From: Candidatus Dormiibacterota bacterium
GTDB lineage: Bacteria > Chloroflexota > Dormibacteria > Aeolococcales > Aeolococcaceae
DNA: 64,000 bases
Assembly (NCBI GenBank): GCA_963833055.1
Contig: CAWHWM010000004.1
Location: 391,643 to 455,642 of the forward strand
Direction: 5' to 3'
In this document: positions 1 through 64,000 of the stretch, one piece after another
How positions within the stretch are numbered: the first letter of the stretch is position 1
Layout: each line of letters starts with the position of its first letter
Made by a program: the position numbers and the translations under genes
Notes under the pieces: generated by a model
What the model was told of the DNA's origin: nothing
Seen by the model: only the letters and a program-made list of their open reading frames with translations
Databases searched by the model: none

Positions 1-1
1 G

Positions 2-841
2 CACGCGGCGCGAACGCTCATCGACGCGGGGCTCGTCACGGTTGACGGCCGTCCGGGCAGGCCTGGACAGCGCATCCGCGAACGTGCTGACGTCGTGGTG
101 ACGCCGCCGGACGAGAAGGTTGCCGCAGCTGCGCGTGAGCGGAACCCAGGCGAGCCGGGGATCGAGTTGCGCATCGTCGATGAGGACGACTGGCTCGCCG
201 TCGTCGACAAGCCGTCCGGCATGGTGGTGCATCCCGCGCCGGGGCATCCCACCGGGACGCTCGCCGACGCGCTCAAGGAACGCGGGACCACCTGGTCGTT
301 GCTCGGCGGTGCGGAACGGGCAGGCATCGTGCACCGCCTCGACCGCGACACGAGCGGCCTGCTGGTCGTGGCCAAAACTGAGGCCGCGCACCGCAATCTT
401 GCCCGGCAGCTCAGCGACCGATCCCTCGGGCGCACGTACTGGGCGCTGGTCCACGGAGGGTTCCGTGAGGACACGGGGACGATCGACGCGCCGATCGCCC
501 GGCATCCGCGCGACCGTCGCCGAATGGCGATCGTCGAGGGAGGTCGTGAGGCGATGACGGACTTCCGCGTGGTGGAGCGGCTTGCAGGGGCCACCGTCCT
601 CGAGCTGTCCCTTCGCACCGGGCGCACGCATCAGATACGGGTGCATCTCGCATCGATCGGCCACCCGATCATCGGCGACTCCGTGTACGGACGGCCGGAT
701 CCGTTGCTCCACCGGCCCGCGTTGCATGCGATGCGGCTCCGGTTGCGCCATCCGGCCGACGGGTCGGAGCGGTCGTACGAGTCGCCGGTGCCGGATGAGC
801 TGGTGGCCGCGGCGAGCCGGCTCCGTCCGGCGGCTGTATGA
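2..841 (+). CDS. rluD: RluA-family 23S rRNA pseudouridine synthase (RluD-like); 5' end lies outside the window
   Basis: Reading frame is open from the window edge. S4-like stretch LIDAGLVTVDGRP, catalytic motif HRLDRDTSGLLVVAK, and C-terminal THQIRVHL. Confidence 0.85.
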   Translation, partial: HAARTLIDAGLVTVDGRPGRPGQRIRERADVVVTPPDEKVAAAARERNPGEPGIELRIVDEDDWLAVVDKPSGMVVHPAPGHPTGTLADALKERGTTWSLLGGAERAGIVHRLDRDTSGLLVVAKTEAAHRNLARQLSDRSLGRTYWALVHGGFREDTGTIDAPIARHPRDRRRMAIVEGGREAMTDFRVVERLAGATVLELSLRTGRTHQIRVHLASIGHPIIGDSVYGRPDPLLHRPALHAMRLRLRHPADGSERSYESPVPDELVAAASRLRPAAV

Positions 842-1133
842 GCGTGGTCGGCAGTGTGTGTGTTGACGCCGTGCGTTCGCGGTGAGATGGCGGTGTGAGC
901 GTGTCCAGCAGTGTGTTTCATAACGGCGCGAGCTTGTCGCGGGATGACGGTGTGAGCGTGCCCTGCGTTGTGTGTTTCTTGACGACGCGAGCCTGTCGTG
1001 GGATGACGGTGTGAGCGTGCCCTGCGTTGTGTGCGTGTTGACGGCGCGAGCCTGTCGTGGGATGACGGTGTGAGCGCGCCCGGCAGGTTCATCGTGTTGA
1101 CGGGGCCGAGTGGCTGTCGGCAAGGACACTGTG
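839..1133. repeat. 57-59 bp tandem array: 4 intergenic units plus a diverged fifth copy that is the gmk 5' end
   Basis: Units at 839-895, 896-952, 953-1011 and 1012-1070 each start TGAGCG and end GGTG. Units 3 and 4 are about 93% identical. Segment 1071-1133 (gmk start) aligns to the unit. Confidence 0.9.
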
Positions 1134-1658
1134 CTGCGGGAACTGTTCCAGCTCGATCCGGCGCTCACGTACTGCGTCTCGTACACCACGCGGCCGCCGC
1201 GTCCGGGGGAGATCGAGGGTGTGTCGTATTACTTCGTGGACGAGCCGACGTTCCGGTCGATGATCGATCGCGACGAGTTCTTCGAATGGTCGACCGTCTA
1301 CGGCGAGCTGAAGGGCCGGACGTTCGAGACCGTCAATAAGGCGATCGCCTCAGGCCGGGACACGGTGATCAAGATCGACGTCCAGGGAGCGGAGAAGGTT
1401 CGCGCCCGAGTGGGGGCACAGGGGACGTACATCTACCTGCTGCCACCGAGCCTCGAGGCACTGGAACAGCGCCTCGTCGAGCGCGCGACCGAGGATCCCG
1501 CCAGCCTTCGGGCTCGCAAGGAGCTGGCCGTCGCGGAGCTGGCCGTCAAGGACACGTACGATCATCAGGTGGTGAACGACGACGCACGGCGCGCGGCGCA
1601 GGAGATCGAGACGATCATCCAGGCCGTGCGGGCTGCCGGTGAGGGGGAGAAGGCATGA
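1070..1658 (+). pseudogene. gmk: Guanylate kinase with an apparent +1 frame disruption inside the P-loop (near 1115)
   Basis: GTG at 1070 gives VSAPGRFIVLTGPSG in frame 2. One extra nt follows, then VGKDTVLREL...VSYTTRPPRPGEIEGVSYYFV in frame 0 (ORF 1110-1658). Length is 589 nt (3n+1). Stop overlaps the coaBC ATG as ATGA. Confidence 0.8.
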
Positions 1659-2877
1659 CGCTGGAGCTCGAGGGCCATCGCGTCCTGGTCGGCGTCGGCG
1701 GCAGTGTGGCTGCGTTCAAGGCGTGCGAGGTGGTGACCGACCTGCGCCGCGATGGCGCCGAGGTGAGGGTCGCGATGACCGAGGCGGCAACGCGCTTCGT
1801 CACCCCGACCTTGCTGCGTGCGCTGAGCGGGCATCGGGTGGCGTCGAGCATGTGGGACGACGATCCCGAAGCCGGACACGGCATGAGCCACCTCGATCTC
1901 GCGTCGTGGTGCGAGGTGCAGGTGGTGGTGGCTGCGTCGGCCGACCTCCTCGCGCGGCTCGCGCTCGGGCTCGCCGGCGACCCGGTCACGGCGACGGCGC
2001 TCGCCTGTCGCGCTCCGTTGCTCGTGGCGCCGGCGATGGAATCGGCGATGTGGGAGCACCCGGCGACGCAGGGCCATGTGGCAACGCTCACCGCTCGGGG
2101 CGGCCGGATCATCGGTCCGGTGCACGGCAGGCTCGCGAGCGGTCACGAGAGCACCGGACGGATGGCCGAGCCCGATGCGATCGTTGCGGTGGTGAGGGAG
2201 TTCCTTGTCAGAGGGGCCTGACCCCAGACTTCTCCGGCCTGCGCTTCGTGGTCACCGCGGGAGGCACGCGGGAGCCGATCGACCCGGTGCGCTTCATCGG
2301 CAACCGGTCGAGCGGCAAGATGGGCAATGAGCTCGCCGCAGCCGCGATCCGCGAGGGCGCGGAGGTCACATTGATCACTGCCGCACCACCTCCGTCTGCG
2401 CAGGCGGGCCTCTCGGTGGTTGCAGTGGAAACAGCTGCCGACATGGACGCCGCCGTGCGCGCCGCGCTCCCCGGAGCGCGCGTGCTGATCATGGCTGCGG
2501 CGGTTGCCGACTGGCGCCCTCGCGATGTCGCAGGCCAGAAGCTCAAGAAGGGTGGGGAATCGATGAGCCTCGAGCTCGTGCCCACCATCGACATCCTTCG
2601 CGCACTCCGCGATGACGAGGTGGCGCGCGGTGTCTACATGGTCGGTTTCGCGGCCGAGACCGAGCACGTAATCGACAACGCGCGGGCGAAGCTCGATGCG
2701 AAGCATCTCGACCTGGTGGTCGTGAATGACGTGTCGCGCGAGGGCATTGGCATGGGGGCGGATGACAATGAGGTGACGGTGCTCGGCCGCGACGGGACGA
2801 TTGAGACCATTGCACGCGCGCCGAAATCTGTTGTGGCCGAGGCGATTGTGCGGATCATCGCGAGCAGGGTGCGATGA
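1655..2877 (+). pseudogene. coaBC: Bifunctional phosphopantothenoylcysteine decarboxylase/synthetase CoaBC, split by a -1 frame disruption near 2212-2220 (alternatively separate coaC and coaB)
   Basis: ORF 1655-2221 is the flavoprotein CoaC domain (VLVGVGGSVAAFKA). The frame of ORF 1639-2877 continues with the CoaB domain (FVVTAGGTREPIDPVRFIGNRSSGKMG). The junction lies at a GGGG run. Length is 3n+2. Confidence 0.8.
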
Positions 2878-3065
2878 CGTTGGGGTTTGCTGTCGGAGCG
2901 AATCGTGCGCGGGATTCTCTCAAGGCGTGGCCGTCTCGATGACGTTCGCATTTGCTATCGGAGCGAATCGTGCGCAGGACTTCTTGACGCGTGGCGGTCG
3001 CGATGACGTTTGCCTCTGTCGTGCCCGAAACGCGGTCACAGCTGCCGCGTGACGCGTACACGTAC
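2871..3065. repeat. 64-66 bp tandem array: 2 intergenic units plus the priA 5' end as a third diverged copy
   Basis: The block GATGACGTT recurs at 2873, 2938 and 3002, and TGACGCGT recurs near the unit ends. Each copy carries an ATG; ATGA overlaps occur at 2874-2877 and 2939-2942. Confidence 0.75.
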
Positions 3066-4995
3066 TCGATCCCTGACGACCTTGCCGAACTGGTGCTTCC
3101 CGGCGTGCGCGTCGAGATTCCGTTCGGCAAGCGATCGATCCTCGGGTACGTGGTGGAGCGAACGGAGGAGTCGGCGTTCGCGGAGGTCCGCGCCATCGAC
3201 GGCGTCATCGACGAACCGCGGCTCCTTCTCGATCACCACATCGCACTCGCGCGGCAGATCGCGGATCGGTACTGCGCGCCACTTGGCGAGGTGCTCCGGG
3301 CGATGCTGCCCAAGGGCGTGCGCACGCGCCCGTCGCGGCGCGCGGGTCCGCGGTCGATGTCACGCGCGGTTGCGGAGGCAGGCGCCGCCGGCCCACCGGA
3401 GCCGCCGCCGATCCTCAATGAGGCGCAACGCGCGGCGGTGGCGCCGCTGCTCGAGTCAATCGCGGCCCGCAAGCACCGCCGCGTCCTGCTCCACGGTGTG
3501 ACCGGGAGCGGGAAGACCGAGGTGTACCTCGCGGGCATCGATGCCGCCCTTGCGAAGGGGCGCGGCGCGATCGTCCTCGTACCCGAGATCGCGTTGACCC
3601 CGCAGATGATTCGCCGTTTCACCGTTCGATTTCCCGGGGCGGATTGCGGTGGTGCACTCGGCCCTCACGGACGCAGAGCGTGCGGCGGAGTGGCGGCGCA
3701 TCCGGAGCGGCGAGCACAGCGTTGTGATCGGCTCTCGCAGCGCCGTGTTCGCACCGGTGGCCGACCTCGGGATCGTTGTCGTCGACGAGGAGGACGCGCC
3801 TGCGTACAAGCAGGATCGCGTTCCGCGGTATCACGCCGTGGACGTCGCGTTGATGCTCGGCGCGCTGTGCGACGCGCCAGTCGTCATGGGAAGTGCGACC
3901 CCACGCGTCGAGAGTTTCTACCGCGCGCACACCGGTGATCTCGAGCTTGCCACGCTGCCGGAACGGGTGAGCGGCCGTCCGCTCCCACCGATCGAGGTGG
4001 TGGATCTGCGCGACGAGTTGCAGGCGGGCAACACCAACGCGCTGTCGCAGACCCTCGATCGTGCGCTGCAGGAATGTCATGCGGATGGCGGCCAGTCGAT
4101 CCTCTTTCTGAATCGCCGGGGCACCTCGACGGTGGTGCTGTGCCGCACGTGTGGCGAGGCACTGACCTGCACCAACTGCAGCGTGTCGTTGGTGCACCAC
4201 GTGGATCGCTCGAGCTGCGACTGCCACTACTGCGGGCTGTCGATCCCGCTGCCGAGTGCATGTCCGTCGTGCGGCTCGCGCACGATCCGCGCGCTCGGCA
4301 TGGGCACGGAGCGGCTCGAACGCGAGGTGCGCGAGCGGTTTCCGGCGCTCCGGCTCATCCGCATGGATCGCGACACCACGCGATCGCGCGACGCGTATTT
4401 CGACATCTATGACAAGTTCCGCCGCCACGAGGCGGACTGCCTCATCGGCACGCAGATGGTCGCGAAAGGATGGGATCTCGGCAATGTGCGTCTCGTCGGC
4501 ATCGTCAACGCCGATACGTCGCTCCACTTTCCTGACTATCGAAGTGGTGAGCTGACGTTCTCGCTGCTCACCCAGGTGGCCGGACGCGCCGGACGTGGCG
4601 ATGAGCCCGCGCGCGTGGTGCTCCAGACGTACAGCCCGGGTCACTACGCGGTCCGGCACGCCACCACGCATGACTATCTGGGGTTTGCGCGCGATGAGAT
4701 CCGCGTGCGCAAGGCACTGCGGTTTCCGCCGTACGCACGGCTCTGCGTCTGCACGTTCGTGCACAAGGAAGACCACGAAGCCGAGATCGAGGTTCGCCGG
4801 GAGGCCCAGCGAGTGTCTGATACACTCGGAATTGGCGACGGGCTCGATGTCCTCGGTCCGACGCCGGCGTTCCTCCACCGCCTGCGCGGCGAATACCGCT
4901 GGCAGTTCACGGTGCGGGGCAACAACATCGAGAGGGCATTTCCTCACCTTCCCAGGGCTCGGGGCTGGAGCATCGACGTCGACCCCGGGGCGTGA
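3003..4995 (+). pseudogene. priA: Primosomal replication-restart helicase PriA with a +1 frame disruption in the G-run at 3636-3639
   Basis: N-terminal ORF 2991-3938 carries Walker [12 protein letters not shown] and [13 protein letters not shown] 3649-4995 carries VVVDEE, Cys-rich zinc-finger motifs (CRTCGEALTCTNC, CHYCG, CPSCG) and the C-terminal domain. Length is 3n+1. GTG at 2991 is an alternative start. Confidence 0.85.
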
Positions 4996-5519
4996 ACGGA
5001 GAACACAGCGTGGCAGTCCTTCCCATCGTTCTGGTCTCGGACCACAACGACGTGCTCACCACCAAGGCAATCCGCGTGCCGCGGGTTGACGATGAGATAC
5101 GCCGTCTGATGGACGACATGGTTGAGACCATGTTCGACGCCAACGGCGTCGGCCTTGCCGCGCCGCAGGTGGGCGTGTCGCTGCGCGTCATCGTGCTGCG
5201 CGTCGACAACCAGATCTACCAGCTGGCCAATCCCGAGATGGTCCGGACCGACGGCGACCAGACCGGATACGAAGGATGCCTGTCGGTGCCCGGCTGGGTG
5301 GGGGAGGTGACCCGGCGGCAGCGCGTCGTCGCCAAGGGGCTCAACCGTCATGGCAAGGAGGTCCGGGTCAAGGGCGACGGGCTGCTGGCGCGGGCCGTGC
5401 AGCACGAGCTGGATCACCTGGACGGGATCCTCTTCACGAGCAGGGTGAACGAGGGAACGCTTCGCGAGGTCGAACCTGCAGAGGAGGCTGAGGAGCCCGG
5501 CGTCGTCAGCGCCGTGTGA
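4992..5519 (+). CDS. def: Peptide deformylase
   Basis: Motifs GVGLAAPQVG, EGCLSVPG and HELDHLDG. GTGA overlap with the priA stop. Confidence 0.9.
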   Translation: MNGEHSVAVLPIVLVSDHNDVLTTKAIRVPRVDDEIRRLMDDMVETMFDANGVGLAAPQVGVSLRVIVLRVDNQIYQLANPEMVRTDGDQTGYEGCLSVPGWVGEVTRRQRVVAKGLNRHGKEVRVKGDGLLARAVQHELDHLDGILFTSRVNEGTLREVEPAEEAEEPGVVSAV

Positions 5520-6436
5520 GGCTCGTCTTCTGTGGCACTGCGGCATTCGCGGTGCCGTCGCTCCGAGCGTGCGCTGCTGACCACGAGGTGCTCGCGGTGG
5601 TCACTCGGGCCGATCGACTGGGGAACCGGGGGAAGCCGGCGCCGCGTCCCATCGCCGATGCTGCGCATGAGCTCCGCCTGCCCGTCCTGATGCCGCCGAA
5701 GATCGGAGCCCCCGAGGTGGTGCGAGGCCTGGTCGACCTCATCCCGGATTGCGTGGTGGTCGCCGCGTACGGGCAGATCCTGCCGATCTCGCTGCTCGAC
5801 CCGCTGCCGTTCGGCGCGGTCAACGTGCACGCCTCGCTCTTGCCGCGCTGGCGGGGAGCGTCGCCGATCGCCCGGGCGATCCTCGCCGGCGACGCCGAGA
5901 CCGGCGTCTCGATCATGCGCATGGAGGCGGGGCTGGACACCGGACCGGTTTACGCGACGGTGAGGGTGCCGATCGACGATGACGCCACCACGCCGGCGCT
6001 CACGAGCGTGCTCGCGGATCTCGGCGCCGCAGAGCTTGCCGCGGTGCTCAGGGCGCTCGAACATGGAGAGGCAACCGCGACGCCGCAGCCGGAGGATGGC
6101 GTGACCTATGCGGCGCGGCTGACCCGCGAGGATGGACAGGTGGACTGGGCAGCCCGCAGTGCGGTCGAGGTCGATCGCATGGTGCGTGCCCTGCAACCGT
6201 GGCCGGGAGTGGTGGCGCCGATCGATGGTGTGGAGGTCCAGATCCAGGCAGGCGGACCCGTGAGCCCGAACCTGGGGCTGGCGCCAGGGAGCATTGCCGG
6301 CCGCCAGGGCGAATCCGTGGTCATCGCCACTCGCGACGGCGGGTATCGCGTGGACCGGATCACCCCGCCCGGCAAACGCGCCATGGCACCCGCGGCGTGG
6401 ATGCGCGGCCGGCGTGCCGGCGAGGCGCCTCGCTGA
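5516..6436 (+). CDS. fmt: Methionyl-tRNA formyltransferase
   Basis: MRLVFCGT N-terminus, NVHASLLPRWRGASPI motif, and a C-terminal Fmt domain. GTGA overlap with the def stop. Confidence 0.9.
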   Translation: MRLVFCGTAAFAVPSLRACAADHEVLAVVTRADRLGNRGKPAPRPIADAAHELRLPVLMPPKIGAPEVVRGLVDLIPDCVVVAAYGQILPISLLDPLPFGAVNVHASLLPRWRGASPIARAILAGDAETGVSIMRMEAGLDTGPVYATVRVPIDDDATTPALTSVLADLGAAELAAVLRALEHGEATATPQPEDGVTYAARLTREDGQVDWAARSAVEVDRMVRALQPWPGVVAPIDGVEVQIQAGGPVSPNLGLAPGSIAGRQGESVVIATRDGGYRVDRITPPGKRAMAPAAWMRGRRAGEAPR

Positions 6437-6900
6437 TGCCCCCCACACGAAAGCCGGGCGATGATCTCCTGGCGCACAACCGCCGGGCCCGCTACGAGTA
6501 CAGCATCGTGGAGTCGCTCGAGGCGGGCATCGAGCTCACCGGCACGGAGGTGAAGTCACTCCGCACGGGTCGCATCCAGCTGCGCGACGGCTACGTGCGG
6601 GTCGAGAACGGGCAGGCGTGGCTGATGCAGGTGAACATCGCCTCGTATCAGCACGGGAATCGGAACAACCCGGAGCCGGAGCGGCGCCGGCGTCTGTTGC
6701 TGCACAAGCGCGAGATCGAGTACCTGGACGGACGGGTGCGGACCCAGGGGCTGACGATCATTCCCCTGCGCCTCTACCTGGTGCGGAATCGGGTGAAGGT
6801 GGAGATCGGGCTTGCCCGAGGCAAGAAGCTCTGGGACAAGCGGCAGGACGTGGCCAAGCGTGATGCCGAGCGAGACATGGAGCGCGCGATCAAGCGCTGA
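6436..6900 (+). CDS. smpB: SsrA-binding protein SmpB
   Basis: NRRARYEYSIVESLEAGIELTGTEVKSLR and LLLHKREI motifs. The ATG at 6436 overlaps the fmt TGA by 1 nt. Confidence 0.9.
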   Translation: MPPTRKPGDDLLAHNRRARYEYSIVESLEAGIELTGTEVKSLRTGRIQLRDGYVRVENGQAWLMQVNIASYQHGNRNNPEPERRRRLLLHKREIEYLDGRVRTQGLTIIPLRLYLVRNRVKVEIGLARGKKLWDKRQDVAKRDAERDMERAIKR

Positions 6901-6918
6901 GTTGTCGCCGGTTGGCGT

Positions 6919-8142
6919 TCAGCCTGCCGCCGCGTGGAACTCGGCTTCGGGTGGGACGGCCTGCGATGCCGCACTCGGGCGGTTGGCCTTGATGTCCGGG
7001 ACGACCTGGGCGGCGAGCCCGTCGATGCGCTGGCGCAGCTCGCGAAGGCCGGTCCCGCGGGTGGCGCTCACCGCCAGTGCCGAGACCCCCGCGACATCGC
7101 CGAGGCGGAGCCGGGCGGTGCGCACCTCGGATGCTGTCAGGCGGTCGACCTTGGAGAGCGCAAGGATCATCGGCTGATCGCAGTCCATGGACCGAAGCGT
7201 GTCGAGCACGGTCACGAGCTGTTGCTCGGCGTCGGGATGGGATGCATCCACGACAAGGCAGAGCATGTGGGCCTGGCGCACCTCCTCGAGGGTCGCCGCA
7301 AAGGCTTCGACCAGCTCGGTCGGCAGCTTCTGGATGAAACCGACGGTGTCGGTGAGGATCACCAGCTTGCCGGAGGGCAGCTCGAGACGTCGCGAGGTGG
7401 GGTCGAGCGTCGCGAAGAGCAGATCGTCGGCCAGCACCTTGCTGTGGGTGAGGACGTTGAGCAGGGTGGACTTCCCGGCGTTCGTGTACCCCACCAGGGC
7501 GCACGACGCCAGCGGGACGTTGGTGCGTGCCGTGCGTCGCGTCCGCCGCTGCCGCTCGATCACGACGAGGCGCTCGCGCAGGCGCTTGAGCTGCTGGCGG
7601 ATCAGGCGCCGGTCGACCTCGATCTGCTTCTCACCAGGGCCGCCGCGAAGTCCCACACCACCTCGCTGCCGCTCCAGGTGGGACCACCCGCCGGCGAGGC
7701 GCGGCAGCAGATGCTCGAGCTGGGCCATCTCGACCTGCACGCGGCCTTCAGCGGTGATGGCCCGGCGGGCGAAGATCGCGAGGATCACCTCGGTGCGGTC
7801 GAGCACCGGCACGCCCCACTCCTCCTGGAGGTTGCGCTGCTGGCGCGGGGTGAGCTGGTCGTTGCAGAGCACCGCCGGGTATTCCAGCTCCGCGAGATGC
7901 GAAGCAAAGGCGGCGACGACACCCGATCGGAAGAACGTGGCGGGGTGCGGCTCGCGCAAGGAGATCAGGCTCCGCTCGAGGACCTCGGTGCCGAGCGTGC
8001 GAGCCAGCTCCTCGAGCTCGTCGAGCTCGATGTCACGCTGCTCGCGTTCGTCGCGGCTCGTGACGGTGCCGATGACGATGACCCGCTTGAGCTTCGTGCC
8101 GACTGCCGGGTCGGCTCCAGACGGCGCGTCGAAATGGGGCAA
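6919..8142 (-). CDS. hflX: GTPase HflX
   Basis: HflX N-terminal domain, then G1 GYTNAGKSTLLN and DTVGF. The start is a TTG at 8142, which is less certain. Confidence 0.88.
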   Translation of the reverse strand: MPHFDAPSGADPAVGTKLKRVIVIGTVTSRDEREQRDIELDELEELARTLGTEVLERSLISLREPHPATFFRSGVVAAFASHLAELEYPAVLCNDQLTPRQQRNLQEEWGVPVLDRTEVILAIFARRAITAEGRVQVEMAQLEHLLPRLAGGWSHLERQRGGVGLRGGPGEKQIEVDRRLIRQQLKRLRERLVVIERQRRTRRTARTNVPLASCALVGYTNAGKSTLLNVLTHSKVLADDLLFATLDPTSRRLELPSGKLVILTDTVGFIQKLPTELVEAFAATLEEVRQAHMLCLVVDASHPDAEQQLVTVLDTLRSMDCDQPMILALSKVDRLTASEVRTARLRLGDVAGVSALAVSATRGTGLRELRQRIDGLAAQVVPDIKANRPSAASQAVPPEAEFHAAAG

Positions 8143-8184
8143 CTAGCGGGTCACCGGCCGGTCCGTCACCTGGAGCATGCGATC

Positions 8185-8196
8185 AGCCTACCAATG
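8185..8196 (-). promoter_or_regulatory. Candidate extended -10 promoter element (TGGTAGGCT on the minus strand) upstream of hflX
   Basis: The minus strand reads CATTGGTAGGCT, about 43 nt upstream of the hflX start. The identical 12-mer recurs at 11048-11059 upstream of the MFS gene. Confidence 0.3.
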
Positions 8197-8250
8197 GCGC
8201 TCGCCGTCTGCTGCGCGGGGACGCCCCAATCACTTCATACACTTGACGCG

Positions 8251-9381
8251 GTGCGCATTCTGTTCTCGTTCATCGGCGGGAGAGGCCACCTCGAGCCGCT
8301 GATACCCATCGCGCGTGCCGCCGAGCGCGCTGGGCACACGGTCGGGGTTGCCGGTTCGGGCAATCTCGTGTCTGCGATCACCGCTGCAGGGTTCCTCGCA
8401 CTCCCGACGAGCGAGCCGCGCGCGCAGTCGCGTGAGCCGGAGCCGCTCCGCAAGGTCGATCCGGACAAGGAGGACCGCGACCTCCGGGAGAACTTCGCTC
8501 GACACGGCGCCCGGCGGCACGCGGCGGCGATTCTCGAGGTGGCCCGCACGTGGCACCCCGACCTCGTTGTCCGCGACGAGGTCGATTTCGGTGCCGCAGT
8601 CGCCGCAGAGCGGCTTGGGCTCCCATGTGTCAGCGTGGTCGTCCTGGCGGCCGGAGGGTTCCTTCGTAAGAGCCTCGTTGCAGAACCACTCCATGCACTG
8701 CGCGAAGAGTACGGGCTCCCGGCCGACCCGGAGCTCGCCATGCTCGATGGCGGTCTCGTGCTCTCGCCATTCCCACCAGGATTCCGCGACCCTGATGCGC
8801 CCTTGCCGCTCGGAGCCGTTTCGTTCCGACCGGGAGCCGTCACCGGACGACACCACGCCGCGAAACGGCCGACCGTCTATTTCACGCTCGGCACGGTGTT
8901 CACGCCGCACGAGCTGTACGCAACGGTGCTCGATGGCCTCAGTCGACTGCCGGTGGATGTTGTGGCCACCGTCGGCGCGGACGCTGACCCGGCGTCATTT
9001 GGCCCGCAGTCGAAGCATGTGCGGATTGAGCACTACATCCCACAGGATGAGGTGCTGCCGAACTGTGATCTCGTCATCTCGCACGGCGGCTCGGGCAGCG
9101 TCATGGGAGCGCTCGCCCATGGCCTTCCGTCCGTGCTGATGCCGATGGGCGCCGATCAGCCGCACAACGTCCGGCGGTGCGTGGCGCTCGGCGTCGCTCG
9201 CGAAGTCGAGCCCGCGACAGTGACCCCCGAAGAGGTTCGAGCCGCGGTCGACGCCGTGCTTGCGGACGAGCGCTATCGGGGTGCCGCGGAGCGCATCCAG
9301 GATGAGATCAACGCGTTGCCTGGTCCGGAGCAGATGGTGCCCTTGCTCGAGGGGCTTGGTCGTCGAGATGCCGCGATCTGA
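8251..9381 (+). CDS. GT1-family glycosyltransferase of the MGT/OleD (macrolide glycosyltransferase-like) type
   Basis: VRILFSFIGGRGHLEPLIPIA N-terminus and C-terminal nucleotide-sugar motif HGGSGSVMGALAHGLPSVLMPMGADQPHN. TACACT lies 7 nt before the GTG at 8251, so the mRNA may be leaderless. Confidence 0.8.
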   Translation: MRILFSFIGGRGHLEPLIPIARAAERAGHTVGVAGSGNLVSAITAAGFLALPTSEPRAQSREPEPLRKVDPDKEDRDLRENFARHGARRHAAAILEVARTWHPDLVVRDEVDFGAAVAAERLGLPCVSVVVLAAGGFLRKSLVAEPLHALREEYGLPADPELAMLDGGLVLSPFPPGFRDPDAPLPLGAVSFRPGAVTGRHHAAKRPTVYFTLGTVFTPHELYATVLDGLSRLPVDVVATVGADADPASFGPQSKHVRIEHYIPQDEVLPNCDLVISHGGSGSVMGALAHGLPSVLMPMGADQPHNVRRCVALGVAREVEPATVTPEEVRAAVDAVLADERYRGAAERIQDEINALPGPEQMVPLLEGLGRRDAAI

Positions 9382-9417
9382 GAGCAACGCACGGTACGGC
9401 CCGTACGCTGCGGAACG

Positions 9418-9756
9418 ATGAGCGACCAGTGCGTCGGCCCGATCGATCCCGCGACCGACTTACCCGCGGAGACCTGCCGTCAGCCGGCGATGAAGTTCCT
9501 GTTCTTTCCGCATCGGGACGGGGTCGCATTCATGCTCTGTTGCGACCGGCACCTCGAGAGCGTGAGCCGCTGGGCAGGGACCCGCTTTGGCGGCTGCTTC
9601 GCGGGCGGCCCGATGGCCAAGGGCCAACGCACGATGCAAGAGGCGGTGGAGCAGTTCGATCACATCGACTGGCCACATGCTGAGGCGTTTCATGCGCTCG
9701 TCCCTGCGTCGAAGGTGACGGACTTCCGCCACCGAGGCCGCCCCCGCCGCGGCTAG
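9418..9756 (+). CDS. Hypothetical protein (Cys/His-containing, 112 aa)
   Basis: ORF only; no family recognised. Fits between flanking genes with a 4-nt convergent overlap. Confidence 0.35.
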   Translation: MSDQCVGPIDPATDLPAETCRQPAMKFLFFPHRDGVAFMLCCDRHLESVSRWAGTRFGGCFAGGPMAKGQRTMQEAVEQFDHIDWPHAEAFHALVPASKVTDFRHRGRPRRG

Positions 9757-10991
9757 GGTGTCGCGGGTCCCGGAACCTTGAGCTGGATCACGACACTGCC
9801 GGCCACCGTGAGGCCGGCAGCGACAAGCACAGCGAAGGTCGGCGATATGCCGATGGCCGGTCCTGCGAGCGCGGACCCGATCGGGACGCCTGAGAAGTTC
9901 AACGCCATCGAGACGGCGAATGCCCGCCCGAACCATGCCCGAGCGGTTCGCCGTTGGCGGAGTGAAAAGGCGGGCACGCTCGATGCAGCATCGGCGCCAC
10001 CGGCGATCGCGATGCCCACCGCAATGAGCGCAATTGACGGCACGAGCAATACCAGCATCGAGAGACCCATCACCGCGCCGAGCAACGCCATCGCCTCGCG
10101 CTCGTGTCCCTCCGTCCGCAGGCGGCCCGTGATGAGTGCCGCGGGAACGCCGGTAGCGCCCGCGAGCGCCAGGATGGAACCGACGACGGCGGCATTGCCG
10201 TGCAGGTGGAAGACGACGACCGGGAGGGCGACGATCATGATGCCCCAGCCCACATTGAGCGTCGAGAACCCCACCGCGATCCAGCGTAACGTGCGATTGC
10301 TGACGACGTAGCAGAGGCCGCGCCAGGCTTCGTAGAAGATTCGGGAGGACACCTCGCCGGCGTGCGCGGGCTCAGCGACTCCCTGGAGCGCGATGGCGCC
10401 GACGACAAATCCGATCGCAGCTCCCACGAGGGCGGCTTCGCTGCCGACCAAAGCGATGAGCGCTCCCGCGAGTCCGGGACCGGCGATGCTCGAGACGCCA
10501 TAGAGGACGCTGTCGGCAGCATTGCCGCGATCCCACAGGTCGCGGGGCAGGATGAGCGGAAAGAACGAGCGCGCCCCCGCAATGCTGAGCGTGCTGGTCA
10601 GAGAACCGCCCACCAGCAATGCGTAGAGACCCCAGATGGGAAGGTGGTTCGTCAACGACAGCGTCACGATCGCGGAGAGGCACACCGCCGCAACGCTGAA
10701 GTCGAGCGTCATGAGCCGCTTGCGCCCGTGCCGGTCGAGCAGTGCGCCGGCGATCGGGCTCAGCAGCAACCCCGGAAAGATGAGCAGGAACAGGCTGACA
10801 CCCGCGACGCTCGGCGAGTGATATCGCTGCAGCGCGAAGAGCACCAACCCGACCGTCCACATCTGCGCCGCGGTGCGCGTGAGCAGCGAGCTCACGAGCA
10901 ACTGCCGGAAGCCGGGGACGCGCAGCATCCGCCCGTACGTCGCCGCGGGTGCGACGCCTTGTCCCGCGGTCACTGTGACGTCGCTGGACAT
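9753..10991 (-). CDS. MFS transporter (EntS/Mef-like MFS_3 type)
   Basis: Multi-span hydrophobic protein with an N-terminus typical of this family (FRQLLVSSLLTRTAAQMWTVGLVLFAL). ATG at 10991 is preferred over TTG at 11057 because a promoter-like element lies at 11048-11059. Confidence 0.8.
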   Translation of the reverse strand: MSSDVTVTAGQGVAPAATYGRMLRVPGFRQLLVSSLLTRTAAQMWTVGLVLFALQRYHSPSVAGVSLFLLIFPGLLLSPIAGALLDRHGRKRLMTLDFSVAAVCLSAIVTLSLTNHLPIWGLYALLVGGSLTSTLSIAGARSFFPLILPRDLWDRGNAADSVLYGVSSIAGPGLAGALIALVGSEAALVGAAIGFVVGAIALQGVAEPAHAGEVSSRIFYEAWRGLCYVVSNRTLRWIAVGFSTLNVGWGIMIVALPVVVFHLHGNAAVVGSILALAGATGVPAALITGRLRTEGHEREAMALLGAVMGLSMLVLLVPSIALIAVGIAIAGGADAASSVPAFSLRQRRTARAWFGRAFAVSMALNFSGVPIGSALAGPAIGISPTFAVLVAAGLTVAGSVVIQLKVPGPATP

Positions 10992-11047
10992 GCCGATTGG
11001 GTGGGGTTGCGGGCGCGCGAAGACGCCACGACGGAAAACACACGCCA

Positions 11048-11059
11048 AGCCTACCAATG
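11048..11059 (-). promoter_or_regulatory. Candidate extended -10 promoter element upstream of the MFS gene
   Basis: Same minus-strand 12-mer CATTGGTAGGCT as at 8185-8196. It lies about 57 nt upstream of the ATG at 10991. Confidence 0.3.
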
Positions 11060-11130
11060 CGCCGGGATCTGGTGGGACGCGACGCGGTATGATCGTTGTG
11101 CACGCTGATCTCGGACAGCTGCGTTCCCAT

Positions 11131-11505
11131 GGGGGCGTACTGGTTTCGACGGGGTCGTGGGTTGTGCGAATGCGAGTCGAGCCCCGGGCTCGTAAAACCG
11201 GGAAAAATATACGTGCGAATAACGCACCCCTCGCCCTCGCTGCGTAAGTAGCAGAGACGAAAAAAGCTCAGGCTTCGGCCTGACGTCGACCGGCCCCTCG
11301 GCTGTGGGGGTCGGACCCGACGTTAATGCAAGCAGTCTCGCCGCCCGGTGGCGCCTCGGCGCCGGGCGGGACATTCACCGAGGCTGGCCGCAGCCGAGCC
11401 TGGTCCCAGGGCGCGATTGAGGTGAGATAAAAACCGGGACTACACTCGTAGATGTCGCATGGAACGCGGCTTCGGACCCGGGTTCGATCCCCGGCGCCTC
11501 CACCA
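11131..11505 (+). ncRNA. ssrA: tmRNA (SsrA), tag peptide ANNAPLALAA
   Basis: 5' GGGGGCGTACTGGTTTCGACGGGG and 3' GGTTCGATCCCCGGCGCCTCCACCA. The acceptor stem GGGGGCG/CGCCTCC contains a G3:U pair. Tag ORF is GCG AAT AAC GCA CCC CTC GCC CTC GCT GCG TAA at 11215-11247. Confidence 0.95.
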
Positions 11506-11563
11506 CGGTGGTTTGCTACCGAGAGTTGTACGGGTCCGAAAGAGGCCCAGATCGGCGATCTCG

Positions 11564-11690
11564 GCCGGCTGAGACGCAAGCTGCCTGCGGACCGCGTGCT
11601 GGTCGACGCCGGCTGAGCCGCAAGCTGCTTGCGGCCGTGTGCTAGCCGACGCCGGTTTGAGCCGCATATTTGGCACTGATGAGCGTGACG
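11564..11690. repeat. 43-44 bp tandem repeat, about 3 units, the last embedded in the 3' end of the minus-strand lipoprotein gene
   Basis: Units at 11564-11607, 11608-11650 and 11651 onward each start GCCGG(C/T)T(T)GAG. Unit 2 contains the hairpin GCCGCAAGC-T-GCTTGCGGC (11617-11635) and the gene's stop codon. Confidence 0.7.
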
Positions 11691-12839
11691 AGCCCCGAGG
11701 GCGTCACTGAGAAGGTTCTTTCACCGAAGTAATCGGTTGCGATCAGGACGTCTTCCGGCGTCCAGAGCGTTGGGGCCAGGTTGTCGTTACCGGGGACGAC
11801 CAGGGTGTGGCCGCTCGCTCGATCGAGCAGGACGAGTTGGGTCCCAGTTGCCGTTGCGGGGCACGAGATGGAGACCGCCGCGTACATGGCATCGGCGGAT
11901 AACGCCACGCCTCCGTTGATGCAGGACGGTGACGTCATTCCCGGGATGCTGTCTTCGGTCTGCGTGCCGTCAGGTGTGACGAACCGAATCCCCGGAGACG
12001 CGCCCCCAAGGGAGCAGGCGATGGTCCCGTCGTCGGCGATGTCCTGGAAACTGCAGTCTGTTCCGATCCGACCGGCGAGACCGGTGGCCGCGCCCGTCGC
12101 GGGATTGATGAGTATGGCCGGTGAGGTCGACAGAGTCGAAGCACCGAGAGCGCCGCACTCGTTGTCGCCGGACACCACGATGCCGGCAGCCGTCCACGCC
12201 GCTAGGCTGGCCTCGGTGACGTCAGCGCCGAAGGACACACGCGCAAGCATTTGCGCTCCACTGCCCTCGTCGATGTACACGTCCAACGCCGCTCCAACCG
12301 AGGACCCGCAGTTGGGCGAGTTGGTTTGCTCCGCCCACGCCCATGCTTGCCCATCATCGCGTCCAATCACTGACGGCGATCCGACGATGTTCGACTCGAG
12401 GGTCGCGAGGGTGCCATCTGCAGAGATGGCGACGATGGAAACCGGGCCGTCTGACCCGCTCTGCTGGCCGTCGGTGCCGATCATTCGAGCACCAAGCGGT
12501 CCGTCGATTGCCAGTGTCGCGTCACCGTCGATGATCGGCCCCGACGGCAAGGGAGCAGTGATCGTTCCGTTTGCCAGCATCAGCACAGCGTTCCCATTGC
12601 CGAGGGTCCCGCCGCCGGGGAGCTGGTTGTCGCCGAACCCGACGAAAAGCGGTTCGAACGAGTTGACTACCGTCGCCGGGGAAGGTGTCGCAGCCGACGC
12701 GCTTGTCGGTATCGGTGAGAACTGTCGGCGCTCCTGTCGGTTGAGAAGTTGGCGATCCTGTCGCTAACGAGGTCCCCGTTCCGCATGCCGACAGTGCAGC
12801 TGCGCTGGCGATCACGAGGGCCGTTCGTTGGATCCGCAT
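11642..12839 (-). pseudogene. Secreted lipoprotein of unknown function with a +1 frame disruption between signal peptide/linker and body
   Basis: ATG at 12839 is preceded by AAAGGAA. Signal peptide MRIQRTALVIASAAALSACG has a lipobox, followed by an S/T/P linker. The body (ORF 11642-12586) extends upstream in another frame as SPIPTSASAATPSPATVVNS. Length is 3n+1. Confidence 0.6.
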
Positions 12840-12951
12840 CGAGTGGTTCCTTTCGTTCTTCAGAGTGTGCATGCGGAACCAGCATCGCTTCGCTTGGGTT
12901 ACGGTGATCGGTTGGAACTGGCGGCTGCCACGTGATTCGATGAGTCCCTCT

Positions 12952-12973
12952 GCCTCGTGACGCGTCACGAGGC
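12952..12973. promoter_or_regulatory. Perfect 22-bp palindrome in the divergent lipoprotein intergenic region (candidate operator)
   Basis: GCCTCGTGACG|CGTCACGAGGC was read directly from the sequence. It lies between the divergent starts at 12839 (-) and 13059 (+). Confidence 0.5.
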
Positions 12974-13058
12974 TGGAGCTTTCGTGCGGCAACGTCGATG
13001 GCTTGGTGCGATCGCATAACCAGGGTTCCTGCGCCGTCGTTTCAGGGCGAGAAGAGCC

Positions 13059-14333
13059 ATGAAGCTTCACGAAACGGCTCGGGCGCGATCGAGCGCAAAC
13101 ATTGGGACGAGCTCCGGACAGGGTCTGCTCTCGACACTTCCACGCGTTGCGTTTCTGTTGGTTGCGGCGGTTTTGGTGTCGTGCAGCAGCGCGGCCGTGT
13201 CGCGACACACTCGCCTTCGCCAAGCAGTACCGCGACCACGGCTCCCGTCTCGACCTCGACGCCGTCGCTCACCCCGGCGCCCACGCTCACCCCGACGCCG
13301 TCCCCGGCAGCGCCTTCCGGCTTTCGGCCGCTTTCACTGACGTTTGTGAGCGCAACCGATGGCTGGGTGCTTGGGACTGGCGCATGCGCCGATTCGTGCG
13401 TGTGGATCTACCACACAACCAACGGAGGCGCGAGCTGGACGAGGAGCGGCGCGCCACCTGCAACGTTCCCCTCGACGGGTTGCTATTGACGCGACGGGCC
13501 CATGCGTCGACACGCTGCGCTTCGCCACCCCGGAGCTCGGATTCGCGTTCGGCATCAACTGGGGGGCTGTTTACAGGACAGACGACGGCGGAACCACATG
13601 GACTCTCATGCCTGTCACGGATGTCAGCGCGATTGCCCTGGTGGGAGATGACGCGCTGCGGCTGCAGGCGGCCGACGGTGGCTGCAGTACCGGGGAATGC
13701 CAGCTCAAACGGAGCACGGACGGAGGCATCATCTGGTCAACTGCGGACCAACCGGTGTTGACGCCGGAAGGGCTCCTGGGCGACGTCTTTCTGCAAAGCG
13801 ATGGGCATGCGTACATGGTGGGCTACGGCAATCCAGCCGGCGGTGGACCAGAGACTGCGGAGCTGTACCGGTCGAGCAACTTCGGGGCGACATGGACCCT
13901 TGGCAGCGATCCGTGCGCGAATGGCTCGCCCGGCCGGCCGATCACTGTAGGCGTCGACGCATCCGCGGCGGGTGTTCTTGGTATCGAGTGTCTTGCCAAC
14001 CTCGGTGATAGTCAGCGTGGATTCGTGCTCGTGTCCACTGACGGCGGTGCACACTTCGGCCCCCCGCACGCGTCACCACCGTCGTTTCAGGTCTTTGCAA
14101 TCGGATCGGCGTCGGTCCTCGCGGAGGCGACGTCCGCCGGCCTGTCGGTGAGCCATAACGGCGGTGTGACCTGGGCGTCCACGTACACGTGTCCAGTTGA
14201 GAACAAGGGAGACAACGGCATCCAGTTCGTTGGGTTCGAGTCTGCGAGTGTCGCCCATCTCATCTGCGGCAACGCCATCGCGCGCAGCACTGACGGCGGA
14301 CTCAAGTGGAGTACGTACACGTTCCCCAGTTGA
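13059..14333 (+). pseudogene. BNR/Asp-box repeat beta-propeller lipoprotein (Ycf48/sialidase-like fold) with two compensating frame disruptions
   Basis: Lipobox signal AFLLVAAVLVSCSS is in frame 0. The S/T/P linker and first BNR repeat (HTTNGGASWTRS) are in frame 2. Remaining repeats (RTDDGGTTWT, STDGGIIWST, SSNFGATWT, STDGGAHF, HNGGVTWAS, STDGGLKWS) are in frame 0. Shifts lie near 13190-13200 (-1) and 13463-13480 (+1). Confidence 0.7.
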
Positions 14334-14387
14334 GATCTTCGCTTCGACAGCCTGGGCTGCGGATCAGGGTTGTACGACGCTGAAAGC

Positions 14388-14427
14388 GGTGCCCACCCAA
14401 GCGAACTCGGTCGTTCGGGTGGGCACC
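14388..14427. terminator. Strong GC-rich hairpin between convergent genes (candidate bidirectional terminator)
   Basis: GGTGCCCACCC-18 nt-GGGTGGGCACC forms a perfect 11-bp stem, and the loop can pair further (CGAAC/GTTCG). There is no clear U-tract. Confidence 0.6.
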
Positions 14428-14444
14428 TGGTGGTGGGAGGACTG

Positions 14445-15131
14445 CTACTTCGCTCCGGCGGGCTCGAGCTGTGGGCTCACAGCACTGGTCACGGACCGAA
14501 CAGCTGCCGTGCGCTGCACGTGCCACAGGGAATATCCGAGGCCGATCAACGCGATGCCGGTGGGAAACGCGAACAGCCTTTCGTACTGCGGCATGACGCC
14601 TGTCAGGATGGTTGCCACGCTGCCGCACGCGAGGAGCACCGCGGCCCACCGGGCGAGGACGTTCGCACGGAAGAGTGCGATGCCGAAGACGAAACCGCCG
14701 GCGAGGTAGGTGATCCCGTTGACGAGGATGGCGACCTTGATGAGTCCGATGCTGCCGGTAACGGTGCCGTTGGTGGCTGCGGCGATGACGTTGCTGACGT
14801 ATGCGGGCGAACTGTGCGCAATGGAGGGAAGGACAAACGCACCGACGAATTCGATGCCGAACATGGTCAGGTAACCGAAGGCGAAGGTGAGGTAGCCGGC
14901 GAGGCCGAGCACGCCCATCTTCCTCACCTGGAGCAGGTACATACCGCTGATCCCGGCGAGAGCCAGCGCCGCCATGAGCACCTTCAGGCTTTCGCGCACC
15001 ACCGCGTCAGTGGTCGTGATGTTGGCGCCGTCGAAATGCGGACTGCCGATCTGCACGCCGATGAAGATCAGCCCTGCCAGCGCGGCGGCGGCGCCGGTGG
15101 CCCGGAAGAGGGTGTTCGGTGTGACGGTCAT
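14445..15131 (-). CDS. Integral membrane protein (about 6 TM), function unknown
   Basis: ATG at 15131 is preceded by a strong SD (CAAGGAGAACGAC ATG). The 229-aa product is hydrophobic. Confidence 0.7.
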   Translation of the reverse strand: MTVTPNTLFRATGAAAALAGLIFIGVQIGSPHFDGANITTTDAVVRESLKVLMAALALAGISGMYLLQVRKMGVLGLAGYLTFAFGYLTMFGIEFVGAFVLPSIAHSSPAYVSNVIAAATNGTVTGSIGLIKVAILVNGITYLAGGFVFGIALFRANVLARWAAVLLACGSVATILTGVMPQYERLFAFPTGIALIGLGYSLWHVQRTAAVRSVTSAVSPQLEPAGAK

Positions 15132-15229
15132 GTCGTTCTCCTTGGTGTTGATGTGTGAGCACCGATCGGGGTGCGATGTGGATTGATGAGTCGGGTCGGG
15201 ATCGAGGGGTGTGATTCGCCTTGCGGCCA

Positions 15230-15454
15230 TCAACAACCTCCGCTCGATGTGGGAATCGACGTGAGGCTGATGACCTCGTAGCCGCGCATCGCTTCGAGGA
15301 GCGGTTGAAAGCTGCCGTGCACGACGCAGCGGAGCAGGCAGCCATCGACTTCCACGCCGGTCACTCCCGACGCTCTGGCGATCTGGCGTGCCGGTGGCCG
15401 GCCGACGAATGTCGCCTCGACCCGCTGGCTCGGTAGCTCGTGTGTCATGCCCAT
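15230..15454 (-). pseudogene. Possible remnant: C-terminal domain fragment of an ABC transporter ATPase
   Basis: The 74-aa ORF resembles the non-catalytic C-terminal domain of ABC-2/YtrB-type ATPases. No Walker A/B or signature region is found upstream in any frame. It sits just upstream of a membrane protein gene. Confidence 0.3.
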
Positions 15455-15622
15455 CAGGCTGAGCCAGGGATCGGATCGCCGAATCGTCAGGATTACGGAT
15501 TCGATGCGTAGTCGGCTGGTGCCGTGTGCCTGCCGCGGCGAGCCGCGATCCTGGCGTGTGGGTGCTCGGGCGGATCGCCATGCCCACGCGCGCGTGGATC
15601 CCTCGGCGCTTCAAACCCGAGA

Positions 15623-16054
15623 ATGAGGGACGTGGCGAACGATGCTGACGGTCCCCTGAGCAGCCGCCGTGAGACTGTCGCAACCGCGATCGTCGCCAGC
15701 TGGGACGCCGGCACGCGCTACGCCTCAGAACGCTATATGGCCCACGGGCGTCCGGGCGATCGTGCTCGCGGGCAGTGTGGAGCGACGGCCTTGGTCGTAC
15801 AGGATCTGCTCGGAGGCGATCTCCTCATGGGCGACGTGCTGGTCGGATCCGAGCGTCTCGGCGTGCACTACTGGAACCGGCTCGCGGACGGCGAGACCCT
15901 CGACTTGAGCAGCAGGCAGTTCGTGGAAGGCGAGGTGATTGCAGGCGCCCGCATCGTCCACCGGCCGGCGGAGGTGCCCGTACATGGCGCGGAGGCGTAC
16001 CTGCTCTTGCGCGAGCGGGTGAAGCGGTTGCTCGCCGCGGACGGCATTCCCTAA
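15623..16054 (+). CDS. Hypothetical protein (possibly YunG-like)
   Basis: ORF with ATG at 15623. It contains GVHYWNRLADGETLDLSSRQF, which I recall loosely from YunG-type proteins. The assignment is weak. Confidence 0.4.
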   Translation: MRDVANDADGPLSSRRETVATAIVASWDAGTRYASERYMAHGRPGDRARGQCGATALVVQDLLGGDLLMGDVLVGSERLGVHYWNRLADGETLDLSSRQFVEGEVIAGARIVHRPAEVPVHGAEAYLLLRERVKRLLAADGIP

Positions 16055-16106
16055 CTCCCCAAGAGTTGCTTGCAGGTTAAGTGGCCGCCGTGCCATACTC
16101 CCAAAC

Positions 16107-16673
16107 ATGTCTTTGGAGGTTGGCCGGCAGCAGCTGCGAGCGCTCTCCCATCCGCTCCGGGTGCGCATCCTTTCGCTCCTGACCGGGAGGGCGATGTCGA
16201 GCGCAGAGCTCGCCCGCGAGCTCGACATGCGCCATGCGGCGGTGAGCTTCCACGTGCGGCAACTGGCCGCCGCGGGATACCTCGAGCTCGTTGAGACGCG
16301 GTCGGTGCGCGGCGGTCAGGAACGCTGTTACCGCACGCGCGCGGCGGGCCAGGCGGAGTGGTCGCAGGAGGATCCTCGCCTGGTCATCCGCGCGGTCGGG
16401 GAGGAGGTCTCACGCCGCGCGGCGGACTCGCCTCCCAAGGCGTGGCGCCTGTTCGGTGACGCGGAGCTCTGGGTCGATCCGGCGGTCTGGGACGACACGG
16501 TGAAGCGGATCACGGCTGCGATGAATGACCTGCATGCGGCTGCGCTGGAGCCACGGACGCCGGAGGCGAAGCACGTGAGCGCGACGACCATGCTGTTCGC
16601 GATTGAGCCGGGCGGGCTTGGAGAGCCTGACGGGATGGATCCGGGCGCGCCGGCGACGCACGCATGCGGTTGA
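16107..16673 (+). CDS. ArsR-family winged-helix transcriptional regulator with a C-terminal extension
   Basis: LRALSHPLRVRILSLL...SSAELARELDMRHAAVSFHVRQLAAAGYLE. Confidence 0.8.
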   Translation: MSLEVGRQQLRALSHPLRVRILSLLTGRAMSSAELARELDMRHAAVSFHVRQLAAAGYLELVETRSVRGGQERCYRTRAAGQAEWSQEDPRLVIRAVGEEVSRRAADSPPKAWRLFGDAELWVDPAVWDDTVKRITAAMNDLHAAALEPRTPEAKHVSATTMLFAIEPGGLGEPDGMDPGAPATHACG

Positions 16674-16770
16674 TCCCAGCGCGCCAGCAACGCGACATGC
16701 GATCGACGCGGGCGCGCCAGAGACGCAGAACGCGAGCGACCAGGTCGCGCCAAAGAAGCAGAAGCGATGA
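16638..16770. repeat. 33-34 bp tandem array (4 clear units) spanning the arsR stop to the MFS start
   Basis: Units at 16638-16671, 16672-16704, 16705-16737 and 16738-16770 have consensus GA(T/C)C..G.CGCGCC.G..ACGC....GCGA. Adjacent units are 67-71% identical by hand count. The first unit ends in the arsR TGA and the last in the MFS ATGA. Confidence 0.8.
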
Positions 16771-18011
16771 GCAACGGGTCCGGGCGGAGGCGCGGACCGC
16801 TCGCGCACCGCAACTTCCAGCTGCTGGTCGGCTGCGACGTCACGTCGATGGTCGGCACCGCGATGGCCACTGTTGCGGTGCCGTTTGCGGTGTTGAAAAG
16901 TGGTGGCTCCGTCAGCGATGTCGGCTATGTCGCCGCCGCCGGACTGTTGCCCACGGTGGTGTTTCTGCTCTTCGGCGGAGTGGTCGCGGACCGCCTCCCG
17001 CGTCAGCGCGTCATGGTCGTGGCCAATATCGCGCAGGGACTGGCACAGGCCGGGTTTGCCGCGCTGGTGCTCACGGGGAGCGCGCAACTCTGGGAGATGA
17101 TGCTGCTGACCGCGGCTCGTGGGAGCGCGTTCGGCATGTACATGCCTGCCGCGCAAGGGCTCCTTCCGCAAACGGTGGATGCGGACCAACTCGCGTCTGC
17201 GAACGCGGTGCGCCGGGTGGGTCTCAACAGCGCGCAGATCGGTGGTGCCGCGCTCGGCGGCCTGGTGGTCGCCGTGGTCGGACCGGGGTGGGGTCTCGTC
17301 GCGGACGCCGCGAGCTATGCGATCGCCGGCGCTCTGCGCGCTGGAATGCGCTTCACCAACCTCCCGCCGATTGTGCGAACCGGCGTCATCAACGAACTTC
17401 GCGACGGATGGCACGCGTTCACCTCGCGCCGCTGGCTCTGGATCATCGTTGTGCAATTCGGCGTGGTCAATGCCATCTACGTCGGAACGTTCAGCGTGCT
17501 CGGCCCCGCGATCGCAGACCACAAACTCGGTGGGGCAGCGAGCTGGGGACTGATTGTCGCGGCGCAATCGGCCGGTGCAGTCATCGGCGCGGCACTCATG
17601 CTCCGGTATCGACCGGTGCGACTGCTCAACGCGGCCAGCCTCGCGGTGCCGCTCCTCGGGCTGCCGCTGTTCGCGCTTGCGGTTCCGCTCGTCGTCCCGC
17701 TGATCGCGCTCGCCGCACTCCTGGCCGGCATCGGCAGCGAGGTGTTCGAGGTGAACTGGAGCACTGCAATCCAGGAACAGATTCCACCCAACCTGCTCTC
17801 TCGCGTCGCTGCCTACGACGCGCTCGGCTCCTACGCGCTGAGCCCGATCGGCACCACCGTCGCCGGCCCGCTTGCGCTCGTCATCGGCACAGCGACCACG
17901 TTGATGGCCGGCGGCTTCGTCATCGTCATCTCAGCCCTGGTCGTCATCGGGGCGTCAGACATACGAAATCTGACCCGTGTGGCGAGCCGCGCCGGTACCA
18001 CGAGCACTTGA
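16767..18011 (+). CDS. MFS transporter (EntS/Mef-like MFS_3 type)
   Basis: The 414-aa product appears to have 12 TM segments. The N-terminus HRNFQLLVGCDVTSMVGTAMATVAVPF and the loop motif GGVVADRLPRQRVM fit this family. Confidence 0.85.
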   Translation: MSNGSGRRRGPLAHRNFQLLVGCDVTSMVGTAMATVAVPFAVLKSGGSVSDVGYVAAAGLLPTVVFLLFGGVVADRLPRQRVMVVANIAQGLAQAGFAALVLTGSAQLWEMMLLTAARGSAFGMYMPAAQGLLPQTVDADQLASANAVRRVGLNSAQIGGAALGGLVVAVVGPGWGLVADAASYAIAGALRAGMRFTNLPPIVRTGVINELRDGWHAFTSRRWLWIIVVQFGVVNAIYVGTFSVLGPAIADHKLGGAASWGLIVAAQSAGAVIGAALMLRYRPVRLLNAASLAVPLLGLPLFALAVPLVVPLIALAALLAGIGSEVFEVNWSTAIQEQIPPNLLSRVAAYDALGSYALSPIGTTVAGPLALVIGTATTLMAGGFVIVISALVVIGASDIRNLTRVASRAGTTST

Positions 18012-18079
18012 CCGGGTTGGCTCGATGCACATGAGTCAGCGCTGATCCCGGGTGACCGGTCGACGGCCCTGACGCCGAA

Positions 18080-18544
18080 TTGGGGTATGGCATCGGGGAC
18101 AATGTGCGGATGGCGCTTCGCGAGGACACGCCTCAAGAGCGTGTCAATGCCGAGTGCCGGCGTCGCGGAGCCGATGTGTTCGTGTCCCGCTGCGTCGAGG
18201 TGCTGAATGGTCGCGACGTCGATGACGCCTTTCTGCACGTGCTGGGAGGGCCGCACGCGGCGCAGGTCCTGAGCGGAGCAGAGGGTGGCAGGCACGGCTA
18301 CTGGCCGCGGGTCTGGGCGACGCGCGGGTTGCTCTACGCCTGGGATGCATCGGCGACGGACGTCTTGATCGCGGCGACGGACGATGCCGCGTGGCGAGTC
18401 CGGGAGATGGCTGCCAAGGTCATCGCGCGCCACCGTGTCGGGGAGGCGCTGAATGCGGTTGCTGCGCTGCAGCACGACCCCGTTGCGAGGGTGCGTGCAG
18501 CCGCCGAACGGGCTGTGCGCATTCTCGCCGCTTCCCGCGCCTGA
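18080..18544 (+). CDS. HEAT-repeat-like hypothetical protein
   Basis: Repeated helical motifs (WRVREMAAKVIARH, DPVARVRAAAERAVRIL). Confidence 0.5.
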   Translation: MGYGIGDNVRMALREDTPQERVNAECRRRGADVFVSRCVEVLNGRDVDDAFLHVLGGPHAAQVLSGAEGGRHGYWPRVWATRGLLYAWDASATDVLIAATDDAAWRVREMAAKVIARHRVGEALNAVAALQHDPVARVRAAAERAVRILAASRA

Positions 18545-18568
18545 TTCTGGTTCGTGTGGCTGTACGCG

Positions 18569-18760
18569 GTGCGAACAGTGTGGTGGGCTACTTGCGACGG
18601 TGCGCTGTGCGAACGCGAGTAGCTACATGCGGGCCGTGGGATCTGCGAATGCGAATAGCTACATGCGGCCGTCCGCTCTGCGAACGCGATTAGCTACAGC
18701 GGCCGTCCGCTCTGCGAACGCGAGTAGCTACATGCCACCGTCCGCTCTGCGAACAACTTC
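18569..18760. repeat. 34-38 bp tandem array, about 5.5 units, each containing the palindrome GTAGCTAC
   Basis: Units start at 18569, 18607, 18643, 18678, 18712 and 18747 (partial). Units 3 to 5 are about 89% identical, and the leftmost units are more diverged. There are no unique spacers between units. Confidence 0.85.
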
Positions 18761-18913
18761 TGTCGCGCGAAGTTGACCCCCGCACGCGATGCATTTGAAC
18801 ATCGGCCGGCGGTGGGCCGTCGGCCAGCCGCCAATCAACCGATCATCGCGCCGGGGCGGCGTGAAGCTGAGCGGAACCAGCCGATCGGCCCCGCAATGGC
18901 CGCAAAAGATCAA
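18728..18913 (-). CDS. Possible small zinc-ribbon protein (CxxC...CxxC)
   Basis: FCGHCG...KCIACG pattern. The start is TTG with no clear SD. The last 7 codons and the stop lie inside the 35-bp repeat array. The ORF is in frame with the upstream ABC ATPase stop codon. Confidence 0.3.
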   Translation of the reverse strand: MIFCGHCGADRLVPLSFTPPRRDDRLIGGWPTAHRRPMFKCIACGGQLRATEVVRRADGGM

Positions 18914-18955
18914 GACGCGGGGATAGTGCCACGCGTCGGAAAGTCCGTGTGTACG

Positions 18956-20026
18956 CTACGAAACCAACGCGGGGCCGGACGCGACCGGGTCACGGTCCGT
19001 GGCGTCCGCGACGGCGACATGACACGCCGCGTCATGCGCCGGGCCCATCGGTCGCAGGAGTGGCGTCACCTCGGCGCACTGCTCGATGGCATAGGGACAA
19101 CGCTGGCGGAAACGGCAGCCTTCACCGGGATCGATGACGCGCGGCGGCTCACCGCTGTCGGCTGACACCGGCACCAACTTCTCGCGAGGATCCGGTACCG
19201 CGGAGAGCAGCAGTTGCGTGTACGGGTGCTTCGGCCGCGAGAGGACGACCTCCGTGGGGCCCTGCTCGACGGCGTGCCCCGCGTACATGACGACGATGCG
19301 ATCGGCGACGTAGCGCGCGCTCGCGATGTCGTGCGTGATGTACAGGATCGACGCATCCGCGTCGGCACGAAGTCCGGCCATCATGTTGAGGATGCCCGCC
19401 CGGATCGAGACGTCGAGCATGGAGACCGGTTCGTCGGCGAGGATCAACTTGGGACGGACCGCAAGCGCCTGGGCAAAGCCGACGCGCTGGCGCTGGCCGC
19501 CACTCATCTCATAGGGGAACTTGCGCAGCATGTCGCCGGCGGGGTTGAGACCGACGATGTCGAAGACACGTTCCGCTTCTTCAAGACGCTGAGCGCGGTC
19601 GAGCTCGGGCCGGTGCAGCTTGAGGTTTCGCATGACGCCATGCGAGACGCGGAACACCGGGTTCATCGCGCTGTACGGGTCCTGGAAGACCATCGGCACT
19701 TCCCCGCGGTACCAGAGCACGTCCTTGCGGGAGCGCAGCTTGTGGACCGAACGGCCCCGGTAGAAGATGGTGCCGCGAGTCGGTGGATAGATCATTGCGA
19801 GCAGGCGGGCCACTGTCGTCTTGCCGCTCCCGCTCTCGCCGACCAGCGCGACGATCTCGCGCTCGTGGATGACGAGGTCGAGGTCGTCGACCGCATGGAG
19901 CGTGCGGCGGGAGAGCAGCCCTCCGAGGCGGAAATGCCTGGTCAGCCCGGCAGTGCGAAGCAGGACATCGTCGCCGGACTCTGCCTTCGCCACCGGCGCG
20001 GCGCCGGCGTCAGGGAGGACGCTCAT
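18956..20026 (-). CDS. Opp/Dpp-type ABC transporter ATP-binding protein (OppF/DppF-like)
   Basis: Walker A GESGSGKTT, signature SGGQRQR, Walker B LILADEPVSMLD, and the C-terminal oligopeptide-type extension. Confidence 0.9.
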   Translation of the reverse strand: MSVLPDAGAAPVAKAESGDDVLLRTAGLTRHFRLGGLLSRRTLHAVDDLDLVIHEREIVALVGESGSGKTTVARLLAMIYPPTRGTIFYRGRSVHKLRSRKDVLWYRGEVPMVFQDPYSAMNPVFRVSHGVMRNLKLHRPELDRAQRLEEAERVFDIVGLNPAGDMLRKFPYEMSGGQRQRVGFAQALAVRPKLILADEPVSMLDVSIRAGILNMMAGLRADADASILYITHDIASARYVADRIVVMYAGHAVEQGPTEVVLSRPKHPYTQLLLSAVPDPREKLVPVSADSGEPPRVIDPGEGCRFRQRCPYAIEQCAEVTPLLRPMGPAHDAACHVAVADATDRDPVASGPALVS

Positions 20027-21006
20027 CGCGCAGCCACCGGTGCGGCGTGCTCCGCATACAGCAGACAGCGCACCTGCGTGTCATCCACGTCGTACAGCTC
20101 GGGCTTGGTGGTGATGCACTGCGGCATGACCACGTTGCAGCGCGGATGAAAACGGCACCCTGACGGTGGCCGGCCAAGGTCGGGTGGGCTGCCGGGAATG
20201 CCGATGAGCGGCCGGCGCGGCCCGCGAACCGACGGGAAGGCGTCGAGCAGCCCTTTGCTGTACGGGTGCAGCGGCCGATCGAAGAGCGAGGTGGTATCGC
20301 CGATCTCGGCCACCTGTCCGGCGTACATGACCATGACCCGATCCGAGTAATGCGCGACGACGGACATGTCATGCGTGACGAAGATCACGGCGAACCCGAA
20401 CTGCTGCTGCAGCTCCCTGATCTGGGTCATGAGCGAGCGCTGCGCGACGACATCGAGCGCTGATGTGGGCTCATCCATGATCACGAGCTGCGGTGTGAAG
20501 AGCAGCGCCATGGCGATCATTGCTCGCTGGCGCATGCCGCCGCTCAGCTGGTGCGGATAGCTGTCCAGATGCGCGGCGTCGATGCCGACAAGATGGAGCA
20601 CTTCGGCCGAGCGCGTGCGGATGGCGTCAGCGGACATGTGCTCGTGCGCGCGGATCGTGTCCTTGAACTGCGCGGCGATGCTCTTCATCGGGTTGAGCGC
20701 GTTCATCGCGCTCTGCATCACCACCGAATAGTCACGCCAGCGGATGAGCCGGAGCGCATTCGGGGTCAGCTGGACGAGATCCTGGCCCCTGAAGACGACG
20801 CGGCCCGACGTGATCTCCGCAGGCGGGGACAGGAGCTGCGCGATGGCGAACAGCAGCGTCGATTTGCCGCATCCCGACTCGCCGACAATCCCGAGGAATT
20901 CGCCGGCGCGCACCGTCAGGTCGACCCGTTCGACTGCGCCGATGTCCGCGTCGTCGGTGAGATACGAGACCGAGAGGTCCTCGACCTCAAGCAGTGGTTC
21001 TGGCAC
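20023..21006 (-). CDS. Opp/Dpp-type ABC transporter ATP-binding protein (OppD/DppD-like)
   Basis: Walker A GESGCGKST, signature SGGMRQR, Walker B LVIMDEPTSALD. 4-nt overlap with the downstream ATPase gene. Confidence 0.9.
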   Translation of the reverse strand: MPEPLLEVEDLSVSYLTDDADIGAVERVDLTVRAGEFLGIVGESGCGKSTLLFAIAQLLSPPAEITSGRVVFRGQDLVQLTPNALRLIRWRDYSVVMQSAMNALNPMKSIAAQFKDTIRAHEHMSADAIRTRSAEVLHLVGIDAAHLDSYPHQLSGGMRQRAMIAMALLFTPQLVIMDEPTSALDVVAQRSLMTQIRELQQQFGFAVIFVTHDMSVVAHYSDRVMVMYAGQVAEIGDTTSLFDRPLHPYSKGLLDAFPSVRGPRRPLIGIPGSPPDLGRPPSGCRFHPRCNVVMPQCITTKPELYDVDDTQVRCLLYAEHAAPVAAR

Positions 21007-21922
21007 GTCGTTTTCTCACCGGCCGGAGCGCGGGGTTGCCGATCTCGTCGAAGGCGTAGTTCACGAGCGCGAATCCGGCGCCCATGACGGCGACGGCCGC
21101 TCCGGGCGCCAGCGCCCACCACGCGTTGCCTGCCTCGAGCGCGCCGCCCTGTTGCGCGTAATAGAGCATGGTTCCCCAGGTCAGCTCGGTGCTGTTGCCG
21201 AGGCCGAGGAACTGCAGTCCGGCCGCGAATCCGACGACGAACACGGAGAGGCCGAGGAACGACGCGACGATCAGCGAGGTCATGGTCGGGATGACCTCGA
21301 CGAAGATGATGTACGAGGTGCGTTCGCCGCGCACCTTCGCTGCCGAGAGAAAGTCTCGGGCGCGCAGCGAGAGCCCCTGCGATCGCAGCTGCCGGGCCTG
21401 GAACGCCCAGCTTGTGAGGGTGAGCACCACGATCATCGTCACCGAGCCGGGAGGCAGGTACGACGCAAGCACGATGAGGAGCGGCAGTGTGGGGATGATC
21501 AGGAAGATGTCGGTGATCAGCGAGAGCGTGCGGTCGGTGAGGCCGCCGATGTACGCCGCGGTGACGCCGACGATCATGGAGATGACCGTGGCAAGCGCAC
21601 TGACCACGACGGTGACGATCAGCGTGAGACGTGTGCCCCAGATCAGTTGCGAGAAGACATCCTGGCCGAGCTGCGTGGTGCCGAGGAGATGTTGCGCCGA
21701 CGGCCCGAGATCCTGGCCGTAGATGGCCGCCTGCGGGTCGTCGCGCGCCACGACGCCCGGGAAGATCGAGAGCAGCACGAGGATCAGCAGGATCACCATC
21801 CCCGCCGTCGCCTTGCGATTGCGAAGGATCGCCCGCGTGAAGCGAGCGGACGCACTCCGATGGCGCGTCGTTGCTGCGGGTCCGAGCGCGTCGGTGTCGG
21901 TGGCGATGGTGGCGATGCTCAT
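20987..21922 (-). CDS. Opp/Dpp-type ABC transporter permease (OppC/DppC-like)
   Basis: Multi-TM BPD-transporter permease with an EAA-like loop (AAKVRGERTSYIIFVEVIP). Confidence 0.85.
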   Translation of the reverse strand: MSIATIATDTDALGPAATTRHRSASARFTRAILRNRKATAGMVILLILVLLSIFPGVVARDDPQAAIYGQDLGPSAQHLLGTTQLGQDVFSQLIWGTRLTLIVTVVVSALATVISMIVGVTAAYIGGLTDRTLSLITDIFLIIPTLPLLIVLASYLPPGSVTMIVVLTLTSWAFQARQLRSQGLSLRARDFLSAAKVRGERTSYIIFVEVIPTMTSLIVASFLGLSVFVVGFAAGLQFLGLGNSTELTWGTMLYYAQQGGALEAGNAWWALAPGAAVAVMGAGFALVNYAFDEIGNPALRPVRKRRARTTA

Positions 21923-21934
21923 GCCACGTCCTTC

Positions 21935-22906
21935 CTACGCATCGCGAGTCCGCGGATCCAACCCGGCCGTGGCCAGGTCGGCGAGCAGCACGCAGATGAG
22001 CACGGCGATCGTGTAGACGAGGAAGAGCGCCTGCATCAACGGCAGATCGTGGTCGGTCGTGCTCGTGTAGAAGAGATATCCAAGTCCGGGATACGAGAAC
22101 GTGTACTCGATGAGAATGGAGCCGCCGAGCACGTAGCCCAACTGCATCGCGAATCCCGTGAGGTTGGGGAGGATCGCGTTGCGGGCGGCGTAGTCGACCA
22201 TGATGCGCCAGCTGCGAAGGCCCTTGGCCCGCCCCATCTTCACGTAGTCCTCGGCCAGCGTGGTGATCATGTTGTTGCGCATGGAGTAGATCCAGAGACC
22301 GGCGGTCACGACGACCAGGGCGAAACCGGGAAGGATCGCGTGGACGAGCACGTCGCCGACGAAGGACAGCGACAGCGACGGCTCCGTGCCGATGCTGTAG
22401 TTGGAGCTGAGTGGCAGCCAGTTGAGCGTGACTGCGAACACGTAGAGAAGGAGGAGCCCGACGAAGAAGACGGGGAACGAGGCGACGATGAAGAGCATCG
22501 GCGGGAGGATCCCGTCAAGCTTGCCGCCGCGACGCCATGCGCCCACGACGCCCACCAGCGTGCCGATGGCGAACGCGATGACGGTGGAGACGCCCACGAG
22601 CCCCAGCGTCCATGGCAGCTTGCCGATGATCTCGGTCAGCACCGGCTCCCGTTGCGCGGTGAGGCCGAACTGACCGGTGAGGCAGTTCCCGATGTACTGC
22701 AGGTAGGTGATCAGGATGTTCTGGTGCACGTTGACACCGAACTCGATCTGCAGGGCGTGCAGGGCCGCAGGGTTGACGTTGCGGAACGTGGCCAGCACCG
22801 CTGTCGCCTCATTGCCCGGCATGACGCGCGGGATGATGAAGTTGACCGTGAGCGCGGCCCAGAGCGTGATGAGAAAGAGGCCGACGCGGCGGGTGACGTA
22901 CCTCAC
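21935..22906 (-). CDS. Opp/Dpp-type ABC transporter permease (OppB/DppB-like)
   Basis: MRYVTRRVGLFLITLWAALTVNFIIPRVMPG N-terminus is typical of OppB/DppB. EAA loop DYVKMGRAKGL. Confidence 0.85.
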   Translation of the reverse strand: MRYVTRRVGLFLITLWAALTVNFIIPRVMPGNEATAVLATFRNVNPAALHALQIEFGVNVHQNILITYLQYIGNCLTGQFGLTAQREPVLTEIIGKLPWTLGLVGVSTVIAFAIGTLVGVVGAWRRGGKLDGILPPMLFIVASFPVFFVGLLLLYVFAVTLNWLPLSSNYSIGTEPSLSLSFVGDVLVHAILPGFALVVVTAGLWIYSMRNNMITTLAEDYVKMGRAKGLRSWRIMVDYAARNAILPNLTGFAMQLGYVLGGSILIEYTFSYPGLGYLFYTSTTDHDLPLMQALFLVYTIAVLICVLLADLATAGLDPRTRDA

Positions 22907-22948
22907 CGCCGCGTCGGCCGAGCCAGGACCCAGCGCATGGGGGCTACG

Positions 22949-24691
22949 CTAGCTCACCGGGTAGAGTTTGGTGAGAACAACGCCGTTGTCTGGTGTCGCC
23001 CACACCGGAGGCTGCGCATAGGGATCGGACTGTGTCGGCCACCCGCCGAAGCTCGAGGTGTCGTACTGGTACCAGTCCACACCTTCGACCACCGGGATGA
23101 CCGGGAGGTCCTGGGCCATGACGGTCGAGATCTGATGGATGATCGAGAGCTGCTGCGCCGGGGTCGCGCCTGAGTACTGGTTGAAAAGCGCGTCGGTGGC
23201 AGTCGACTTGTAGCGCTCGTAGTTCGTGGAGCCGATGCTGCCGCTGAAGAGCATTGGACGCAGCTCGTAGTACGGGCCTGGGCCGGCCACCGGCATCTCG
23301 CCGTATGCGAGCTGGAAGTTGCCGTTCTGCGTGTCGTTGGTGTACGGCGTGCTGTCCTCGTCCTGGACGGTGACCGCGATGCCGACAGCCTTCAGCTCCT
23401 GCGTGATGACCTGGAGCGAGGCGTCCCAGTCGGTGTACCCGCTGATCGTCTTGATGGTGAAGGAGAGCTGCTGGCCCTGCGCATTCGCGTAGATGCCGTT
23501 CGACCCCTTGGTGAAGCCAGCGGCCTGCAGGGTCGCCTCAGCCTTCGATGGGCTGTACGTGGTGGTGTCGAGCGATTTCTCGTACCACGCCTGGTAGGTC
23601 GGCAGCACGATGCCCGTCTGGTTCGCTGCGGGCTCGTATCCGCTCTCACCGCGCTGTGAGACCTGCTGGCGATCGATTGCCATGGAGATCGCCTGACGCA
23701 CCGCCAGGTTGCCCAGCAACGGGTTGGTCAGGTTCGGGAAGAGCGAGACGTTGAGCGTCGGCGGGAACCAGTAGTGCCGCGTCGACGGGCTCTTGGCGAT
23801 GTAGTACGACTGGATGTTGGGGATGTACTGGGCGCCCCACTGCGCCTCACCCTGTGCGAGGTACAGGTTGGCGGATGTGTTGCTGAGGAACGCCGGGTAG
23901 TCGACCTCCTGCACCTGCGGGACGGGGTGCGCAGCGGTGCTCTGCCAGTAGTGCGGATTGCGGAGGTACTTGATGTTGTCCTGCGAGCAGTTCGACATGA
24001 GATACGGGCCGGTGCCCACCGGAGTGGTATCGGCCTGGCTGTCGAGCTTGGTCTGGTCGAAGGCGCTCCAGATGTGCTGCGGAATGATCGGCGTCTGATC
24101 CGCGACGTAATAGAAGTACGACTGCGCCGGCGCGTTGAACGTGAAGACCACCTGGTTCGTCCCCTGAACGGCGACGCTCGTGAGTGGTCCGCTGTCCACC
24201 GACCACAGCGCGTTGAGGTCGAGCGCCGGATCCGCCTTCAGCGCGTTGAAGGTGTATGCGACGTCGTTGGCCGAGAAGGGCGTGCCATCACTCCACTTCA
24301 CGCCCGAGCGGATGGTCATGGTCAGCGTCGTGAAGTTGTTGCTCCAGCTCGATCCTGTGGCGAGCCACGGAGTGACCTTCGGCGTCCCGTCCGGGTTCGT
24401 CTGCAGGATGTTGATGAACTCGAGCGGCTCGTAGATGAATCCGATGGACGTGATGTTCACCGACGGGTTGAACGGATTGAACTGACAGGTCCACGTGCTG
24501 CCGCTCTCGTTGTCGATGAGCAGCTTGCCGCCGATCTTGCCGTTGTTCGCGGTGCCACCGCCGCCGGTTGGCGTCGACGCGGAGCCGCAGGCCGCGGCGA
24601 GCACCCCCGCAACGACGATCACGCTCATCGGCTTGAGGCGGCGCAATGACCGACCGCCCGAGTTCCTGTTCGGTCGCCACGTCCTTAGCAT
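22949..24691 (-). CDS. ABC transporter substrate-binding lipoprotein, family 5 (oligopeptide/oligosaccharide type)
   Basis: Lipobox VLAAACGS, 580 aa, and family-5 SBP architecture. An alternative start is ATG at 24628. Confidence 0.85.
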   Translation of the reverse strand: MLRTWRPNRNSGGRSLRRLKPMSVIVVAGVLAAACGSASTPTGGGGTANNGKIGGKLLIDNESGSTWTCQFNPFNPSVNITSIGFIYEPLEFINILQTNPDGTPKVTPWLATGSSWSNNFTTLTMTIRSGVKWSDGTPFSANDVAYTFNALKADPALDLNALWSVDSGPLTSVAVQGTNQVVFTFNAPAQSYFYYVADQTPIIPQHIWSAFDQTKLDSQADTTPVGTGPYLMSNCSQDNIKYLRNPHYWQSTAAHPVPQVQEVDYPAFLSNTSANLYLAQGEAQWGAQYIPNIQSYYIAKSPSTRHYWFPPTLNVSLFPNLTNPLLGNLAVRQAISMAIDRQQVSQRGESGYEPAANQTGIVLPTYQAWYEKSLDTTTYSPSKAEATLQAAGFTKGSNGIYANAQGQQLSFTIKTISGYTDWDASLQVITQELKAVGIAVTVQDEDSTPYTNDTQNGNFQLAYGEMPVAGPGPYYELRPMLFSGSIGSTNYERYKSTATDALFNQYSGATPAQQLSIIHQISTVMAQDLPVIPVVEGVDWYQYDTSSFGGWPTQSDPYAQPPVWATPDNGVVLTKLYPVS

Positions 24692-24750
24692 CCGGTTCCT
24701 CCGAAGTCTCGCTGTCCCCGCAGGGAGGTGAGAGGGTGATCCGCGGCCGT

Positions 24751-24894
24751 AATTTATAGGAAAGCTACCTTAACATCAGCGGCGTGGTCAACCACTTCGC
24801 GGCCGCCGAGATTGGCCGCTTCATCCGGCTCGCTGAGTTCCCCGAGGACCTACCGCTTGACAGCGGGGCTGTCTGATAGGAAGAATCCCTAACC
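24751..24894. promoter_or_regulatory. Divergent control region with two AT-rich boxes ATAGGAA-N5-CCT(T/A)A(A/C)C, a TTGACA hexamer and a minus-strand TATAAAT
   Basis: Box 1 is at 24751-24774 and box 2 at 24871-24894, directly before the GH9 ATG. TTGACA is at 24857-24862. The reverse complement of 24752-24758 is TATAAAT, facing the ABC operon. Confidence 0.35.
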
Positions 24895-26871
24895 ATGACA
24901 GCGGGTACCGACGACCGGCGACGGGGGAGAGTGAGCCTCCGTCACCGCCTGGCGATCGCCGCGGCGGCGCTCGTCACCATTCCAGCCCTGCTCCCCGCAG
25001 GTGGCGCGGCGGCGGCCCCGGCGATCCATGCGGAGGTTCGCGTCGACCAGGTGGGATACGCCACCAACGCGACCAAGCGCGCCTACCTCATGACCTCCGC
25101 GGCAAGGCCCGGCGCCATGTTTCAGGTGGTGAGCTCGCATGGCGTGATCGCGTACGCGTCGACGGTCGGAGCGGATCAGGGAGCATGGAGCGCCTCGTAC
25201 CCGGACGTGTACGCGATGGATTTCAACGCCGTCCGTACCGCGGGTTCATATCACCTCGTGGTCACCGACGGGTCGATGGAAGTGCGCTCGCCGGCGTTTC
25301 GCATCGACACGCCGGCGCGGCTGTATCAGACAGCGATGGCGAATTCCCTCTCGTTCTACCAGAACGAGCGCGACGGCCCCGACTACATCCCCTCGGCGCT
25401 GCGCACCGCCCCCGGGCATCTCAACGACGAGGACGCGATGACGTATCTCATCCCGGCCGTCAACAGCAACGGCGATTTCAAGGGTGACCTCACACCGCTC
25501 GGCGTCACGATCGACGCTGCAGGCGGATGGTGGGACGCGGGCGACTACCTGAAGTTCACGGAGACGATCAGCTACGTCGTCGGCATGATGGAGACCGACG
25601 TCCGCGATTTCCCGAACCAGCTCGGCGCCGGGTCGGCCACATCGAACTACACCGCAGAGGCGGCGTTCGGCATCAACTGGCTCGAGCACATGTGGAACGA
25701 CAGCACCAAGACGCTGTACCTGCAGGTCGGCATCGGTGAGGGCAATAGCACGATCGTCGGCGACCACGACATCTGGCGCCTGCCGCAGGCGGACGACACC
25801 TACGGCGGCACCAACCCGGAGGATCGCTACATCCGCAACCGGCCGGTGTTCCGCGCCGGGGCGCCGGGGTCGCTCATCAGCCCCAACCTTGCTGGACGTC
25901 TGGCAGCGGACTTCGCGCTCTGCTACCAACTGGATCGGGTCACCGAGCCCACGCAGGCTGCCACGTGCCTCAAGGACGCCGAGGACATCTTCGCCCTCGC
26001 GGACACGCATCCCGGTCGCCTCCAGACGGCCATTCCCTACGACTTCTATCCCGAGAAGGAATGGCGCGACGACCTCGAATGGGGCGCCACCGAGATCTAT
26101 GACGCCCTGTCCGCCGGCCCGGTGCCGGCCGGTGTGCCGAACACCAATGCGATGGCCTACCTGCGCCAGGCCGCGCACTGGGCGCATGCGTACATCACCG
26201 GTCCCTACGACGCGGCGGACACGCTCAACCTCTACGACGTCACCGGGCTCGCGCACTTCGAGCTCTACAACGCGATCGAGCACGCCGGCAATCCGAGCGG
26301 TCTCGAGGTCACCAAACCGCAGCTGCTGGCGGACCTCCACAAGCAGCTCAACAAGGCTGTCGCGCAGAGCAACGCCGATCCATTCGGATTCGGCTTCCCG
26401 TGGGACGCCTTCGACACCACGAGTCACGGCGCGGGCCTGGTGGTGATGGCCGCGGAGTACGACGAGCTCACGGGGACCGATGCCTTTGCGTCGTATGACT
26501 CGCGATGGCTCGGCAACATCCTCGGCGCCAATGCCTGGGGCACGTCGCTGATCGTCGGCGACGGCACCACGTATCCCGACTGCATGCAGCATCAGGTCGC
26601 GAATCTCGTCGGGTCGCTCAACGGCAGCGCGCCGATCCTCGCGGGGGCCGCGGTGGAGGGGCCCAACTCCTTCGCGGCAACCGGTGTGGTCGCCGGCATG
26701 CGCACCTGCCCCGCCAACGGCGTCGACACGTTCGCGCAGTTCAACAGTGCCACCGCCGTGTACCAGGACAACGTCCAGTCGTGGTCCACGGACGAACCCG
26801 CGCTCGACCTCACTGCCGCGTCGCCGATGGCATTCGCGTGGCAGATCGACAACGACCCGAACGTTCCTTGA
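24895..26871 (+). CDS. Secreted glycoside hydrolase family 9 enzyme (endoglucanase or exo-glucosaminidase type) with an N-terminal Ig-like domain
   Basis: Arg-rich signal peptide (DDRRRGRVSLRHRLAIAAAALV...AAAPA). CelD_N-like segment VRVDQVGY. GH9 motifs GGWWDAGDYLKF and ALDLTAASP. Confidence 0.85.
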   Translation: MTAGTDDRRRGRVSLRHRLAIAAAALVTIPALLPAGGAAAAPAIHAEVRVDQVGYATNATKRAYLMTSAARPGAMFQVVSSHGVIAYASTVGADQGAWSASYPDVYAMDFNAVRTAGSYHLVVTDGSMEVRSPAFRIDTPARLYQTAMANSLSFYQNERDGPDYIPSALRTAPGHLNDEDAMTYLIPAVNSNGDFKGDLTPLGVTIDAAGGWWDAGDYLKFTETISYVVGMMETDVRDFPNQLGAGSATSNYTAEAAFGINWLEHMWNDSTKTLYLQVGIGEGNSTIVGDHDIWRLPQADDTYGGTNPEDRYIRNRPVFRAGAPGSLISPNLAGRLAADFALCYQLDRVTEPTQAATCLKDAEDIFALADTHPGRLQTAIPYDFYPEKEWRDDLEWGATEIYDALSAGPVPAGVPNTNAMAYLRQAAHWAHAYITGPYDAADTLNLYDVTGLAHFELYNAIEHAGNPSGLEVTKPQLLADLHKQLNKAVAQSNADPFGFGFPWDAFDTTSHGAGLVVMAAEYDELTGTDAFASYDSRWLGNILGANAWGTSLIVGDGTTYPDCMQHQVANLVGSLNGSAPILAGAAVEGPNSFAATGVVAGMRTCPANGVDTFAQFNSATAVYQDNVQSWSTDEPALDLTAASPMAFAWQIDNDPNVP

Positions 26872-26935
26872 CGGTCTTGCAGCAGGATGCTGTAGACAAC
26901 CACCCTTACTAACCATCGTCGGGAGAGACAACTCG

Positions 26936-28204
26936 ATGCCGGCACCGGAAGCGGCGAAGCCCAGCCTGCTTCGCGCCATCAACCTGCGCACCACCTTCGA
27001 GCTGGTGCATGCGGGCGGCCCCGTGGCAGCTCCGCACGTCGTCCGCAGCACGGGGCTCTCCAAGCCGACTGTCTCCGAGGTCCTCGGGCAGCTCGTCGAC
27101 CTCGGACTGCTCCGCAGGGTCGGACGCACCAGCGGGCTGCCGGGCCCGAGCGCGCAGCTGTATGACGTGAACCCGCGCGCCGGGTGGGTGTTGAGCCTCG
27201 ACGTCGGCCGTGAGTGGGTCCGAGCGGCGCTCGTGGATCTCACCGGCACGGTGGTGGGCAGATGCGCCAACCGGACGCCGCGCACCACGGCGAAGGCGGT
27301 CATCTCACAGCTGCGCCAGGCGGCGGAGACGCTGACGAGCGAAGCCGGCATCGGTCTCGAGGACATCAACCAGGTTGTCGTCGGCACACCGGGCGTCCTG
27401 CGACCCGGCGCTGATCACCTGTCGCTGGCGCCGCAGCTCGCGGGCTGGGAGAGCCCGAAGGTGATCCCTGCAATCCGCGAAGCGCTGATCGCGCCGGTCA
27501 TCTTCGAGAACGACGTCAACATGGCGGCCGTCGGCGAGCACGTCCACGGCGTCGCCCAGGACAGCGAGGACTTCGTGTTGCTCTCCGTGGGCAGCGGCGT
27601 CGGCACGGGAGCGTATGTCGACGGCGCGCTGCGACGCGGTGCGGCGGGTCTCGCCGGGGAGATCGGCTTTCTCCGTCTCGACCTCGGCGCCGAGGTGCGT
27701 GCCGGCCATCGCGCGACATGGGGAACCGGTGCGTACGAGAGCCTTGTCGGTTCCGCCGCCATCGTCGCGCTGGCGCGCGAGAGCGGGATGCGCTCGGCAG
27801 GTTCAGTCGCGGCGATCTTCGATGCGGCGCGTCACGGCGACCCCAAGGCAGATCAGGTTGTCCGTATCGAGGCGAATCGCCTCGCCCATGCGATCGCGGC
27901 CGTGGCCGCCGTGCTCGACCCGGAGCTCGTCGTGCTCGGCGGCGGGATCGGTACGGGCGGCGGCGATCTCCTGCTCCGGCCGATCGGCGAGGCGCTCGCA
28001 TCGATCTCGCCCTTCTCGCCGCGGCTCGAGGTGTCGACGCTCGGCGTCGATGCGGTCATCGCGGGCTGCAGCACGACGGGTTTGCGACTCGCGTTCGATC
28101 GCATCTTCGGCTCGGACACCCCGATCGCGCGAACAGCGATCGACCTCATGAAAGTTCGCGAGCAACGCCGCAGCGAGGACACTCCCGCCGACAAGAGCGC
28201 ATGA
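26936..28204 (+). CDS. ROK-family transcriptional regulator (NagC/Mlc-like)
   Basis: N-terminal wHTH (LLRAINLRTTFELV...STGLSKPTVSEVLGQLVDLGLL) followed by a ROK sugar-kinase-like domain. SD GGGAGAG precedes the ATG at 26936. Confidence 0.85.
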   Translation: MPAPEAAKPSLLRAINLRTTFELVHAGGPVAAPHVVRSTGLSKPTVSEVLGQLVDLGLLRRVGRTSGLPGPSAQLYDVNPRAGWVLSLDVGREWVRAALVDLTGTVVGRCANRTPRTTAKAVISQLRQAAETLTSEAGIGLEDINQVVVGTPGVLRPGADHLSLAPQLAGWESPKVIPAIREALIAPVIFENDVNMAAVGEHVHGVAQDSEDFVLLSVGSGVGTGAYVDGALRRGAAGLAGEIGFLRLDLGAEVRAGHRATWGTGAYESLVGSAAIVALARESGMRSAGSVAAIFDAARHGDPKADQVVRIEANRLAHAIAAVAAVLDPELVVLGGGIGTGGGDLLLRPIGEALASISPFSPRLEVSTLGVDAVIAGCSTTGLRLAFDRIFGSDTPIARTAIDLMKVREQRRSEDTPADKSA

Positions 28205-29461
28205 AAGTAGCGGTTGTCGGCGGGGGCAGCACCTATAGCCCCGAACTGGTGGACGGCTTCGGTCGCATCGGCGATCGCCTCGACATCGACGAATTGGTGC
28301 TCCAGGACACGGATCCGGAACGCCTCGAGGTCGTGGGAGGCGCGGCGCAGCGCATCGCACGCGCACATGGCTTCCACGGGCAGCTCACGTTGACCGGCGA
28401 CCTGGATGCGGCAATCGAAGGGGCGTCGGCCGTGCTGCTGCAGATCCGAGTCGGTGGTCAGGCAGCGCGCCACACCGATGAGACCATCCCGCTCCGCTGC
28501 GGTTGTGTCGGTCAGGAGACGACCGGGCGCAGGCGGCTTTGCCAAGGCACTGCGCACGGTTCCGGTGGTGCTCGACATCGCCGATCGTGTGCGCCGGCTC
28601 GCCGCCGATGACGCCTGGATCATCGATTTCACCAACCCCGTCGGCATCGTGACCCGCGCACTGCTGGACCACGGCCATCGCGCCGTGGGGCTGTGCAATG
28701 TCGCGATCGGCTTTCAGCGCCTGTTCGCCGGATGGCTGGACGTCGAACCCGAGTCGGTGCACCTCGGACACGCGGGGCTGAATCACCTCACCTGGATCCG
28801 TTCGGTCGACGTGAACGGCGAGGATGTGCTGCCCGAGCTGCTGCGCACACACGGCGACGACATCGCCGAGCACGTCGAGCTGCCCCGGCGGATCATCGAC
28901 AACCTCGGCGCCGTTCCCTCGTATTACCTGCGCTACTACTACCAGCACGACCTCGTCGTGGAGGAGCTGCTCGAATCGCCGAGCCGCGCCGAGGAGGTCA
29001 TGCAGATCGAGAACGAGCTGCTGCGGCTCTATCGGGATCCGCAGCTGCACGACAAGCCGGAGATCCTGATGCAGCGTGGCGGCGCCTATTACAGCGAGGC
29101 GGCGATCAACCTGCTCAACGGGCTCTTCGGCGACAGTGACGAAGTTCAAGTCGTTGATGTCAGAAACAACGGGATCATCCCGTCGCTTCCTGAGGACGCG
29201 GTGATCGAGGTTCCGGCTCGAGTGGATGCCACAGGTGCTGTGCCATTGCCCGTGCCGGCACTGCCCCCGCACCAGGCGGGCCTGGTGGCGCACGTCGCCG
29301 CATATGAGGCGCTCGCGGCTGCAGCTGCCGTGAGCGGCGATCGCGAGGTGGCGTTTCGCGCGCTGCTCACGCATCCGCTGATCGGTCAGAGCGGACTCGC
29401 CGAGCAGTTGCTGACCGATCTGCTCGCCGCCAACCGCAAATACCTCCCGGCATTCGCATGA
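28201..29461 (+). pseudogene. Glycoside hydrolase family 4 (6-phospho-beta-glucosidase / ChbF-like) with a +1 frame disruption near 28525-28530
   Basis: MKVAVVGGGSTYSPELV...LLQIRVGGQAARHTDETIPLRCGCVGQETTG is in frame 1. It continues as AGGFAKALRTVPVVLDIA...GLCNV...GLNHLTW in frame 2. Length is 3n+1. Confidence 0.8.
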
Positions 29462-30465
29462 ACACGCGAGAGCTGATCGTCGCAGTGGACGGCGGCAACT
29501 CCAAGACCGATGTCCTGCTCCTGCATGCGGATGGCACGGTTCTTGCCTCCGTGCGCGGAGGAGGTTCGTCGCCGCATCAGCTCGGGCTCGGTCCGGCGAT
29601 CGACGTGGTGGAGACGCTCGTCGATCGCGCATGGACCGAAGCCGGCCTGCCGATCCGTGATGGATCGAAGGCAGGTGTCGCCGCGGTCTTCATGGCAGGC
29701 GCCGACCTCCCGTCCGAAGAGCGCGCGCTCGCGGACGCGGTCATCGCTCGAGGGTGGGCCGAGCAGAACCATGTCGCCAATGACGTGTTCGCGGTTTTGT
29801 GGGCGGCGACGGGTTCGGGGTACGGCGTGGCGGTGACCGTGGGCGCCGGCGTGAACTGCGTCGGCACGTCGCCGACTGGTCGCCGCGCATGGTTCCCGGC
29901 ACTTGGCGATATCACCGGGGACTGGGGCGGCGGGCCGGATATCGGCATGGCCGCGCTGGGAGCGGGCGTGCGCAGCGAGGACGGCCGCGGGCCCGCGACG
30001 TCGCTTGCCGGTGCCGTCGCTGCGTACTTCGGATGCGAGACCGCACTCGACGTGGCAGTCGCGATCCACCAGGGCGATCTCGCGGCGGCGCGGCTCATCG
30101 AGCTCCCGCCCCTTGTGGTGAGCGCGGCAGAGGCGGGTGATCCGGAGGCGCTCGCGATCATGCGCCGTCAGGGATCCGAGGTCACCCGGCTCGCGGTCGC
30201 AGCGCTCCACCAACTCGACATGACCGATTCGCCGGTCCAGGTGGTGCTCGGCGGGTCGGTGCTCACCTCGAGCGGCTCGATCCTCCTCGATGACATCTCG
30301 ACGAGCATCCGGGCTGAAGCACCCAAGGCGGAGACAAGCCTGTGCACCACGCGGCCTGTTGTGGGCGCCGCGCTTGCCGGACTTTCGCTGGCAGGCGCCG
30401 ACGGCAGCGCGCAGTCACGGTTGCGCGGCTGGCTCGATCACATGCCGGTGGAGGAGGCGTCATGA
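29458..30465 (+). CDS. BadF/BadG/BcrA/BcrD-type ATPase (N-acetylglucosamine/glucosamine kinase-like)
   Basis: LIVAVDGGNSKTDVLL N-terminal phosphate-1 motif and a GGS.L segment near the C-terminus. ATGA overlap with the GH4 gene. Confidence 0.75.
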   Translation: MNTRELIVAVDGGNSKTDVLLLHADGTVLASVRGGGSSPHQLGLGPAIDVVETLVDRAWTEAGLPIRDGSKAGVAAVFMAGADLPSEERALADAVIARGWAEQNHVANDVFAVLWAATGSGYGVAVTVGAGVNCVGTSPTGRRAWFPALGDITGDWGGGPDIGMAALGAGVRSEDGRGPATSLAGAVAAYFGCETALDVAVAIHQGDLAAARLIELPPLVVSAAEAGDPEALAIMRRQGSEVTRLAVAALHQLDMTDSPVQVVLGGSVLTSSGSILLDDISTSIRAEAPKAETSLCTTRPVVGAALAGLSLAGADGSAQSRLRGWLDHMPVEEAS

Positions 30466-31484
30466 ACGGCGAGCACATGGCAGCCGAGATGGCCGAACAG
30501 CCTGCGGTGCTTCGCCGGTTGCTGGAGCGCCGCGCAGCGGTGACAGCGTCTGTACGCGAGCTGCTGCCGGAGCACCTCTGCGGCACGGTCCTGCTCGCAC
30601 GCGGCTCGTCGGACACGGCGGCGCTGTACGGGCGATACCTGTTCGAGATGTCGAGCGGACGGCCCGTGGCGCTGGCGTCGCCGAGCCTGCACACCCTCTA
30701 TCGCATCCCCGCCGATCATCGCGGCTATCTCGCGGTCGGGATCAGTCAATCGGGGCGCACCCCGGAGGTCGTCAGCGTGCTCGAGCGGATGCGCGCCACC
30801 GGGGCGCGCACCGTCGCGATCGTCAACGGCGCGCCGAGCCCGCTCGGAGATGTGGCCGATGTTGTCATCGACCTCGGTGCGGGCGGCGAAGTCGCCGTCC
30901 CCGCAACCAAGACCTTCACCGCGACGCTCATGGCGCTGGCACTCGTCGCCTCGGCGATGGGCACAGTCCCCTGGAGCGATGACGACCTGGACGCCCTGCC
31001 CCGGCACGTAGGTCAGGTCCTCGGCGACGGAGCTCGTGCCGAGATGGTTGCGCGCCGGCTCGATGGCGCCGACCGCGTGCTCACCGTCGCGCGCGGGCCG
31101 TTGCTCGCCGCCGCGAGCGAGACGGCGTTGAAGATCCGTGAGACGTCGGCGATCTTTGCGGAGGCCTTCTCGGCAGCCGATCTTCGCCATGGACCGATCG
31201 CCGCAGTGACTCCGGATGTCCCAGTGCTTGCGTTCTCGACGGCAGGCCCCGCTGCAGGCGATGTTGCCGCGCTGACGGCGCTCTTGCGCGAACGCGGGGT
31301 CACGGTGAGCACCATCGGCTCGGAACCCGGCGCCGACCTCGCGTTGCCGCGTGATGTTCCCGAGGCGCTGCAACCGGTTGTCGCCGCGGTGCGCGGCCAG
31401 CAGATCGCTCTGGGAGCGGCCCTCGCGCGACACCGCGACCCCGATGCGCCCGCCGGTCTCACGAAGGTGACGCTGACGCGCTGA
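30462..31484 (+). CDS. SIS-domain sugar isomerase/deaminase (GlmS C-terminal-like, NagB-II/AgaS type)
   Basis: MAAEMAEQPAVL start, tandem SIS motifs (VGISQSGRTPEVV, ATKTFTA), and ATGA overlap with the kinase gene. Confidence 0.8.
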   Translation: MNGEHMAAEMAEQPAVLRRLLERRAAVTASVRELLPEHLCGTVLLARGSSDTAALYGRYLFEMSSGRPVALASPSLHTLYRIPADHRGYLAVGISQSGRTPEVVSVLERMRATGARTVAIVNGAPSPLGDVADVVIDLGAGGEVAVPATKTFTATLMALALVASAMGTVPWSDDDLDALPRHVGQVLGDGARAEMVARRLDGADRVLTVARGPLLAAASETALKIRETSAIFAEAFSAADLRHGPIAAVTPDVPVLAFSTAGPAAGDVAALTALLRERGVTVSTIGSEPGADLALPRDVPEALQPVVAAVRGQQIALGAALARHRDPDAPAGLTKVTLTR

Positions 31485-31488
31485 CCGC

Positions 31489-32292
31489 CTACAGACCGGC
31501 GAAGAGGCTGGTCTCCGGCCGCGGCTCACCGAGCGTCCCGCGGGCGATGATGAACCGCTCGGTCCCGAGCGTCGCCTCGAAGATCTGCGCCGCGATGGTC
31601 GAGAACGGGCTGTCGGTCTCGTACTGGCTGAGATGGGCATGAAACGCCGCGCGCTTCTGCTCGAGGAACGCCGAGACATCGACATCCGTGGTGATCTCCT
31701 CATCGGGGATTCCCACGATCTGACCGACCTCGATGGGCAGGTCGGCGCCGGAGTCGCGCGCCCGCTGCTCGATGCGCAGGACGGCGCTCCGCGGCACCGC
31801 GTGCATGTACGCCTTCGCAGGCGCCCAGCCCTCCGCATGCAGGAGATCCAGCGCGGCGAACGTGGTCAGATGCGCCTTCACGTGGTCGGGGTGCCAGTAC
31901 GTGCCGTCCGGGGTGTATGTCACCACCACGTCCGGACGCTCCTCACGAAGGACGTTCGCGACTCGCCCGGCCGTCTCGGCGAGCGGCGCCGCGTGGAAGG
32001 CGCGCGGATCGTCGTTGCTCGGTGCGCCGGCCATGCCGGAATCGCGATAGCCGAGAAATTCCTGGCGGTCGACGCCGAGGATCGCGCAGGAACGCATCAG
32101 CTCCTCGGTGCGAACCTCCGCAAGTCGGGGACGCACCGCCGCCGCATCCATGTTGTGGATGTCGCCTTCCTCGCCTCGCGTTGCGGTGAGCAGCACGACG
32201 CGGATGCCCTCGTGATGCGCGCGCAGCATGACGCCACCGGTGGCGATGCACTCATCGTCGGGATGCGCGTGTACGAGCAGCAGTGTGGTCAT
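31489..32292 (-). CDS. PIG-L/LmbE-family N-acetylglucosaminyl deacetylase (MshB/Mca-like)
   Basis: LLVHAHPDDECIATGG zinc-binding motif and HPDH further downstream. Confidence 0.8.
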   Translation of the reverse strand: MTTLLLVHAHPDDECIATGGVMLRAHHEGIRVVLLTATRGEEGDIHNMDAAAVRPRLAEVRTEELMRSCAILGVDRQEFLGYRDSGMAGAPSNDDPRAFHAAPLAETAGRVANVLREERPDVVVTYTPDGTYWHPDHVKAHLTTFAALDLLHAEGWAPAKAYMHAVPRSAVLRIEQRARDSGADLPIEVGQIVGIPDEEITTDVDVSAFLEQKRAAFHAHLSQYETDSPFSTIAAQIFEATLGTERFIIARGTLGEPRPETSLFAGL

Positions 32293-32305
32293 GTCAGATC
32301 CGCCG

Positions 32306-33946
32306 TCAGGCGAGGTCTGAGACTACTCGATTCCTTCCCTGGTGCTTCGCTGCGTAGAGGTTGCGATCGGCCTGGCCCAGCAGCCCCGCCTGGCTCGTGC
32401 GCCCGCTCTGGAGCACGGTGAACCCGACACTCGCGGTCACGACTTCGCCCGTCATCGCGCCGTCCCACCGCACCAACTCGATCGCCTGACGCACGTCCTC
32501 GCAGCGTCGCAGTGCTTCGTCGATCTCGATGGCTGGGAAGACGAGCAGGAACTCCTCGCCGCCCATGCGCGCGGCCCAGCCGGATTCGGCCGTGGCGGCG
32601 GCAAGGATGCCCGACACGCGGACGAGCACCTTGTCACCGACGGCATGTGAGAAGCGGTCGTTCACCGCTTTGAAATGGTCGAGGTCGACGAGGCCGATCG
32701 ACAGTGGCGAGCCGTCCTCTCGCGAGCGTGCGAGCAGGATCGGCAGCTCCGTGTCGACATGACGCCGGTTGCGCAGTCCGGTCAATGCATCGCGCAAGGA
32801 CAGCTCGCGGAACCGCTCGCCCTCGCGCCGTGCCTCGGTGGTCTCGAAGACCGCCTGCAGCGTGCGAGCGTTCGCCTCGCGCTGTGCGGCTCGAAGCGCT
32901 GCATCCTCAGCGTGGAAATCGATGTACTGCTCGTACGCGCGCTGGAACAATCCCTGCGCGGCGAACAGGGCTGCGCGCTCTTCGAGCGCCTCAACACGGA
33001 TCGCCACCATCCCTCGGGCGGCGCACACCTGGATGCAGCGCTCGAGCGTGGCATCCGCATCCGACATGTGCCCCTGCATGCGCTGCGCACTCGCCGCAGT
33101 GTTCAGCGCCTCACCAAGTCCCTCGATCGGACGCGACTCGAGATCCGGGTCGTCGAGGATTGGACGCAGCGTCGCCTCCGCCTCGGCAAAGAGGCCCAGC
33201 TTCAACTGCGCGTTCGCGATCGTGTCCAGGCAGGCGGCGTCGAGGGTCACGTTGTGGCGGGCGGCAAACGCCTCCATCCGCTTGGCGATCTCCATCGACT
33301 GATGCGGGTCGCCCGCGTCGTCCTCGAGCCAGGCGAGGTTGTTGAGGATCTTGACCCGCAACGGGACGTCCTCGAGCCCGTCCGCGAGCTGCAGCGCAGC
33401 GCGATATCGCTCGCGCGCGGCATCCCACGCGCCGGTGCGGACGAGCACCTGTCCGAGCCCGAAGAGATGGTCGGCGCGCATCCGCTCCGACATCGTGTCA
33501 TCGAGCAGCTCAACGGCCGGCACCGCATGTTCCCACGCGCTCGGGACATCACCGATGAAGTCGAAGAAGACGGAAAGCAAGCGGTGGCTCCGGGCCATGA
33601 GATGGCGCTGGTCGCGCTCGGTTGCCCACTCGTTGATCTCTCTGATCAGCTGCCCGCTGGCGGTGTGCTTGCCCTTGCGGCAGAGCACGTCGGCCTGGAT
33701 CAGCTGCGCGCGCCGCTGCGCGACCTCGTCGCCAAGGGCGTGTGCGCGGCGCTCGAGCGCCATCGCCGGCGCGTATGCCGCGTCTGGATCCGAGAACGGC
33801 ACGAGCTCCAGGAAGTCGAGCTCACTTTCCAGCCGCTGCAGCCGTCGCCGGACGGCGGGCGAGGCCGATGCCGAGCCGTCGGCCTCCGGCGCGCCTGCGA
33901 TGACATGGAGCTTGGGCGCAGCGGCTCCGCCTGGATGAGCAGCCAT
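32306..33946 (-). CDS. Diguanylate cyclase with an N-terminal TPR-like sensor region
   Basis: C-terminal GGDEF domain with RNRRH, DLDHFKAVND and active site GGEEF. The N-terminal roughly 350 aa are helical repeats. Confidence 0.85.
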   Translation of the reverse strand: MAAHPGGAAAPKLHVIAGAPEADGSASASPAVRRRLQRLESELDFLELVPFSDPDAAYAPAMALERRAHALGDEVAQRRAQLIQADVLCRKGKHTASGQLIREINEWATERDQRHLMARSHRLLSVFFDFIGDVPSAWEHAVPAVELLDDTMSERMRADHLFGLGQVLVRTGAWDAARERYRAALQLADGLEDVPLRVKILNNLAWLEDDAGDPHQSMEIAKRMEAFAARHNVTLDAACLDTIANAQLKLGLFAEAEATLRPILDDPDLESRPIEGLGEALNTAASAQRMQGHMSDADATLERCIQVCAARGMVAIRVEALEERAALFAAQGLFQRAYEQYIDFHAEDAALRAAQREANARTLQAVFETTEARREGERFRELSLRDALTGLRNRRHVDTELPILLARSREDGSPLSIGLVDLDHFKAVNDRFSHAVGDKVLVRVSGILAAATAESGWAARMGGEEFLLVFPAIEIDEALRRCEDVRQAIELVRWDGAMTGEVVTASVGFTVLQSGRTSQAGLLGQADRNLYAAKHQGRNRVVSDLA

Positions 33947-34106
33947 GACGACGACGATAGGTCGCGCCTGTTGATGCCTCCGCTCGATTGGTGCTCTGTC
34001 ACAACAACGTGGTCCAGTCCGACATCGCCAAGCGTGGTGTGACTTCTCCGTTACAGCGGCGCCGTTGTGCGTGGGCTGAGCAGCGCCGGCGGGCGCAACG
34101 GAGGCG

Positions 34107-35153
34107 TCAGCCGATCGCGGTGGGCGTGTCGAGCTGCTGCCACGTCGATCCGTCGAGCTCCCAGAGATGCACCGGTTGCGCAGCGACAGCGCTGCTCGGC
34201 ATGGCCGACCCGACGATCAGGAGCCGGCCCGTGGTCGTGTCGGTGAGCTCGGCCACCGGCTCGAACGGAAGGCGCGCGACGTCCATCAGCGTCCATGTGT
34301 GCCCCGTCCATGAGGCGAGGACCGGAAGTCCCAGCATCGGGCCGCAGTTGCAGAGCGCGACACGGCTGATGGCTGGATCGAGTGCAAGGTACGAGCCCGG
34401 CAGCGGCTCGGCCGTGCCGGCGAGCTGCAGCCATCGCTGTCCGTCCCAGCGCCACGTGGTGTCGAGCGCGCCGAGTGGCGAAACCGGCATCGAGCAGCAC
34501 CCCTCGGCGATCAGTGACTGTGTCACCGGATCGAACGCCATGGGCAGATCGAACGCGCTCGGAGCCACGGCGCCGTGCACCTTGTATCCCCAGTGCGAGC
34601 CGCTCCAGACCCAGGTCTGATCGCCGTTCGCAGTGTTCCCCGCGGCCGTGACGAGCACCATCTCGTTGAGCGCGTCGTCCCACGCCATCGACGCGCCCCC
34701 GCCGGCCGGAGGACCGGAGGCGCCGTTGTTCAACTCGTGCCAGGTCTGGCCGTCCCACGCCCATGTGTCGTTGAGCGCCGGACCGCCGGTGAATGGAGCG
34801 TTCTGGCCGCCGAAGAGCAGCACCTCGTCGATCTGGGGATCGAAGGCTGCCGCTGCATCGATGCGCCCCGACGGGCTGCTCGAGGGACTGGCCAGAGCCC
34901 AGTGGCTCTCGCTCCAGATCCACGTGCTGGCGTAGTCGTCGACGCCGCCGAAGATGACGATCTGGTGGCTTGCCGGGTCATCGGCGACCGTGAACCCGGA
35001 GCCTGAAACAGGGCCGGCGGGGACCGGCGTCGGTAACGCCGAGGGGGTCGGCGCCGGAGCGGGAGCGGGCTTCTGCGCATTCGAGATCACCAGGCCGGCA
35101 ACCGCCGCCACTGCGATCACCCCCACGAACATCGCGGACGATGTCAGGCGCAT
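34107..35153 (-). CDS. Secreted Kelch-repeat beta-propeller protein
   Basis: Signal/TM MRLTSSAMFVGVIAVAAVAGLVIS. Repeated units of the form ..FGG....DTW.W.G..W. An alternative start lies at 35204. Confidence 0.7.
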   Translation of the reverse strand: MRLTSSAMFVGVIAVAAVAGLVISNAQKPAPAPAPTPSALPTPVPAGPVSGSGFTVADDPASHQIVIFGGVDDYASTWIWSESHWALASPSSSPSGRIDAAAAFDPQIDEVLLFGGQNAPFTGGPALNDTWAWDGQTWHELNNGASGPPAGGGASMAWDDALNEMVLVTAAGNTANGDQTWVWSGSHWGYKVHGAVAPSAFDLPMAFDPVTQSLIAEGCCSMPVSPLGALDTTWRWDGQRWLQLAGTAEPLPGSYLALDPAISRVALCNCGPMLGLPVLASWTGHTWTLMDVARLPFEPVAELTDTTTGRLLIVGSAMPSSAVAAQPVHLWELDGSTWQQLDTPTAIG

Positions 35154-35213
35154 GCAGGGTCGCTCCGCTCGCTCACACCGCCCATGGTCCGCCTTCCCCG
35201 GCACAATCGTCGA

Positions 35214-35942
35214 ATGACTGCATCACAGCCGACCATCGTCGCCACGAGCATCGGATTCCATCCCGACGGCGGGGACCAGTGGAACTTCCGGCCGGGCCCC
35301 GCGTACTCGATGGCCGCCGATCTCGCCGGCGCCGGTGCGCACCCGCGCCTCTGCATCATCGCCACGGCTGCCGCCGACAGCGCGGTGTGGCTGAGCGCGC
35401 TGCACCAGGCGTTCTCAAAGCTCGACATGGTGGTGTCGCACCTCGATCTCTACCCCATGCCCAACTACGACGACGTCGAAGCGCACCTGATGCAGCAGGA
35501 CGTCATCTGGGTGAGCGGCGGCAGCACCGCGAACCTGCTTGCTCTGTGGCGTGTGCACGGGCTCGACGTCATCCTCCATCGGGTCTGGCAGGCGGGCGTC
35601 GTGCTGATGGGCGTCTCGGCAGGGTCGTTGTGCTGGCACGTCGGCGGGACCACCGACTCGTTCGGCCCGCATCTGCGCCCGGTCACCAACGCGCTCGGAT
35701 GGCTGCCGTACGGCAACAGCCCGCACCATGACGCCGAGGAGGAGCGCCGCCCGCTGATCCACAAGCTCGTCGCCGACGGCACGCTGCCGCTTTCGTATGC
35801 CACCGACAACGGCGCCGGCCTCATCTATCACGGCACAGAGCTCTATGAGGCGTTCGCCGAGACTCCCGGCGCGCTTGCGTACGAGATCCGGCGCGACGGC
35901 GACAGCGCGCGCGAGACGCCACTGCCGACGAGAGTGCTCTGA
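35214..35942 (+). CDS. Peptidase S51 (dipeptidase E / cyanophycinase-like) family protein
   Basis: VIWVSGGSTANLLALW and nucleophile motif GVSAGSLCW. Confidence 0.75.
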   Translation: MTASQPTIVATSIGFHPDGGDQWNFRPGPAYSMAADLAGAGAHPRLCIIATAAADSAVWLSALHQAFSKLDMVVSHLDLYPMPNYDDVEAHLMQQDVIWVSGGSTANLLALWRVHGLDVILHRVWQAGVVLMGVSAGSLCWHVGGTTDSFGPHLRPVTNALGWLPYGNSPHHDAEEERRPLIHKLVADGTLPLSYATDNGAGLIYHGTELYEAFAETPGALAYEIRRDGDSARETPLPTRVL

Positions 35943-35963
35943 CCGCTCGGTAGCATCTGCGCG

Positions 35964-37065
35964 GTGGAAGAGCGACTCCCGCTCGCGACGCTGCTGTCCC
36001 ACGCGCTCGTCGCGTACACGATCGAGTTCGACAACGAGTTCGAGCGCCAGTCGCCGCATCGCACGGAGCTCTTCGGCCCAGCAGGCGGCGGTGGGCCCTG
36101 GCTGGTGTCGATGGTCATGTGGTTCAACTGCATGCGGCATGTCGCCGAGACGCCGATCACCGTCGAGGACCTTGTGCGTCGCGCGCGTACCCGGACCAAC
36201 CTTGCCGGCATGCACCGATGGCGATACATCGACGTGGAGGCGAAACCCGGTGACACGCGGGCGAATCCGCCCGATGCCGATCTGCTTGTCCGTGCGACGC
36301 GCAAGGGAGGTCTTGCGCAGCAGGTCTGGCAACCGCTCGCGGGTGACATCGATACGCGTTGGGACGATCGATGGGGAATCGACCACATGGACGCGCTGCG
36401 CGTGGAGCTTCGTACGCTGCTGGCGCAGTCCGTCCTCGATCTGCCCGACTGTCTCCCGATCGTGCATCACGGTCTGTGGTCGGCAGGGCCGGTGCGGCCT
36501 GGGTTTTCCGCTCGTATCGACACGTCCGACGATGGAGGTTTACTCGCACTGCCGTCGCTCCTCTCGCGCGTGCTCTTGATGATCGCGATCGAATTCGAGT
36601 CGCGGTCGAAGGTGTCGCTCGCCATTCACGCCGACGTGCTTCGGGTCCTCGGCGAAGCGCCCACGCGGCTCAGAGATCTGCCGCGCCTCTCGGGCGTCTC
36701 CAAGGAGGCGATCAGCATGGCGATGGGGTTCGTTGCGAAACGCGGCCTCGTGGTGCTGGAGCCGAACCCGAATGGCAAGCCGGGCAAGGCGGCGCGGTTG
36801 ACCGGCAAGGGCGTTGTCTCGCGACGAGATGCACGCGCGCTTGTTGCGAAAGGTGGAGGAGGACTGGGACGCGCGATACGGCACCGCGGTCATCGGCGCC
36901 CTGCGCGAGCTCCTCGAATCGCTCAGTGGGGATGCTCGCGGGTCACGGTTGTTGGAGGGTATCCCGGCGTTCCCGGACGGATGGCGTGCGAAGGTGCCGA
37001 AGGCGGAGACGCTGCCGTCCTTTCCGATGGTGCTGCATCGCGGCGGATATCCCGACGGCAGCTGA
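35964..37065 (+). pseudogene. Double winged-helix (MarR-like) DNA-binding protein with a +1 frame disruption near 36808-36816
   Basis: ORF 35964 onward ends usefully at ...GKAARLTGKG. ORF 36814-37065 continues LSRDEMHARLLRKVEEDWDARYG. Length is 3n+1. Confidence 0.55.
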
Positions 37066-37140
37066 CGAGGCCGCGGCCGCTCCTCGGATAGACTGCGAGC
37101 CCACGCAGTCGGGGAGGGAGATCCCACTGGAGGCAGACCA

Positions 37141-37710
37141 ATGCGTTACCAGGTTCGCGAGAAGATCCTCCGCCTCGGCGAGGACAACGACATCCTCAAC
37201 GAGGCCGGCCAGCCTGCGCTCCAGGTCGACGGCAAGGTGCTCAGCCTGCATGGACTGATGCTCGTCAACGACCTTGCCGGGACCGAGGTCGCGCGTGTGA
37301 GCCGGAAGCTCGTGGCACTGCTCGCGACCTACGACATCGCGCTTGCCGCAGGGGGAACCGCCGAGGTGCACCAGCGCTTCACCGGCCCGTTCCACCCGAA
37401 GTGGAACATCTCGGTCGCCGGTGGGGCGGAGTTGGAGATGGGCGGGAACTTCGCCGGCCACGATTTCACGATCACCGAGAACGGGCAGACGATCGCGACG
37501 ATCTCCAAGGCGTGGATCAGCCTTGCGGACTCCTACGGCGTCGACATCGTCGAGGGGCAGAACGATCTGCTGCTCCTCTGCTGCGTCCTCGCGCTCGAGG
37601 CGGAGCAGGATCGGACGCGGGAGCACAACCAGGGATCGGGGGCGCTCGGCGGCCTTGCGGAACTGGGGGAGATCGGCGGTCTGGGCAACATCCTCAAAGG
37701 CCCGCTCTGA
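37141..37710 (+). CDS. LURP-one-related (LOR, tubby C-terminal-like fold) family protein
   Basis: MRYQVREKILRLGEDNDILNEAGQPALQVDGKVLSLHG...YGVDIVEGQNDLLLL matches the bacterial LOR pattern from memory. Confidence 0.65.
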   Translation: MRYQVREKILRLGEDNDILNEAGQPALQVDGKVLSLHGLMLVNDLAGTEVARVSRKLVALLATYDIALAAGGTAEVHQRFTGPFHPKWNISVAGGAELEMGGNFAGHDFTITENGQTIATISKAWISLADSYGVDIVEGQNDLLLLCCVLALEAEQDRTREHNQGSGALGGLAELGEIGGLGNILKGPL

Positions 37711-37754
37711 CCGAACGTCTGTTCTCTCTGGGAGAGTAGAATGGTTGGTCCCAG

Positions 37755-40700
37755 ATGAGCGACATGAGTGCGTTTCACCCTGCAGTGCGGGCCTGGTTCG
37801 AGCGCCGGTTTCCCGAGGGGCCCACACCCGCGCAGACCGAGGGTTGGCCGCAGATCGCGGCCGGACGCAACACGCTGATCGCCGCACCGACTGGTTCCGG
37901 CAAGACGCTCGCGGGGTTCCTCGTCTGCATCGACGCGCTGTACCGCGCGGCCGAGCGGGGCGAGGTGGTCGAGGGCATGACGCAGGTCGTCTACGTCTCG
38001 CCGCTGAAGGCGCTCGCCGTGGACGTGCAGCAGAACCTCGAGACACCGCTTCGAGAGATCGCGGACGTGGCCGCAGAGATGGGGATGACATTGCCCGCTC
38101 TGCGCGCCGAGGTGCGCACCGGGGACACCACGCAGTCGATGCGTGCGGCGATGATCAAGCGCCCACCGAACTTCCTGGTCACGACGCCAGAGTCGCTGTA
38201 CCTGCTCGTCACGGCGCAACGCAGCCGCGCCGCGCTGCAGTCCGTCACCACCATCATCGTCGACGAGATTCACGCGGTGGCACGCGACAAGCGCGGCTCG
38301 CACCTCGCAGTCACGCTCGAGCGTCTTGCGCGCCTGTGCGTGCAACAGCCGGTCCGCATCGGGCTGTCGGCAACACAACGGCCCATCGAGACGGTGGCGC
38401 GGTTGCTTGTCGGCGCCGGGCCGTCGCGTTGCAATCCGGACGGCAGCCCGCGCTGCGCCATCATCGATGTCGGCCACCGGCGCGCGCTCGATGTCGCCAT
38501 CGAGCTACCATCGGGTGAGCTCGAGGCCGTCGCGTCGCGCGAGCAGCTCGGTGAAGTGCTCGATGCCATCGCAGCGCATGTCAATGCGCATCGCACCACG
38601 CTGGTCTTCGTCAACACGCGGCGTATGGCTGAGCGGGTTGCGCATCAACTGGCGGAGCGCCTTGGCGACGAAGCGGTTGCGGCGCATCACGGCAGCCTTT
38701 CCAAGGAACGCCGTCAACGAGTTGAAGTCGCAACTGCGCGCCGGCGAGCTGCGTGCGCTGGTGGCCACGGCGTCGCTGGAGCTCGGCATCGACATCGGGC
38801 CGATCGAGATGGTGTGCCAGATTGCCTCACCACGCAGCATCGCCACGTTCCTGCAGCGCGTCGGGCGCTCCGGGCACAGCCGCGGCGGGATGCCCAAGGG
38901 CCGCCTGTATCCGATGACGCGCGATGAGCTCGTCGAATGCACGGCGCTGCTTGCCGGAGTGCGAAGCGGCGCACTCGATGCTGTGCATCCTCCGCGCCTC
39001 CCGCTCGACATCCTCGCGCAGCAGATCGTTGCGGAGTGCGCGGCGGACGAGTGGCGCGAGGACGATCTCTTCGAGCTGATGCGCACCGCCGCGCCGTTCG
39101 CCGACCTGACGCGCGTCGACTTCGACCGCATCATCGACCTCGTCTCAGAAGGCATTCCGACGGGTCGCGGGCGCGTTGCCGCCTATCTGCATCGGGACCA
39201 GGTCAACGGCGAGGTGCGCGCGCGACGCGGTGCCCGGCTCGCTGCGCTGACCTCGGGCGGCGCAATCCCGGAGACGGGCGACTACCGCGTGCTTGCGGAG
39301 CCCGATGACACGTTCATCGGCACTGTCAACGAGGACTGGGCGATCGAGTCGTCGGCGGGCGACATCTTCCTGCTGGGAAGCACGTCGTGGAAGATCCGCC
39401 GCGTCGTGGCGGGAACCGTGCGCGTTGTGGATGCGCATGGCGCGCCGCCGTCGGTGCCGTTCTGGCTCGGCGAGGCACCCGCGCGCACCGAGGAGCTCTC
39501 GCGCGAGGTCTCGGACCTGCGGAGCGGCGTCGAGGCACTGCTCGCCGAAGGTGGCGCCGATGAGGCGATCACGTGGGTGGAGCAGCGCGCCGGCGTGGAC
39601 AACGATGTCGCAGCCATGGTGGTGCGGTACCTCGCAGCCGGACGCACCGCGCTCGGCGTGGTGCCGACGCTGGAGCACATCGTGCTGGAGCGTTTCTTCG
39701 ACGACAGCGGCGGGATGCAGCTGGTCGTGCACGCGCCGTTTGGGGGCCGCCTCAACCGTGCTCTTGGACTCGCGTTGCGCAAGCGGTTCTGCGCAACCTT
39801 CGATTTCGAGCTGCAGGCCGCGGCAAGCGACGACTGCGTGCTGCTGTCGCTCGGTCCGCAGCACAGCTTTCCGCTCGAGGACATCCCGAAGTTCCTGTCG
39901 TCCAACACGGTGGAGGAGACGCTGCGGAAGGCCGTGATCTTCGCGCCGATGTGGAATGTTCGCTGGCGCTGGAACCTGAATCGGTCGCTCACGGTGCTCC
40001 GCTTCAAAGGCGGTCGCAAGAACCCGGCGCCGATTCAGCGGCTCGAGTCCGACGACATCATGGGAGCCGTCTTCCCGCAGCTGGTGGCGTGCCAGAACGA
40101 GAACCCGACGGGGCCACTCGAAGCGCCCGATCATCCGCTCGTCAACCAGACGATGTACGACTGTCTCCACGAGGTGATGGACGTCAACTCGCTGCGCGAG
40201 CTCGTCGTGCGCATCGAGCGCAAGGAAGTGCAGATCAGCTTCCGCGACACCGTGGAGCCCTCGCCGCTGGCGCATGAGATCGTGAACGGCAGGCCATACA
40301 CCTTCCTCGACGACGCGCCTCTGGAGGAGCGGCGCAGCCGCGCGATCACCTTGCGCCGCGGGCTGCCGGTCGAGGCGCGCGACCTTGCAGCGCTTGACCC
40401 CGACGCCATCGCGCGCGTGCGAGGCGAGGCAGCACCGGAGCCTCGCGATCACGACGAGCTGCATGACCTGCTGGTCTCGCTCGTGCTCATGCGGCCGGTC
40501 GAGCGATGGACGGCGTCCTTCGAGCAACTGGTCGATCGGGGCAGGGCTCTCATCGTCCGCCACGGGGAGCACGACTTCTGGTGCGCAGCAGAGCGCCTGA
40601 CCACTGTCGAGCGGCTGTGGCCGGACGCACAACGCATTCCCGCCTCGTTCTCACTGCCGCCCGCGCTCGTGGATGGCGCCCTTGAGCCGGACGTCGCGGT

Positions 40701-42015
40701 GGCGGCGATCCTGCGCGGCCACCTCGAGGTCAGCGGCCCGATGACGGCGCAGGAGCTTGTGACGCTGACGAGCCTGAGCAAGACCGAGATCGCTGTCGGG
40801 CTCGCCATGCTCGAGGGCGAGGGCTTTGCGCTGCGCGGCCACTTCGATCCCGGGGTCGAGGACGACCAGTACTGCGCGCGCCGCCTGCTGGTCCGCATCC
40901 ACTCGTACACGCAGCATCGCCTTCGTCAGGAGATCGAGCCGGTCACTCCGCAGGACTTCATGCGGTTCCTGCTCCGCTGGCAGCGCGTTGCACCAGGAAC
41001 CCAACGCGAAGGTCGCGCCGGAGTCGCGGCGACGATCGCACAGCTCCAGGGATTCGAGATCCCCGCCGGCGTCTGGGAGGAAACGGTGCTGCCGAGCCGC
41101 GTCTCCGGGTATCGCAGCGCGTGGCTCGACGAGCTCTGCATGTCGGGCGAGGTTGCATGGGCGCGGTTGAAGGTTCGCGAAGATGCGGATCCGGGCGCTG
41201 CGCAACGCAGCAGCAGCTCGGCGTCGCGTGCGACCCCGGTCACGCTGGTGATGCGCTCGGACCTGCCGTGGCTGCTCCAGTCCGTTCGCGGCGATGCGCA
41301 GCCCGTCGAACCAACCTCGGGCGCGACCCTCGATGTGCTCGATGCGCTGCGCGGGAGCGGCGCCCTGTTCACCAATGACATCGTCACGCTGTCGCGCCGG
41401 CTGCCGAGCGAGGTTGAAGACGCGCTCTGGGACGGTGTGGCTCGTGGCTTGCTCACCGCTGACGGATTCAGCGCAGTGCGCAGGCTGTTGGTCAGTCGCC
41501 GGCTCGGACGCGCTCGCCCATACCACCGCGGTCTGCGCCACGGCGTCAGTGGATACTCGTCGGGCGAGGGCCGGTGGTCGCTCGTGCCGCGGGTGTCTGC
41601 GGTCGCTGAGCACGATGCGCTCGCGGAGGCGATCGCCGAGCAGCTGCTGGTGCGCTGGGGAGTCGTGTTCCGCGACGTGGTGGCACGCGAGACCATCGCG
41701 CTGCCGTGGCGCGATGTGGTCTGGGCCCTGCGTCGCATGGAAGCCCGTGGCACCGCACGCGGCGGACGCTTCGTCACCGGCTTCGCCGGCGAGCAGTTCG
41801 CGTTGCCGGAAGCCGTGGATCAGCTGCGCGAGGTGCGGCGTCGCGAACGCACCAATGAGGTGATCCGCACATCGGCCACCGACCCGCTTAACCTCGCCGG
41901 GATCCTGCTTCCCGGTCCGCGCATCACCTCGGTGCGAACCAACACCGTGGTCTTCGAGGACGGTGTGCCGACCACAAGCGCAAGCCCTGCGTTGGCAGGT
42001 TTCGCGCCGCGCTGA
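37755..42015 (+). pseudogene. lhr: Lhr-type large ATP-dependent DNA helicase (DEAD/DEAH box) with a +1 frame disruption near 38724-38730
   Basis: FHPAVRAWFERRF, Walker A APTGSGKT, DEIH and AAHHGSLSKERRQRVE are in frame 0. QLRAGELRALVATASLELGIDIG, QRVGRSGH and the long Lhr C-terminal region are in frame 1. Total about 1420 codons. Confidence 0.85.
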
Positions 42016-42031
42016 CGCGCCGCCGATCGGA

Positions 42032-44524
42032 CTAGTTTGTCGTCGCCGAGACTGGTTCGAACGTGAGGTCGGCGGGCTCGGGATCGGCTGACACATCAGC
42101 GAGTGGCCAGAGGATCGTGAACTGGCTGCCGCCCTTGTCGTCGCTGTGCGCTCGCACCGTGGCAGCGTGTGCGTCGCAGAGGCGGCGCACCAGCGCAAGT
42201 CCCATGCCCATGCCGCCGTGGCGGCGCGTGCGGCTGTTGTCCTCCTGATAGAAGCGATCGAAGAGGCGGGGGATCGCCTCGGCGCTGATGCCGATACCAT
42301 CGTCCGTGACCTCGATCCTGCACGCGCCCATGCCCTTCTCGGGACGGGCGCTCACGGTCACGTGGCCGCCTTCCGGTGTGAATTTCACCGCGTTGTCGAT
42401 GAGCGCTCGCAGCACCTGGCGGAGCCGGAACGGATCAGCGTTGACGACAGGCTTGCCGCGCACGTCGATGGTGAGCTCCACCGGCAGCGCGTCCTTGAAG
42501 TGACGCCGGACGTCGTTGGCAGCATCGCGGATCGCGCCGTCGACCTCGACAGGCGCCATGCGCACGTCGATGGTGTCCGAGTTGACGAGCGCGAAGTCGA
42601 CGACATTCTCGACGGTCTCGCCGAGCAGCTTCACCGAGATGTCGATGTCGCGGACGATGTCGAGCCGGGTTGCGTCGTCCCACTTGTGCCACGCGACGTT
42701 GAGCAACTCGATCTGCCCCTGGATCGCGAGCACCGGCGTGCGCAGCTCGTGTTGCGCGGTGTCCAGGAAGTCGCTCTTGAGCTGGTTCAACTCGGAGAGC
42801 CGTCGTACGGCTTCGCGTTCCTGTTCGAGGGTCCGGGTGTTCTCGATTGCCACTGCGGCGTTGTTGGCGAGTGTGGTGAGCGCGCGTTCGTCGCTGTCGG
42901 CAACCGGTCGATCGGACGCCACCAGCAGCACACCGGTCAGTGCTTCCTGATAGAGCATCGGCACCGCGATCGCAGCGCGACCGCCGGCCTGCAGACGGAC
43001 GCTGTGCCCGGCGGCAAGCTCGTCCACCGACAGCTCGTCGGCCATGTCGGGAATCTCCGGTCCACGGCTGCGCATCCGCAGGATCTCGTTGCCCCGCTTG
43101 GTGTACATCGTTGCGCTCGCCGATCCGCCTGCGATCGCGTCGGCGGCGCCGAGCACGGCGTCCTGCAGCTGCTCGATGCCGCCCGTGGTCATCGTCAACG
43201 CGCGTGACACATCCTGCAAGCGGCCCACCGAACCGTCGATGTGTCTGATGTAGCCGGCTATCTGATCGCGCATGCTGTTGACACCGGCGGCCAGACGGCC
43301 CAGCTCATCGCGTGACGTGACGGGGATATCGGTCGTGTAGTCCCCGGCCGCAATGCGCTCGACACCACGCTCGAGACGCGACACCGGACGGCGGACGAAG
43401 CGGTCGACGAAGAGCAACACCAGGATGGCGACGACGATCATCGCCGTCAGCGCGATCTCCGCGATGGTGCCCTCATCCTGCGCGGTGCCGGCAGCGAAGA
43501 GCGCGACGGGCACCTCGACGCCGATGTAGCCGGCCACGGTGGTGCCGCCCGGTGCGGTGAGTGGCTCAAAGCTTCCTGCAACCGCACCGACGCCCGCCAC
43601 CGTGTAGATGGCGTGAGCAGCGACGGTGCTCGATGCCGGATGCGTGTGACCGGAGAGCTGCTGCGCGACCGTGGCGGGAACGGCAGCGGCATCCGGCGTG
43701 TACGCGCTTCCCGTGTAGCGGATCACCCCGGGGTGAGCGCCTGCTCCGATGAAGACGGGCGTGTACCCGATGACCGGTCCGAAGCGCGCGAACTGCACCT
43801 GGAGCGGCGCGCTGTACACGACGACGCCCAACGGTGTGTACGTGCCCGCCTGGACGTTGTAGACCGGCACCGCAACATCGAGCGCAGGCAGGCCACCGCT
43901 CAGGAACTCAACACCCTCGACCCCCGACGGGCAGCGTGCGGCCGTCGCTGGAGTCGCAGCGATGACGGCGCGCGCTTGCTGACATGCGGGGAGCGCCGCG
44001 ATCTTCAGCGCCGCCTGTACCGAGGGAACGCTGCTCGTCACGTGGCCGCCGGAGGACTGCTCGCACACGGCGGTCGTGGGATGGGTCGTGGCACCCGCCG
44101 GTGTGGTGGTGTCGCATTCGCTCGTGTAGAGCACGGTGCCCTTGGTGCTCAGGATCACCACGTCGAGACCCTGGACGTCGACGACGCGCCGGTCCGTGAA
44201 CTCCGCGGCGAGCAGTGCAGCCGGGCTGCTGCCGGCCAGCGCCAGCTGCATCGACGTGAGCGAGGCGGTGTTCGTGGCCGCGTACTGGGCCTGCGGCTGG
44301 ATCACGCGCGAGATGAGCTGGCTGGCGACGCCTGCCCGGTTGTCGGCGTTGGAGAGGGCTCCGGCGTTGGTCTGCTGCGACCGGCTCACCAGGAGGAAGC
44401 CGCTCACGCCGGCGATCAGGAGCGCGGTGAAGACAAGGCCGCCCGCGAGCAGGCGGCCGGCGAGGCTGGTCCGCAGGCCGAACCTGCGACGGACGAAGTG
44501 GCCTCCCGACCCAGGTACTCCCAT
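42032..44524 (-). CDS. Sensor histidine kinase with a large extracytoplasmic domain, HAMP, GAF, HisKA and HATPase_c; no adjacent response regulator
   Basis: H-box HELRTPVLAI, N-box IDNAVKFT, G-boxes DDGIGI and GGMGMGLALV. Two TM segments flank a domain of roughly 320 aa. Confidence 0.85.
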   Translation of the reverse strand: MGVPGSGGHFVRRRFGLRTSLAGRLLAGGLVFTALLIAGVSGFLLVSRSQQTNAGALSNADNRAGVASQLISRVIQPQAQYAATNTASLTSMQLALAGSSPAALLAAEFTDRRVVDVQGLDVVILSTKGTVLYTSECDTTTPAGATTHPTTAVCEQSSGGHVTSSVPSVQAALKIAALPACQQARAVIAATPATAARCPSGVEGVEFLSGGLPALDVAVPVYNVQAGTYTPLGVVVYSAPLQVQFARFGPVIGYTPVFIGAGAHPGVIRYTGSAYTPDAAAVPATVAQQLSGHTHPASSTVAAHAIYTVAGVGAVAGSFEPLTAPGGTTVAGYIGVEVPVALFAAGTAQDEGTIAEIALTAMIVVAILVLLFVDRFVRRPVSRLERGVERIAAGDYTTDIPVTSRDELGRLAAGVNSMRDQIAGYIRHIDGSVGRLQDVSRALTMTTGGIEQLQDAVLGAADAIAGGSASATMYTKRGNEILRMRSRGPEIPDMADELSVDELAAGHSVRLQAGGRAAIAVPMLYQEALTGVLLVASDRPVADSDERALTTLANNAAVAIENTRTLEQEREAVRRLSELNQLKSDFLDTAQHELRTPVLAIQGQIELLNVAWHKWDDATRLDIVRDIDISVKLLGETVENVVDFALVNSDTIDVRMAPVEVDGAIRDAANDVRRHFKDALPVELTIDVRGKPVVNADPFRLRQVLRALIDNAVKFTPEGGHVTVSARPEKGMGACRIEVTDDGIGISAEAIPRLFDRFYQEDNSRTRRHGGMGMGLALVRRLCDAHAATVRAHSDDKGGSQFTILWPLADVSADPEPADLTFEPVSATTN

Positions 44525-44635
44525 TTGATCGAGCCTATGTGGGCGGCGGCGGCATCGAGTCGGGTGTGCGCTCGCAGTCCGGCAACGGGGTCGTGACGAA
44601 CGTCCTCGACCCGCTTCGCGACTGGGTGTTCCCGA

Positions 44636-45262
44636 ATGCTCCGGTACCCGTACGCTTATGGAATGCCGTTTGGACGCCGTCGCTCAGTGGACCGGGTCGT
44701 CGAGGATCCAGAACGGCACGGCCTGGGACCCTGGCTGAAGCGCTGGACGATCCCGATCATCGGGGCGCTCACCCCGATGGCGCTGATCGTCGTGAACATC
44801 GCCGCCTTCATCGTCCAGCACCTGACCCAGTTCCGCTGGACGATCACGATCCTTGCCTTCGTGAGCGGCATCATGCTCAACTCCTGGACGGCGCTGAACA
44901 TCTACCGGGTGCTGCAGGTCCGGCGTCCGGACCATCCCGTGGTGAACGAGCGCAACCAGGAGGTGGTCCTGGTGGTCGGCATGGGCCTGGTGATCATCTT
45001 CGCCTTCGTCACCGCCCTCTTCTGCTACCTCGGCCTGGCGAACGCCAAGGACCTGCCCAACGGGCTGACCTTCTTCACAGGATTCTTCGCGGCTGCGGTC
45101 CCGATCCTGCTCCGGGCGGCGTTCCGTCGCGGAGGGTCGAGAGGTCGCGGCCGTGGCAACGGCCAGTCGCGGGTGAGCAACGTCTCAGGATTGCCGCCGC
45201 CGGCGCCCATGCCGCCGCCGCCGACGTCGGCGACGATGCGGGACACGATTCCCAGAAGGTAG
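44636..45262 (+). CDS. Hypothetical membrane protein with a Gly/Arg/Pro-rich tail
   Basis: The ORF has about 4 hydrophobic segments. No family was recognised. Confidence 0.5.
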   Translation: MLRYPYAYGMPFGRRRSVDRVVEDPERHGLGPWLKRWTIPIIGALTPMALIVVNIAAFIVQHLTQFRWTITILAFVSGIMLNSWTALNIYRVLQVRRPDHPVVNERNQEVVLVVGMGLVIIFAFVTALFCYLGLANAKDLPNGLTFFTGFFAAAVPILLRAAFRRGGSRGRGRGNGQSRVSNVSGLPPPAPMPPPPTSATMRDTIPRR

Positions 45263-45322
45263 TTCTGGAACGCGGCTCGAGGCGGACCGCAACGCGGCCG
45301 CCCCGGCCTGTCCCCGAGGTTG

Positions 45323-47257
45323 TTAGACCTCTTTGAATTCTGCGTCGACCACGTCGTCCGCGCCTGCGCCGTCAGCCCCATGCGCGCCGTCGCTCGTATC
45401 GGGAGCACCGCCGTCGCCGTTGCCGGCATGCGGCTCGCCCGCGCCGGGTTGGGCCTGCTGGGTCTGCGCGTACACGGCCTCGCCGATCTTCTGGATCGAT
45501 GACGCAAGGTCGTCGTGCGCCTTCTTGATGGCGTCGGAGTCGTTGGTGGCAATTGCGTCACGAACTGCCTTGACCTTGGCCTCGATATCCGTGCGCAGCT
45601 CGGCCGGCACCTTGTCGCCCGCGTCAGCGAGCGCCTTCTCGGCCTGGTAGGCAAGCTGATCGGCTCGGTTCCTCGTCTCGACAAACTCGACACGCTTGCG
45701 GTCCTCGTCGGCGTGGACCTCGGCCTCCTTCACCATGCGCTCGACCTCGTCCTTCTGCAGGGTGGTGGAGCCGGTGATGGTGACCTTGTTCTCCTTGCCG
45801 GTGCCGCGATCCTTGGCGCTGACGTTGAGGATGCCGTTGGCGTCGATGTCGAAGCCGACCTCGATCTGCGGCATGCCACGCGGTGCCGGCGGGATGCCGT
45901 CGAGCGTGAACGTCCCGAGGATGCGGTTGTCCCGCGCCAGCGGACGCTCGCCCTGGAGCACAACGATCTCGACGGACGGCTGGCTGTCAGATGCGGTCGA
46001 GAAGACCTGGGTCTTGGCGGTTGGGATGGTGGTGTTGCGCTCGATCAGCTTGGTGTTGACCTCGCCCTCGGTCATGATCCCGAGCGACAGCGGTGTGACG
46101 TCGAGGAGGAGCACGTCCTTGACCTCGCCCTTCAGCACGCCCGCCTGGATGGCGGCGCCCACCGCGACCACCTCATCGGGGTTCACACCACGATGCGGGT
46201 CCTTGTTGGTGAAGCTCTTGACGAGCTCCTGGATGACCGGCATACGTGTCGACCCGCCGACGAGGATGACCTCGTCGAGCTCGTGCGCCGTCATGCCCGC
46301 GTCCTTGAGCGCCGACTCGAACGGTCCGCGGCAGCGCGACGTCAGGTCGTCGGTGAGCTGCTCGAACTTGCTCCGCGACAGGGTGATCGCGAGGTGCTTC
46401 GGACCCGATGCATCAGCGGTGATGAACGGAAGGTTGACCTCGGTCTCCTGGCGCTGGGAGAGCTCGATCTTGGCCTTCTCCGCGGCCTCGGTCAGGCGCT
46501 GCAATGCCTGCCGGTCGCCACGGAGATCGATGCCCTGATCCCGCTTGAACTCGTCGGCGAGCCAGTCGACGATGCGCCGGTCGTAGTCGTCTCCACCGAG
46601 GTGGGTGTCACCGTTGGTGGACTTGACCTCGAACACGCCTTCACCGACCTCGAGGATCGAGACGTCGAACGTGCCTCCGCCGAGGTCGAAGACGAGGATC
46701 TTCTCGTTCTCCTTCTTCTCGAGCCCGTACGCGAGGGCGGCGGCGGTCGGCTCATTGATGATGCGCAGGACGTTGAGCCCCGCGATCTGGCCGGCGTTCT
46801 TGGTCGCCTGCCGTTGCGCGTCGTTGAAGTACGCGGGCACCGTGATCACCGCGTCGGTGACCTTCTCGCCGAGATAGGACTCGGCGTCCGTCTTCAGCTT
46901 CTGCAGGATCATCGCGGAGATCTGCTCGGGCGTGAAGTTCTCGCCGCTGACCTCGACCTCTGCGCGGCCGTCCTTGCCGGCGACGACCTTGTACGGCACC
47001 TGCTTCGCCTCGGTGCTCACTTCACTGAGCAGGCGGCCCATGAAGCGCTTGATCGAGTAGACGGTGTTCTCAGGATTGACTGCGGCCTGACGCCGGGCCA
47101 GCTGCCCGACCAGGCGCTCGCCGGTGCGCGTGAACGCGACGACCGACGGGGTGGTGCGGCCTCCCTCGGCGTTTGCGATGACGACGGGCTCGCCGCCCTC
47201 CATCACTGCAACCACGCTGTTGGTGGTGCCGAGATCGATACCGACGGTCTTTGCCAT
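45323..47257 (-). CDS. dnaK: Molecular chaperone DnaK (Hsp70)
   Basis: [34 protein letters not shown], and an acidic C-terminal tail. Confidence 0.97.
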
Positions 47258-47358
47258 GTGGGGTCCTCCGGGGACTGATAACTCAGGGTGTTCTATGGAG
47301 CGTCGCGAGGACGCCCTTATCGAATACCGCGCGCCACCGACATGCTAAACGTAGAGGG

Positions 47359-47739
47359 ATGGATGATTCCCGACCGATTGAGGAGCAGCTCGTCGACCTC
47401 CGCCGGCGCGCCGATGAGGACTATCTGCACCCGGACACGCTTCGTGAGCCCGGGCGGCATCAGCTCGATCTGCGCGAGCTCGGCGTCCGTGTCAGCGTGA
47501 CGCGCTCCCGGTACCCGAACCGGCCCGACGGCGTCGATCAGTACGCGGTGACGCTGTCGCGGCCCGAGCTGGACCGGGCGCCAGGCAACGACGAGGTCGG
47601 CATCGTGCTGTCGTCGGCGTTCGGCGATGCGTCGGCGATGGCGGTGGAGCGTTCGGGCGGCTCGTCCCGGATCCGGATGTTCCGGGTGCCCGCCGGGACG
47701 GCAGCATCAGGGAGTGGTCAGCCCGGCTCGGGCTCCTGA
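47359..47739 (+). CDS. Hypothetical protein
   Basis: ORF with ATG at 47359 preceded by AGAGGG. No family was recognised. Confidence 0.4.
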   Translation: MDDSRPIEEQLVDLRRRADEDYLHPDTLREPGRHQLDLRELGVRVSVTRSRYPNRPDGVDQYAVTLSRPELDRAPGNDEVGIVLSSAFGDASAMAVERSGGSSRIRMFRVPAGTAASGSGQPGSGS

Positions 47740-48344
47740 TAGCCGTCGGCGCCGATCAGGGGCACGAAGCGGCACGGACCGAGTGCCTCGGTCTCCCAGC
47801 GTCCGCCCACCAGCCGCAGCCTCGTCAGCTGCTCGCCGTCCTCGCCGTCGGTGATCGGCACCACCAGGCGCCCGCCCTCGATGAGCTGCCGGGCGAGCGC
47901 CACCGGCAGGCGGGGGGCGGCCGCCCCCACGGCGATGGCGTCGAACGGCGCGCGTTCCGGGACCCCCAACGTGCCGTCGCCCTCGATGACCTCGACGTCG
48001 TACTGCAGCCGGTTGAGCCGCGTGGCCGCCGTCTGCGCCAGCGAGGCCACCCGTTCGATGCTCACCACGTGGGCACCGCAGGCGGCCATGACCGCTGCCT
48101 GGTACCCGGACCCGGTGCCGACATCGAGCGCGCGGTCGCCCTGGTGCAGCTCGAGCGCTTCCACGACCGCCGCGACCATGAGCGGCTGGCTGATCGTCTG
48201 GCCCGGTGCGTCGATCGGCAGCGCCCGGTCGGCATAGGCGCGCTCCCGATCCGCCTCGAGCACGAACTCCTCGCGTGGGACGCCCGCCATGGCGTGGAGC
48301 ACGACCGGCGACCGGATTCCGTGCTCGATCAGCGACGCCATCAT
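47718..48344 (-). CDS. pcm: Protein-L-isoaspartate O-methyltransferase
   Basis: QTISQPLMVA, SAM motif LDVGTGSGYQAAV, and C-terminal GGRLVVP. Confidence 0.85.
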   Translation of the reverse strand: MMASLIEHGIRSPVVLHAMAGVPREEFVLEADRERAYADRALPIDAPGQTISQPLMVAAVVEALELHQGDRALDVGTGSGYQAAVMAACGAHVVSIERVASLAQTAATRLNRLQYDVEVIEGDGTLGVPERAPFDAIAVGAAAPRLPVALARQLIEGGRLVVPITDGEDGEQLTRLRLVGGRWETEALGPCRFVPLIGADGYQEPEPG

Positions 48345-48367
48345 GCGATCGCGGTCCGACTCCGTGG

Positions 48368-48793
48368 CTAGCCTCTTGGTGTGAGATCCAGATCCGGCGG
48401 TGGCATCTCCGGCAGCTTCCAGACGATCCATTCCTTCTGCCAGCGCCGGTGCAGCTCGTTCGCGAAGTCGACGAACTCGTGATAGCGCTTCTCGAACGTC
48501 GCAAAGTCCTGCGCGTCCAGGGCCGCCATCAGCGGGTCGAGGTCGTCGACGATCCATTCCTCGATGTCGTCGGTGTACTTCGGGCGGGTGACCTCGCAGA
48601 GCCGCAGCAGCTTGCGCATCTCCCGGAGCTGCCAGGCGGCGAGCGGCCAGTTCCCGGCCTGCGCCGCATAGAAGGCCTTCCAGAATCGCGCGCCGATCTC
48701 GGGCATCAATCGCGCGAGGCCGGGCTGGAGGGCTGTGAGCTGCTCGAGCTCGAGCCGGTCGGGGTTCTTCGGTTGCGTCTTCGTGTCTGCCAT
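48368..48793 (-). CDS. Hypothetical protein (142 aa, Trp-rich)
   Basis: ATG at 48793. Lies 23 nt upstream of pcm on the same strand. No family was recognised. Confidence 0.5.
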   Translation of the reverse strand: MADTKTQPKNPDRLELEQLTALQPGLARLMPEIGARFWKAFYAAQAGNWPLAAWQLREMRKLLRLCEVTRPKYTDDIEEWIVDDLDPLMAALDAQDFATFEKRYHEFVDFANELHRRWQKEWIVWKLPEMPPPDLDLTPRG

Positions 48794-48860
48794 TCGACAT
48801 GCAAGTCTACGGAGGCGGCGCGTTTGGGAACCTGGGCGGTCCCGACCGCGTCTCAGTGCC

Positions 48861-50424
48861 ATGAGTAGTGGAATGCATCGCTCACGCTGGTCGCGCCCGC
48901 TGGTGGGGATCAGCGCTGTGGTTGTCATCGGCGCCGCCACTGGGGGCCGTCTTCGGCATCCGCGCCGTCGCGGGGCTCGGGGACGGGTCGGCTCCGGTCG
49001 CGGCTGCACAGCCGTCCGCACGCACAGGAGCGGCGATGGCCTATGACGCGGCGGATCAGTCGATCGTGCTCTTCGGCGGTCAGAGCAGGACGAAAGCGCT
49101 TGACGACACCTGGACATGGAACGGGTCCGGATGGACGCAGCAGCATCCCGCAACGTCGCCGCCGGCGCTGGAGAACGCGCAGATGGCCTATGACCCCGTG
49201 ACCCACGACGTGATCCTCGTCGGCATGACCGAGCCCGCCGGTTCGATGCTCCCCATCGCGTGCTCGTCGGGCTCGGGGTCGGCATCATCCGGATCGACGA
49301 CCGGCGATCCCTCGCTCCCGCCACCTGACGCGTCGATACCTGACATTGCCCCCGTCCCGAGCGCGACGCCGAAGGCAAAGGGATCGACGGTGGTGACCGG
49401 CTCCGCGTGCGGCACCAGCGTGTCGCCCAAGGCCGTCACGTGGTCTTGGAGCGGGAGCACCTGGTCGAGGTTCGGCGGTGCCACGCCACTTCCCGAGTTC
49501 GCGAACACCACGCTCGTGACCGACCCGGCCGCCGGACGTGTCGTCCTGTTCACCACGGGGCAGTGGGCCGTGCCCGGGGCGCAACGCGCCGAACCGGCGC
49601 TGGCGTGCCCCCTGCAGAGCGCGGCAACGCCGAGTGGAGAATCGTTGTGCCCCTACATGCCCGCGGCAAACCTGCAGTGGACGTGGACCGGGCATGGGTG
49701 GACGGAGATGTCGACGAACGTCACATCGCAGTTCAACATCATCGGCTCCTCCATCGTCGAGGATGGAGTGACGGGCAAGCTCGCCACCTTCAGCAGCGGC
49801 AACTTCGTCGCTCCGACACCTGCGCCTGCCACCTGTCCCACGTGCACCGGCGGCTCCGTGGCCTTGCCGTCGTTCGCCTGCTGCAGCGGGATCGAGAGCA
49901 TCTGGAACGGCACCACCTGGAAGAAGGTCGCGACGTACGACAGCGGGCCCTCCACCTACGGCGTGACCTTCGTCGGCGATCCGGCAACGCACAGTGATGT
50001 CGTCCTCACGGGTGACGGTGCGACCTGGGTCTGGACCGGCACCTGGAAGCACGTGCATCCGGCGACCACACCTCCGATCGTCAGCGGCGCCGCAGCCGCA
50101 TACGACGCCGCAACAGGACAGGTGGTCATGTTCGGCGGCTACGGGAGTTCGTCCCACGCCACCGGCCTCTACGACCAGACATGGACCTGGGACGGCACGA
50201 ACTGGAGCAAGCGCGGGGGAACGTCAGGCCCGAGCGTTGCGATCCCGGTGCCATCGCCGGTCAGCGTTCCCCCGGGATTGCCCTGCGAGCCGGCGACGAA
50301 GGTGCCCGTGGCCGGGTCCAGCGTGGCGCCGGCGACGGTCTGCAACGGCGCCCCCGCGAGCGGGTCCGGGAGCACCGGGAGTTCGAGCGGCGCCGTGGGG
50401 AGCAGCGGGGTCGCAGCACCCTGA
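48861..50424 (+). pseudogene. Secreted Kelch-repeat protein with a +1 frame disruption in the G-run at 48942-48946
   Basis: MSSGMHRSRWSRPLVGISAVVVIGAATGG (signal/TM) is in frame 0. Kelch-like repeats (IVLFGG....DDTWTWNGSGW and similar) are in frame 1. Length is 3n+1. Confidence 0.65.
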
Positions 50425-50443
50425 GCGGCCACAATGGCTGCAC

Positions 50444-50920
50444 ATGGGAGATCTCGACGACGTCCGTATCGAGCGTCTTGCTGATCACACCGACGCCCAG
50501 GTGCGGGCGATGCTCGTCGATCTCGCGCTCGCCGAGCAGCACCACTACGATCACCCCGAGGAGACGTCCGAGCAACTGAGCGCTCGGCTCACCACATCGC
50601 CGAGCTTCACGGGCGAGAACCACATCCTGGTTGCGCGCGACGCAGGTGACACGGCGATCGGACTCTGCTGGGTGGTGCTCTTCGATCCCGGCACCGGGCT
50701 CGAGGCGGAGGTGGCTGAGTTGTACGTGCGTCCCGAAGGGCGGGGCCAGGGCGTGGCACACCGCCTCATGGCGGAGGCGATGGATCTGATCCGCAGCCGC
50801 CAGGTGACCTTCGCCTGCGTCTGGACTCGTGGTGACAACCAGGCCGCGCTCGGCGCCTACCTTGCAGCCGGATTCGCGCCGACGGAGCAGACAGTCCTGA
50901 CCTGGCTGCCGCTCGAATAG
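50444..50920 (+). CDS. GNAT-family N-acetyltransferase
   Basis: Acetyl-CoA motif LYVRPEGRGQGVAHRLM and C-terminal YLAAGF. Confidence 0.8.
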   Translation: MGDLDDVRIERLADHTDAQVRAMLVDLALAEQHHYDHPEETSEQLSARLTTSPSFTGENHILVARDAGDTAIGLCWVVLFDPGTGLEAEVAELYVRPEGRGQGVAHRLMAEAMDLIRSRQVTFACVWTRGDNQAALGAYLAAGFAPTEQTVLTWLPLE

Positions 50921-50946
50921 CAGGCGGCCGGGATAATAGCCGCTCC

Positions 50947-51249
50947 ATGACCCTTTCCCGATCCGAGGTCGATCACGTCGCGATGCTTGCCCGTCTGGGG
51001 CTCAGCGACGTGGAGAAAGACCGTCTGCTTGGCGAGCTGGAGGCGATCCTCGAGCACATCGCGCGCCTGCAGGAGGTGGACACCTCGACCCTTGCGGAGA
51101 CTGCGCAGGTGGGTGATCTCGTCAACGTGATGCGGGCCGATGTGCCGGAGCCGCCGCTGGGCGCCGCGGCCGCGCTGCGCAACGCACCCGTGTCCGACGG
51201 CAGCTACTTCGTCGTCGGAGCGATCCAGGGCAACGACCTTGACGCGTAA
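50947..51249 (+). CDS. gatC: Asp-tRNA(Asn)/Glu-tRNA(Gln) amidotransferase subunit C
   Basis: VDHVAMLARLGLSDVE...LEHIARLQEVDT pattern, about 100 aa, directly upstream of gatA. Confidence 0.9.
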   Translation: MTLSRSEVDHVAMLARLGLSDVEKDRLLGELEAILEHIARLQEVDTSTLAETAQVGDLVNVMRADVPEPPLGAAAALRNAPVSDGSYFVVGAIQGNDLDA

Positions 51250-52703
51250 CACCATCACCGGTCTCGCCGCAGCGCTGCGCAACGGCAGCACCACGCCGCG
51301 TGCGCTGCTCGCGGATGCGCTCGGCGCATGTCGACCGCGCCGAGAAGGACCTGCATGCGTATCTGACGGTCACGCGTGAGCTGGCCGAGCACCAGGCGGA
51401 CGCCGCTGCGCGCACGCTCGAGGAGCATCCCGACACGGCATCGCCGCTGTGCGGCATCCCCATGGCGTTGAAGGATGTCCTCTGCGTGGACGGCATCGAG
51501 ACCACTGCCGGTTCGAAGATGCTCAAAGGATTCAAGCCGCCGTACACAGGCACGGCCGTGCAGCGGCTGTTCGACGCCGGCGCCGTGTGCGTCGGCAAGA
51601 CCAACTGCGATGAGTTCGCCATGGGTTCCTCGACGGAGAACTCCGCATTCGGGCCGGTCGGCAACCCATGGGACATCGAGCGCGTTCCCGGTGGGAGCAG
51701 CGGCGGCAGCGCTGCAACTGTTGCGGCGGGCTCGGTCCCGTACTCGCTCGGCACCGACACCGGCGGATCCATCCGCCAACCCGCGGCGCTCTGCGGTGTG
51801 GTGGGGTTCAAACCAACCTATGGCCGCATTTCGCGATACGGGCTCATCGCGTTCGCGTCGTCACTCGACCAGATCGGGCCGTTCACGCGCACCGTCGAGG
51901 ACTGCGCGCTCGTGTATTCCGCAATTGCGGGTCACGACCCGCGAGACAGCACGTCGGATGCGCGCGCCGTCGACGATCCGCTTGCGTCGCTGCATGCCGG
52001 TGTCGCCGGTATGCGACTCGGCATTCCGCGCGAGTATCTCGGCCCCGGCACGGAGCCCGGTGTTCGCGCCGCGGTCGAGGCCGCGTTCAAGGTGCTCGAG
52101 GGTCAGGGGGCCACGCTGCACGAGGTCTCACTGCCGAGCACCGACGTTGCGCTGAGCGTCTACTACATCATCGCGCCGGCGGAGTGCTCGTCGAACCTGG
52201 CGCGCTACGACGGCGTGCGCTTCGGCAATCGCGTCGAGCGACCATCGCTCACCGATATGTACCTGCAGACGCGCGACGCGGGTTTCGGCAACGAGGTGAA
52301 GCGCCGGGTGATGCTCGGCACGTACGCGCTCTCGAGCGGGTATTACGACGCGTACTACCGTCAAGCGCAGAAGGTGCGCACGCTCGTGAGCCAGGAGTTC
52401 GAGACCGTCTTCAAGGACGTTGACGCCATCGTGTGCCCGACGTCGCCGAGCGTGGCGTTTCCCATGGGATCACGCGACGATCCGCTCTCCATGTACATGT
52501 GCGACGTGGTGACGCTGCCGGCCAACCTCGCGGGCATCCCGGGCATGTCGGTGCCCTGTGGTTTCGTCGACGGGCTCCCCGTCGGCCTGCAGGTGATCGC
52601 ACCGCGATTCGAGGACTCGCGCGTGTTCCGCGTCGCGCATGCCTACGAGCAGGCAACCACCTTTCACACCATGCCGTCGCCATACGCGGACGAGGCCGCA
52701 TGA
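51239..52703 (+). pseudogene. gatA: Glutamyl-tRNA(Gln) amidotransferase subunit A with a +1 frame disruption near 51326-51332
   Basis: The N-terminus LTRNTITGLAAALRNGSTTPRALLADALGA is in frame 2 (TTG 51239). VDRAEKDLHAYL...GIPMALKDV...amidase signature GGSSGGSAA is in frame 0. Length is 3n+1. Confidence 0.85.
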
Positions 52704-54184
52704 CCGAGACGGCCACGCTTCCGGGAGCAGCACTCGGGCGATACGAGGTGGTGATCGGGCTGGAGGTGCACGCGCAACTGCTGACGCGCAGCAAGATGTT
52801 CTGCACGTGCCCGGCCGACTACTGGCATGCGGCGCCGAACGAGAACACGTGCCCCGTGTGTCTCGGTATGCCGGGGGTGCTGCCCACCATGAACGAGCTG
52901 GCGGTGGAGTACACGGTTCGCACCGCGCTTGCGCTCCACTGCGAGATCCCCGCATTCACGAAGTTCGACCGCAAGAACTACTTCTATCCCGACCTTCCCA
53001 AGGGATATCAGATCTCGCAATACGACCTGCCGCTGTCGCTGAACGGGCATCTCGAGTTCCCGGTCGGTGGCGAGACGGTGCGCTGCGGCATCACCCGCGT
53101 TCACCTCGAGGAGGACACGGGAACCATGCATCACGCCGGCGACGTGCTCCAGAGCGCGACGTCGTCGCTCATCGACCTCAACCGCTGCGGCGTACCGCTG
53201 ATGGAGATCGTCGGCGAGCCTGATCTGCGCACCCCTGAGGCGGCACGCGAGTACCTGGTGCGCCTGCGTCAGATCCTCATGTACATCGGGGTCAATGACG
53301 GCAACCTCGAGAAGGGCTCGTTCCGGTGCGATGCCAACATCTCGCTGCGACCGGCCGGTGCGACCGAGCTCGGCGTCAAGGTCGAGGTCAAGAACATGAA
53401 CTCGTTCCGCGCCGTGCAGCACGCGCTCGAGTTCGAGATCGAGCGCCAGACCGGTGTGCTCGACGCCGGCGGCACGCTGGTGCAGGAGACCCGCGGCTGG
53501 GTGGAGACGCAGGGACGCACGATCTCGCAACGCAGCAAGGAACAGGCGCACGACTACCGGTACTTCCCCGAGCCGGATCTGCCGCCGCTGCGCCTCGGCG
53601 CCGACTATGTCACCAGGGTGCGCGCGGGGCTGCCGGAGCTTCCCGAGGCACGCGCCCATCGTTTCCAGGAGCAGTACGGGCTGACTCCGTACGACGCTGC
53701 GGTGCTCACCGATACGCGCGAGGACGCCGACACATACGAGGCGCTCGTCGCCGCGGGTGTTCCGGCCAAACTTGCCGCCAACTGGCAGACCGGTGATGTG
53801 GCGGCGCTCGCGAACGAGCACCATATGCCGTTGCAGCACAGCGGGCTCGGCGTCGACGGCCTTGCGAGCCTGCTCCGCCTCGTCGAGGGCGGCACCATCA
53901 ATGGTCCGACCGCCAAGGAGCTGCTTGCCGAGCTCTATGTGTCAGGTGGCAATCCCGAGGCACTCGTTCGCGACCGGGGCCTCGCCCAGGTGAGCGACAC
54001 GTCGGCGCTGACCGCGCTCGTGGATGCCGCCATCGCCGCGAATCCCGCCGCCGCTGCTGACTTCCGCGCCGGCAAGCAGCAGGCGCTCGGCCAGCTCATG
54101 CGTGCCGTCAAGGACGCGACCGGCGGCAAGGCCGACATGCCGCTCGTGAACAGGCTTCTGCGCGACCGGCTCTCGGAGCAGTAG
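52700..54184 (+). CDS. gatB: Asp-tRNA(Asn)/Glu-tRNA(Gln) amidotransferase subunit B
   Basis: [38 protein letters not shown], and a C-terminal YqeY-like domain. ATGA overlap with gatA. Confidence 0.95.
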
Positions 54185-54189
54185 CCCAG

Positions 54190-55461
54190 GTGCGTCTCGG
54201 ACGCATGGTCCATGGTGGACTGTGCCTTGCCCACGATGACCTTGGCGCGACGATGCTCGTCGAGGGTGGCATCCCGGACGAGGAGGTCGAGGTCTCCGTC
54301 CGCTACAAGAAGGGCGCCACCTCCTTTGCGGAAGTGGTCCGCGTGCTCGAACCCTCGCCGCATCGAGTCACGCCGCCATGTCCATACGTGCCGAAGTGCG
54401 GCGGCTGCCAGCTGCAGCACATCGAGTACTCGCACCAGGTGACGCTGAAACGCGACATCGTGCTGGACGCGTTGCATCGCCAGCGGATCGTGCATCCCGA
54501 GCCACGCATGCATGCGGTCGACAACCCGTGGCGCTACCGCCTCCGTGGTGAGTTCCACGTCATCCCCGGCACCGAGGCGACGCCGCCCGCACTCGGCTTC
54601 AACCGCGCGCGCAGCTGGCGTCCGATCGCGGTGGACGACTGCCTGATCCATCACCCGCGGATCACCACGGCGCTCCCCGCGCTGCGCGGGCTCCTCAACT
54701 CGAGCGCGACCAACGCGCTCGGCACGCTGCACCTCACCGTGGGCGAGGAGGGGCAGGAGCTGCTCATCCACGCCAAGCCGGCCAAGGGGCTCGCAAGCGG
54801 CGCGCTCGACAGCGGTCTCGATCTTCCCGACGGCGGCCGCGTGAGCACGACGTCGACGACATTGCGCTGGCGGGGCATGACGTTTCGCGTCACGGCCGAC
54901 GCGTTCATCCAGGTCAACTGGGCGCAGATGGATGTGCTGTACGGCTGCGTCATCGATGCACTCGGCGGTTACGCGGGGCTTCGCATCGTCGATGCGTACG
55001 CAGGCATCGGCGTGCTCGCGTGCCATCTCGCGGTGGAGGCGCGCGAGGTCGCATGCATCGAGAGCAATCGCGGTGCCGCGCAACTCGGCGTGCTCAACGC
55101 GCGCGTCAACGACGTCGATGACCGTGTGCACTACGTCGTGTCGCCGGTGGAGGACGCGCTCCCGAGGGTCGCCGCCAGTGATATGGCCGATCGCGTGATC
55201 CTCGACCCGCCGCGCGCCGGCTGCTCGAGCCGCGTCACCGGCTGGCTGGCGATGGCCGGCCCGGAGCGCGTCGTCTACGTCTCGTGCGACCCCGCGACGC
55301 TGGCGCGTGATCTCCACGTCCTCGTTGCGTCAGGTCCGTACCGTGTCGAAGCGCTCGACATCGTCGACATGTTCCCGCAGACCTATCACGTCGAGAGCGT
55401 CGTGACGCTCGTTCGCACCGACGGCGCCGAGGCCGTTGCGGAGCCCTCCGGCACCTCCTGA
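54190..55461 (+). CDS. TrmA/RlmD-family 23S rRNA (uracil-C5)-methyltransferase with TRAM domain and Fe-S cysteines
   Basis: CPYVPKCGGCQLQH cluster and SAM-MTase motifs (DAYAGIGV, ILDPPRAG, YVSCDP). Confidence 0.8.
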   Translation: MRLGRMVHGGLCLAHDDLGATMLVEGGIPDEEVEVSVRYKKGATSFAEVVRVLEPSPHRVTPPCPYVPKCGGCQLQHIEYSHQVTLKRDIVLDALHRQRIVHPEPRMHAVDNPWRYRLRGEFHVIPGTEATPPALGFNRARSWRPIAVDDCLIHHPRITTALPALRGLLNSSATNALGTLHLTVGEEGQELLIHAKPAKGLASGALDSGLDLPDGGRVSTTSTTLRWRGMTFRVTADAFIQVNWAQMDVLYGCVIDALGGYAGLRIVDAYAGIGVLACHLAVEAREVACIESNRGAAQLGVLNARVNDVDDRVHYVVSPVEDALPRVAASDMADRVILDPPRAGCSSRVTGWLAMAGPERVVYVSCDPATLARDLHVLVASGPYRVEALDIVDMFPQTYHVESVVTLVRTDGAEAVAEPSGTS

Positions 55462-55550
55462 GGGGTACGCTCAGAGCCCGCGGCGGCGGGTCGCCGAGGA
55501 GTGGTAGCGTACGTCTGTTCGCCGTCCATCCACCGCAGCCAGGAGGCAGA

Positions 55551-58500
55551 GTGCAGGGCACATCCGAGACCGGCGAAGAGATCGAAACGGGCGGTTTCGT
55601 CCATCTCCACACGCACAGCGAGTTCTCGCTGCTGGACGGCATGTCGCGGGTCAGCGAGCTGGTCGACACCGCCAAGGCGATGGGGCAGACCGCCGTTGCG
55701 ATCACCGATCACGGCGTGCTCTACGGCGCGGTGGATTTCTACTCCGCGGCGCGCGCTGCGAAGCTCAATCCGATCATCGGGTGCGAGATGTACATGGCGC
55801 CGCGCGCACGAACCGATCGTGAGGGTCGCGCGGACCGTGATCCGAACCATCTGATCCTGCTCGCGCGCAACGACGTCGGATACCGAAATCTCATCAAGCT
55901 CGTCAGCGCCTCGCACCTCGAGGGCTACTACTACAAGCCGCGCATCGATCGGGAGCTGCTCGCGGCGCATGCCGAAGGGTTGATCTGCCTCTCCGCGTGC
56001 CTCGGCGGGGAATTGCCGCAGGCGATCGTCCGCGGTGATCTGGACGCTGCGGAGTCCATCGCGCGGTGGCACGCCGAAGTCTTCGGGCACGACAACTATT
56101 TCCTCGAGCTGCAGGCCCACGGCATTCCCGAGGAGGAGGCGGTTCGCGAGGGCTTGGTCGAGATCGCCCGGCGCACCGGGCTGCCGCTTGTCGCCACCAA
56201 CGATTCGCACTACATCAAGCCCGAGGACGCGGAGGCGCACGACATCCTGCTCTGCCTGCAGACCGGAGCTCGCCGGGAGGAGGAGAAGCGCTTCCGTTTG
56301 TCGGGTCCCGACTACTACCTCGCGAGCACGCAGCAGATGCGCGAGCGCTTTGCCGCGTATGGCGAAGCCGTTTCCAACACGGTGGCGATCGCGGACCGGT
56401 GTCATGTCGAGATCCCGCTGGGGCGCAACCTGCTCCCCACGTACTCACCCATCCCGGAAGGGCTCGACGCCGACACCTACCTGCTGCAGCTGTGCGAGAC
56501 GGGTGTGCGCGAGCGGTACGGGGACGCCTTCAACGACGAGGTGCGCGATCGCCTGAGCATGGAGCTCGACGTCATCCGTGACGCCGGTTTCTCGGCGTAC
56601 TTCCTCATCGTCTGGGACCTCATCAAAGCGGCGCGCTCCGATGGTGTTCGCGTCGGGCCCGGCCGAGGCAGCGCTGCGGGCTCGGTGGTGAGCTACGTCC
56701 TCCACATCACCGACATCGAACCCCTCCAGTACGGGCTCATCTTCGAGCGTTTTCTCAACCGTGAACGCGTGCAGATGCCGGACATCGACATCGACTTCGA
56801 TGACGTCGGCCGTGGGCGCGTGCTCGCCTATGTGCAGGAGAAGTACGGCCGCGATCGTGTGGCGCAGATCATCACCTTCGGGACCATGGCGGCACGGGCG
56901 GCCATCCGCGACGTCGGCCGGGTGCTGAACGTGCCGCTTCCTGACGTCGACCGGCTGGCCAAGCTGGTGCCGCAGGTGGTGAGCATCACGCTGGATCGGG
57001 CGCTCAAGGAAAGCCGCGAGCTGAACGAGCTCTATGAGCATGAGGCGTGGGCAACGCAGATCATCGACATCGCCCGCCGGCTCGAGGGCATCTGCCGCAA
57101 TGCGTCCACGCACGCGGCCGGCGTGGTGATCGGCTCCGAGCCACTCGCCAATATCGTTCCCCTGCAACGCTCCACCACCGGCGACGGCACTGCCGTGACG
57201 CAGTTCGACATGCACGGTGTCTCGGAGATCGGCCTGCTGAAGATCGATTTCCTCGGGCTGTCCAACCTCACCGTCATCGCGGAAGCGGTGGAGACGGTGC
57301 GTGCAACACGCGGGATCGACCTCGACATCGATCACATCCCGCTCGACGATGCCAAGACGTACGAGCTGCTCTGCAAGGCGGATACGCACGGCATCTTCCA
57401 GCTCGAGGCCACGTTCGCAAAACGCATCCTCATCGACATGCAGCCCAGCTCGCTCGCGGATATGGGCGTCGCGGTTGCGCTGAACCGCCCGGGTCCGATC
57501 GAGGGCGGTGCCACCGGGATGTGGATGCGGCGCAAGCGCGGCGAGGAGGCCGTGACGTACATGCTCCCCGAGCTCGAGCCGATCCTCAAGGAGACGTACG
57601 GGGCGATCCTGTACCAGGACCAGGTCATGAAGATCGCGTCAGCGGTTGCCGGGTTCTCGCTCGGTGAGGCGGACATCCTTCGCGCCGCGATGGGCAAGAA
57701 GGACAAGGTCAAGATGGCCAAGCAACGCGAGCAGTTTCTCAGCGGTGCCGCTGCGCGCGGCGTCGCGGCGGAGACAGCGCTCGAACTCTTCGAGCTCATC
57801 GCGCTGTTCGCCGGGTACGGGTTCAACGGTGCGCACTCCATCGCGTACGGACTGATCGCGTACCAGACCGCCTACCTCAAGGCGAACTACCCGCGCGAGT
57901 ACATGGCGGCGCTGCTCAACAGCCGTGCCGACAACTTCGACAGGCTCAAGCAGTCGATCCTCGACGCACACGCCCGCGGCCTCGTGGTGCGGCCTCCGGA
58001 CGTGAACCGGAGCGCTCCCGCCTTCAGCCTCGGCGATGAAGCGCAGGGCGAGATCCTCTACGGCCTGCGCCACATCAAGAATGTCGGTGAGCGGATTGCG
58101 GCGGACATCGTCGTCGAGCGCGACGCTGCCGGACCGTTCACGTCGCTCTTCGACCTCTGCCTGCGCGTGTCGAGCCGCGACCTCAACAGGCGCGTGGTCG
58201 AGGCATTGATCCGCAGCGGCGCCTGCGATTCGCTGGGAGAGCGCGGCGCGATGCTTGCGGTGCTCGACCGTGCGATCGATCGCGCGGCGACGATTCGCCG
58301 CGAGCGTGAGTCCGGCCAGACCTCGCTGTTCGGCGAGACGGTGGTCCTGCTGGAACCGGTGTCGCAGCCCACGGACGACGTGGAGGGCCGCGAGGTCAAC
58401 GGCCCGTACGCGATCGCCGCAGACGAGCGGCTGAGCTGGGAACGTGAGTTCCTCGGGATGTACCTGAGCGATCATCCGCTGCGCCGGATCGCCGGCGAGC

Positions 58501-59165
58501 TGCAGCAGCGTGTCGACACCACCATCAACGAGCTCGGCGCGCATCTCGACGGACTCATCGTGCAGGTGGGCGGTGCGATCCGCGACATGCGCACCTTCGT
58601 GCCCCGCCGGAGCACCACCGGCCAGCGCATGGCTGCGCTGCAGATCGAGGATCTCACCGGAACGGTCGAGGTGGTGGTGTTCGCCCGCGTGTTCGAGGAG
58701 TGCGTCTCGGCGCTGCGTCCTGACGCGGTGGTGGTCGTGCGCGGCAAGGTGGAGGCCGGCCGCACCAGCAGCACCGGTGCCACACCTCCCCCTGGCGAGG
58801 ATGACGATCGCGTTGACCTCGAGCCTCCGCAGATCCTCGCCGAGGCTGTGTACGCGTACGACGATCCTCGCCTCGCCACGTGGCGACGGGACAGCACCGT
58901 CCACATCAGCGTCAACGCGTCGCAGATCGGCCGCCTCCCGGCGCTTCGTCAAGCGCTCGAGGATCACCAGGGTGATTGCGCGGTGGTCCTGCACGTCGAC
59001 TCGGGCACGAGTGTCGACGAGATCACGCTGAGCGTCGATTTCGCCGTCGAGCCGTGCCCCGCACTCGAGCGCGCGGTGGAGAACCTGGTGGGGGAGAAGG
59101 CATATCGCATCGAGATGCGCCGCGTGCGGGCACCGGAACGCGAGCGGTCAGCTGCGCGTCGCTGA
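55551..59165 (+). CDS. dnaE: DNA polymerase III alpha subunit
   Basis: PHP domain FVHLHTHSEFSLLDG, polymerase core (GPGRGSAAGS, PDIDIDF), and OB-fold C-terminus. 1204 aa, uninterrupted. Confidence 0.97.
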   Translation: MQGTSETGEEIETGGFVHLHTHSEFSLLDGMSRVSELVDTAKAMGQTAVAITDHGVLYGAVDFYSAARAAKLNPIIGCEMYMAPRARTDREGRADRDPNHLILLARNDVGYRNLIKLVSASHLEGYYYKPRIDRELLAAHAEGLICLSACLGGELPQAIVRGDLDAAESIARWHAEVFGHDNYFLELQAHGIPEEEAVREGLVEIARRTGLPLVATNDSHYIKPEDAEAHDILLCLQTGARREEEKRFRLSGPDYYLASTQQMRERFAAYGEAVSNTVAIADRCHVEIPLGRNLLPTYSPIPEGLDADTYLLQLCETGVRERYGDAFNDEVRDRLSMELDVIRDAGFSAYFLIVWDLIKAARSDGVRVGPGRGSAAGSVVSYVLHITDIEPLQYGLIFERFLNRERVQMPDIDIDFDDVGRGRVLAYVQEKYGRDRVAQIITFGTMAARAAIRDVGRVLNVPLPDVDRLAKLVPQVVSITLDRALKESRELNELYEHEAWATQIIDIARRLEGICRNASTHAAGVVIGSEPLANIVPLQRSTTGDGTAVTQFDMHGVSEIGLLKIDFLGLSNLTVIAEAVETVRATRGIDLDIDHIPLDDAKTYELLCKADTHGIFQLEATFAKRILIDMQPSSLADMGVAVALNRPGPIEGGATGMWMRRKRGEEAVTYMLPELEPILKETYGAILYQDQVMKIASAVAGFSLGEADILRAAMGKKDKVKMAKQREQFLSGAAARGVAAETALELFELIALFAGYGFNGAHSIAYGLIAYQTAYLKANYPREYMAALLNSRADNFDRLKQSILDAHARGLVVRPPDVNRSAPAFSLGDEAQGEILYGLRHIKNVGERIAADIVVERDAAGPFTSLFDLCLRVSSRDLNRRVVEALIRSGACDSLGERGAMLAVLDRAIDRAATIRRERESGQTSLFGETVVLLEPVSQPTDDVEGREVNGPYAIAADERLSWEREFLGMYLSDHPLRRIAGELQQRVDTTINELGAHLDGLIVQVGGAIRDMRTFVPRRSTTGQRMAALQIEDLTGTVEVVVFARVFEECVSALRPDAVVVVRGKVEAGRTSSTGATPPPGEDDDRVDLEPPQILAEAVYAYDDPRLATWRRDSTVHISVNASQIGRLPALRQALEDHQGDCAVVLHVDSGTSVDEITLSVDFAVEPCPALERAVENLVGEKAYRIEMRRVRAPERERSAARR

Positions 59166-59177
59166 CAGGGGCGCTGC

Positions 59178-59747
59178 TCAGACCGGGCCGAGCAGCAACC
59201 CGAACACGATCTTGATCACGATGATCAGGACGATGTACATGACCAGCGCGGCGATCGCCGGATAGTCGAGCCCTGCGGCTGCCCGGCCGCGCTGCAGCCC
59301 GGAGAACGGCGCCACCAGGGGATTGGTCATCGACCGGACCATCTGCACCATGGGATGCCACGGGTCCGCGTGGAACACCGCGAGCAGGATGCGGATGAAC
59401 ACGATGATCGCGATGGCGATCGCGATGTCGACCACCAATTCCTCGACGAGCAACTCGATCGCCTGGATCGGATCCGTCGTGTATCCGAAGACGAGGTTCT
59501 GCAGGATCTGCGCGACGAAGTAGATGACGACGATCGCGAGGATCGGGGAGAAGTCGATGCCGCTGAAGTTCGGCAGGATCTTGCGGAACGGCGCAAGGAT
59601 CGGGTCGACGATGATGCGCAGCCACCGCACCACCGGATGCCACGGGCTGAGGCCGATCCACGAGACCGCGATGCGCGCGATGATGAGCACGGTCAACACG
59701 TCCGCGATGAAGCCGATGACGTACCACAGGAAGGGCGTCTGGATCAC
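59178..59747 (-). CDS. YggT-family membrane protein (two YggT repeats)
   Basis: Two copies of the pattern W.P....V...T.P...PF. The GTG start at 59747 overlaps the lgt TGA as GTGA. Confidence 0.7.
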   Translation of the reverse strand: MIQTPFLWYVIGFIADVLTVLIIARIAVSWIGLSPWHPVVRWLRIIVDPILAPFRKILPNFSGIDFSPILAIVVIYFVAQILQNLVFGYTTDPIQAIELLVEELVVDIAIAIAIIVFIRILLAVFHADPWHPMVQMVRSMTNPLVAPFSGLQRGRAAAGLDYPAIAALVMYIVLIIVIKIVFGLLLGPV

Positions 59748-60673
59748 AGTGCTGCGGCCTGCTCGGTTGCTTCGGCAGGCGGTTCCGGTTTTCGCTTCTC
59801 GAGGTGCCCGATCGTGCGCCGCCACACCACGTAGAGCAGCGGCACGGCGATGACCAGCATCGCGATCGACGTCCACTGCGCCTCGCGCAGCCCGAGTGGT
59901 CCAGGCGGCTCGCTCTTGCGGAACTCGAAGAGGATCAACTGGCTGACCGCATACAGTGCGACGTACGTGATCGCGAGCACACCGGCGCGGACGTTCCTTC
60001 GGAAGAGCAGGTAGAGGACGACGCCGATACAGATCGTGCCGAGCGCCTCGTACACCGCCGCGGGCTGGTACGCGACGCAATTTCCGGGCGTGCAGAGCGT
60101 GAAACCCGCCTGCAGGATGGCGTGGGGATTCGAATATGCAGTCGCCCACGGAAGTGTGCTCGGCGCCCCCAGAATGTCGCCGTTGATCACGTTGCCGATG
60201 CGTCCGATCGGCTGCCCGACCACCGCGAACAGCACGCCACCATCGAGCGCGATCCAGGGGTTGTATCCATACCGCCACGCGCAGATCGCGAGTGTCGCGA
60301 ACCCCACGATGATCGCCCCGAAGAACGCCATGCCGCCCTGCCAGAACGCGATGATGTTGATCGGCTTGAGCACGTAGTCCTGCCACAGGTCCGGCTGCTG
60401 CACGACGTAATACAGCCGTCCGCCGAGCAGCCCGAAGATGATCGTCCACACGCAGATCTTCTCGGCCACCGCCTTCGGGAGGCCGCGCCTGCGCGCATAC
60501 GGCAGCACCCCGAACTGATACGCGGCGAGGAACGCCAGCGCATACATGATCCCGTACCAGTGAATGGGTATCGGACCGATATTCAGGACCGGGTCGATGT
60601 TGATGGTGATGAAGCCGAGGAGGCCGGGGCTAGCGGTCACGGCTGCCATCATGGGGGCTCCCAGCCGCGGCAT
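59744..60673 (-). CDS. lgt: Prolipoprotein diacylglyceryl transferase
   Basis: IHWYGIMYALAF, GGRLYYV, and GRIGN.INGD motifs. The true start may be an internal ATG at 60649-60652. Confidence 0.88.
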   Translation of the reverse strand: MPRLGAPMMAAVTASPGLLGFITINIDPVLNIGPIPIHWYGIMYALAFLAAYQFGVLPYARRRGLPKAVAEKICVWTIIFGLLGGRLYYVVQQPDLWQDYVLKPINIIAFWQGGMAFFGAIIVGFATLAICAWRYGYNPWIALDGGVLFAVVGQPIGRIGNVINGDILGAPSTLPWATAYSNPHAILQAGFTLCTPGNCVAYQPAAVYEALGTICIGVVLYLLFRRNVRAGVLAITYVALYAVSQLILFEFRKSEPPGPLGLREAQWTSIAMLVIAVPLLYVVWRRTIGHLEKRKPEPPAEATEQAAAL

Positions 60674-61262
60674 GCACCTCGAGGATGCGGTACCCCGCCT
60701 TCGACCGGACCCGCTCGACGCGGTGGCCGAGACCGGTGAGCCAGGCGGCCAGTGAATCGGCGCCGAGATGCCGCTGGACCACCAGCGTGGCCGCTGCTCC
60801 GGGCTGGAGGCGGCCGATCCAGGTCAGCAGCAGCGCATGCAGCGCCTCCTTGCCCAGGCGGACCGGCGGGTTGGAGTACACCGCCGCGAACCGGACGCGG
60901 TCGGGCACGCTGTCCGGCTCGGCCGGGACGACATTGCCGGCACCTGCCCGCTCGGCATTGCGCGCGCAGAGGTCGAGCGCCCGGCGGTTGACGTCCACCG
61001 CCCACACCCGGGCGTCGGGGTTGCGCAGTGCCAGCGTGATGGCGATCGCGCCATAGCCGCAGCCCACATCGACGATCTCGCCGGGAGGCACCGGCCCGAT
61101 GGTCCGGAGCAGGAGATCGGTGCCCGCGTCGAGATGCCCGTGCGCGAAGACCCCCCGGTCCGTGTCGAGCTCGAAGCTCAGGTCCGGGAGGTGGACCTGG
61201 ATCGTCCGCGGGTGCGAAGCGACCTTCGGATCGGCGCTGAAGTAGTGGTCCTGGGTCACCAT
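60630..61262 (-). CDS. Class I SAM-dependent methyltransferase (RsmC/RlmG small-domain type)
   Basis: GVFAHGHLDAGTDLL, SAM motif VDVGCGYGAI, and catalytic SNPPV. Confidence 0.75.
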   Translation of the reverse strand: MVTQDHYFSADPKVASHPRTIQVHLPDLSFELDTDRGVFAHGHLDAGTDLLLRTIGPVPPGEIVDVGCGYGAIAITLALRNPDARVWAVDVNRRALDLCARNAERAGAGNVVPAEPDSVPDRVRFAAVYSNPPVRLGKEALHALLLTWIGRLQPGAAATLVVQRHLGADSLAAWLTGLGHRVERVRSKAGYRILEVHAAAGSPHDGSRDR

Positions 61263-61284
61263 GGCAGGGTAGTAGGCTGCGGCC

Positions 61285-62466
61285 GTGAGCACGTATGACG
61301 TGGCCGTCGTCGGCCTCGGTGCCGCCGGCGCCGCCACCCTCTACCAACTGGCTCGCCGCGGGGTTCGCGCCGTCGGCATCGATCGATTCTCGCCGCCGCA
61401 CATCTACGGATCGACCCACGGCGAGACCCGCATCACCCGCGAGGCGATCGGCGAAGGCGAGGCGTACACGCCGCTGGTGCAGCGCTCGCACGCCATCTGG
61501 CGCGAGCTCGAAGCCGAGACCGGCGAGGACCTGCTCACGCAGTGCGGTGGCCTGATCATCGAGGCCGCCGGTGGCGGGGCCGCCGGGCACCATCGCCACG
61601 AGTTCCTGGCCAGCACGATCGCCTGCGCCCGCAGATACGGGATCCCACACGAGCTGCTCAGCGCGGCGGACGTCGCCGGACGCTTCCCGCAGTTCGGTGT
61701 GGACGGCACCGAATCCGCCTACTACGAGCCGTCAGCAGGGTTCGTGCGCCCGGAGCGATGCGTCGGCACCCAGCTCACCGTAGCCGCCCGCCTCGGCGCC
61801 GAGATCCGCCGCGACGAGCGCGTGCTCAGCGTTGAGACGTCCAGGGCCGGCGTGCGCGTCCTCACCGACCACGGCGTCGTCCAGGCCGAACGCGTGGTCC
61901 TGGCAGTCGGCCCTTGGGTGCGCGACTTCGTCGGGGCCGAGCAGCTCCGCCTGTTCAACGTGTACCGCCAGGTGCTGACGTGGTTCGAGCTGCGCCCCGA
62001 CGCGGTCGACCACACGCCAGGGGCGATGCCCGTCTTCATCTGGGGCTTCGAGGACGGCAACGCGATCTACGGATTCCCCGCGATCGACGGGACGCGCGAG
62101 GTCAAGGTGGCAGAGGAGCAGCTCGACAGCCCGACCAGCGCGGACGACGTCTCCCTCGAGGTCGCGGATGCCGAGCCCCGCGCCTTCCACGATCGCATCG
62201 TCAGCGTCCGGCTGCCCGGCCTCTCCCCACGATACCTGCGGGCGGCGCGCTGCCTCTACACCGTCACGCCGGACGCGAACTTCGTCATCGACGAACACCC
62301 CGATCTCGACGGCGTGCTCCTCGTCTCGCCCTGCTCGGGGCATGGGTTCAAGCACTCAGCCGGCGTGGGCGAGGCCATCGCGCAGCGCGTGACCACCGGC
62401 GCGAGTGATGTCGACCTCTCGCCGTTCCGGCTCGATCGATTCGCGGAGTCCCCCGCGGCCGTTTAG
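61285..62466 (+). CDS. FAD-dependent oxidoreductase of the sarcosine / N-methyltryptophan oxidase (MSOX/SolA) family
   Basis: YDVAVVGLGAAGAATLYQLARRG dinucleotide fold and SPCSGHGFKH, the position of the covalent-FAD cysteine in this family. Confidence 0.75.
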   Translation: MSTYDVAVVGLGAAGAATLYQLARRGVRAVGIDRFSPPHIYGSTHGETRITREAIGEGEAYTPLVQRSHAIWRELEAETGEDLLTQCGGLIIEAAGGGAAGHHRHEFLASTIACARRYGIPHELLSAADVAGRFPQFGVDGTESAYYEPSAGFVRPERCVGTQLTVAARLGAEIRRDERVLSVETSRAGVRVLTDHGVVQAERVVLAVGPWVRDFVGAEQLRLFNVYRQVLTWFELRPDAVDHTPGAMPVFIWGFEDGNAIYGFPAIDGTREVKVAEEQLDSPTSADDVSLEVADAEPRAFHDRIVSVRLPGLSPRYLRAARCLYTVTPDANFVIDEHPDLDGVLLVSPCSGHGFKHSAGVGEAIAQRVTTGASDVDLSPFRLDRFAESPAAV

Positions 62467-62807
62467 ACCGGCGGTGGCGTGGGGGCGGTCACCCGGTTGG
62501 CGATGACGGCGGTGCCGTACGCGCAGATCTCCGTCCACGTGCCACCCATCTCCGAGGTGTCGAAGCGCATCCCCACAATGGCGTTGCCGCCCTTGGACGT
62601 CGCTTCCTCGACCATCCGCTGGATGACCTCATTGCGGCTGTTGGCGAGGTTGGTCGTCATCCCCTTGAGCTCGCCGCCCATGATCGACTTCAGCCCTGCG
62701 CCGAACTGCGAGCCGATGTTGCGGGCGCGCACGGTGAGCCCGAAGACCTCGCCGAGGACTTCAGTGATCTGGTAGCCGGGCAGGTCGTTGGCAGTGCTGA
62801 TGAGCAT
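62463..62807 (-). CDS. YbjQ/UPF0145-family protein
   Basis: ITEVLGEVFGLTVRARNIG.....GGE......L...R......M...A...GGNAIVGMRFD pattern over 114 aa. Confidence 0.8.
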   Translation of the reverse strand: MLISTANDLPGYQITEVLGEVFGLTVRARNIGSQFGAGLKSIMGGELKGMTTNLANSRNEVIQRMVEEATSKGGNAIVGMRFDTSEMGGTWTEICAYGTAVIANRVTAPTPPPV

Positions 62808-62907
62808 CGGGGGCCTCCTGGTGAACCGGTTGTGCGTTTTGGTGTTTGCGCTGGATTAAGTGATACCCGCGGTCGCGTGATTCAAGGCCTCCAGTGCGAG
62901 TCCAGTC

Positions 62908-63585
62908 TCACGCGCGAGCCGTTCGCTCGCGCTCCGACTCCGCTCGTGCTGAGAACCATGCGAGGGTCGCCGGGAGCAGGAACGGAACGAGCAGCAGCCG
63001 CAGCCAGTCCCAGAGCGTGTTGCCCTGGAAGCCGGTCCAGCCCCAGTTCAGCGCGTAGCCGCCGACCACCACCACCACGAAGATCACCAACCCCGTGATG
63101 CCGACCACCCGCCAGCGGCTCTCGAAGCGCTTGTTCGTCGCGAACCAGAGCGGCAGCGACGCCACCACGATCGGCAGCGCCAGCAGCTCCAGCCAGTCCC
63201 ACAGCGTGTTGCCCTGGAAGCCGGTCCACTGCCAGTTCAGCGCGTAGCCGCCGATCACCAGCACCGCGAACGCCAGGACGACCACGCCGAACACGACGTG
63301 CCACTCCATCATCCAGCGCTGCCGCGTGCGGTACCAGAGCGGCAGTGTCGCGAGCACCACCGGCAGCACGATCACGTGGAGGAGATCCCAGAGCTGGTCG
63401 CTCGGGGTCACGCCGGTCCACGTCCAGTGGAACTCGTACCCGCCGATCAGCGCGATCGTGAGGGCGATCACCCCGCCCGGGAGCACCCATTTGATCAGCG
63501 GCGAGATCGGTTGCGCCGTCGTGTTGCGCGTTCGTGCGAGATCCACGCCGGGAATGATGCCAGTGCTAGCGCAGGGTGTTGGCAA
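62908..63585 (-). CDS. Membrane protein built from three tandem repeats of about 63 aa (GGYxxxWxWTGFxGNTLWDWLxLL...LPLW)
   Basis: The repeats are visible at protein level. Repeats 2 and 3 are also visible at nucleotide level: 63001-63060 versus 63190-63249, offset 189 nt, about 93% identity. Confidence 0.7.
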   Translation of the reverse strand: MPTPCASTGIIPGVDLARTRNTTAQPISPLIKWVLPGGVIALTIALIGGYEFHWTWTGVTPSDQLWDLLHVIVLPVVLATLPLWYRTRQRWMMEWHVVFGVVVLAFAVLVIGGYALNWQWTGFQGNTLWDWLELLALPIVVASLPLWFATNKRFESRWRVVGITGLVIFVVVVVGGYALNWGWTGFQGNTLWDWLRLLLVPFLLPATLAWFSARAESERERTARA

Positions 63586-64000
63586 CTGCCTGGACGAATG
63601 CCGGATGCACGCCCCGCAGCTGCACCCACCGCGTCCCGAAACCGTCCTTGGTCACGCGGCCCCGGATCCCCAGCGTCTGCGATTCCAGGACGCTTGCGAT
63701 GACGGCGCCGATGAATGCCGCGATTCCCGCGACGAGCAGGATCGTGACCGCAATCGTCCCCGCCACTCCCGGAATGACTGCACCCGCCACCACGGCGAGG
63801 ATGCAGGCCACGATCCCTGCGAAGAATGCCAGCGATCCAGTTTGTCGCAGCCGTTCGACGCGGGCCGCGATCGGCGAGATCACCGGCAACCTGCCGGTCG
63901 ATGCCTGATGCGTGAACAGGAACGCCACGATCAGCGCGAACCAGCTGATCAGGAAGAGGCATCCAACCCACTGCGGTGTGCTTGCGTACCGCCGCTTGAG
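63566..64000 (-). CDS. Hypothetical membrane protein; 5' end lies outside the window
   Basis: The frame stays open to the window edge (LKRRYASTPQWVGCLFLISWFALIVAFLF...). It has hydrophobic segments and a C-terminal soluble domain. Confidence 0.5.
   Translation of the reverse strand, partial: LKRRYASTPQWVGCLFLISWFALIVAFLFTHQASTGRLPVISPIAARVERLRQTGSLAFFAGIVACILAVVAGAVIPGVAGTIAVTILLVAGIAAFIGAVIASVLESQTLGIRGRVTKDGFGTRWVQLRGVHPAFVQAVANTLR

Follow-up and report, generated by a model that had tools for sequence, protein, structure and literature searches.

The interval between the rluD stop codon (TGA 839-841) and the gmk start codon (GTG 1070) in the Dormibacterota DNA analyzed here (the window, meaning the whole stretch of 64,000 nt) is filled by four head-to-tail units, and we conclude that this array is probably a locally generated tandem duplication at a gene junction whose copy number varies. 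The units match the 5' end of the gene that they precede, other species join the two genes without a spacer, conspecific populations carry a different number of units, and no dispersed copies were found in the sequences searched.

Four tandem units lie between rluD and gmk

The 5' side of rluD lies beyond the window start; the full-length conspecific product is a 304-aa protein with S4 and PseudoU_synth_2 domains. At the other end of the array, GTG 1070 of gmk overlaps TGA 1071-1073, and conspecific Gmk proteins (195 aa) begin VSAPGRFIVLTGPSGVGKDTV at the equivalent GTG. The features of the region are as follows.

2-841, plus strand: 3' part of the gene for an RluD-type pseudouridine synthase (Pfam PseudoU_synth_2, E 3e-36)
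838-841, plus strand: ATGA, the ancestral rluD-stop/gmk-start overlap, which today starts the mini-ORF at 838-885 and is joined directly to gmk in ~34 of 37 relatives
839-895, plus strand: unit 1, 57 nt, the most diverged unit and the window unit nearest (75%) to the conspecific unit S
896-952, plus strand: unit 2, 57 nt
953-1011, plus strand: unit 3, 59 nt
1012-1070, plus strand: unit 4, 59 nt, 55/59 identical to unit 3 and the unit nearest the gmk 5' end
838-885, plus strand: mini-ORF 1, encoding MSVVGSVCVDAVRSR followed by a stop
895-1014, plus strand: mini-ORF 2, 39 aa, with a stop that overlaps GTG 1011
1011-1073, plus strand: mini-ORF 3, 20 aa, with a stop that overlaps the gmk GTG 1070
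1070-1658, plus strand: gmk (guanylate kinase; Pfam Guanylate_kin, E 1e-32 over 1110-1655)
1115, plus strand: extra T in the P-loop codons (GGC-T-GTC), absent from all relatives and a probable assembly indel

Tandem Repeats Finder, run on the window, reported a period of 59 with 3.4 copies and 87% matches at 882-1081, and a second repeat finder recovered four in-register copies at spacings of 57, 59, and 59. Together with direct comparison of the units, which all start with TGAGCG and end with GGTG, these searches reproduced the four units delineated by a first-pass annotation made by reading the sequence. That annotation had also described units 3 and 4 as differing at about 4 of 59 positions and units 1 and 2 as progressively more diverged, which agrees with the measured identities to unit 4 (55/59 for unit 3, 47/57 for unit 2, and 42/57 for unit 1). 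Over all pairs, the four units differ at 7 to 26% of positions.

The units match the 5' end of gmk

The proposal that the units are built from the gmk 5' end was put to a shuffle control, and the similarity proved to be far above that of shuffled sequence. The local alignment score of unit 4 against gmk 1071-1140 was 29, relative to a mean of 15.1 (standard deviation, 2.6) for dinucleotide shuffles; this score was attained by 2 of 5,000 shuffles and by none of the 17,896 further window segments. When the shared first 11 nt were removed, the remainders of the units still matched the gmk 5' end (scores equaled by 2/5,000 shuffles for unit 4, 28/5,000 for unit 1, and 61/5,000 for unit 2). In addition, the 11-mer CGTGTTGACGG occurs at both 1034 and 1093, exactly 59 nt apart.

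In a multiple alignment, all of the window units, the conspecific unit S, the unit of a more distant relative (L035), and the 5' ends of five gmk genes fell into a single collinear frame ~62 columns wide. Among the blocks common to the units and gmk are the IVLTGPSGVGK codons, conserved across all orthologues. Because the collinear match of each unit to the gmk 5' end takes in these conserved P-loop codons, the direction of copying is from gene to repeat. These comparisons support the view that the first ~20 gmk codons were duplicated repeatedly to give the units, which are of local origin rather than members of a dispersed family. The last ~13 nt of each unit could correspond either to gmk codons 18-21 or to the rluD 3' end, with the multiple alignment favoring gmk. 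A CTGT microhomology at the ends of the duplication is seen with the rluD tail of the window only (conspecifics have CCGT or CGGT), and a role for it is speculative.

The array is a derived insertion, and its copy number differs among conspecifics

A Gmk protein search with one genome per species yielded 38 loci labeled as, or clearly belonging to, Candidatus Dormibacterota, the best of them at 87% amino acid identity. We read the 330 nt upstream of gmk at each locus, and 37 loci were informative. At ~34 of these 37, the rluD stop codon overlaps the gmk start codon directly (ATGA, GTGA, or TTGA) with no spacer; the remaining informative loci comprise one with a TGATG overlap, one with a different upstream gene, and one (L035) that carries one additional unit of 40 nt. 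When 10 genomes were aligned, the array emerged as an insertion of 232 nt that only the window has. Given that rluD and gmk lack a spacer in ~34 of 37 relatives, the array is a derived, lineage-specific insertion, and the gmk 5' end is its source. Along with the collinear alignment over 62 nt, these spacer-less relatives upheld the earlier suggestion that the first 20 or so codons of gmk, P-loop included, had been duplicated.

A further protein search found a cluster of Gmk sequences 98% identical to that of the window. The contigs of this cluster (L116-L123) come from one Logan run and seven JGI metagenomes, and four of them (L117, L119, L120, and L122) aligned to the window over several kilobases at 94 to 97% DNA identity. 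All nine of the nine conspecific contigs examined, from eight short-read metagenomes, carry exactly one extra unit, the 61-nt unit S (TGAGCGTGCTTCGGAGTGTGTTGTGGGGACGGCGCGCGTCGGCGCTGATGCGGTGACGGTG), flanked by the rluD ATGA and the gmk GTGA. Unit S is 75% identical to unit 1 and 70 to 72% identical to units 2 to 4 (differences of 25 to 30%). It shares with the window units several changes relative to gmk: GTGTG for GTTCA, GGCGCG for GGGGCC, the tail GACGGTG, and a GTG start of gmk.

The number of extra units thus runs from zero in other species to one in conspecifics and four in the window as relatedness increases. The locus is VNTR-like in that copy number differs among conspecifics, with the four-unit allele coming from one assembly only; the VNTR behavior that had been put forward as a check is therefore seen as one extra unit in nine conspecific contigs versus four in the window. 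Because S differs from the window units far more than the flanking sequences differ (the flanks of the window and L117 are 97.7% identical, while S is only 70 to 75% identical to the units), simple expansion of S into the window array is unsupported, and the history may be more complex. Judging from the divergence of S and from a conspecific variant with a 1-nt indel (P0128, described below), the unit evidently evolves freely.

The extra unit of L035, a more distant Dormibacterota metagenome-assembled genome (MAG; 83% DNA identity), lies between rluD and gmk at L035 3920-3959 (TGAGCGCGCC...GGCGGTG). It may have arisen independently or go back to an old shared event.

A second array occupies the coaB-priA junction

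The first-pass annotation had taken the other junctions of the operon to be free of repeats, overlooking a second array.

2874-3002, plus strand: coaB-priA array of two units, 2874-2938 (65 nt) and 2939-3002 (64 nt), with 72% self-similarity at offset 65

This array is bounded by the coaB stop codon (TGA 2875-2877) and the priA start codon (ATG 3003). Both of its units begin ATGACGTT, as does priA itself, and they are unrelated in sequence to the units of the gmk array. An alignment with nine relatives, in which the coaB TGA overlaps the priA ATG directly, showed the array to be a 129-nt insertion in the window; the same two units are present in the conspecific contigs L117 and L122. The units were likely derived from priA, less securely than in the case of gmk because their similarity to the priA 5' end past the first 11 nt is weak (equaled by 161/5,000 and 662/5,000 shuffles).

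A further, independent junction duplication was found in a different Dormibacterota MAG (L028), an Illumina short-read assembly in which 26 nt are tandemly duplicated across the coaB-priA ATGA at 5747-5798 (CGTCTGCAATGACCCTCACCACGGGC then CGTCCGCAATGACCTTCGCCTCGGTC). Duplications across junctions have therefore occurred more than once in the phylum and are not confined to one assembler. A self-similarity scan of 39 relatives (317 kb) found a single tandem repeat.

The gene upstream of priA had been assumed to be a fused coaBC, but coaC and coaB are separate genes in the window and in all relatives. coaB starts at TTG 2205 (region 2190-2225), overlapping the coaC stop codon behind a conserved Shine-Dalgarno sequence, GAGGGAG.

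Altogether, the window holds six tandem arrays: two that span gene junctions, two that are in-frame coding repeats, and two that are truly intergenic. Apart from the two junction arrays, these are as follows.

11131-11666: a tmRNA gene (tag ANNAPLALAA), with a 44-nt tandem repeat of 2.3 copies ~40 nt downstream
16641-16771: a 33-nt repeat that seems intergenic but codes in frame for 11-aa repeats (DPGAPATHHAV-like) in the C-terminal tail of an ArsR-family regulator; it ends in an ATGA overlap with a gene for a major facilitator superfamily (MFS) transporter
18587-18772: a 35-nt tandem array of ~4.8 copies (85% matches), intergenic after a HEAT-repeat gene, with more diverged copies upstream
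62962-63395, minus strand: a 189-nt in-frame repeat in the gene for a predicted membrane protein that matches no Pfam family; it encodes three ~63-aa repeats (GGYxLNWxWTG...LWDWL...LP)

The ArsR tail carries zero or one repeat unit in more distant homologues. We considered 16663-16771 as a third intergenic junction array and rejected it on the evidence of a conspecific contig, which shows an in-frame ArsR-tail repeat; the apparent ArsR stop codon at 16671 results from an inserted G.

Probable consensus errors in the window do not account for the array

The gmk start at GTG 1070 assigned by the first-pass annotation stands, but the reading frame is not intact, a point that had gone unnoticed. 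Where relatives have GAGTGGCGTCGGCAAG (GPSGVGK), the window has GAGTGGCTGTCGGCAAG, and because of the extra T at 1115, the ORF from GTG 1070 leaves the kinase frame after GPSG; the remainder of Gmk is read in the frame of the ORF at 1110-1658. We also considered whether T1115 is an old frameshift shared with the CTGTCG of the units. This idea was discarded, since the T in the units replaces a C without adding length and all of the conspecific gmk genes lack the T.

Similar differences from short-read contigs of 97 to 98% identity occur elsewhere. Relative to the 97.7%-identical contig L117, the window has bases inserted at 1115, 2230, and 3629 and one base missing at 2981, and relative to L124, it has a G inserted at 16662. 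The insertions (T1115, T2230, A3629, and G16662) break gmk, coaB, priA, and the arsR-type gene, three of which have essential functions, while the deletion at 2981 falls in the noncoding array between coaB and priA, where it reduces the second unit from 65 nt to 64 nt. A single NCBI/ENA contig of 482,030 nt is on record with the exact CoaC of the window and with a Gmk call truncated to 175 aa. These single-base indels are most likely consensus errors of a long-read MAG, and the comparison flags the insertions as falsely breaking four genes in this assembly.

Such errors raise the question of whether the four-unit array is itself an artifact of an error-prone long-read MAG, the true locus being the single unit of the short-read contigs. 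At least four gene-breaking single-base insertions and the deletion at 2981, all absent from conspecific contigs, speak for this explanation, as does the presence of one unit in 9 of 9 independent conspecific contigs. We nevertheless regard it as quite unlikely. An artifactual duplication yields identical copies and therefore cannot create diverged units, and those of the window are 7 to 26% apart from one another and 25 to 30% from S, which is not a chimera of units 1 and 4. Moreover, two Illumina contigs have just as many copies in the neighboring coaB-priA array. As far as the sequences allow us to judge, consensus indel errors cannot explain a 232-nt array of units that differ to this extent.

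The mini-ORF relay does not point to a selected regulatory device

The mini-ORFs at 838-885, 895-1014, and 1011-1073 and their ATGA and GTGA overlaps are present as the first-pass annotation had it. They raise the possibility that the array is a selected regulatory device, in which a mini-ORF relay, a leader peptide, or an RNA structure tunes gmk relative to rluD and copy number acts as a rheostat. An unbroken chain of ORFs does lead from the rluD stop codon to the gmk start codon in both the four-unit and the one-unit alleles; in the S allele, it consists of an ORF of 18 aa whose end lies 4 nt before the gmk GTG. However, a comparable relay arises in 53 to 82% of dinucleotide-shuffled window spacers and in 39 to 63% of those shuffled from S, so the relay is uninformative about selection, and we rejected it as evidence of selected translational coupling.

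The periods of the units bear on the same question. A period of 3n - 1, which regenerates the 4-nt overlap in each copy, had been proposed for the array as a whole. It is found in units 3 and 4 and in both of the 65-nt coaB-priA units of L117, which would favor a regulatory device, but not in units 1 and 2 (57 nt), the 61-nt S allele, or the 40-nt unit of L035. The peptides of the mini-ORFs show no conservation, and indels shift their frames; in the conspecific variant P0128, one extra base fuses the mini-ORF to gmk to give a product of 208 aa.

Searches for other regulatory features were likewise negative. No Rfam family was found, a permissive E value giving only a chance microRNA match at 3166-3227, and no stable RNA fold was found at 830-1135, which is less stable than its shuffles (z score, +1.6). 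Neither promoter-like nor terminator-like sites were found at 600-3200, in keeping with the earlier expectation that none would part rluD from gmk. Taken together, these results make a selected regulatory device very unlikely, and the gmk array is most likely near-neutral.

An ORF of 153 aa on the minus strand (631-1092) was evaluated as a repeat protein and dismissed: it overlaps 210 nt of rluD, fails a codon-position GC filter, is impossible in relatives without the array, and is absent from the protein collection.

The array resembles mycobacterial interspersed repetitive units in architecture only

The first-pass annotation had likened the array to MIRUs while deriving its unit from the local gene. 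Of the systems described so far, MIRUs come nearest. A 2025 review (PMC12548453) portrays them as repeats, apparently mobile, whose insertion at start codons couples an internal ORF to the gene at -4 nt. The likeness holds for architecture, as an analogy. Like MIRUs, which are tandem units of 40 to 100 bp within an operon and in the same orientation as its genes, the array consists of units of 57 to 59 nt between the co-oriented rluD and gmk; its small ORFs overlap the flanking stop and start codons (ATGA 838-841 and GTGA 1011-1014 and 1070-1073); and its copy number varies among strains.

The likeness fails for dispersal. MIRUs form a sequence-related family at dozens of loci in Actinomycetota, whereas the host here belongs to Dormibacterota and the window's junction arrays correspond to the 5' ends of their own downstream genes. 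No copy of the gmk-array unit with up to 3 mismatches was found elsewhere in the 64-kb window, none was found at a second locus in 317 kb of relatives, and the units of the window's other arrays are unrelated to it. A metagenome scan for two junction motifs 44 to 50 nt apart returned 46 stretches, which we rejected as copies of the unit because none of the 46 was related to it by BLAST. The local gene thus stands as the source, as the annotation had proposed. Because the dispersal that defines the family was sought in these sequences and not found, the array does not appear to be a member of the MIRU family and is best classed as an intercistronic VNTR of local origin. Insertion of a dispersed and possibly mobile MIRU-type repeat, with its own coupled mini-ORF, at the gmk start codon would fit the architecture and the copy number difference between conspecifics, but it is extremely unlikely given that no second locus was found, that the motif-matching stretches and other arrays are unrelated, and that all units align in order with the start of gmk through its conserved P-loop codons, which indicates a gene-to-repeat direction.

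The array can also be compared with ordinary bacterial VNTRs and microduplications, which arise by replication slippage or unequal recombination. As in these, the units are head to tail, the youngest copies resemble each other most, close relatives differ in copy number, and no protein machinery is associated with the repeat. Unlike ordinary VNTRs, the duplicated segment spans the stop/start overlap of two genes of an essential operon, such that an overlapping pair has become a spaced pair and pseudo-5' ends of an essential gene, including its P-loop codons, remain. In-frame coding repeats at gene ends offer another comparison within the same genome. The 33-nt repeat of the ArsR tail likewise terminates in an ATGA that overlaps the next gene, but its period is divisible by three and it is translated as an 11-aa repeat, whereas the gmk array lies outside both flanking genes. 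We found nothing in the literature on tandem repeats in Dormibacterota.

Proposed origin and implications

A local duplication would have started from an ancestor in which the rluD stop codon and the gmk start codon overlapped in ATGA. A segment of ~62 nt, from the overlap through gmk codon 21 and including the P-loop codons, would have been duplicated in tandem, keeping rluD whole in the first copy and gmk whole in the last. Since such a junction-spanning duplication leaves both genes intact, it is among the few small duplications that a tightly packed operon can tolerate. Once in tandem, the segment could have expanded and contracted by slippage or unequal recombination; most of the conspecific populations sampled carry one extra unit, and this genome carries four. 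The nonfunctional upstream copies would then decay through substitutions, indels, and growth of a GT tract. Each unit inherits a start/stop overlap and a Shine-Dalgarno-like GGGA ~7 nt upstream (from the AAGGA of Lys-Asp codons), and it may be speculated that this inheritance helps gmk translation survive the insertion.

Besides the divergence of S, two observations weigh against this account. The four-unit allele is known from one assembly only, a single 482-kb contig that carries indel errors. In addition, two arrays occur in one operon of this lineage, relative to almost none in 39 relatives (317 kb), which hints at something lineage specific beyond neutrality alone. We infer that the six arrays of the window fit a selection filter under which other small duplications in a spacer-less operon would mostly disrupt a gene. 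The process behind the gmk array is an ordinary one, and the case is tidy and somewhat instructive but not very surprising.

A bolder interpretation is that junction-spanning duplications are the birth stage of MIRU-like repeats and that their copy number tunes the coupling of gmk and priA to the upstream neighbor, giving strain-level expression variants in Dormibacterota. We consider this a long shot; if it were true, a repeat born from the 5' end of a gene would bring with it a ready-made start/stop overlap and a Shine-Dalgarno-like motif.

Whatever the fate of that idea, the rluD-gmk locus offers a datable example of an intercistronic tandem repeat that arose locally, with zero, one, and four extra copies all observable in public data and a second case in the same operon. 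It could also serve to mark strains of this Dormibacterota species. The stop/start overlaps in such repeats can be explained without mobility, in that only junction-spanning duplications spare both genes, and junction duplication is thus a useful null model for MIRU-like elements.

Follow-up and report, generated by a model that had tools for sequence, protein, structure and literature searches.

Five tandem arrays lie in the first 19 kb of a 64-kb window (the whole stretch of DNA that was analysed), and the locus raises the question of whether they represent a new kind of repetitive element. Bacterial VNTRs, or minisatellites, arise by slipped-strand mispairing and include in-frame coding repeats. 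Our preferred reading, to which we assign a probability of roughly 0.7, is that the five arrays arose independently from local sequence as minisatellites and are not a new element kind.

Five tandem arrays at gene ends

Arrays were detected by an ungapped tandem self-similarity scan (periods 24-200, z of at least 6), with ~0.01 hits expected by chance. Exactly six arrays were found in the 64 kb: the five reported in the initial annotation, whose coordinates and unit lengths were all confirmed, and a 189-bp x3 repeat (62860-63477), which repeats, in frame, the coding sequence of a two-helix membrane module of 63 residues. The annotation had seen no array in the other 45 kb, which holds for non-coding arrays. 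TRF recovered four of the five arrays, at 882-1081 (59 bp x3.4), 11564-11666 (44 bp x2.3), 16679-16767 (33 bp x2.7) and 18587-18754 (35 bp x4.8); it missed array 2 (2874-3067, 65/64 bp) because the copies are too diverged, and this array was caught by the self-similarity scan (z = 8.3). The array z-scores of 6.6-11.5 in these searches indicate head-to-tail, single-locus repeats beyond chance. As had been claimed, the units were unrelated in sequence to one another. No second locus was found for any of them in the window or the related loci compared, and each unit aligned with the ends of its own flanking genes. A CRISPR array was ruled out, since the units abut head to tail without spacers. 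In an Rfam search of the whole window at the gathering threshold, the tmRNA gene was the only match.

Array 1 (838-1128, plus strand) lies between the 3' part of a rluD-like pseudouridine synthase gene (95-841, plus strand; Pfam PseudoU_synth_2, rluD orthologue in relatives) and the guanylate kinase gene gmk (1070-1658, plus strand). The rluD stop codon TGA (839-841) overlaps an ATG at 838 (ATGA) that begins the first unit, and four extra units (838-894, 895-951, 952-1010 and 1011-1069; 57, 57, 59 and 59 nt) precede gmk's own copy (1070-1128). The unit comprises ~14 nt of the rluD 3' end, an NTGA overlap and ~45 nt of the gmk 5' end, and a complete chain of mini-ORFs (838-885, 887-898, 895-1014 and 1011-1073) leads to the gmk GTG at 1070. 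Compared with three related loci (L001, L002 and L005), array 1 is a 232-bp insertion. The rluD-gmk spacing is 280 nt in the window versus 43-116 nt in relatives, with 56 related loci at the commonest spacing and none near that of the window; related junctions that were read directly showed a bare ATGA or GTGA overlap. Neighbouring copies were 80, 86, 93 and 78% identical, the youngest pair being internal. A Logan contig from another strain (L172, gmk 98% identical) contained one extra unit, of 61 nt, versus four in the window, and its mini-ORF chain was also complete. The spacer unit differed by 26% between the two strains, with flanks differing by 2-3%, indicating turnover faster than simple neutral decay.

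Array 2 (2874-3067, plus strand) lies downstream of coaC (1655-2221, plus strand) and coaB (about 2205-2877, plus strand), which are separate overlapping genes in this clade. It contains two extra units (2874-2938, 65 nt; 2939-3002, 64 nt) and priA's own copy, which starts at ATG 3003 (priA, 3003-4995, plus strand), and its unit comprises ~10 nt of the coaB 3' end, ATGA and ~55 nt of the priA 5' end. The mini-ORF at 2874-2942 stops on the next ATGA, and that of the 64-nt second unit (2939-3052) continues for 49 nt past the priA start. Array 2 inserts 129 bp that are missing from L001, L002, L005 and L169, and in ~55 related loci coaB and priA simply overlap by 4 nt. The copies were 83/75/66% identical. 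An independent 26-nt duplication was found at this junction in L014/L129, reading ATGA-MTLTTGRPQ-ATGA in L014, where the mini-ORF chain is complete.

Arrays 3 and 5 lie at minus-strand 3' ends. Homology to L002 ends past the 3' end of the tmRNA gene (11131-11505, plus strand), which marks the left edge of a variable segment (11506-18748). Array 3 (11545-11666, minus strand) consists of 2.3 copies of a 44-nt unit; the gene-proximal copy contains the last codons and TAG stop (11642-11644) of an ORF at 11642-12586 (minus strand), and in the distal copies CAG replaces TAG and a GCCGCAAGC/GCTTGCGGC hairpin is present. The array 3 unit, with a 9-bp-stem palindrome, is the only palindromic one of the five. 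From its translation, the ORF is a putative secreted lipoprotein gene without a Pfam match; it is probably frameshifted near 12600, and a signal peptide was predicted in the translation of the ORF at 12522-13223.

Array 5 (18540-18754, minus strand) has six units of 34-38 nt, running from V0 (18753-18719), the gene's own copy, to V5 (18575-18540), which extends to the stop codon of a HEAT-repeat gene. Its unit comprises the last ~8 codons, TAG and ~8 nt of a CxxC...CxxC (zinc-ribbon-like) gene (18728-18913, minus strand; 61 aa), which is conserved in L002 and L169 and has no Pfam match. Decay grows from V0 to V5, moving away from the gene. In a related species (L169-171), three assemblies contained two to three copies versus six in the window, and V4 of the window appears orthologous to their distal copy. 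This apparent orthology suggests that the newer copies adjoin the gene.

Array 4 (16638-16771, plus strand) looks intergenic in this assembly because of a 1-nt insertion. An extra G at ~16662 creates an apparent stop (16671-16673) in the gene for an ArsR-family regulator (16107-16770, plus strand); without it, the frame runs through the array to an ATGA at 16767-16770, where the stop overlaps the start ATG of an MFS_3 transporter gene (16767-18011, plus strand). The four 33-35-nt units thus form an in-frame 11-codon repeat in the ArsR C-terminal tail, reading DPGAPATHHAV / DPGAPATRHAI / DAGAPHMQSAS / DKVAPKKQKR in the intact allele. The array was complete and in frame in a JGI contig (L168, ArsR 97% identical), and ArsR homologues carried 0, about 2 or 4 units. 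L169 lacked both arrays 2 and 4.

Anchoring at a gene terminus, part of a geometry said to be shared, was therefore found in five of five arrays, but the geometry is of three kinds and not uniform. The proposed increase of divergence with distance from the gene was clear in array 5 and present in array 2, but absent in array 1.

Origin and placement of the arrays

That duplication had occurred repeatedly at gene boundaries was borne out. Of the 14 arrays in the window and its relatives, 12 overlapped the stop codon of a long ORF with high GC3, versus 2.9 expected, and none of 5000 random-placement permutations reached 12. Arrays of the same geometry were found in relatives at the 3' end of hflX (L016) and of a minus-strand gene (L031), and in L005 the array was an in-frame sigma-factor tail. 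The idea that the arrays belong to no described class was not upheld, as they are locally derived minisatellites. Like VNTRs, they consist of tandem 26-65-nt units, of which internal ones are most alike and edge ones most decayed, and differ in copy number between close strains (arrays 1, 4 and 5); array 4 is in frame in a disordered tail, and the units derive from local sequence and are absent at the orthologous loci of relatives. They do not differ from VNTRs in kind; what is unusual is their local density and the seeding of nearly every array from a gene terminus.

We infer that slipped-strand or microhomology-mediated misalignment duplicated 33-65 nt, by chance across a gene end. Duplications inside genes would break them and be lost, a step with statistical support, and those kept would span a stop, span a stop/start overlap or add whole codons to a disordered tail. 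Survivors would lie at gene ends because the genes overlap by 4 nt, and only end-spanning copies spare both frames. Two copies, once present, expand and contract as in any VNTR, as shown by the copy-number differences among strains and species (arrays 1, 4 and 5); the selected gene copy would stay constant, with new copies arising beside the gene and older ones decaying outwards. In themselves the arrays are probably not under selection for any function. A need for a targeting mechanism is not supported, since purifying selection predicts the anchoring and the arrays of relatives are anchored alike. An apparent element class becomes a simple, testable rule, and in this uncultured soil phylum the arrays could serve as VNTR markers to type strains.

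This selection filter explains neither the density nor the clustering of the arrays, and the regional clustering is real. An identical scan of 960 kb of Dormibacterota loci detected ~10 distinct arrays (~1 per 80-100 kb), whereas five arrays lie in 19 kb of the window, a density ~20-fold above that of relatives; at the relatives' rate, the probability of at least five is ~1e-5. The probability of all five falling in the first 19 kb is (19/64)^5 = 0.002, a post hoc figure. These results could reflect a mutational process that is particular to the region or the lineage and makes boundary duplications, for example error-prone repair of breaks, restart of replication or a slippage hotspot that depends on replication direction. 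Selection would then not be what chiefly determines where they lie. In the first 19 kb, borderline tandem similarities (z 5-6) were also commoner and GC skew was positive (0.057, 1-19 kb), against a skew near zero elsewhere in the window (0.012); two lineages acquired separate duplications at the coaB/priA junction, and turnover is much quicker in spacer units than in the sequence flanking them. We nevertheless consider such a process unlikely, as some of the arrays belong to a conserved essential operon and the others to an unrelated setting, the variable segment next to the tmRNA gene, and as three kinds of geometry occur. The five sites have neither a repair or recombination gene nor a sequence motif in common. 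Moreover, the arrays of relatives, located elsewhere in the genome, are also terminus-anchored, which suggests that the filter is a general one.

The arrays had also been suggested to share a mechanism that is directional or strand-specific and is primed at stop/start overlaps. This is not supported: only two of the five arrays sit at such overlaps; two others lie at minus-strand 3' ends in convergent spacers and one in an in-frame coding tail. The uniform extension towards lower coordinates behind that suggestion mixes plus-strand 5'-end copies with minus-strand 3'-end copies, and a bias of four or five out of five to one side does not reach significance.

A function for the arrays is distinctly unlikely. 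The relays of mini-ORFs would tune the rluD:gmk and coaB:priA ratios, the ArsR tail would tune the regulator, and the 3' arrays would act in termination or stability. All units of arrays 1 and 2 have kept their NTGA, L172 and L014 have an unbroken relay, and the youngest units have lengths that would preserve it (see below); array 4 is predicted to be translated within ArsR in the intact allele, and repetitive tails evolve repeatedly in this ArsR family. However, ~55 relatives do with bare overlaps, units decay with distance from the gene, the relay of the second array 2 unit is broken, the units have no conserved peptide or Rfam match, and no terminator-like structure was found in arrays 3 and 5. 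The filter acting on chance duplications remains our preferred explanation of placement.

Assembly errors and independent assemblies

The assembly contains at least five 1-nt insertions: in gmk (1114/5), coaB (2226), priA (3629), the ArsR gene (~16662) and at 36825. Those in gmk, coaB and priA each consist of one extra base; the frames of gmk and priA are broken, and the extra base in gmk falls in the P-loop codons (GGC[T]GTCGG, 1114-1115) at the right edge of array 1. The 98%-identical strain, without the extra base, has an intact gmk of 195 aa. Such 1-base errors call for caution in annotation, since they make a coding repeat seem intergenic and essential genes seem broken.

It is very improbable that the arrays are stuttered or mis-polished repeats of a noisy long-read metagenome assembly that would be lost on re-assembly, even though the insertions break essential genes and two related assemblies (L170 and L171) are visibly full of frameshifts. 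Array 4 was found whole in the independent JGI contig, the array 1 locus with a duplicated unit in the independent Logan contig, and the array 5 locus identically duplicated in three related-species assemblies with very different error loads. In addition, the copies differ mainly by substitutions (indels only 1-5%) and have derived changes in common, and the noisy L170 and L171 have no extra arrays compared with L169. As judged from these sequences, the arrays are real and variable in copy number, with independent support covering all of array 4, the locus of array 1 (not its four-unit count) and the locus of array 5. The concern in the initial annotation that the arrays might disappear on re-assembly is thus answered for arrays 1, 4 and 5. 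Arrays 2 and 3 are known from this assembly alone, and no independent assembly was found for array 3.

Comparison with MIRUs and other repeats

MIRUs (mycobacterial interspersed repetitive units), reportedly described by Supply et al. in 1997 and 2000, had been named as the nearest analogue. Their units, of 40-100 bp, stand head to tail within operons and run in the direction of the genes (PMC12548453). Each unit contains a small ORF with 4-nt overlaps with the flanking stop and start, suggesting translational coupling, and the units vary in copy number among strains and form a dispersed family with a shared consensus at ~40 loci, which is thought to be mobile (PMC12548453). Arrays 1 and 2 and the L014 duplication resemble them in being co-oriented and intercistronic, and array 1 is polymorphic in copy number, as shown by L172. 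Overlapping mini-ORFs, whose translation is predicted, form a complete chain in array 1, L172 and L014, but in array 2 only the first unit fits the pattern. Here, by contrast, each array has its own unit from neighbouring gene ends with no second locus found in the window or related loci, arrays 3 and 5 are in convergent spacers and array 4 is coding, so that none of these three is intercistronic, and the host belongs to Dormibacterota, not Mycobacterium. MIRUs are a reasonable analogue, in function, of arrays 1 and 2, but not of arrays 3, 4 and 5.

At ATGA/GTGA junctions, each extra unit adds a start and a stop, and the resulting chain of mini-ORFs, with stops overlapping the next starts, could hand ribosomes on to the downstream gene by termination-reinitiation, a role that has been proposed for MIRUs. 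The youngest units, of 59, 65 and 26 nt, each have a length of 2 mod 3 (three events, p ~0.04), as is required for a mini-ORF to stop on the next NTGA; exceptions are the 64-nt array 2 unit, the 57-nt array 1 units and the 61-nt L172 unit. A tentative and rather unlikely extension is that the junction arrays are "proto-MIRUs", in which an elevated rate of junction duplication in this Dormibacterota lineage and selection for 2 mod 3 units would turn ordinary gene ends into self-contained translational-relay modules. If so, the modules would preserve termination-reinitiation coupling, varying copy number could tune the stoichiometry of essential operon genes, and the arrays would show the birth of a MIRU-type element. 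MIRU-like chains at ATGA junctions offer a plausible local origin for MIRU-type repeats, and the suggested frame rule could be checked in thousands of genomes, indeed across all prokaryotic ones.

REP/BIME elements of proteobacteria are found at gene 3' ends in convergent spacers, in some cases as tandem copies, and fold into hairpins; a RAYT transposase mobilises REPs, whose dispersed families run to hundreds of copies. Arrays 3 and 5 resemble them in their 3'-end position in convergent spacers, and array 3 in its unit hairpin, but their units occur at one locus each, as copies of the 3' end of the neighbouring gene, and no dispersed palindromic copies were found in the window or the related loci compared. 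A dispersed or mobile family (MIRU-, REP/BIME- or MITE-like) inserting at start or stop codons, to which the MIRU-like position, orientation and mini-ORFs of arrays 1 and 2 and the palindrome of array 3 might point, is hardly credible and largely refuted by the mutual dissimilarity of the five units, the lack of a second locus in that same survey and the alignment of every unit to its own flanking gene ends.

Tandem duplicates of adjacent gene ends are also reported to form intergenic spacers in animal mitochondrial genomes (PMC5370444, PMC5585954). That is another genetic system with another replication mode, and it is not known to have stop/start overlap relays. The likeness would be conceptual only: in a compact genome, gene-end copies make boundary spacers and then decay.

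Tandem arrays and the genes from which their units derive

An ungapped tandem self-similarity scan (periods 24-200, z ≥ 6, ~0.01 chance matches expected) of the 64-kb window, which has a G+C content of 68%, detected exactly six loci: the five arrays reported by the initial annotation and a 189-bp repeat at 62860-63477. TRF detected four of the five arrays, the array at 2874 being too diverged for it. The 189-bp repeat is of the ordinary protein-internal kind and is the sole further tandem repeat that the window contains; it belongs to a minus-strand ORF (62908-63651), which has no Pfam match, and encodes in frame, three times over, a 63-residue two-helix membrane module (…GGYALNWxWTGFQGNTLWDWL…). 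The units of the five arrays showed no similarity to one another, and no other copy was found in the window or the related loci compared. The scan and the unit comparison thus bear out the claim of five unrelated arrays at these sites, with caveats for the divergence gradient and for array 4.

A gene map of 1-20 kb was built from Pfam and synteny, and the arrays were found in two unrelated settings, a conserved essential operon and a variable segment that runs from the tmRNA gene to 18748. The operon, on the plus strand, contains a rluD-like gene (95-841), array 1 (838-1128), gmk (1070-1658), coaC (1655-2221), coaB (to 2877), array 2 (2874-3067) and priA (3003-4995), followed by def, fmt and smpB and then by hflX on the minus strand. 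In relatives, the rluD/gmk junction is a bare 4-nt ATGA or GTGA overlap at the loci read directly, and 56 related loci have the commonest spacing, none being near the spacing of the window; the coaB/priA junction is a bare 4-nt overlap in ~55 related loci. Against the related loci L001, L002, L005 and L169, the window carries insertions of 232 bp (rluD/gmk) and 129 bp (coaB/priA). Each unit of array 1 combines the overlap with ~14 nt from the 3' end of rluD on one side and ~45 nt from the 5' end of gmk on the other; in array 2, ATGA is flanked likewise by ~10 nt from the 3' end of coaB and ~55 nt from the 5' end of priA.

The other three arrays lie beyond the tmRNA gene (11131-11505, plus strand). 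Array 3 (11545-11666, minus strand) is made of copies of the last codons and TAG of a putative lipoprotein gene (ORF 11642-12586, minus strand), with TAG changed to CAG in the next copy; a plus-strand BNR-repeat gene follows. Array 5 (18540-18754, minus strand) contains six units, the first of which is the true end of a 61-aa zinc-ribbon-like gene (18728-18913, minus strand; GTT CGC AGA GCG GAC GGT GGC ATG TAG). Its units decay stepwise, and the last abuts the stop codon of a HEAT-repeat gene (18080-18544, plus strand). Array 4 (16638-16771, plus strand) overlaps the end of the ArsR gene (16107-16770, plus strand). It is complete in the JGI contig L168, from a 97%-identical strain, which lacks one G present in the window at ~16662. 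Once that G is left out, the ArsR frame crosses four 33-nt units (DPGAPATHHAV DPGAPATRHAI DAGAPHMQSAS DKVAPKKQKR) and ends in L168 on the ATGA that opens the MFS_3 gene (16767-18011 in the window, plus strand), and the window ORF 16603-16770 has the same tail in translation. Since both read through, array 4 is not intergenic DNA but a coding repeat in frame with ArsR. Inspection of the duplication breakpoints by eye revealed only 4-6-nt microhomology (GGCTGT, CGCG), which is uninformative in DNA of this G+C content. A 43-nt tandem similarity of borderline strength (z = 5.3) at 16048-16133 spans the ArsR start codon (16107) and may represent operator repeats or the decayed remains of an old duplication.

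Probable assembly errors and copy-number variation

At least five single-base insertions distinguish the window from relatives, at 1114/5 (gmk P-loop), 2226 (coaB), 3629 (priA), about 16662 (ArsR) and 36825 (MarR-like gene), and probably further ones at about 12600 (lipoprotein gene) and about 13480 (BNR gene). None of the single-base insertions lies in a homopolymer, and each of the five breaks the frame of its gene. Because gmk (195 aa) and ArsR are both intact in near-identical strains, without the extra base in either, the insertions are best read from these comparisons as errors of noisy long-read assembly. Pseudogenization is not the default reading, given those intact genes and the window-wide spread of the insertions. 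The assemblies of L170 and L171, which with L169 represent one related species, are likewise frameshift-ridden.

We considered whether the arrays themselves could be artifacts that would disappear upon re-assembly. Read noise is an unlikely source, because the copies within arrays differ chiefly by substitutions and have derived changes in common. Independent assemblies upheld arrays 1, 4 and 5; the window assembly is the single source for arrays 2 and 3 and for the count of four units in array 1. Exact-protein look-ups with def, coaC, the zinc-ribbon protein and the HEAT protein gave no matches, and an identical coaC/gmk locus was not found in scans of genome and metagenome contigs, the best being 92% and 86% identical.

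Copy number varied at each of the three upheld arrays. Array 1 has four extra units in the window and a single one, of 61 nt, in L172, a Logan short-read contig with a 98% identical gmk, where it runs from the rluD ATGA to the gmk GTG. That spacer unit is 74% identical to its best window match, the unit U0, and the flanks are 97-98% identical; by this comparison, these loci turn over quickly. The array 4 repeat is absent from the ArsR homologues P0122 and P0123, has ~2 units in P0125 and four in P0121 and the window, and further members of the ArsR family have unrelated repetitive tails. Array 5, with six units in the window, has two to three in L169, and two to three copies were found across L169-171, where the gene order is common to the window. 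Its fifth unit counted from the gene's own copy (V4) resembles the distal copy of L169, and therefore the newer array 5 copies adjoin the gene.

Anchoring of arrays at gene ends

The same scan of 960 kb of related Dormibacterota loci detected ~10 distinct arrays, most of them terminus-anchored. Examples included 55-nt copies of the hflX 3' end (L016, 15114-15238), a 31-nt copy of the 3' end plus stop codon of a minus-strand gene (L031, 17317-17396), an in-frame 33-nt repeat at the C-terminal end of a sigma-factor gene (L005, 15652-15808; also L010) and a 26-nt duplication that affects the coaB/priA ATGA junction, as in the window, but arose independently (L014, 5740-5804, identical to L129). 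Of 14 arrays in the window and relatives, 12 overlapped a stop codon that ends a long high-GC3 ORF, compared with 2.9 under random placement, and none of 5000 permutations reached 12.

This anchoring is most simply read as the outcome of a selection filter. Among genes that abut or overlap, a duplication of 30-65 nt would be tolerated in just three situations: when it spans a stop codon, when it spans a stop/start overlap and when it adds whole codons to a dispensable tail. This filter leaves unexplained a local excess: five arrays in 19 kb, all in the first 30% of the window, amount to ~20-fold the density in relatives, and borderline tandem similarities (z 5-6) are likewise commoner in the first 19 kb. 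A lineage-wide or regional rise in slippage may lie behind this density. GC skew is positive over 1-19 kb and near zero beyond, with no observed tie to the arrays. The initial annotation had suggested repeated directional duplication, possibly primed at stop/start overlaps. Such overlaps host only two of the five window arrays and a selection filter suffices, so that priming at overlaps is not needed; nor did we find support for a directional mechanism as a common cause. Arrays 3 and 5 flank the tmRNA-adjacent variable segment, as att-site scars would, and this origin was ruled out by their units, which copy adjacent gene 3' ends, and by the presence of array 5 in a species whose gene order matches. 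Terminator or promoter function was also rejected, terminator-like sites being absent from the arrays.

The arrays are locally derived minisatellites (VNTRs), and we found no support for a new element class. Across the window and the related loci compared, they lack the dispersed consensus that defines MIRUs and REPs and the spacers between units that define CRISPRs, and an Rfam scan of the window gave no match beyond tmRNA. What is new is a set of terminus-anchored examples from an uncultured phylum, with anchoring clearly shown by statistics.

Putative mini-ORF relays and the flanking segments

Two of the five arrays are MIRU-like in geometry. Any duplication that spans NTGA brings with it a second start and a second stop codon, and array 1 forms a chain of mini-ORFs (838-885, 887-898, 895-1014 and 1011-1073, with gmk at 1070) in which every stop overlaps or abuts the next start. 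L172 retains the mini-ORF chain, and the L014 junction reads ATGA-MTLTTGRPQ-ATGA. The same stop/start overlap geometry has been reported for MIRUs, where a review reads it as keeping to a minimum the disturbance that the insertion causes to translation downstream (PMC12548453). Our examples give a hint that junction duplications can produce MIRU-like relay modules de novo. Only units with a length of 2 mod 3 let a mini-ORF end on the following NTGA, and the youngest units, of 59, 65 and 26 nt, all comply (chance ~1/27). Off-rule lengths were found in the older array 1 units (57 nt), the L172 unit and the second array 2 unit (64 nt), whose mini-ORF overruns the priA start. The rule is only suggestive and stays anecdotal, because a targeted search of all 172 loci for junction duplications found none beyond L014/L129.

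tmRNA genes are classic island sites. The variable segment to 18748 is missing from L002 and in part common to L169, and the order ArsR-MFS_3-HEAT-zinc-ribbon-opp, the last an opp-type ABC transporter operon (from 18956, minus strand), is common to the window and L169-171. Both 11506-18748 and 18984-34115 are missing from L002, in which a FAD monooxygenase comes after tmRNA, with homologues of 18749-18983 and 34116 onward directly behind it; judged from this gene order, the two segments appear to be lineage-specific insertions adjoining the tmRNA gene. A plus-strand segment of ~1.5 kb (8213-9769) with an EryCIII-like glycosyltransferase, between hflX and a minus-strand MFS gene, is missing from L001, L002, L005 and L169.

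The closest proteins to the window methionyl-tRNA formyltransferase are from Candidatus Dormibacterota metagenome-assembled genomes. Over 1-11500, neighboring genes are strongly mosaic in their divergence from L002: protein identity reaches 97-99% in priA (C-terminal part), def, smpB and hflX, is 82-83% in gmk and fmt and falls to 75% in coaB, a pattern that may reflect recombination or very uneven constraint. The usual form of coaBC is a fused gene. This clade instead has two genes, coaC (flavoprotein, 188 aa) and coaB (DFP, 223 aa), overlapping by 17 nt (window, L001-L007), for which reason a frameshift splitting coaBC was rejected. At 60224-60316, ARAGORN calls a 93-nt tRNA-Gln(CTG), unusually long for a bacterial tRNA, with no Rfam tRNA match at the gathering threshold. 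A 197-aa gene called on the minus strand in relatives (L002, 14020-14613), which overlaps the tmRNA gene, is a probable miscall.

Follow-up and report, generated by a model that had tools for sequence, protein, structure and literature searches.

A tandem array between coaB and priA in a Dormibacterota bacterium: a probable lineage-specific minisatellite over an ancestral stop/start overlap

Known systems and how this locus compares

The described system closest to the array discussed here is that of the mycobacterial interspersed repetitive units (MIRU, MIRU-VNTR), a single family of sequences that occupies about 40-50 loci in each genome and is regarded as mobile (Supply et al. 1997, as summarised in PMC12548453 and PMC3184786). 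The likeness is one of architecture. Both consist of tandem units of 40-100 bp between co-transcribed genes, both have small unit ORFs that overlap flanking stop and start codons (-4, ATGA), in the present array at coaB/mini-ORF1 and at mini-ORF1/mini-ORF2 though not at priA, and both have empty orthologous sites in relatives and a tetranucleotide repeated at the two ends of the insert. The differences are that here each array has its own unit, from its own junction, with no second locus in the sequence searched, that the host belongs to the Dormibacterota and not to Mycobacterium, and that any relay of ribosomes along the units is imperfect, the second unit (U2) being 64 nt long.

Ordinary bacterial minisatellites or VNTRs, which form by tandem duplication through slipped-strand or microhomology events, share other features with our array: both are head-to-tail, locus-specific and homologous to adjacent unique sequence, and in both the older copies are more decayed and are lacking at the orthologous sites of relatives. 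What sets the present case apart from an ordinary minisatellite is that the array straddles a 4-nt gene overlap, each unit boundary regenerating a start and a stop codon.

The third relevant system is translational coupling at -4/-1 overlaps (Huber et al. 2019, PMC6728339; 2023, PMC10666635). At both coaB-priA and rluD-gmk the ancestral junction is a -4 overlap of the classic type, and the mini-ORFs now found there repeat that arrangement serially. Coupling through a chain of decayed gene-start copies is not described in PMC6728339 or PMC10666635, and for the present arrays it is putative. Coupling by termination-reinitiation is almost abolished by a spacing of about 20 nt (PMC10666635).

We class the coaB-priA array as a locus-specific minisatellite with MIRU-like architecture, and not as a MIRU. 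Our reading, to which we give a probability of roughly 0.78, is that it is a lineage-specific minisatellite formed by tandem duplication of a segment of about 65 nt over an ancestral overlap of the coaB TGA with the priA ATG, with no need for junction-specific machinery.

The array, its genes and the ancestral junction

The window, by which we mean the whole stretch of 64,000 nucleotides analysed, carries the array inside an operon lspA-rluD-gmk-coaC-coaB-priA-def-fmt. The features concerned are as follows.

95-841, plus strand: rluD (Pfam PseudoU_synth_2), stop codon at 839-841
838-1069, plus strand: rluD-gmk array of four units starting at 838, 895, 952 and 1011, of 57, 57, 59 and 59 nt, copies of the gmk 5' end
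1070-1658, plus strand: gmk (Pfam Guanylate_kin), GTG start at 1070
1655-2221, plus strand: coaC (Pfam Flavoprotein)
2205-2877, plus strand: coaB, TTG start, phosphopantothenate-cysteine ligase (DFP, PF04127, E=1e-65), overlapping coaC by 17 nt
2874-2938, plus strand: unit U1, 65 nt (3n-1), the more decayed junction copy, with no counterpart in any relative
2874-2942, plus strand: mini-ORF1, 22 codons, its ATG overlapping the coaB TGA and its own TGA (2940-2942) overlapping the ATG at 2939
2887-3006, plus strand: ORF in the coaB frame, TTG start, 39 codons, its TGA (3004-3006) lying in the ATGA of priA
2939-3002, plus strand: unit U2, 64 nt (3n+1), the better-preserved copy
2939-3052, plus strand: mini-ORF2, 37 aa, TGA at 3050-3052, running 50 nt into priA out of frame
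3003-4995, plus strand: priA, ATG start, replication restart helicase (PriA_3primeBD, DEAD, Zn ribbon, PriA_C)

The gene upstream of the array had been taken for coaBC in a sequence-only reading of this DNA, which has to be amended, as coaC and coaB are separate genes and it is coaB that adjoins priA. Relatives likewise have a gene for a 188-aa flavoprotein followed by one for a 223-aa DFP protein, with the same 17-nt overlap, and the TTG start of coaB at 2205 matches theirs in alignment. A frameshifted coaBC was rejected on this basis, coaC and coaB being separate overlapping genes in the relatives. The ATG at 3003 is the homologous PriA start, since the PriA proteins of relatives align from residue 1, and the earlier view that the third copy of the repeated block is the real start of priA is thus borne out.

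The PriA homologues assign the window to Candidatus Dormibacterota, the best of them being 95-96% identical, and for the closest relative the divergence at four-fold sites is 0.35 at 96% PriA amino-acid identity, figures which show that purifying selection has acted on priA with the array beside it. We considered whether a pseudogenised operon might explain tolerance of the array and rejected it on the same figures; further evidence against it is that the frameshifts in coaB and priA (see below) are differences in homopolymer length and that a fourth frameshift is far off in lhr.

The relatives sampled comprise 80 Dormibacterota loci around priA and three more. In about 47 of these loci coaB and priA are joined by a direct ATGA or GTGA stop/start overlap (-4), and this set takes in every locus with a PriA N-terminus at least 85% identical and several at 62-69%. 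At the rluD-gmk junction also the relatives have a direct (A/G)TGA overlap. The proposal that the ancestral state was a direct ATGA overlap is therefore well supported, in its (A/G)TGA form, at both junctions. With about 47 relatives having the direct overlap, the additional 129 nt at coaB-priA is a lineage-specific insertion, and in nucleotide alignments with relatives the insertions are confined to 844-1070 and 2882-2999 of the window. Both arrays are thus lineage-specific insertions into -4 overlaps. One assembly stands for this lineage in the collections searched, and a search of these for same-species contigs, to look at copy-number variation, found none. In five more distant relatives (L044, L047, L055, L059 and L060, at about 5900-6000) PriA has an N-terminal extension of about 17-30 codons that starts at a GTGA overlap with coaB, and these extensions match PriA homologues of 677-690 aa.

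Exactly as first read, the block GATGACGTT is found at 2873, 2938 and 3002, the periods being 65 and 64 nt. Its count in the 64-kb window is 4, where 0.44 would be expected, and none of 100 shuffles reaches this; the array accounts for three of the four. From the coaB TGA (2875-2877) to the priA ATG (3003) there are 125 nt, which with the overlapping ATGA make two head-to-tail units, and the total insert is 129 nt (3x43). The short sequence ATGACGTT opens U1, U2 and priA alike. U1 and U2 are head-to-tail copies well beyond chance similarity, as expected of a minisatellite, with a global alignment z of 11.0 (0 of 2000 dinucleotide shuffles reach the score) and 88% identity across the first 43 nt. 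The start of priA, treated as a third unit (U3), is only weakly like them, with z of 3.4-3.6 including the shared ATGACGTT and of 1.3-2.0 once the first 9 nt are left out. The sequence said to be common to the unit ends is shared by two of the three: TGACGCGT is present in U2 (2985) and U3 (3050), and U1 reads AAGGCGT there. This octamer shows no enrichment across the window. The GC content of the units is 0.605-0.625 against about 0.70 in the flanks. TRF at a score of at least 30 does not report the coaB-priA array, which is picked up by a separate repeat search.

The two mini-ORFs, their overlaps and the 50-nt overrun into priA were correctly placed by the sequence-only reading. Its statement that each unit carries an ATGA overlap is true of the sequence, and the relay of mini-ORFs that it implies fails at the 64-nt U2, where mini-ORF2 passes the priA ATG out of frame. 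Overlaps of the MIRU type (-4) are thus present between coaB and mini-ORF1 and between mini-ORF1 and mini-ORF2, and are absent between mini-ORF2 and priA. The product of mini-ORF1 is MTLGFAVGANRARDSLKAWPSR, followed by its stop codon. As read from the sequence there are 5 non-synonymous codon changes and 1 synonymous between U1 and U2, and since the differences are mostly non-synonymous the mini-ORFs encode no conserved peptides. Because the insert is a multiple of three, the ORF in the coaB frame (2887-3006) ends on the ATGA of priA, and this ORF is a candidate for an alternative ribosome relay; the chance probability of a 43-codon open frame is about 0.3 by our own estimate, and it is not significant.

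U2 resembles the junction in which it lies. In the best model for it, some 55 nt from the 5' end of priA come first and some 10 nt from the 3' end of coaB complete the unit. When the ATGA was removed and shuffled units were allowed the same choice of best model, U2 scored 12 against this composite, the maximum among the shuffles being 11 (0 of 400 reach it), and the suggestion that the units are copies of the local junction is upheld to that extent. The similarity is moderate, and U1 alone against the junction is not significant (z=1.2), its link to the junction being through U2. The first 13 nt of U2, ATGACGTTCGCAT, are identical to the priA start of eight relatives (L003, L005, L011, L013, L018, L037, L049 and L083), unlike the priA start of the window itself, which now reads ATGACGTTTGCCT. 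Homology of a unit to adjoining unique sequence, as in minisatellites, is thus found for U2, and also for the last gmk unit (Gd) of the rluD-gmk array. The local origin is supported by the moderate similarity of U2, by position and by analogy.

Other arrays and duplications in the window and in relatives

There is no indication that the unit is dispersed. Its 18-nt core is found only at 2893 and 2958 in the 64-kb window, with up to 3 mismatches allowed, the unit pattern has 0 matches in JGI metagenome contigs, and the unit has no second locus in 1.05 Mb of sequence from relatives. A search for the junction pattern gave one match, in L083, which carries the plain ATGA overlap. We therefore reject a dispersed family, the core being unique to the array in the window and the JGI contigs giving no match, and this agrees with the earlier conclusion that no mobile repeat family is involved.

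The units have no inverted repeats, terminal or internal, and are thus not repeats of the MITE or REP type, for which an inverted-repeat or stable stem-loop feature is expected. The predicted RNA fold of 2860-3070 shows no excess of structure over shuffles (z=0.17), and the sole Rfam match is a chance miRNA far below threshold. No sigma-70-like promoter or intrinsic terminator was found in 700-3300, though the units contain TTGACG. With no promoter, terminator, RNA structure or Rfam match, a regulatory element was rejected. A leader-peptide attenuator does not fit, there being no terminator-like sites in 700-3300 and no excess structure. In a literature search we found no paper that brings together Dormibacterota and tandem repeats.

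The array between rluD and gmk is of the same general kind. Similarity of its units to the gmk 5' end climbs towards the gene, with z of 2.0, 2.2, 3.2 and 4.9, the last being that of Gd. Its ORFs form an unbroken chain from rluD to gmk, with overlaps of -4, +1, -4, -4 and -4; the chain includes an ORF of 3 codons (ATG 887, MAV and stop). TRF gives 3.4 copies for this array, against the four units recognised here. Cross-comparisons of its units with those of coaB-priA are at chance (z<=0.1), so that the two unit sequences are indeed unrelated, as had been thought. GATGACG and TTGACG were considered as a motif common to both arrays and rejected, since each comes from the coding sequence of its own gene and the cross-comparison gives z<=0.1.

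The window has a further array at a gene junction:

16679-16767, plus strand: 33-nt units flanked by two co-directional genes, for an ArsR-type HTH protein (stop at 16673) and an MFS_3 transporter (ATG at 16767, within an ATGA)

This array fills a 93-nt spacer and its units resemble the region round the arsR stop. Two others are intergenic. One, at 11564-11666, has 44-nt units, each with a palindrome GCCGCAAGC/GCTTGCGGC, and lies just past a tRNA-like 3' end, and the other, at 18587-18754, has 35/69-nt units in about 4.8 copies between convergent ORFs. TRF also reports a repeat at 62992-63367 with a period of 189 nt, 2 copies and 76% identity, in a minus-strand ORF with high GC3, and this is probably an internal protein repeat.

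Relatives have comparable duplications. The most instructive is in L012, an Illumina/SPAdes short-read MAG of another Dormibacterota species, in which a 26-nt (3n-1) duplication at 5750-5812 straddles the same coaB-priA junction. Its copies, GACCGTCTGCAATGACCCTCACCACG and GGCCGTCCGCAATGACCTTCGCCTCG, are identical at 21 of 26 positions, and the resulting mini-ORF of 9 codons (MTLTTGRPQ) stops on the ATGA of priA. This is an independent event. Elsewhere L013 carries the final 31 nt of smpB, stop included, in 3.4 copies (9861-9966), copies 55 nt long of the hflX 3' end are present in L049 (9903-10018), and in a spacer of L065 there is a 31-nt unit, with the coaB stop in it, in 3.6 copies (958-1068). 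The smpB and hflX arrays are at convergent junctions. In this clade, then, short tandem duplications are frequent, both at gene ends of every kind and in plain intergenic DNA.

The sequence-only reading had argued for a recurring mechanism acting on stop/start junctions, and in that form this is not supported, given the 3'-end arrays in L013, L049 and L065 and the intergenic arrays at 11564 and 18587. With arrays at the 3' ends of genes and in ordinary intergenic DNA, the pattern is explained by duplication as a general process on which selection acts as a filter. The earlier interpretation is thus supported in part: the process is local, non-mobile and recurrent, the recurrence being due to tolerance and not to a junction-specific mechanism.

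Origin, persistence and possible function

The mechanism and order of events that we infer are as follows. Short tandem duplications would arise by slippage or microhomology in many places and would persist where they span a gene end. A duplication of a few tens of bases that is not a multiple of three would, inside a gene, destroy that gene, and duplications that straddle a junction would survive because both genes stay intact. This survivorship filter would account for the position of the array without any mechanism targeted to junctions.

At coaB-priA the duplicated segment would have taken in the last 10 nt or so of coaB and the first 55 nt or so of priA. After the first duplication coaB would have kept its own stop and priA its own start, with both proteins unchanged. 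The spare copy, freed of coding constraint, would have drifted to its present state, about 55% identical to the priA start and with a GC content of about 0.61, and the four-fold-site divergence of 0.35 allows ample time for such drift. A second duplication, now of the drifted unit, would have given U1 and U2, which are about 80-88% identical, the ATGA being re-created at each unit boundary. We looked at a microhomology, CGAT, at both ends as a possible breakpoint and rejected it, as it gives a period of 67 nt and not 65. The units are too diverged for the original breakpoints to be reconstructed.

Since translation is coupled at -4 overlaps, and little of that coupling survives a spacing of about 20 nt, priA should no longer be coupled to coaB across an insert of 129 nt unless ribosomes are passed along it. 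With a 3n-1 unit such as U1 the mini-ORF stops on the next ATG and could hand on ribosomes by termination-reinitiation. Beyond the 64-nt U2, translation of priA would depend on initiation of its own or on the ORF at 2887-3006 in the coaB frame. Among the seven junction units four are 3n-1 (65, 59, 59 and 26 nt) and three are not (57, 57 and 64 nt), which is no significant excess, and selection for a relay is therefore unproven. From the arrangement of the codons a relay function is possible.

Two functional or mobile readings have to be weighed against that of a minisatellite. It may be that the array is adaptive, the mini-ORFs acting as a relay or rheostat that sets the share of ribosomes finishing coaB that go on to translate priA; as part of this reading, unit number and phase would set the level of PriA, possibly varying between strains as in a VNTR. 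We think this unlikely. In its favour, coupling depends strongly on distance (PMC10666635), the rluD-gmk ORF chain is unbroken, both U1 and the 26-nt unit of L012 are 3n-1, and with 129 nt in all the coaB frame still closes on the ATGA of priA; against this, the relay is broken by U2, 3n-1 units are not in significant excess, the U1 and U2 peptides are not conserved, and the direct overlap suffices in all relatives. A MIRU-like mobile repeat, inserting at start codons with its own coupled ORF and resembling priA by coincidence or at the target site only, is in our judgement very improbable. It would account for units of 40-100 bp between operon genes with unit ORFs coupled at -4 (PMC12548453, PMC3184786) and for a filled site where relatives have empty ones, with ATGA as a 4-nt direct repeat on both sides. 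Against it, there is no second locus for the unit in the window, in the 1.05 Mb of relatives or in the JGI contigs; the unit of the neighbouring rluD-gmk array is unrelated and is like the gene downstream of that array, the likeness of U2 to the local junction extends beyond the ATGA, and inverted repeats are lacking at the ends of the units and within them.

There is also the quality of the assembly to consider. Relative to all relatives there is a 1-nt insertion in gmk at 1114/1115 (1112-1120), in the P-loop, where the sequence reads GGC[T]GTCGGCAAG; another in coaB, an extra C in the run 2222-2225 (CCCC for CCC); and a third in priA, an extra G in the run 3636-3639 (GGGG for GGG). These three frame-breaking bases form a striking cluster beside the two arrays. 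Further on, an Lhr-type helicase gene (37755-42015, plus strand) is split over two frames with its Helicase_C profile divided, the ORF at 37755-38927 covering profile positions 10-58 and that at 38326-42015 positions 43-108, which implies a fourth frameshift, predicted near 38.7 kb. A GC3 frame scan for frameshifts across the window was too noisy to be of use. A single large metagenome survey is the source of many of the related assemblies; its MAGs too show breaks of this sort (L049, L042), and we suspect that it used long-read sequencing. Consensus error in long reads is the probable source of the 1-nt indels found in gmk, coaB, priA and lhr, and there is accordingly a small possibility that the 64-nt length of U2 is itself wrong. 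That the whole array is an artefact of error-prone long-read metagenome assembly would fit with the frameshifts of homopolymer type seen in essential genes, of which three lie no more than 2.6 kb from the arrays, and with our having found no second assembly of the lineage. We give it a still fainter chance than a mobile element, as the copies differ by 12-50%, which is beyond what consensus errors produce, the GC content of the units has decayed, and analogous duplications are present in the short-read assemblies L012, L013 and L065.

The minisatellite reading has consequences for how such repeats are viewed. Junction duplication is an ordinary kind of mutation, and the case shows a 4-nt stop/start overlap pulled apart by duplication with neither gene damaged and with the ancestral state clear in dozens of relatives. 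The product automatically looks like a MIRU, which offers a simple origin, without transposition, for repeats of that appearance. A bolder proposition, which we put forward with little confidence, is that in this lineage overlap junctions may have grown, time and again, into arrays of decayed gene starts whose mini-ORFs relay ribosomes, giving strain-variable and phase-dependent control of downstream translation (3n-1 units keeping the coupling and units of other lengths breaking it); such arrays would also provide a local, non-mobile origin for repeats of the MIRU type. In any event the junctions offer ready-made natural constructs, of no unit, one unit or two and of 65 as against 64 nt, for study of the distance and phase rules of termination-reinitiation coupling. 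The arrays also mark sites where gene callers may set starts wrongly, and they are possible VNTR markers for this uncultured soil phylum.
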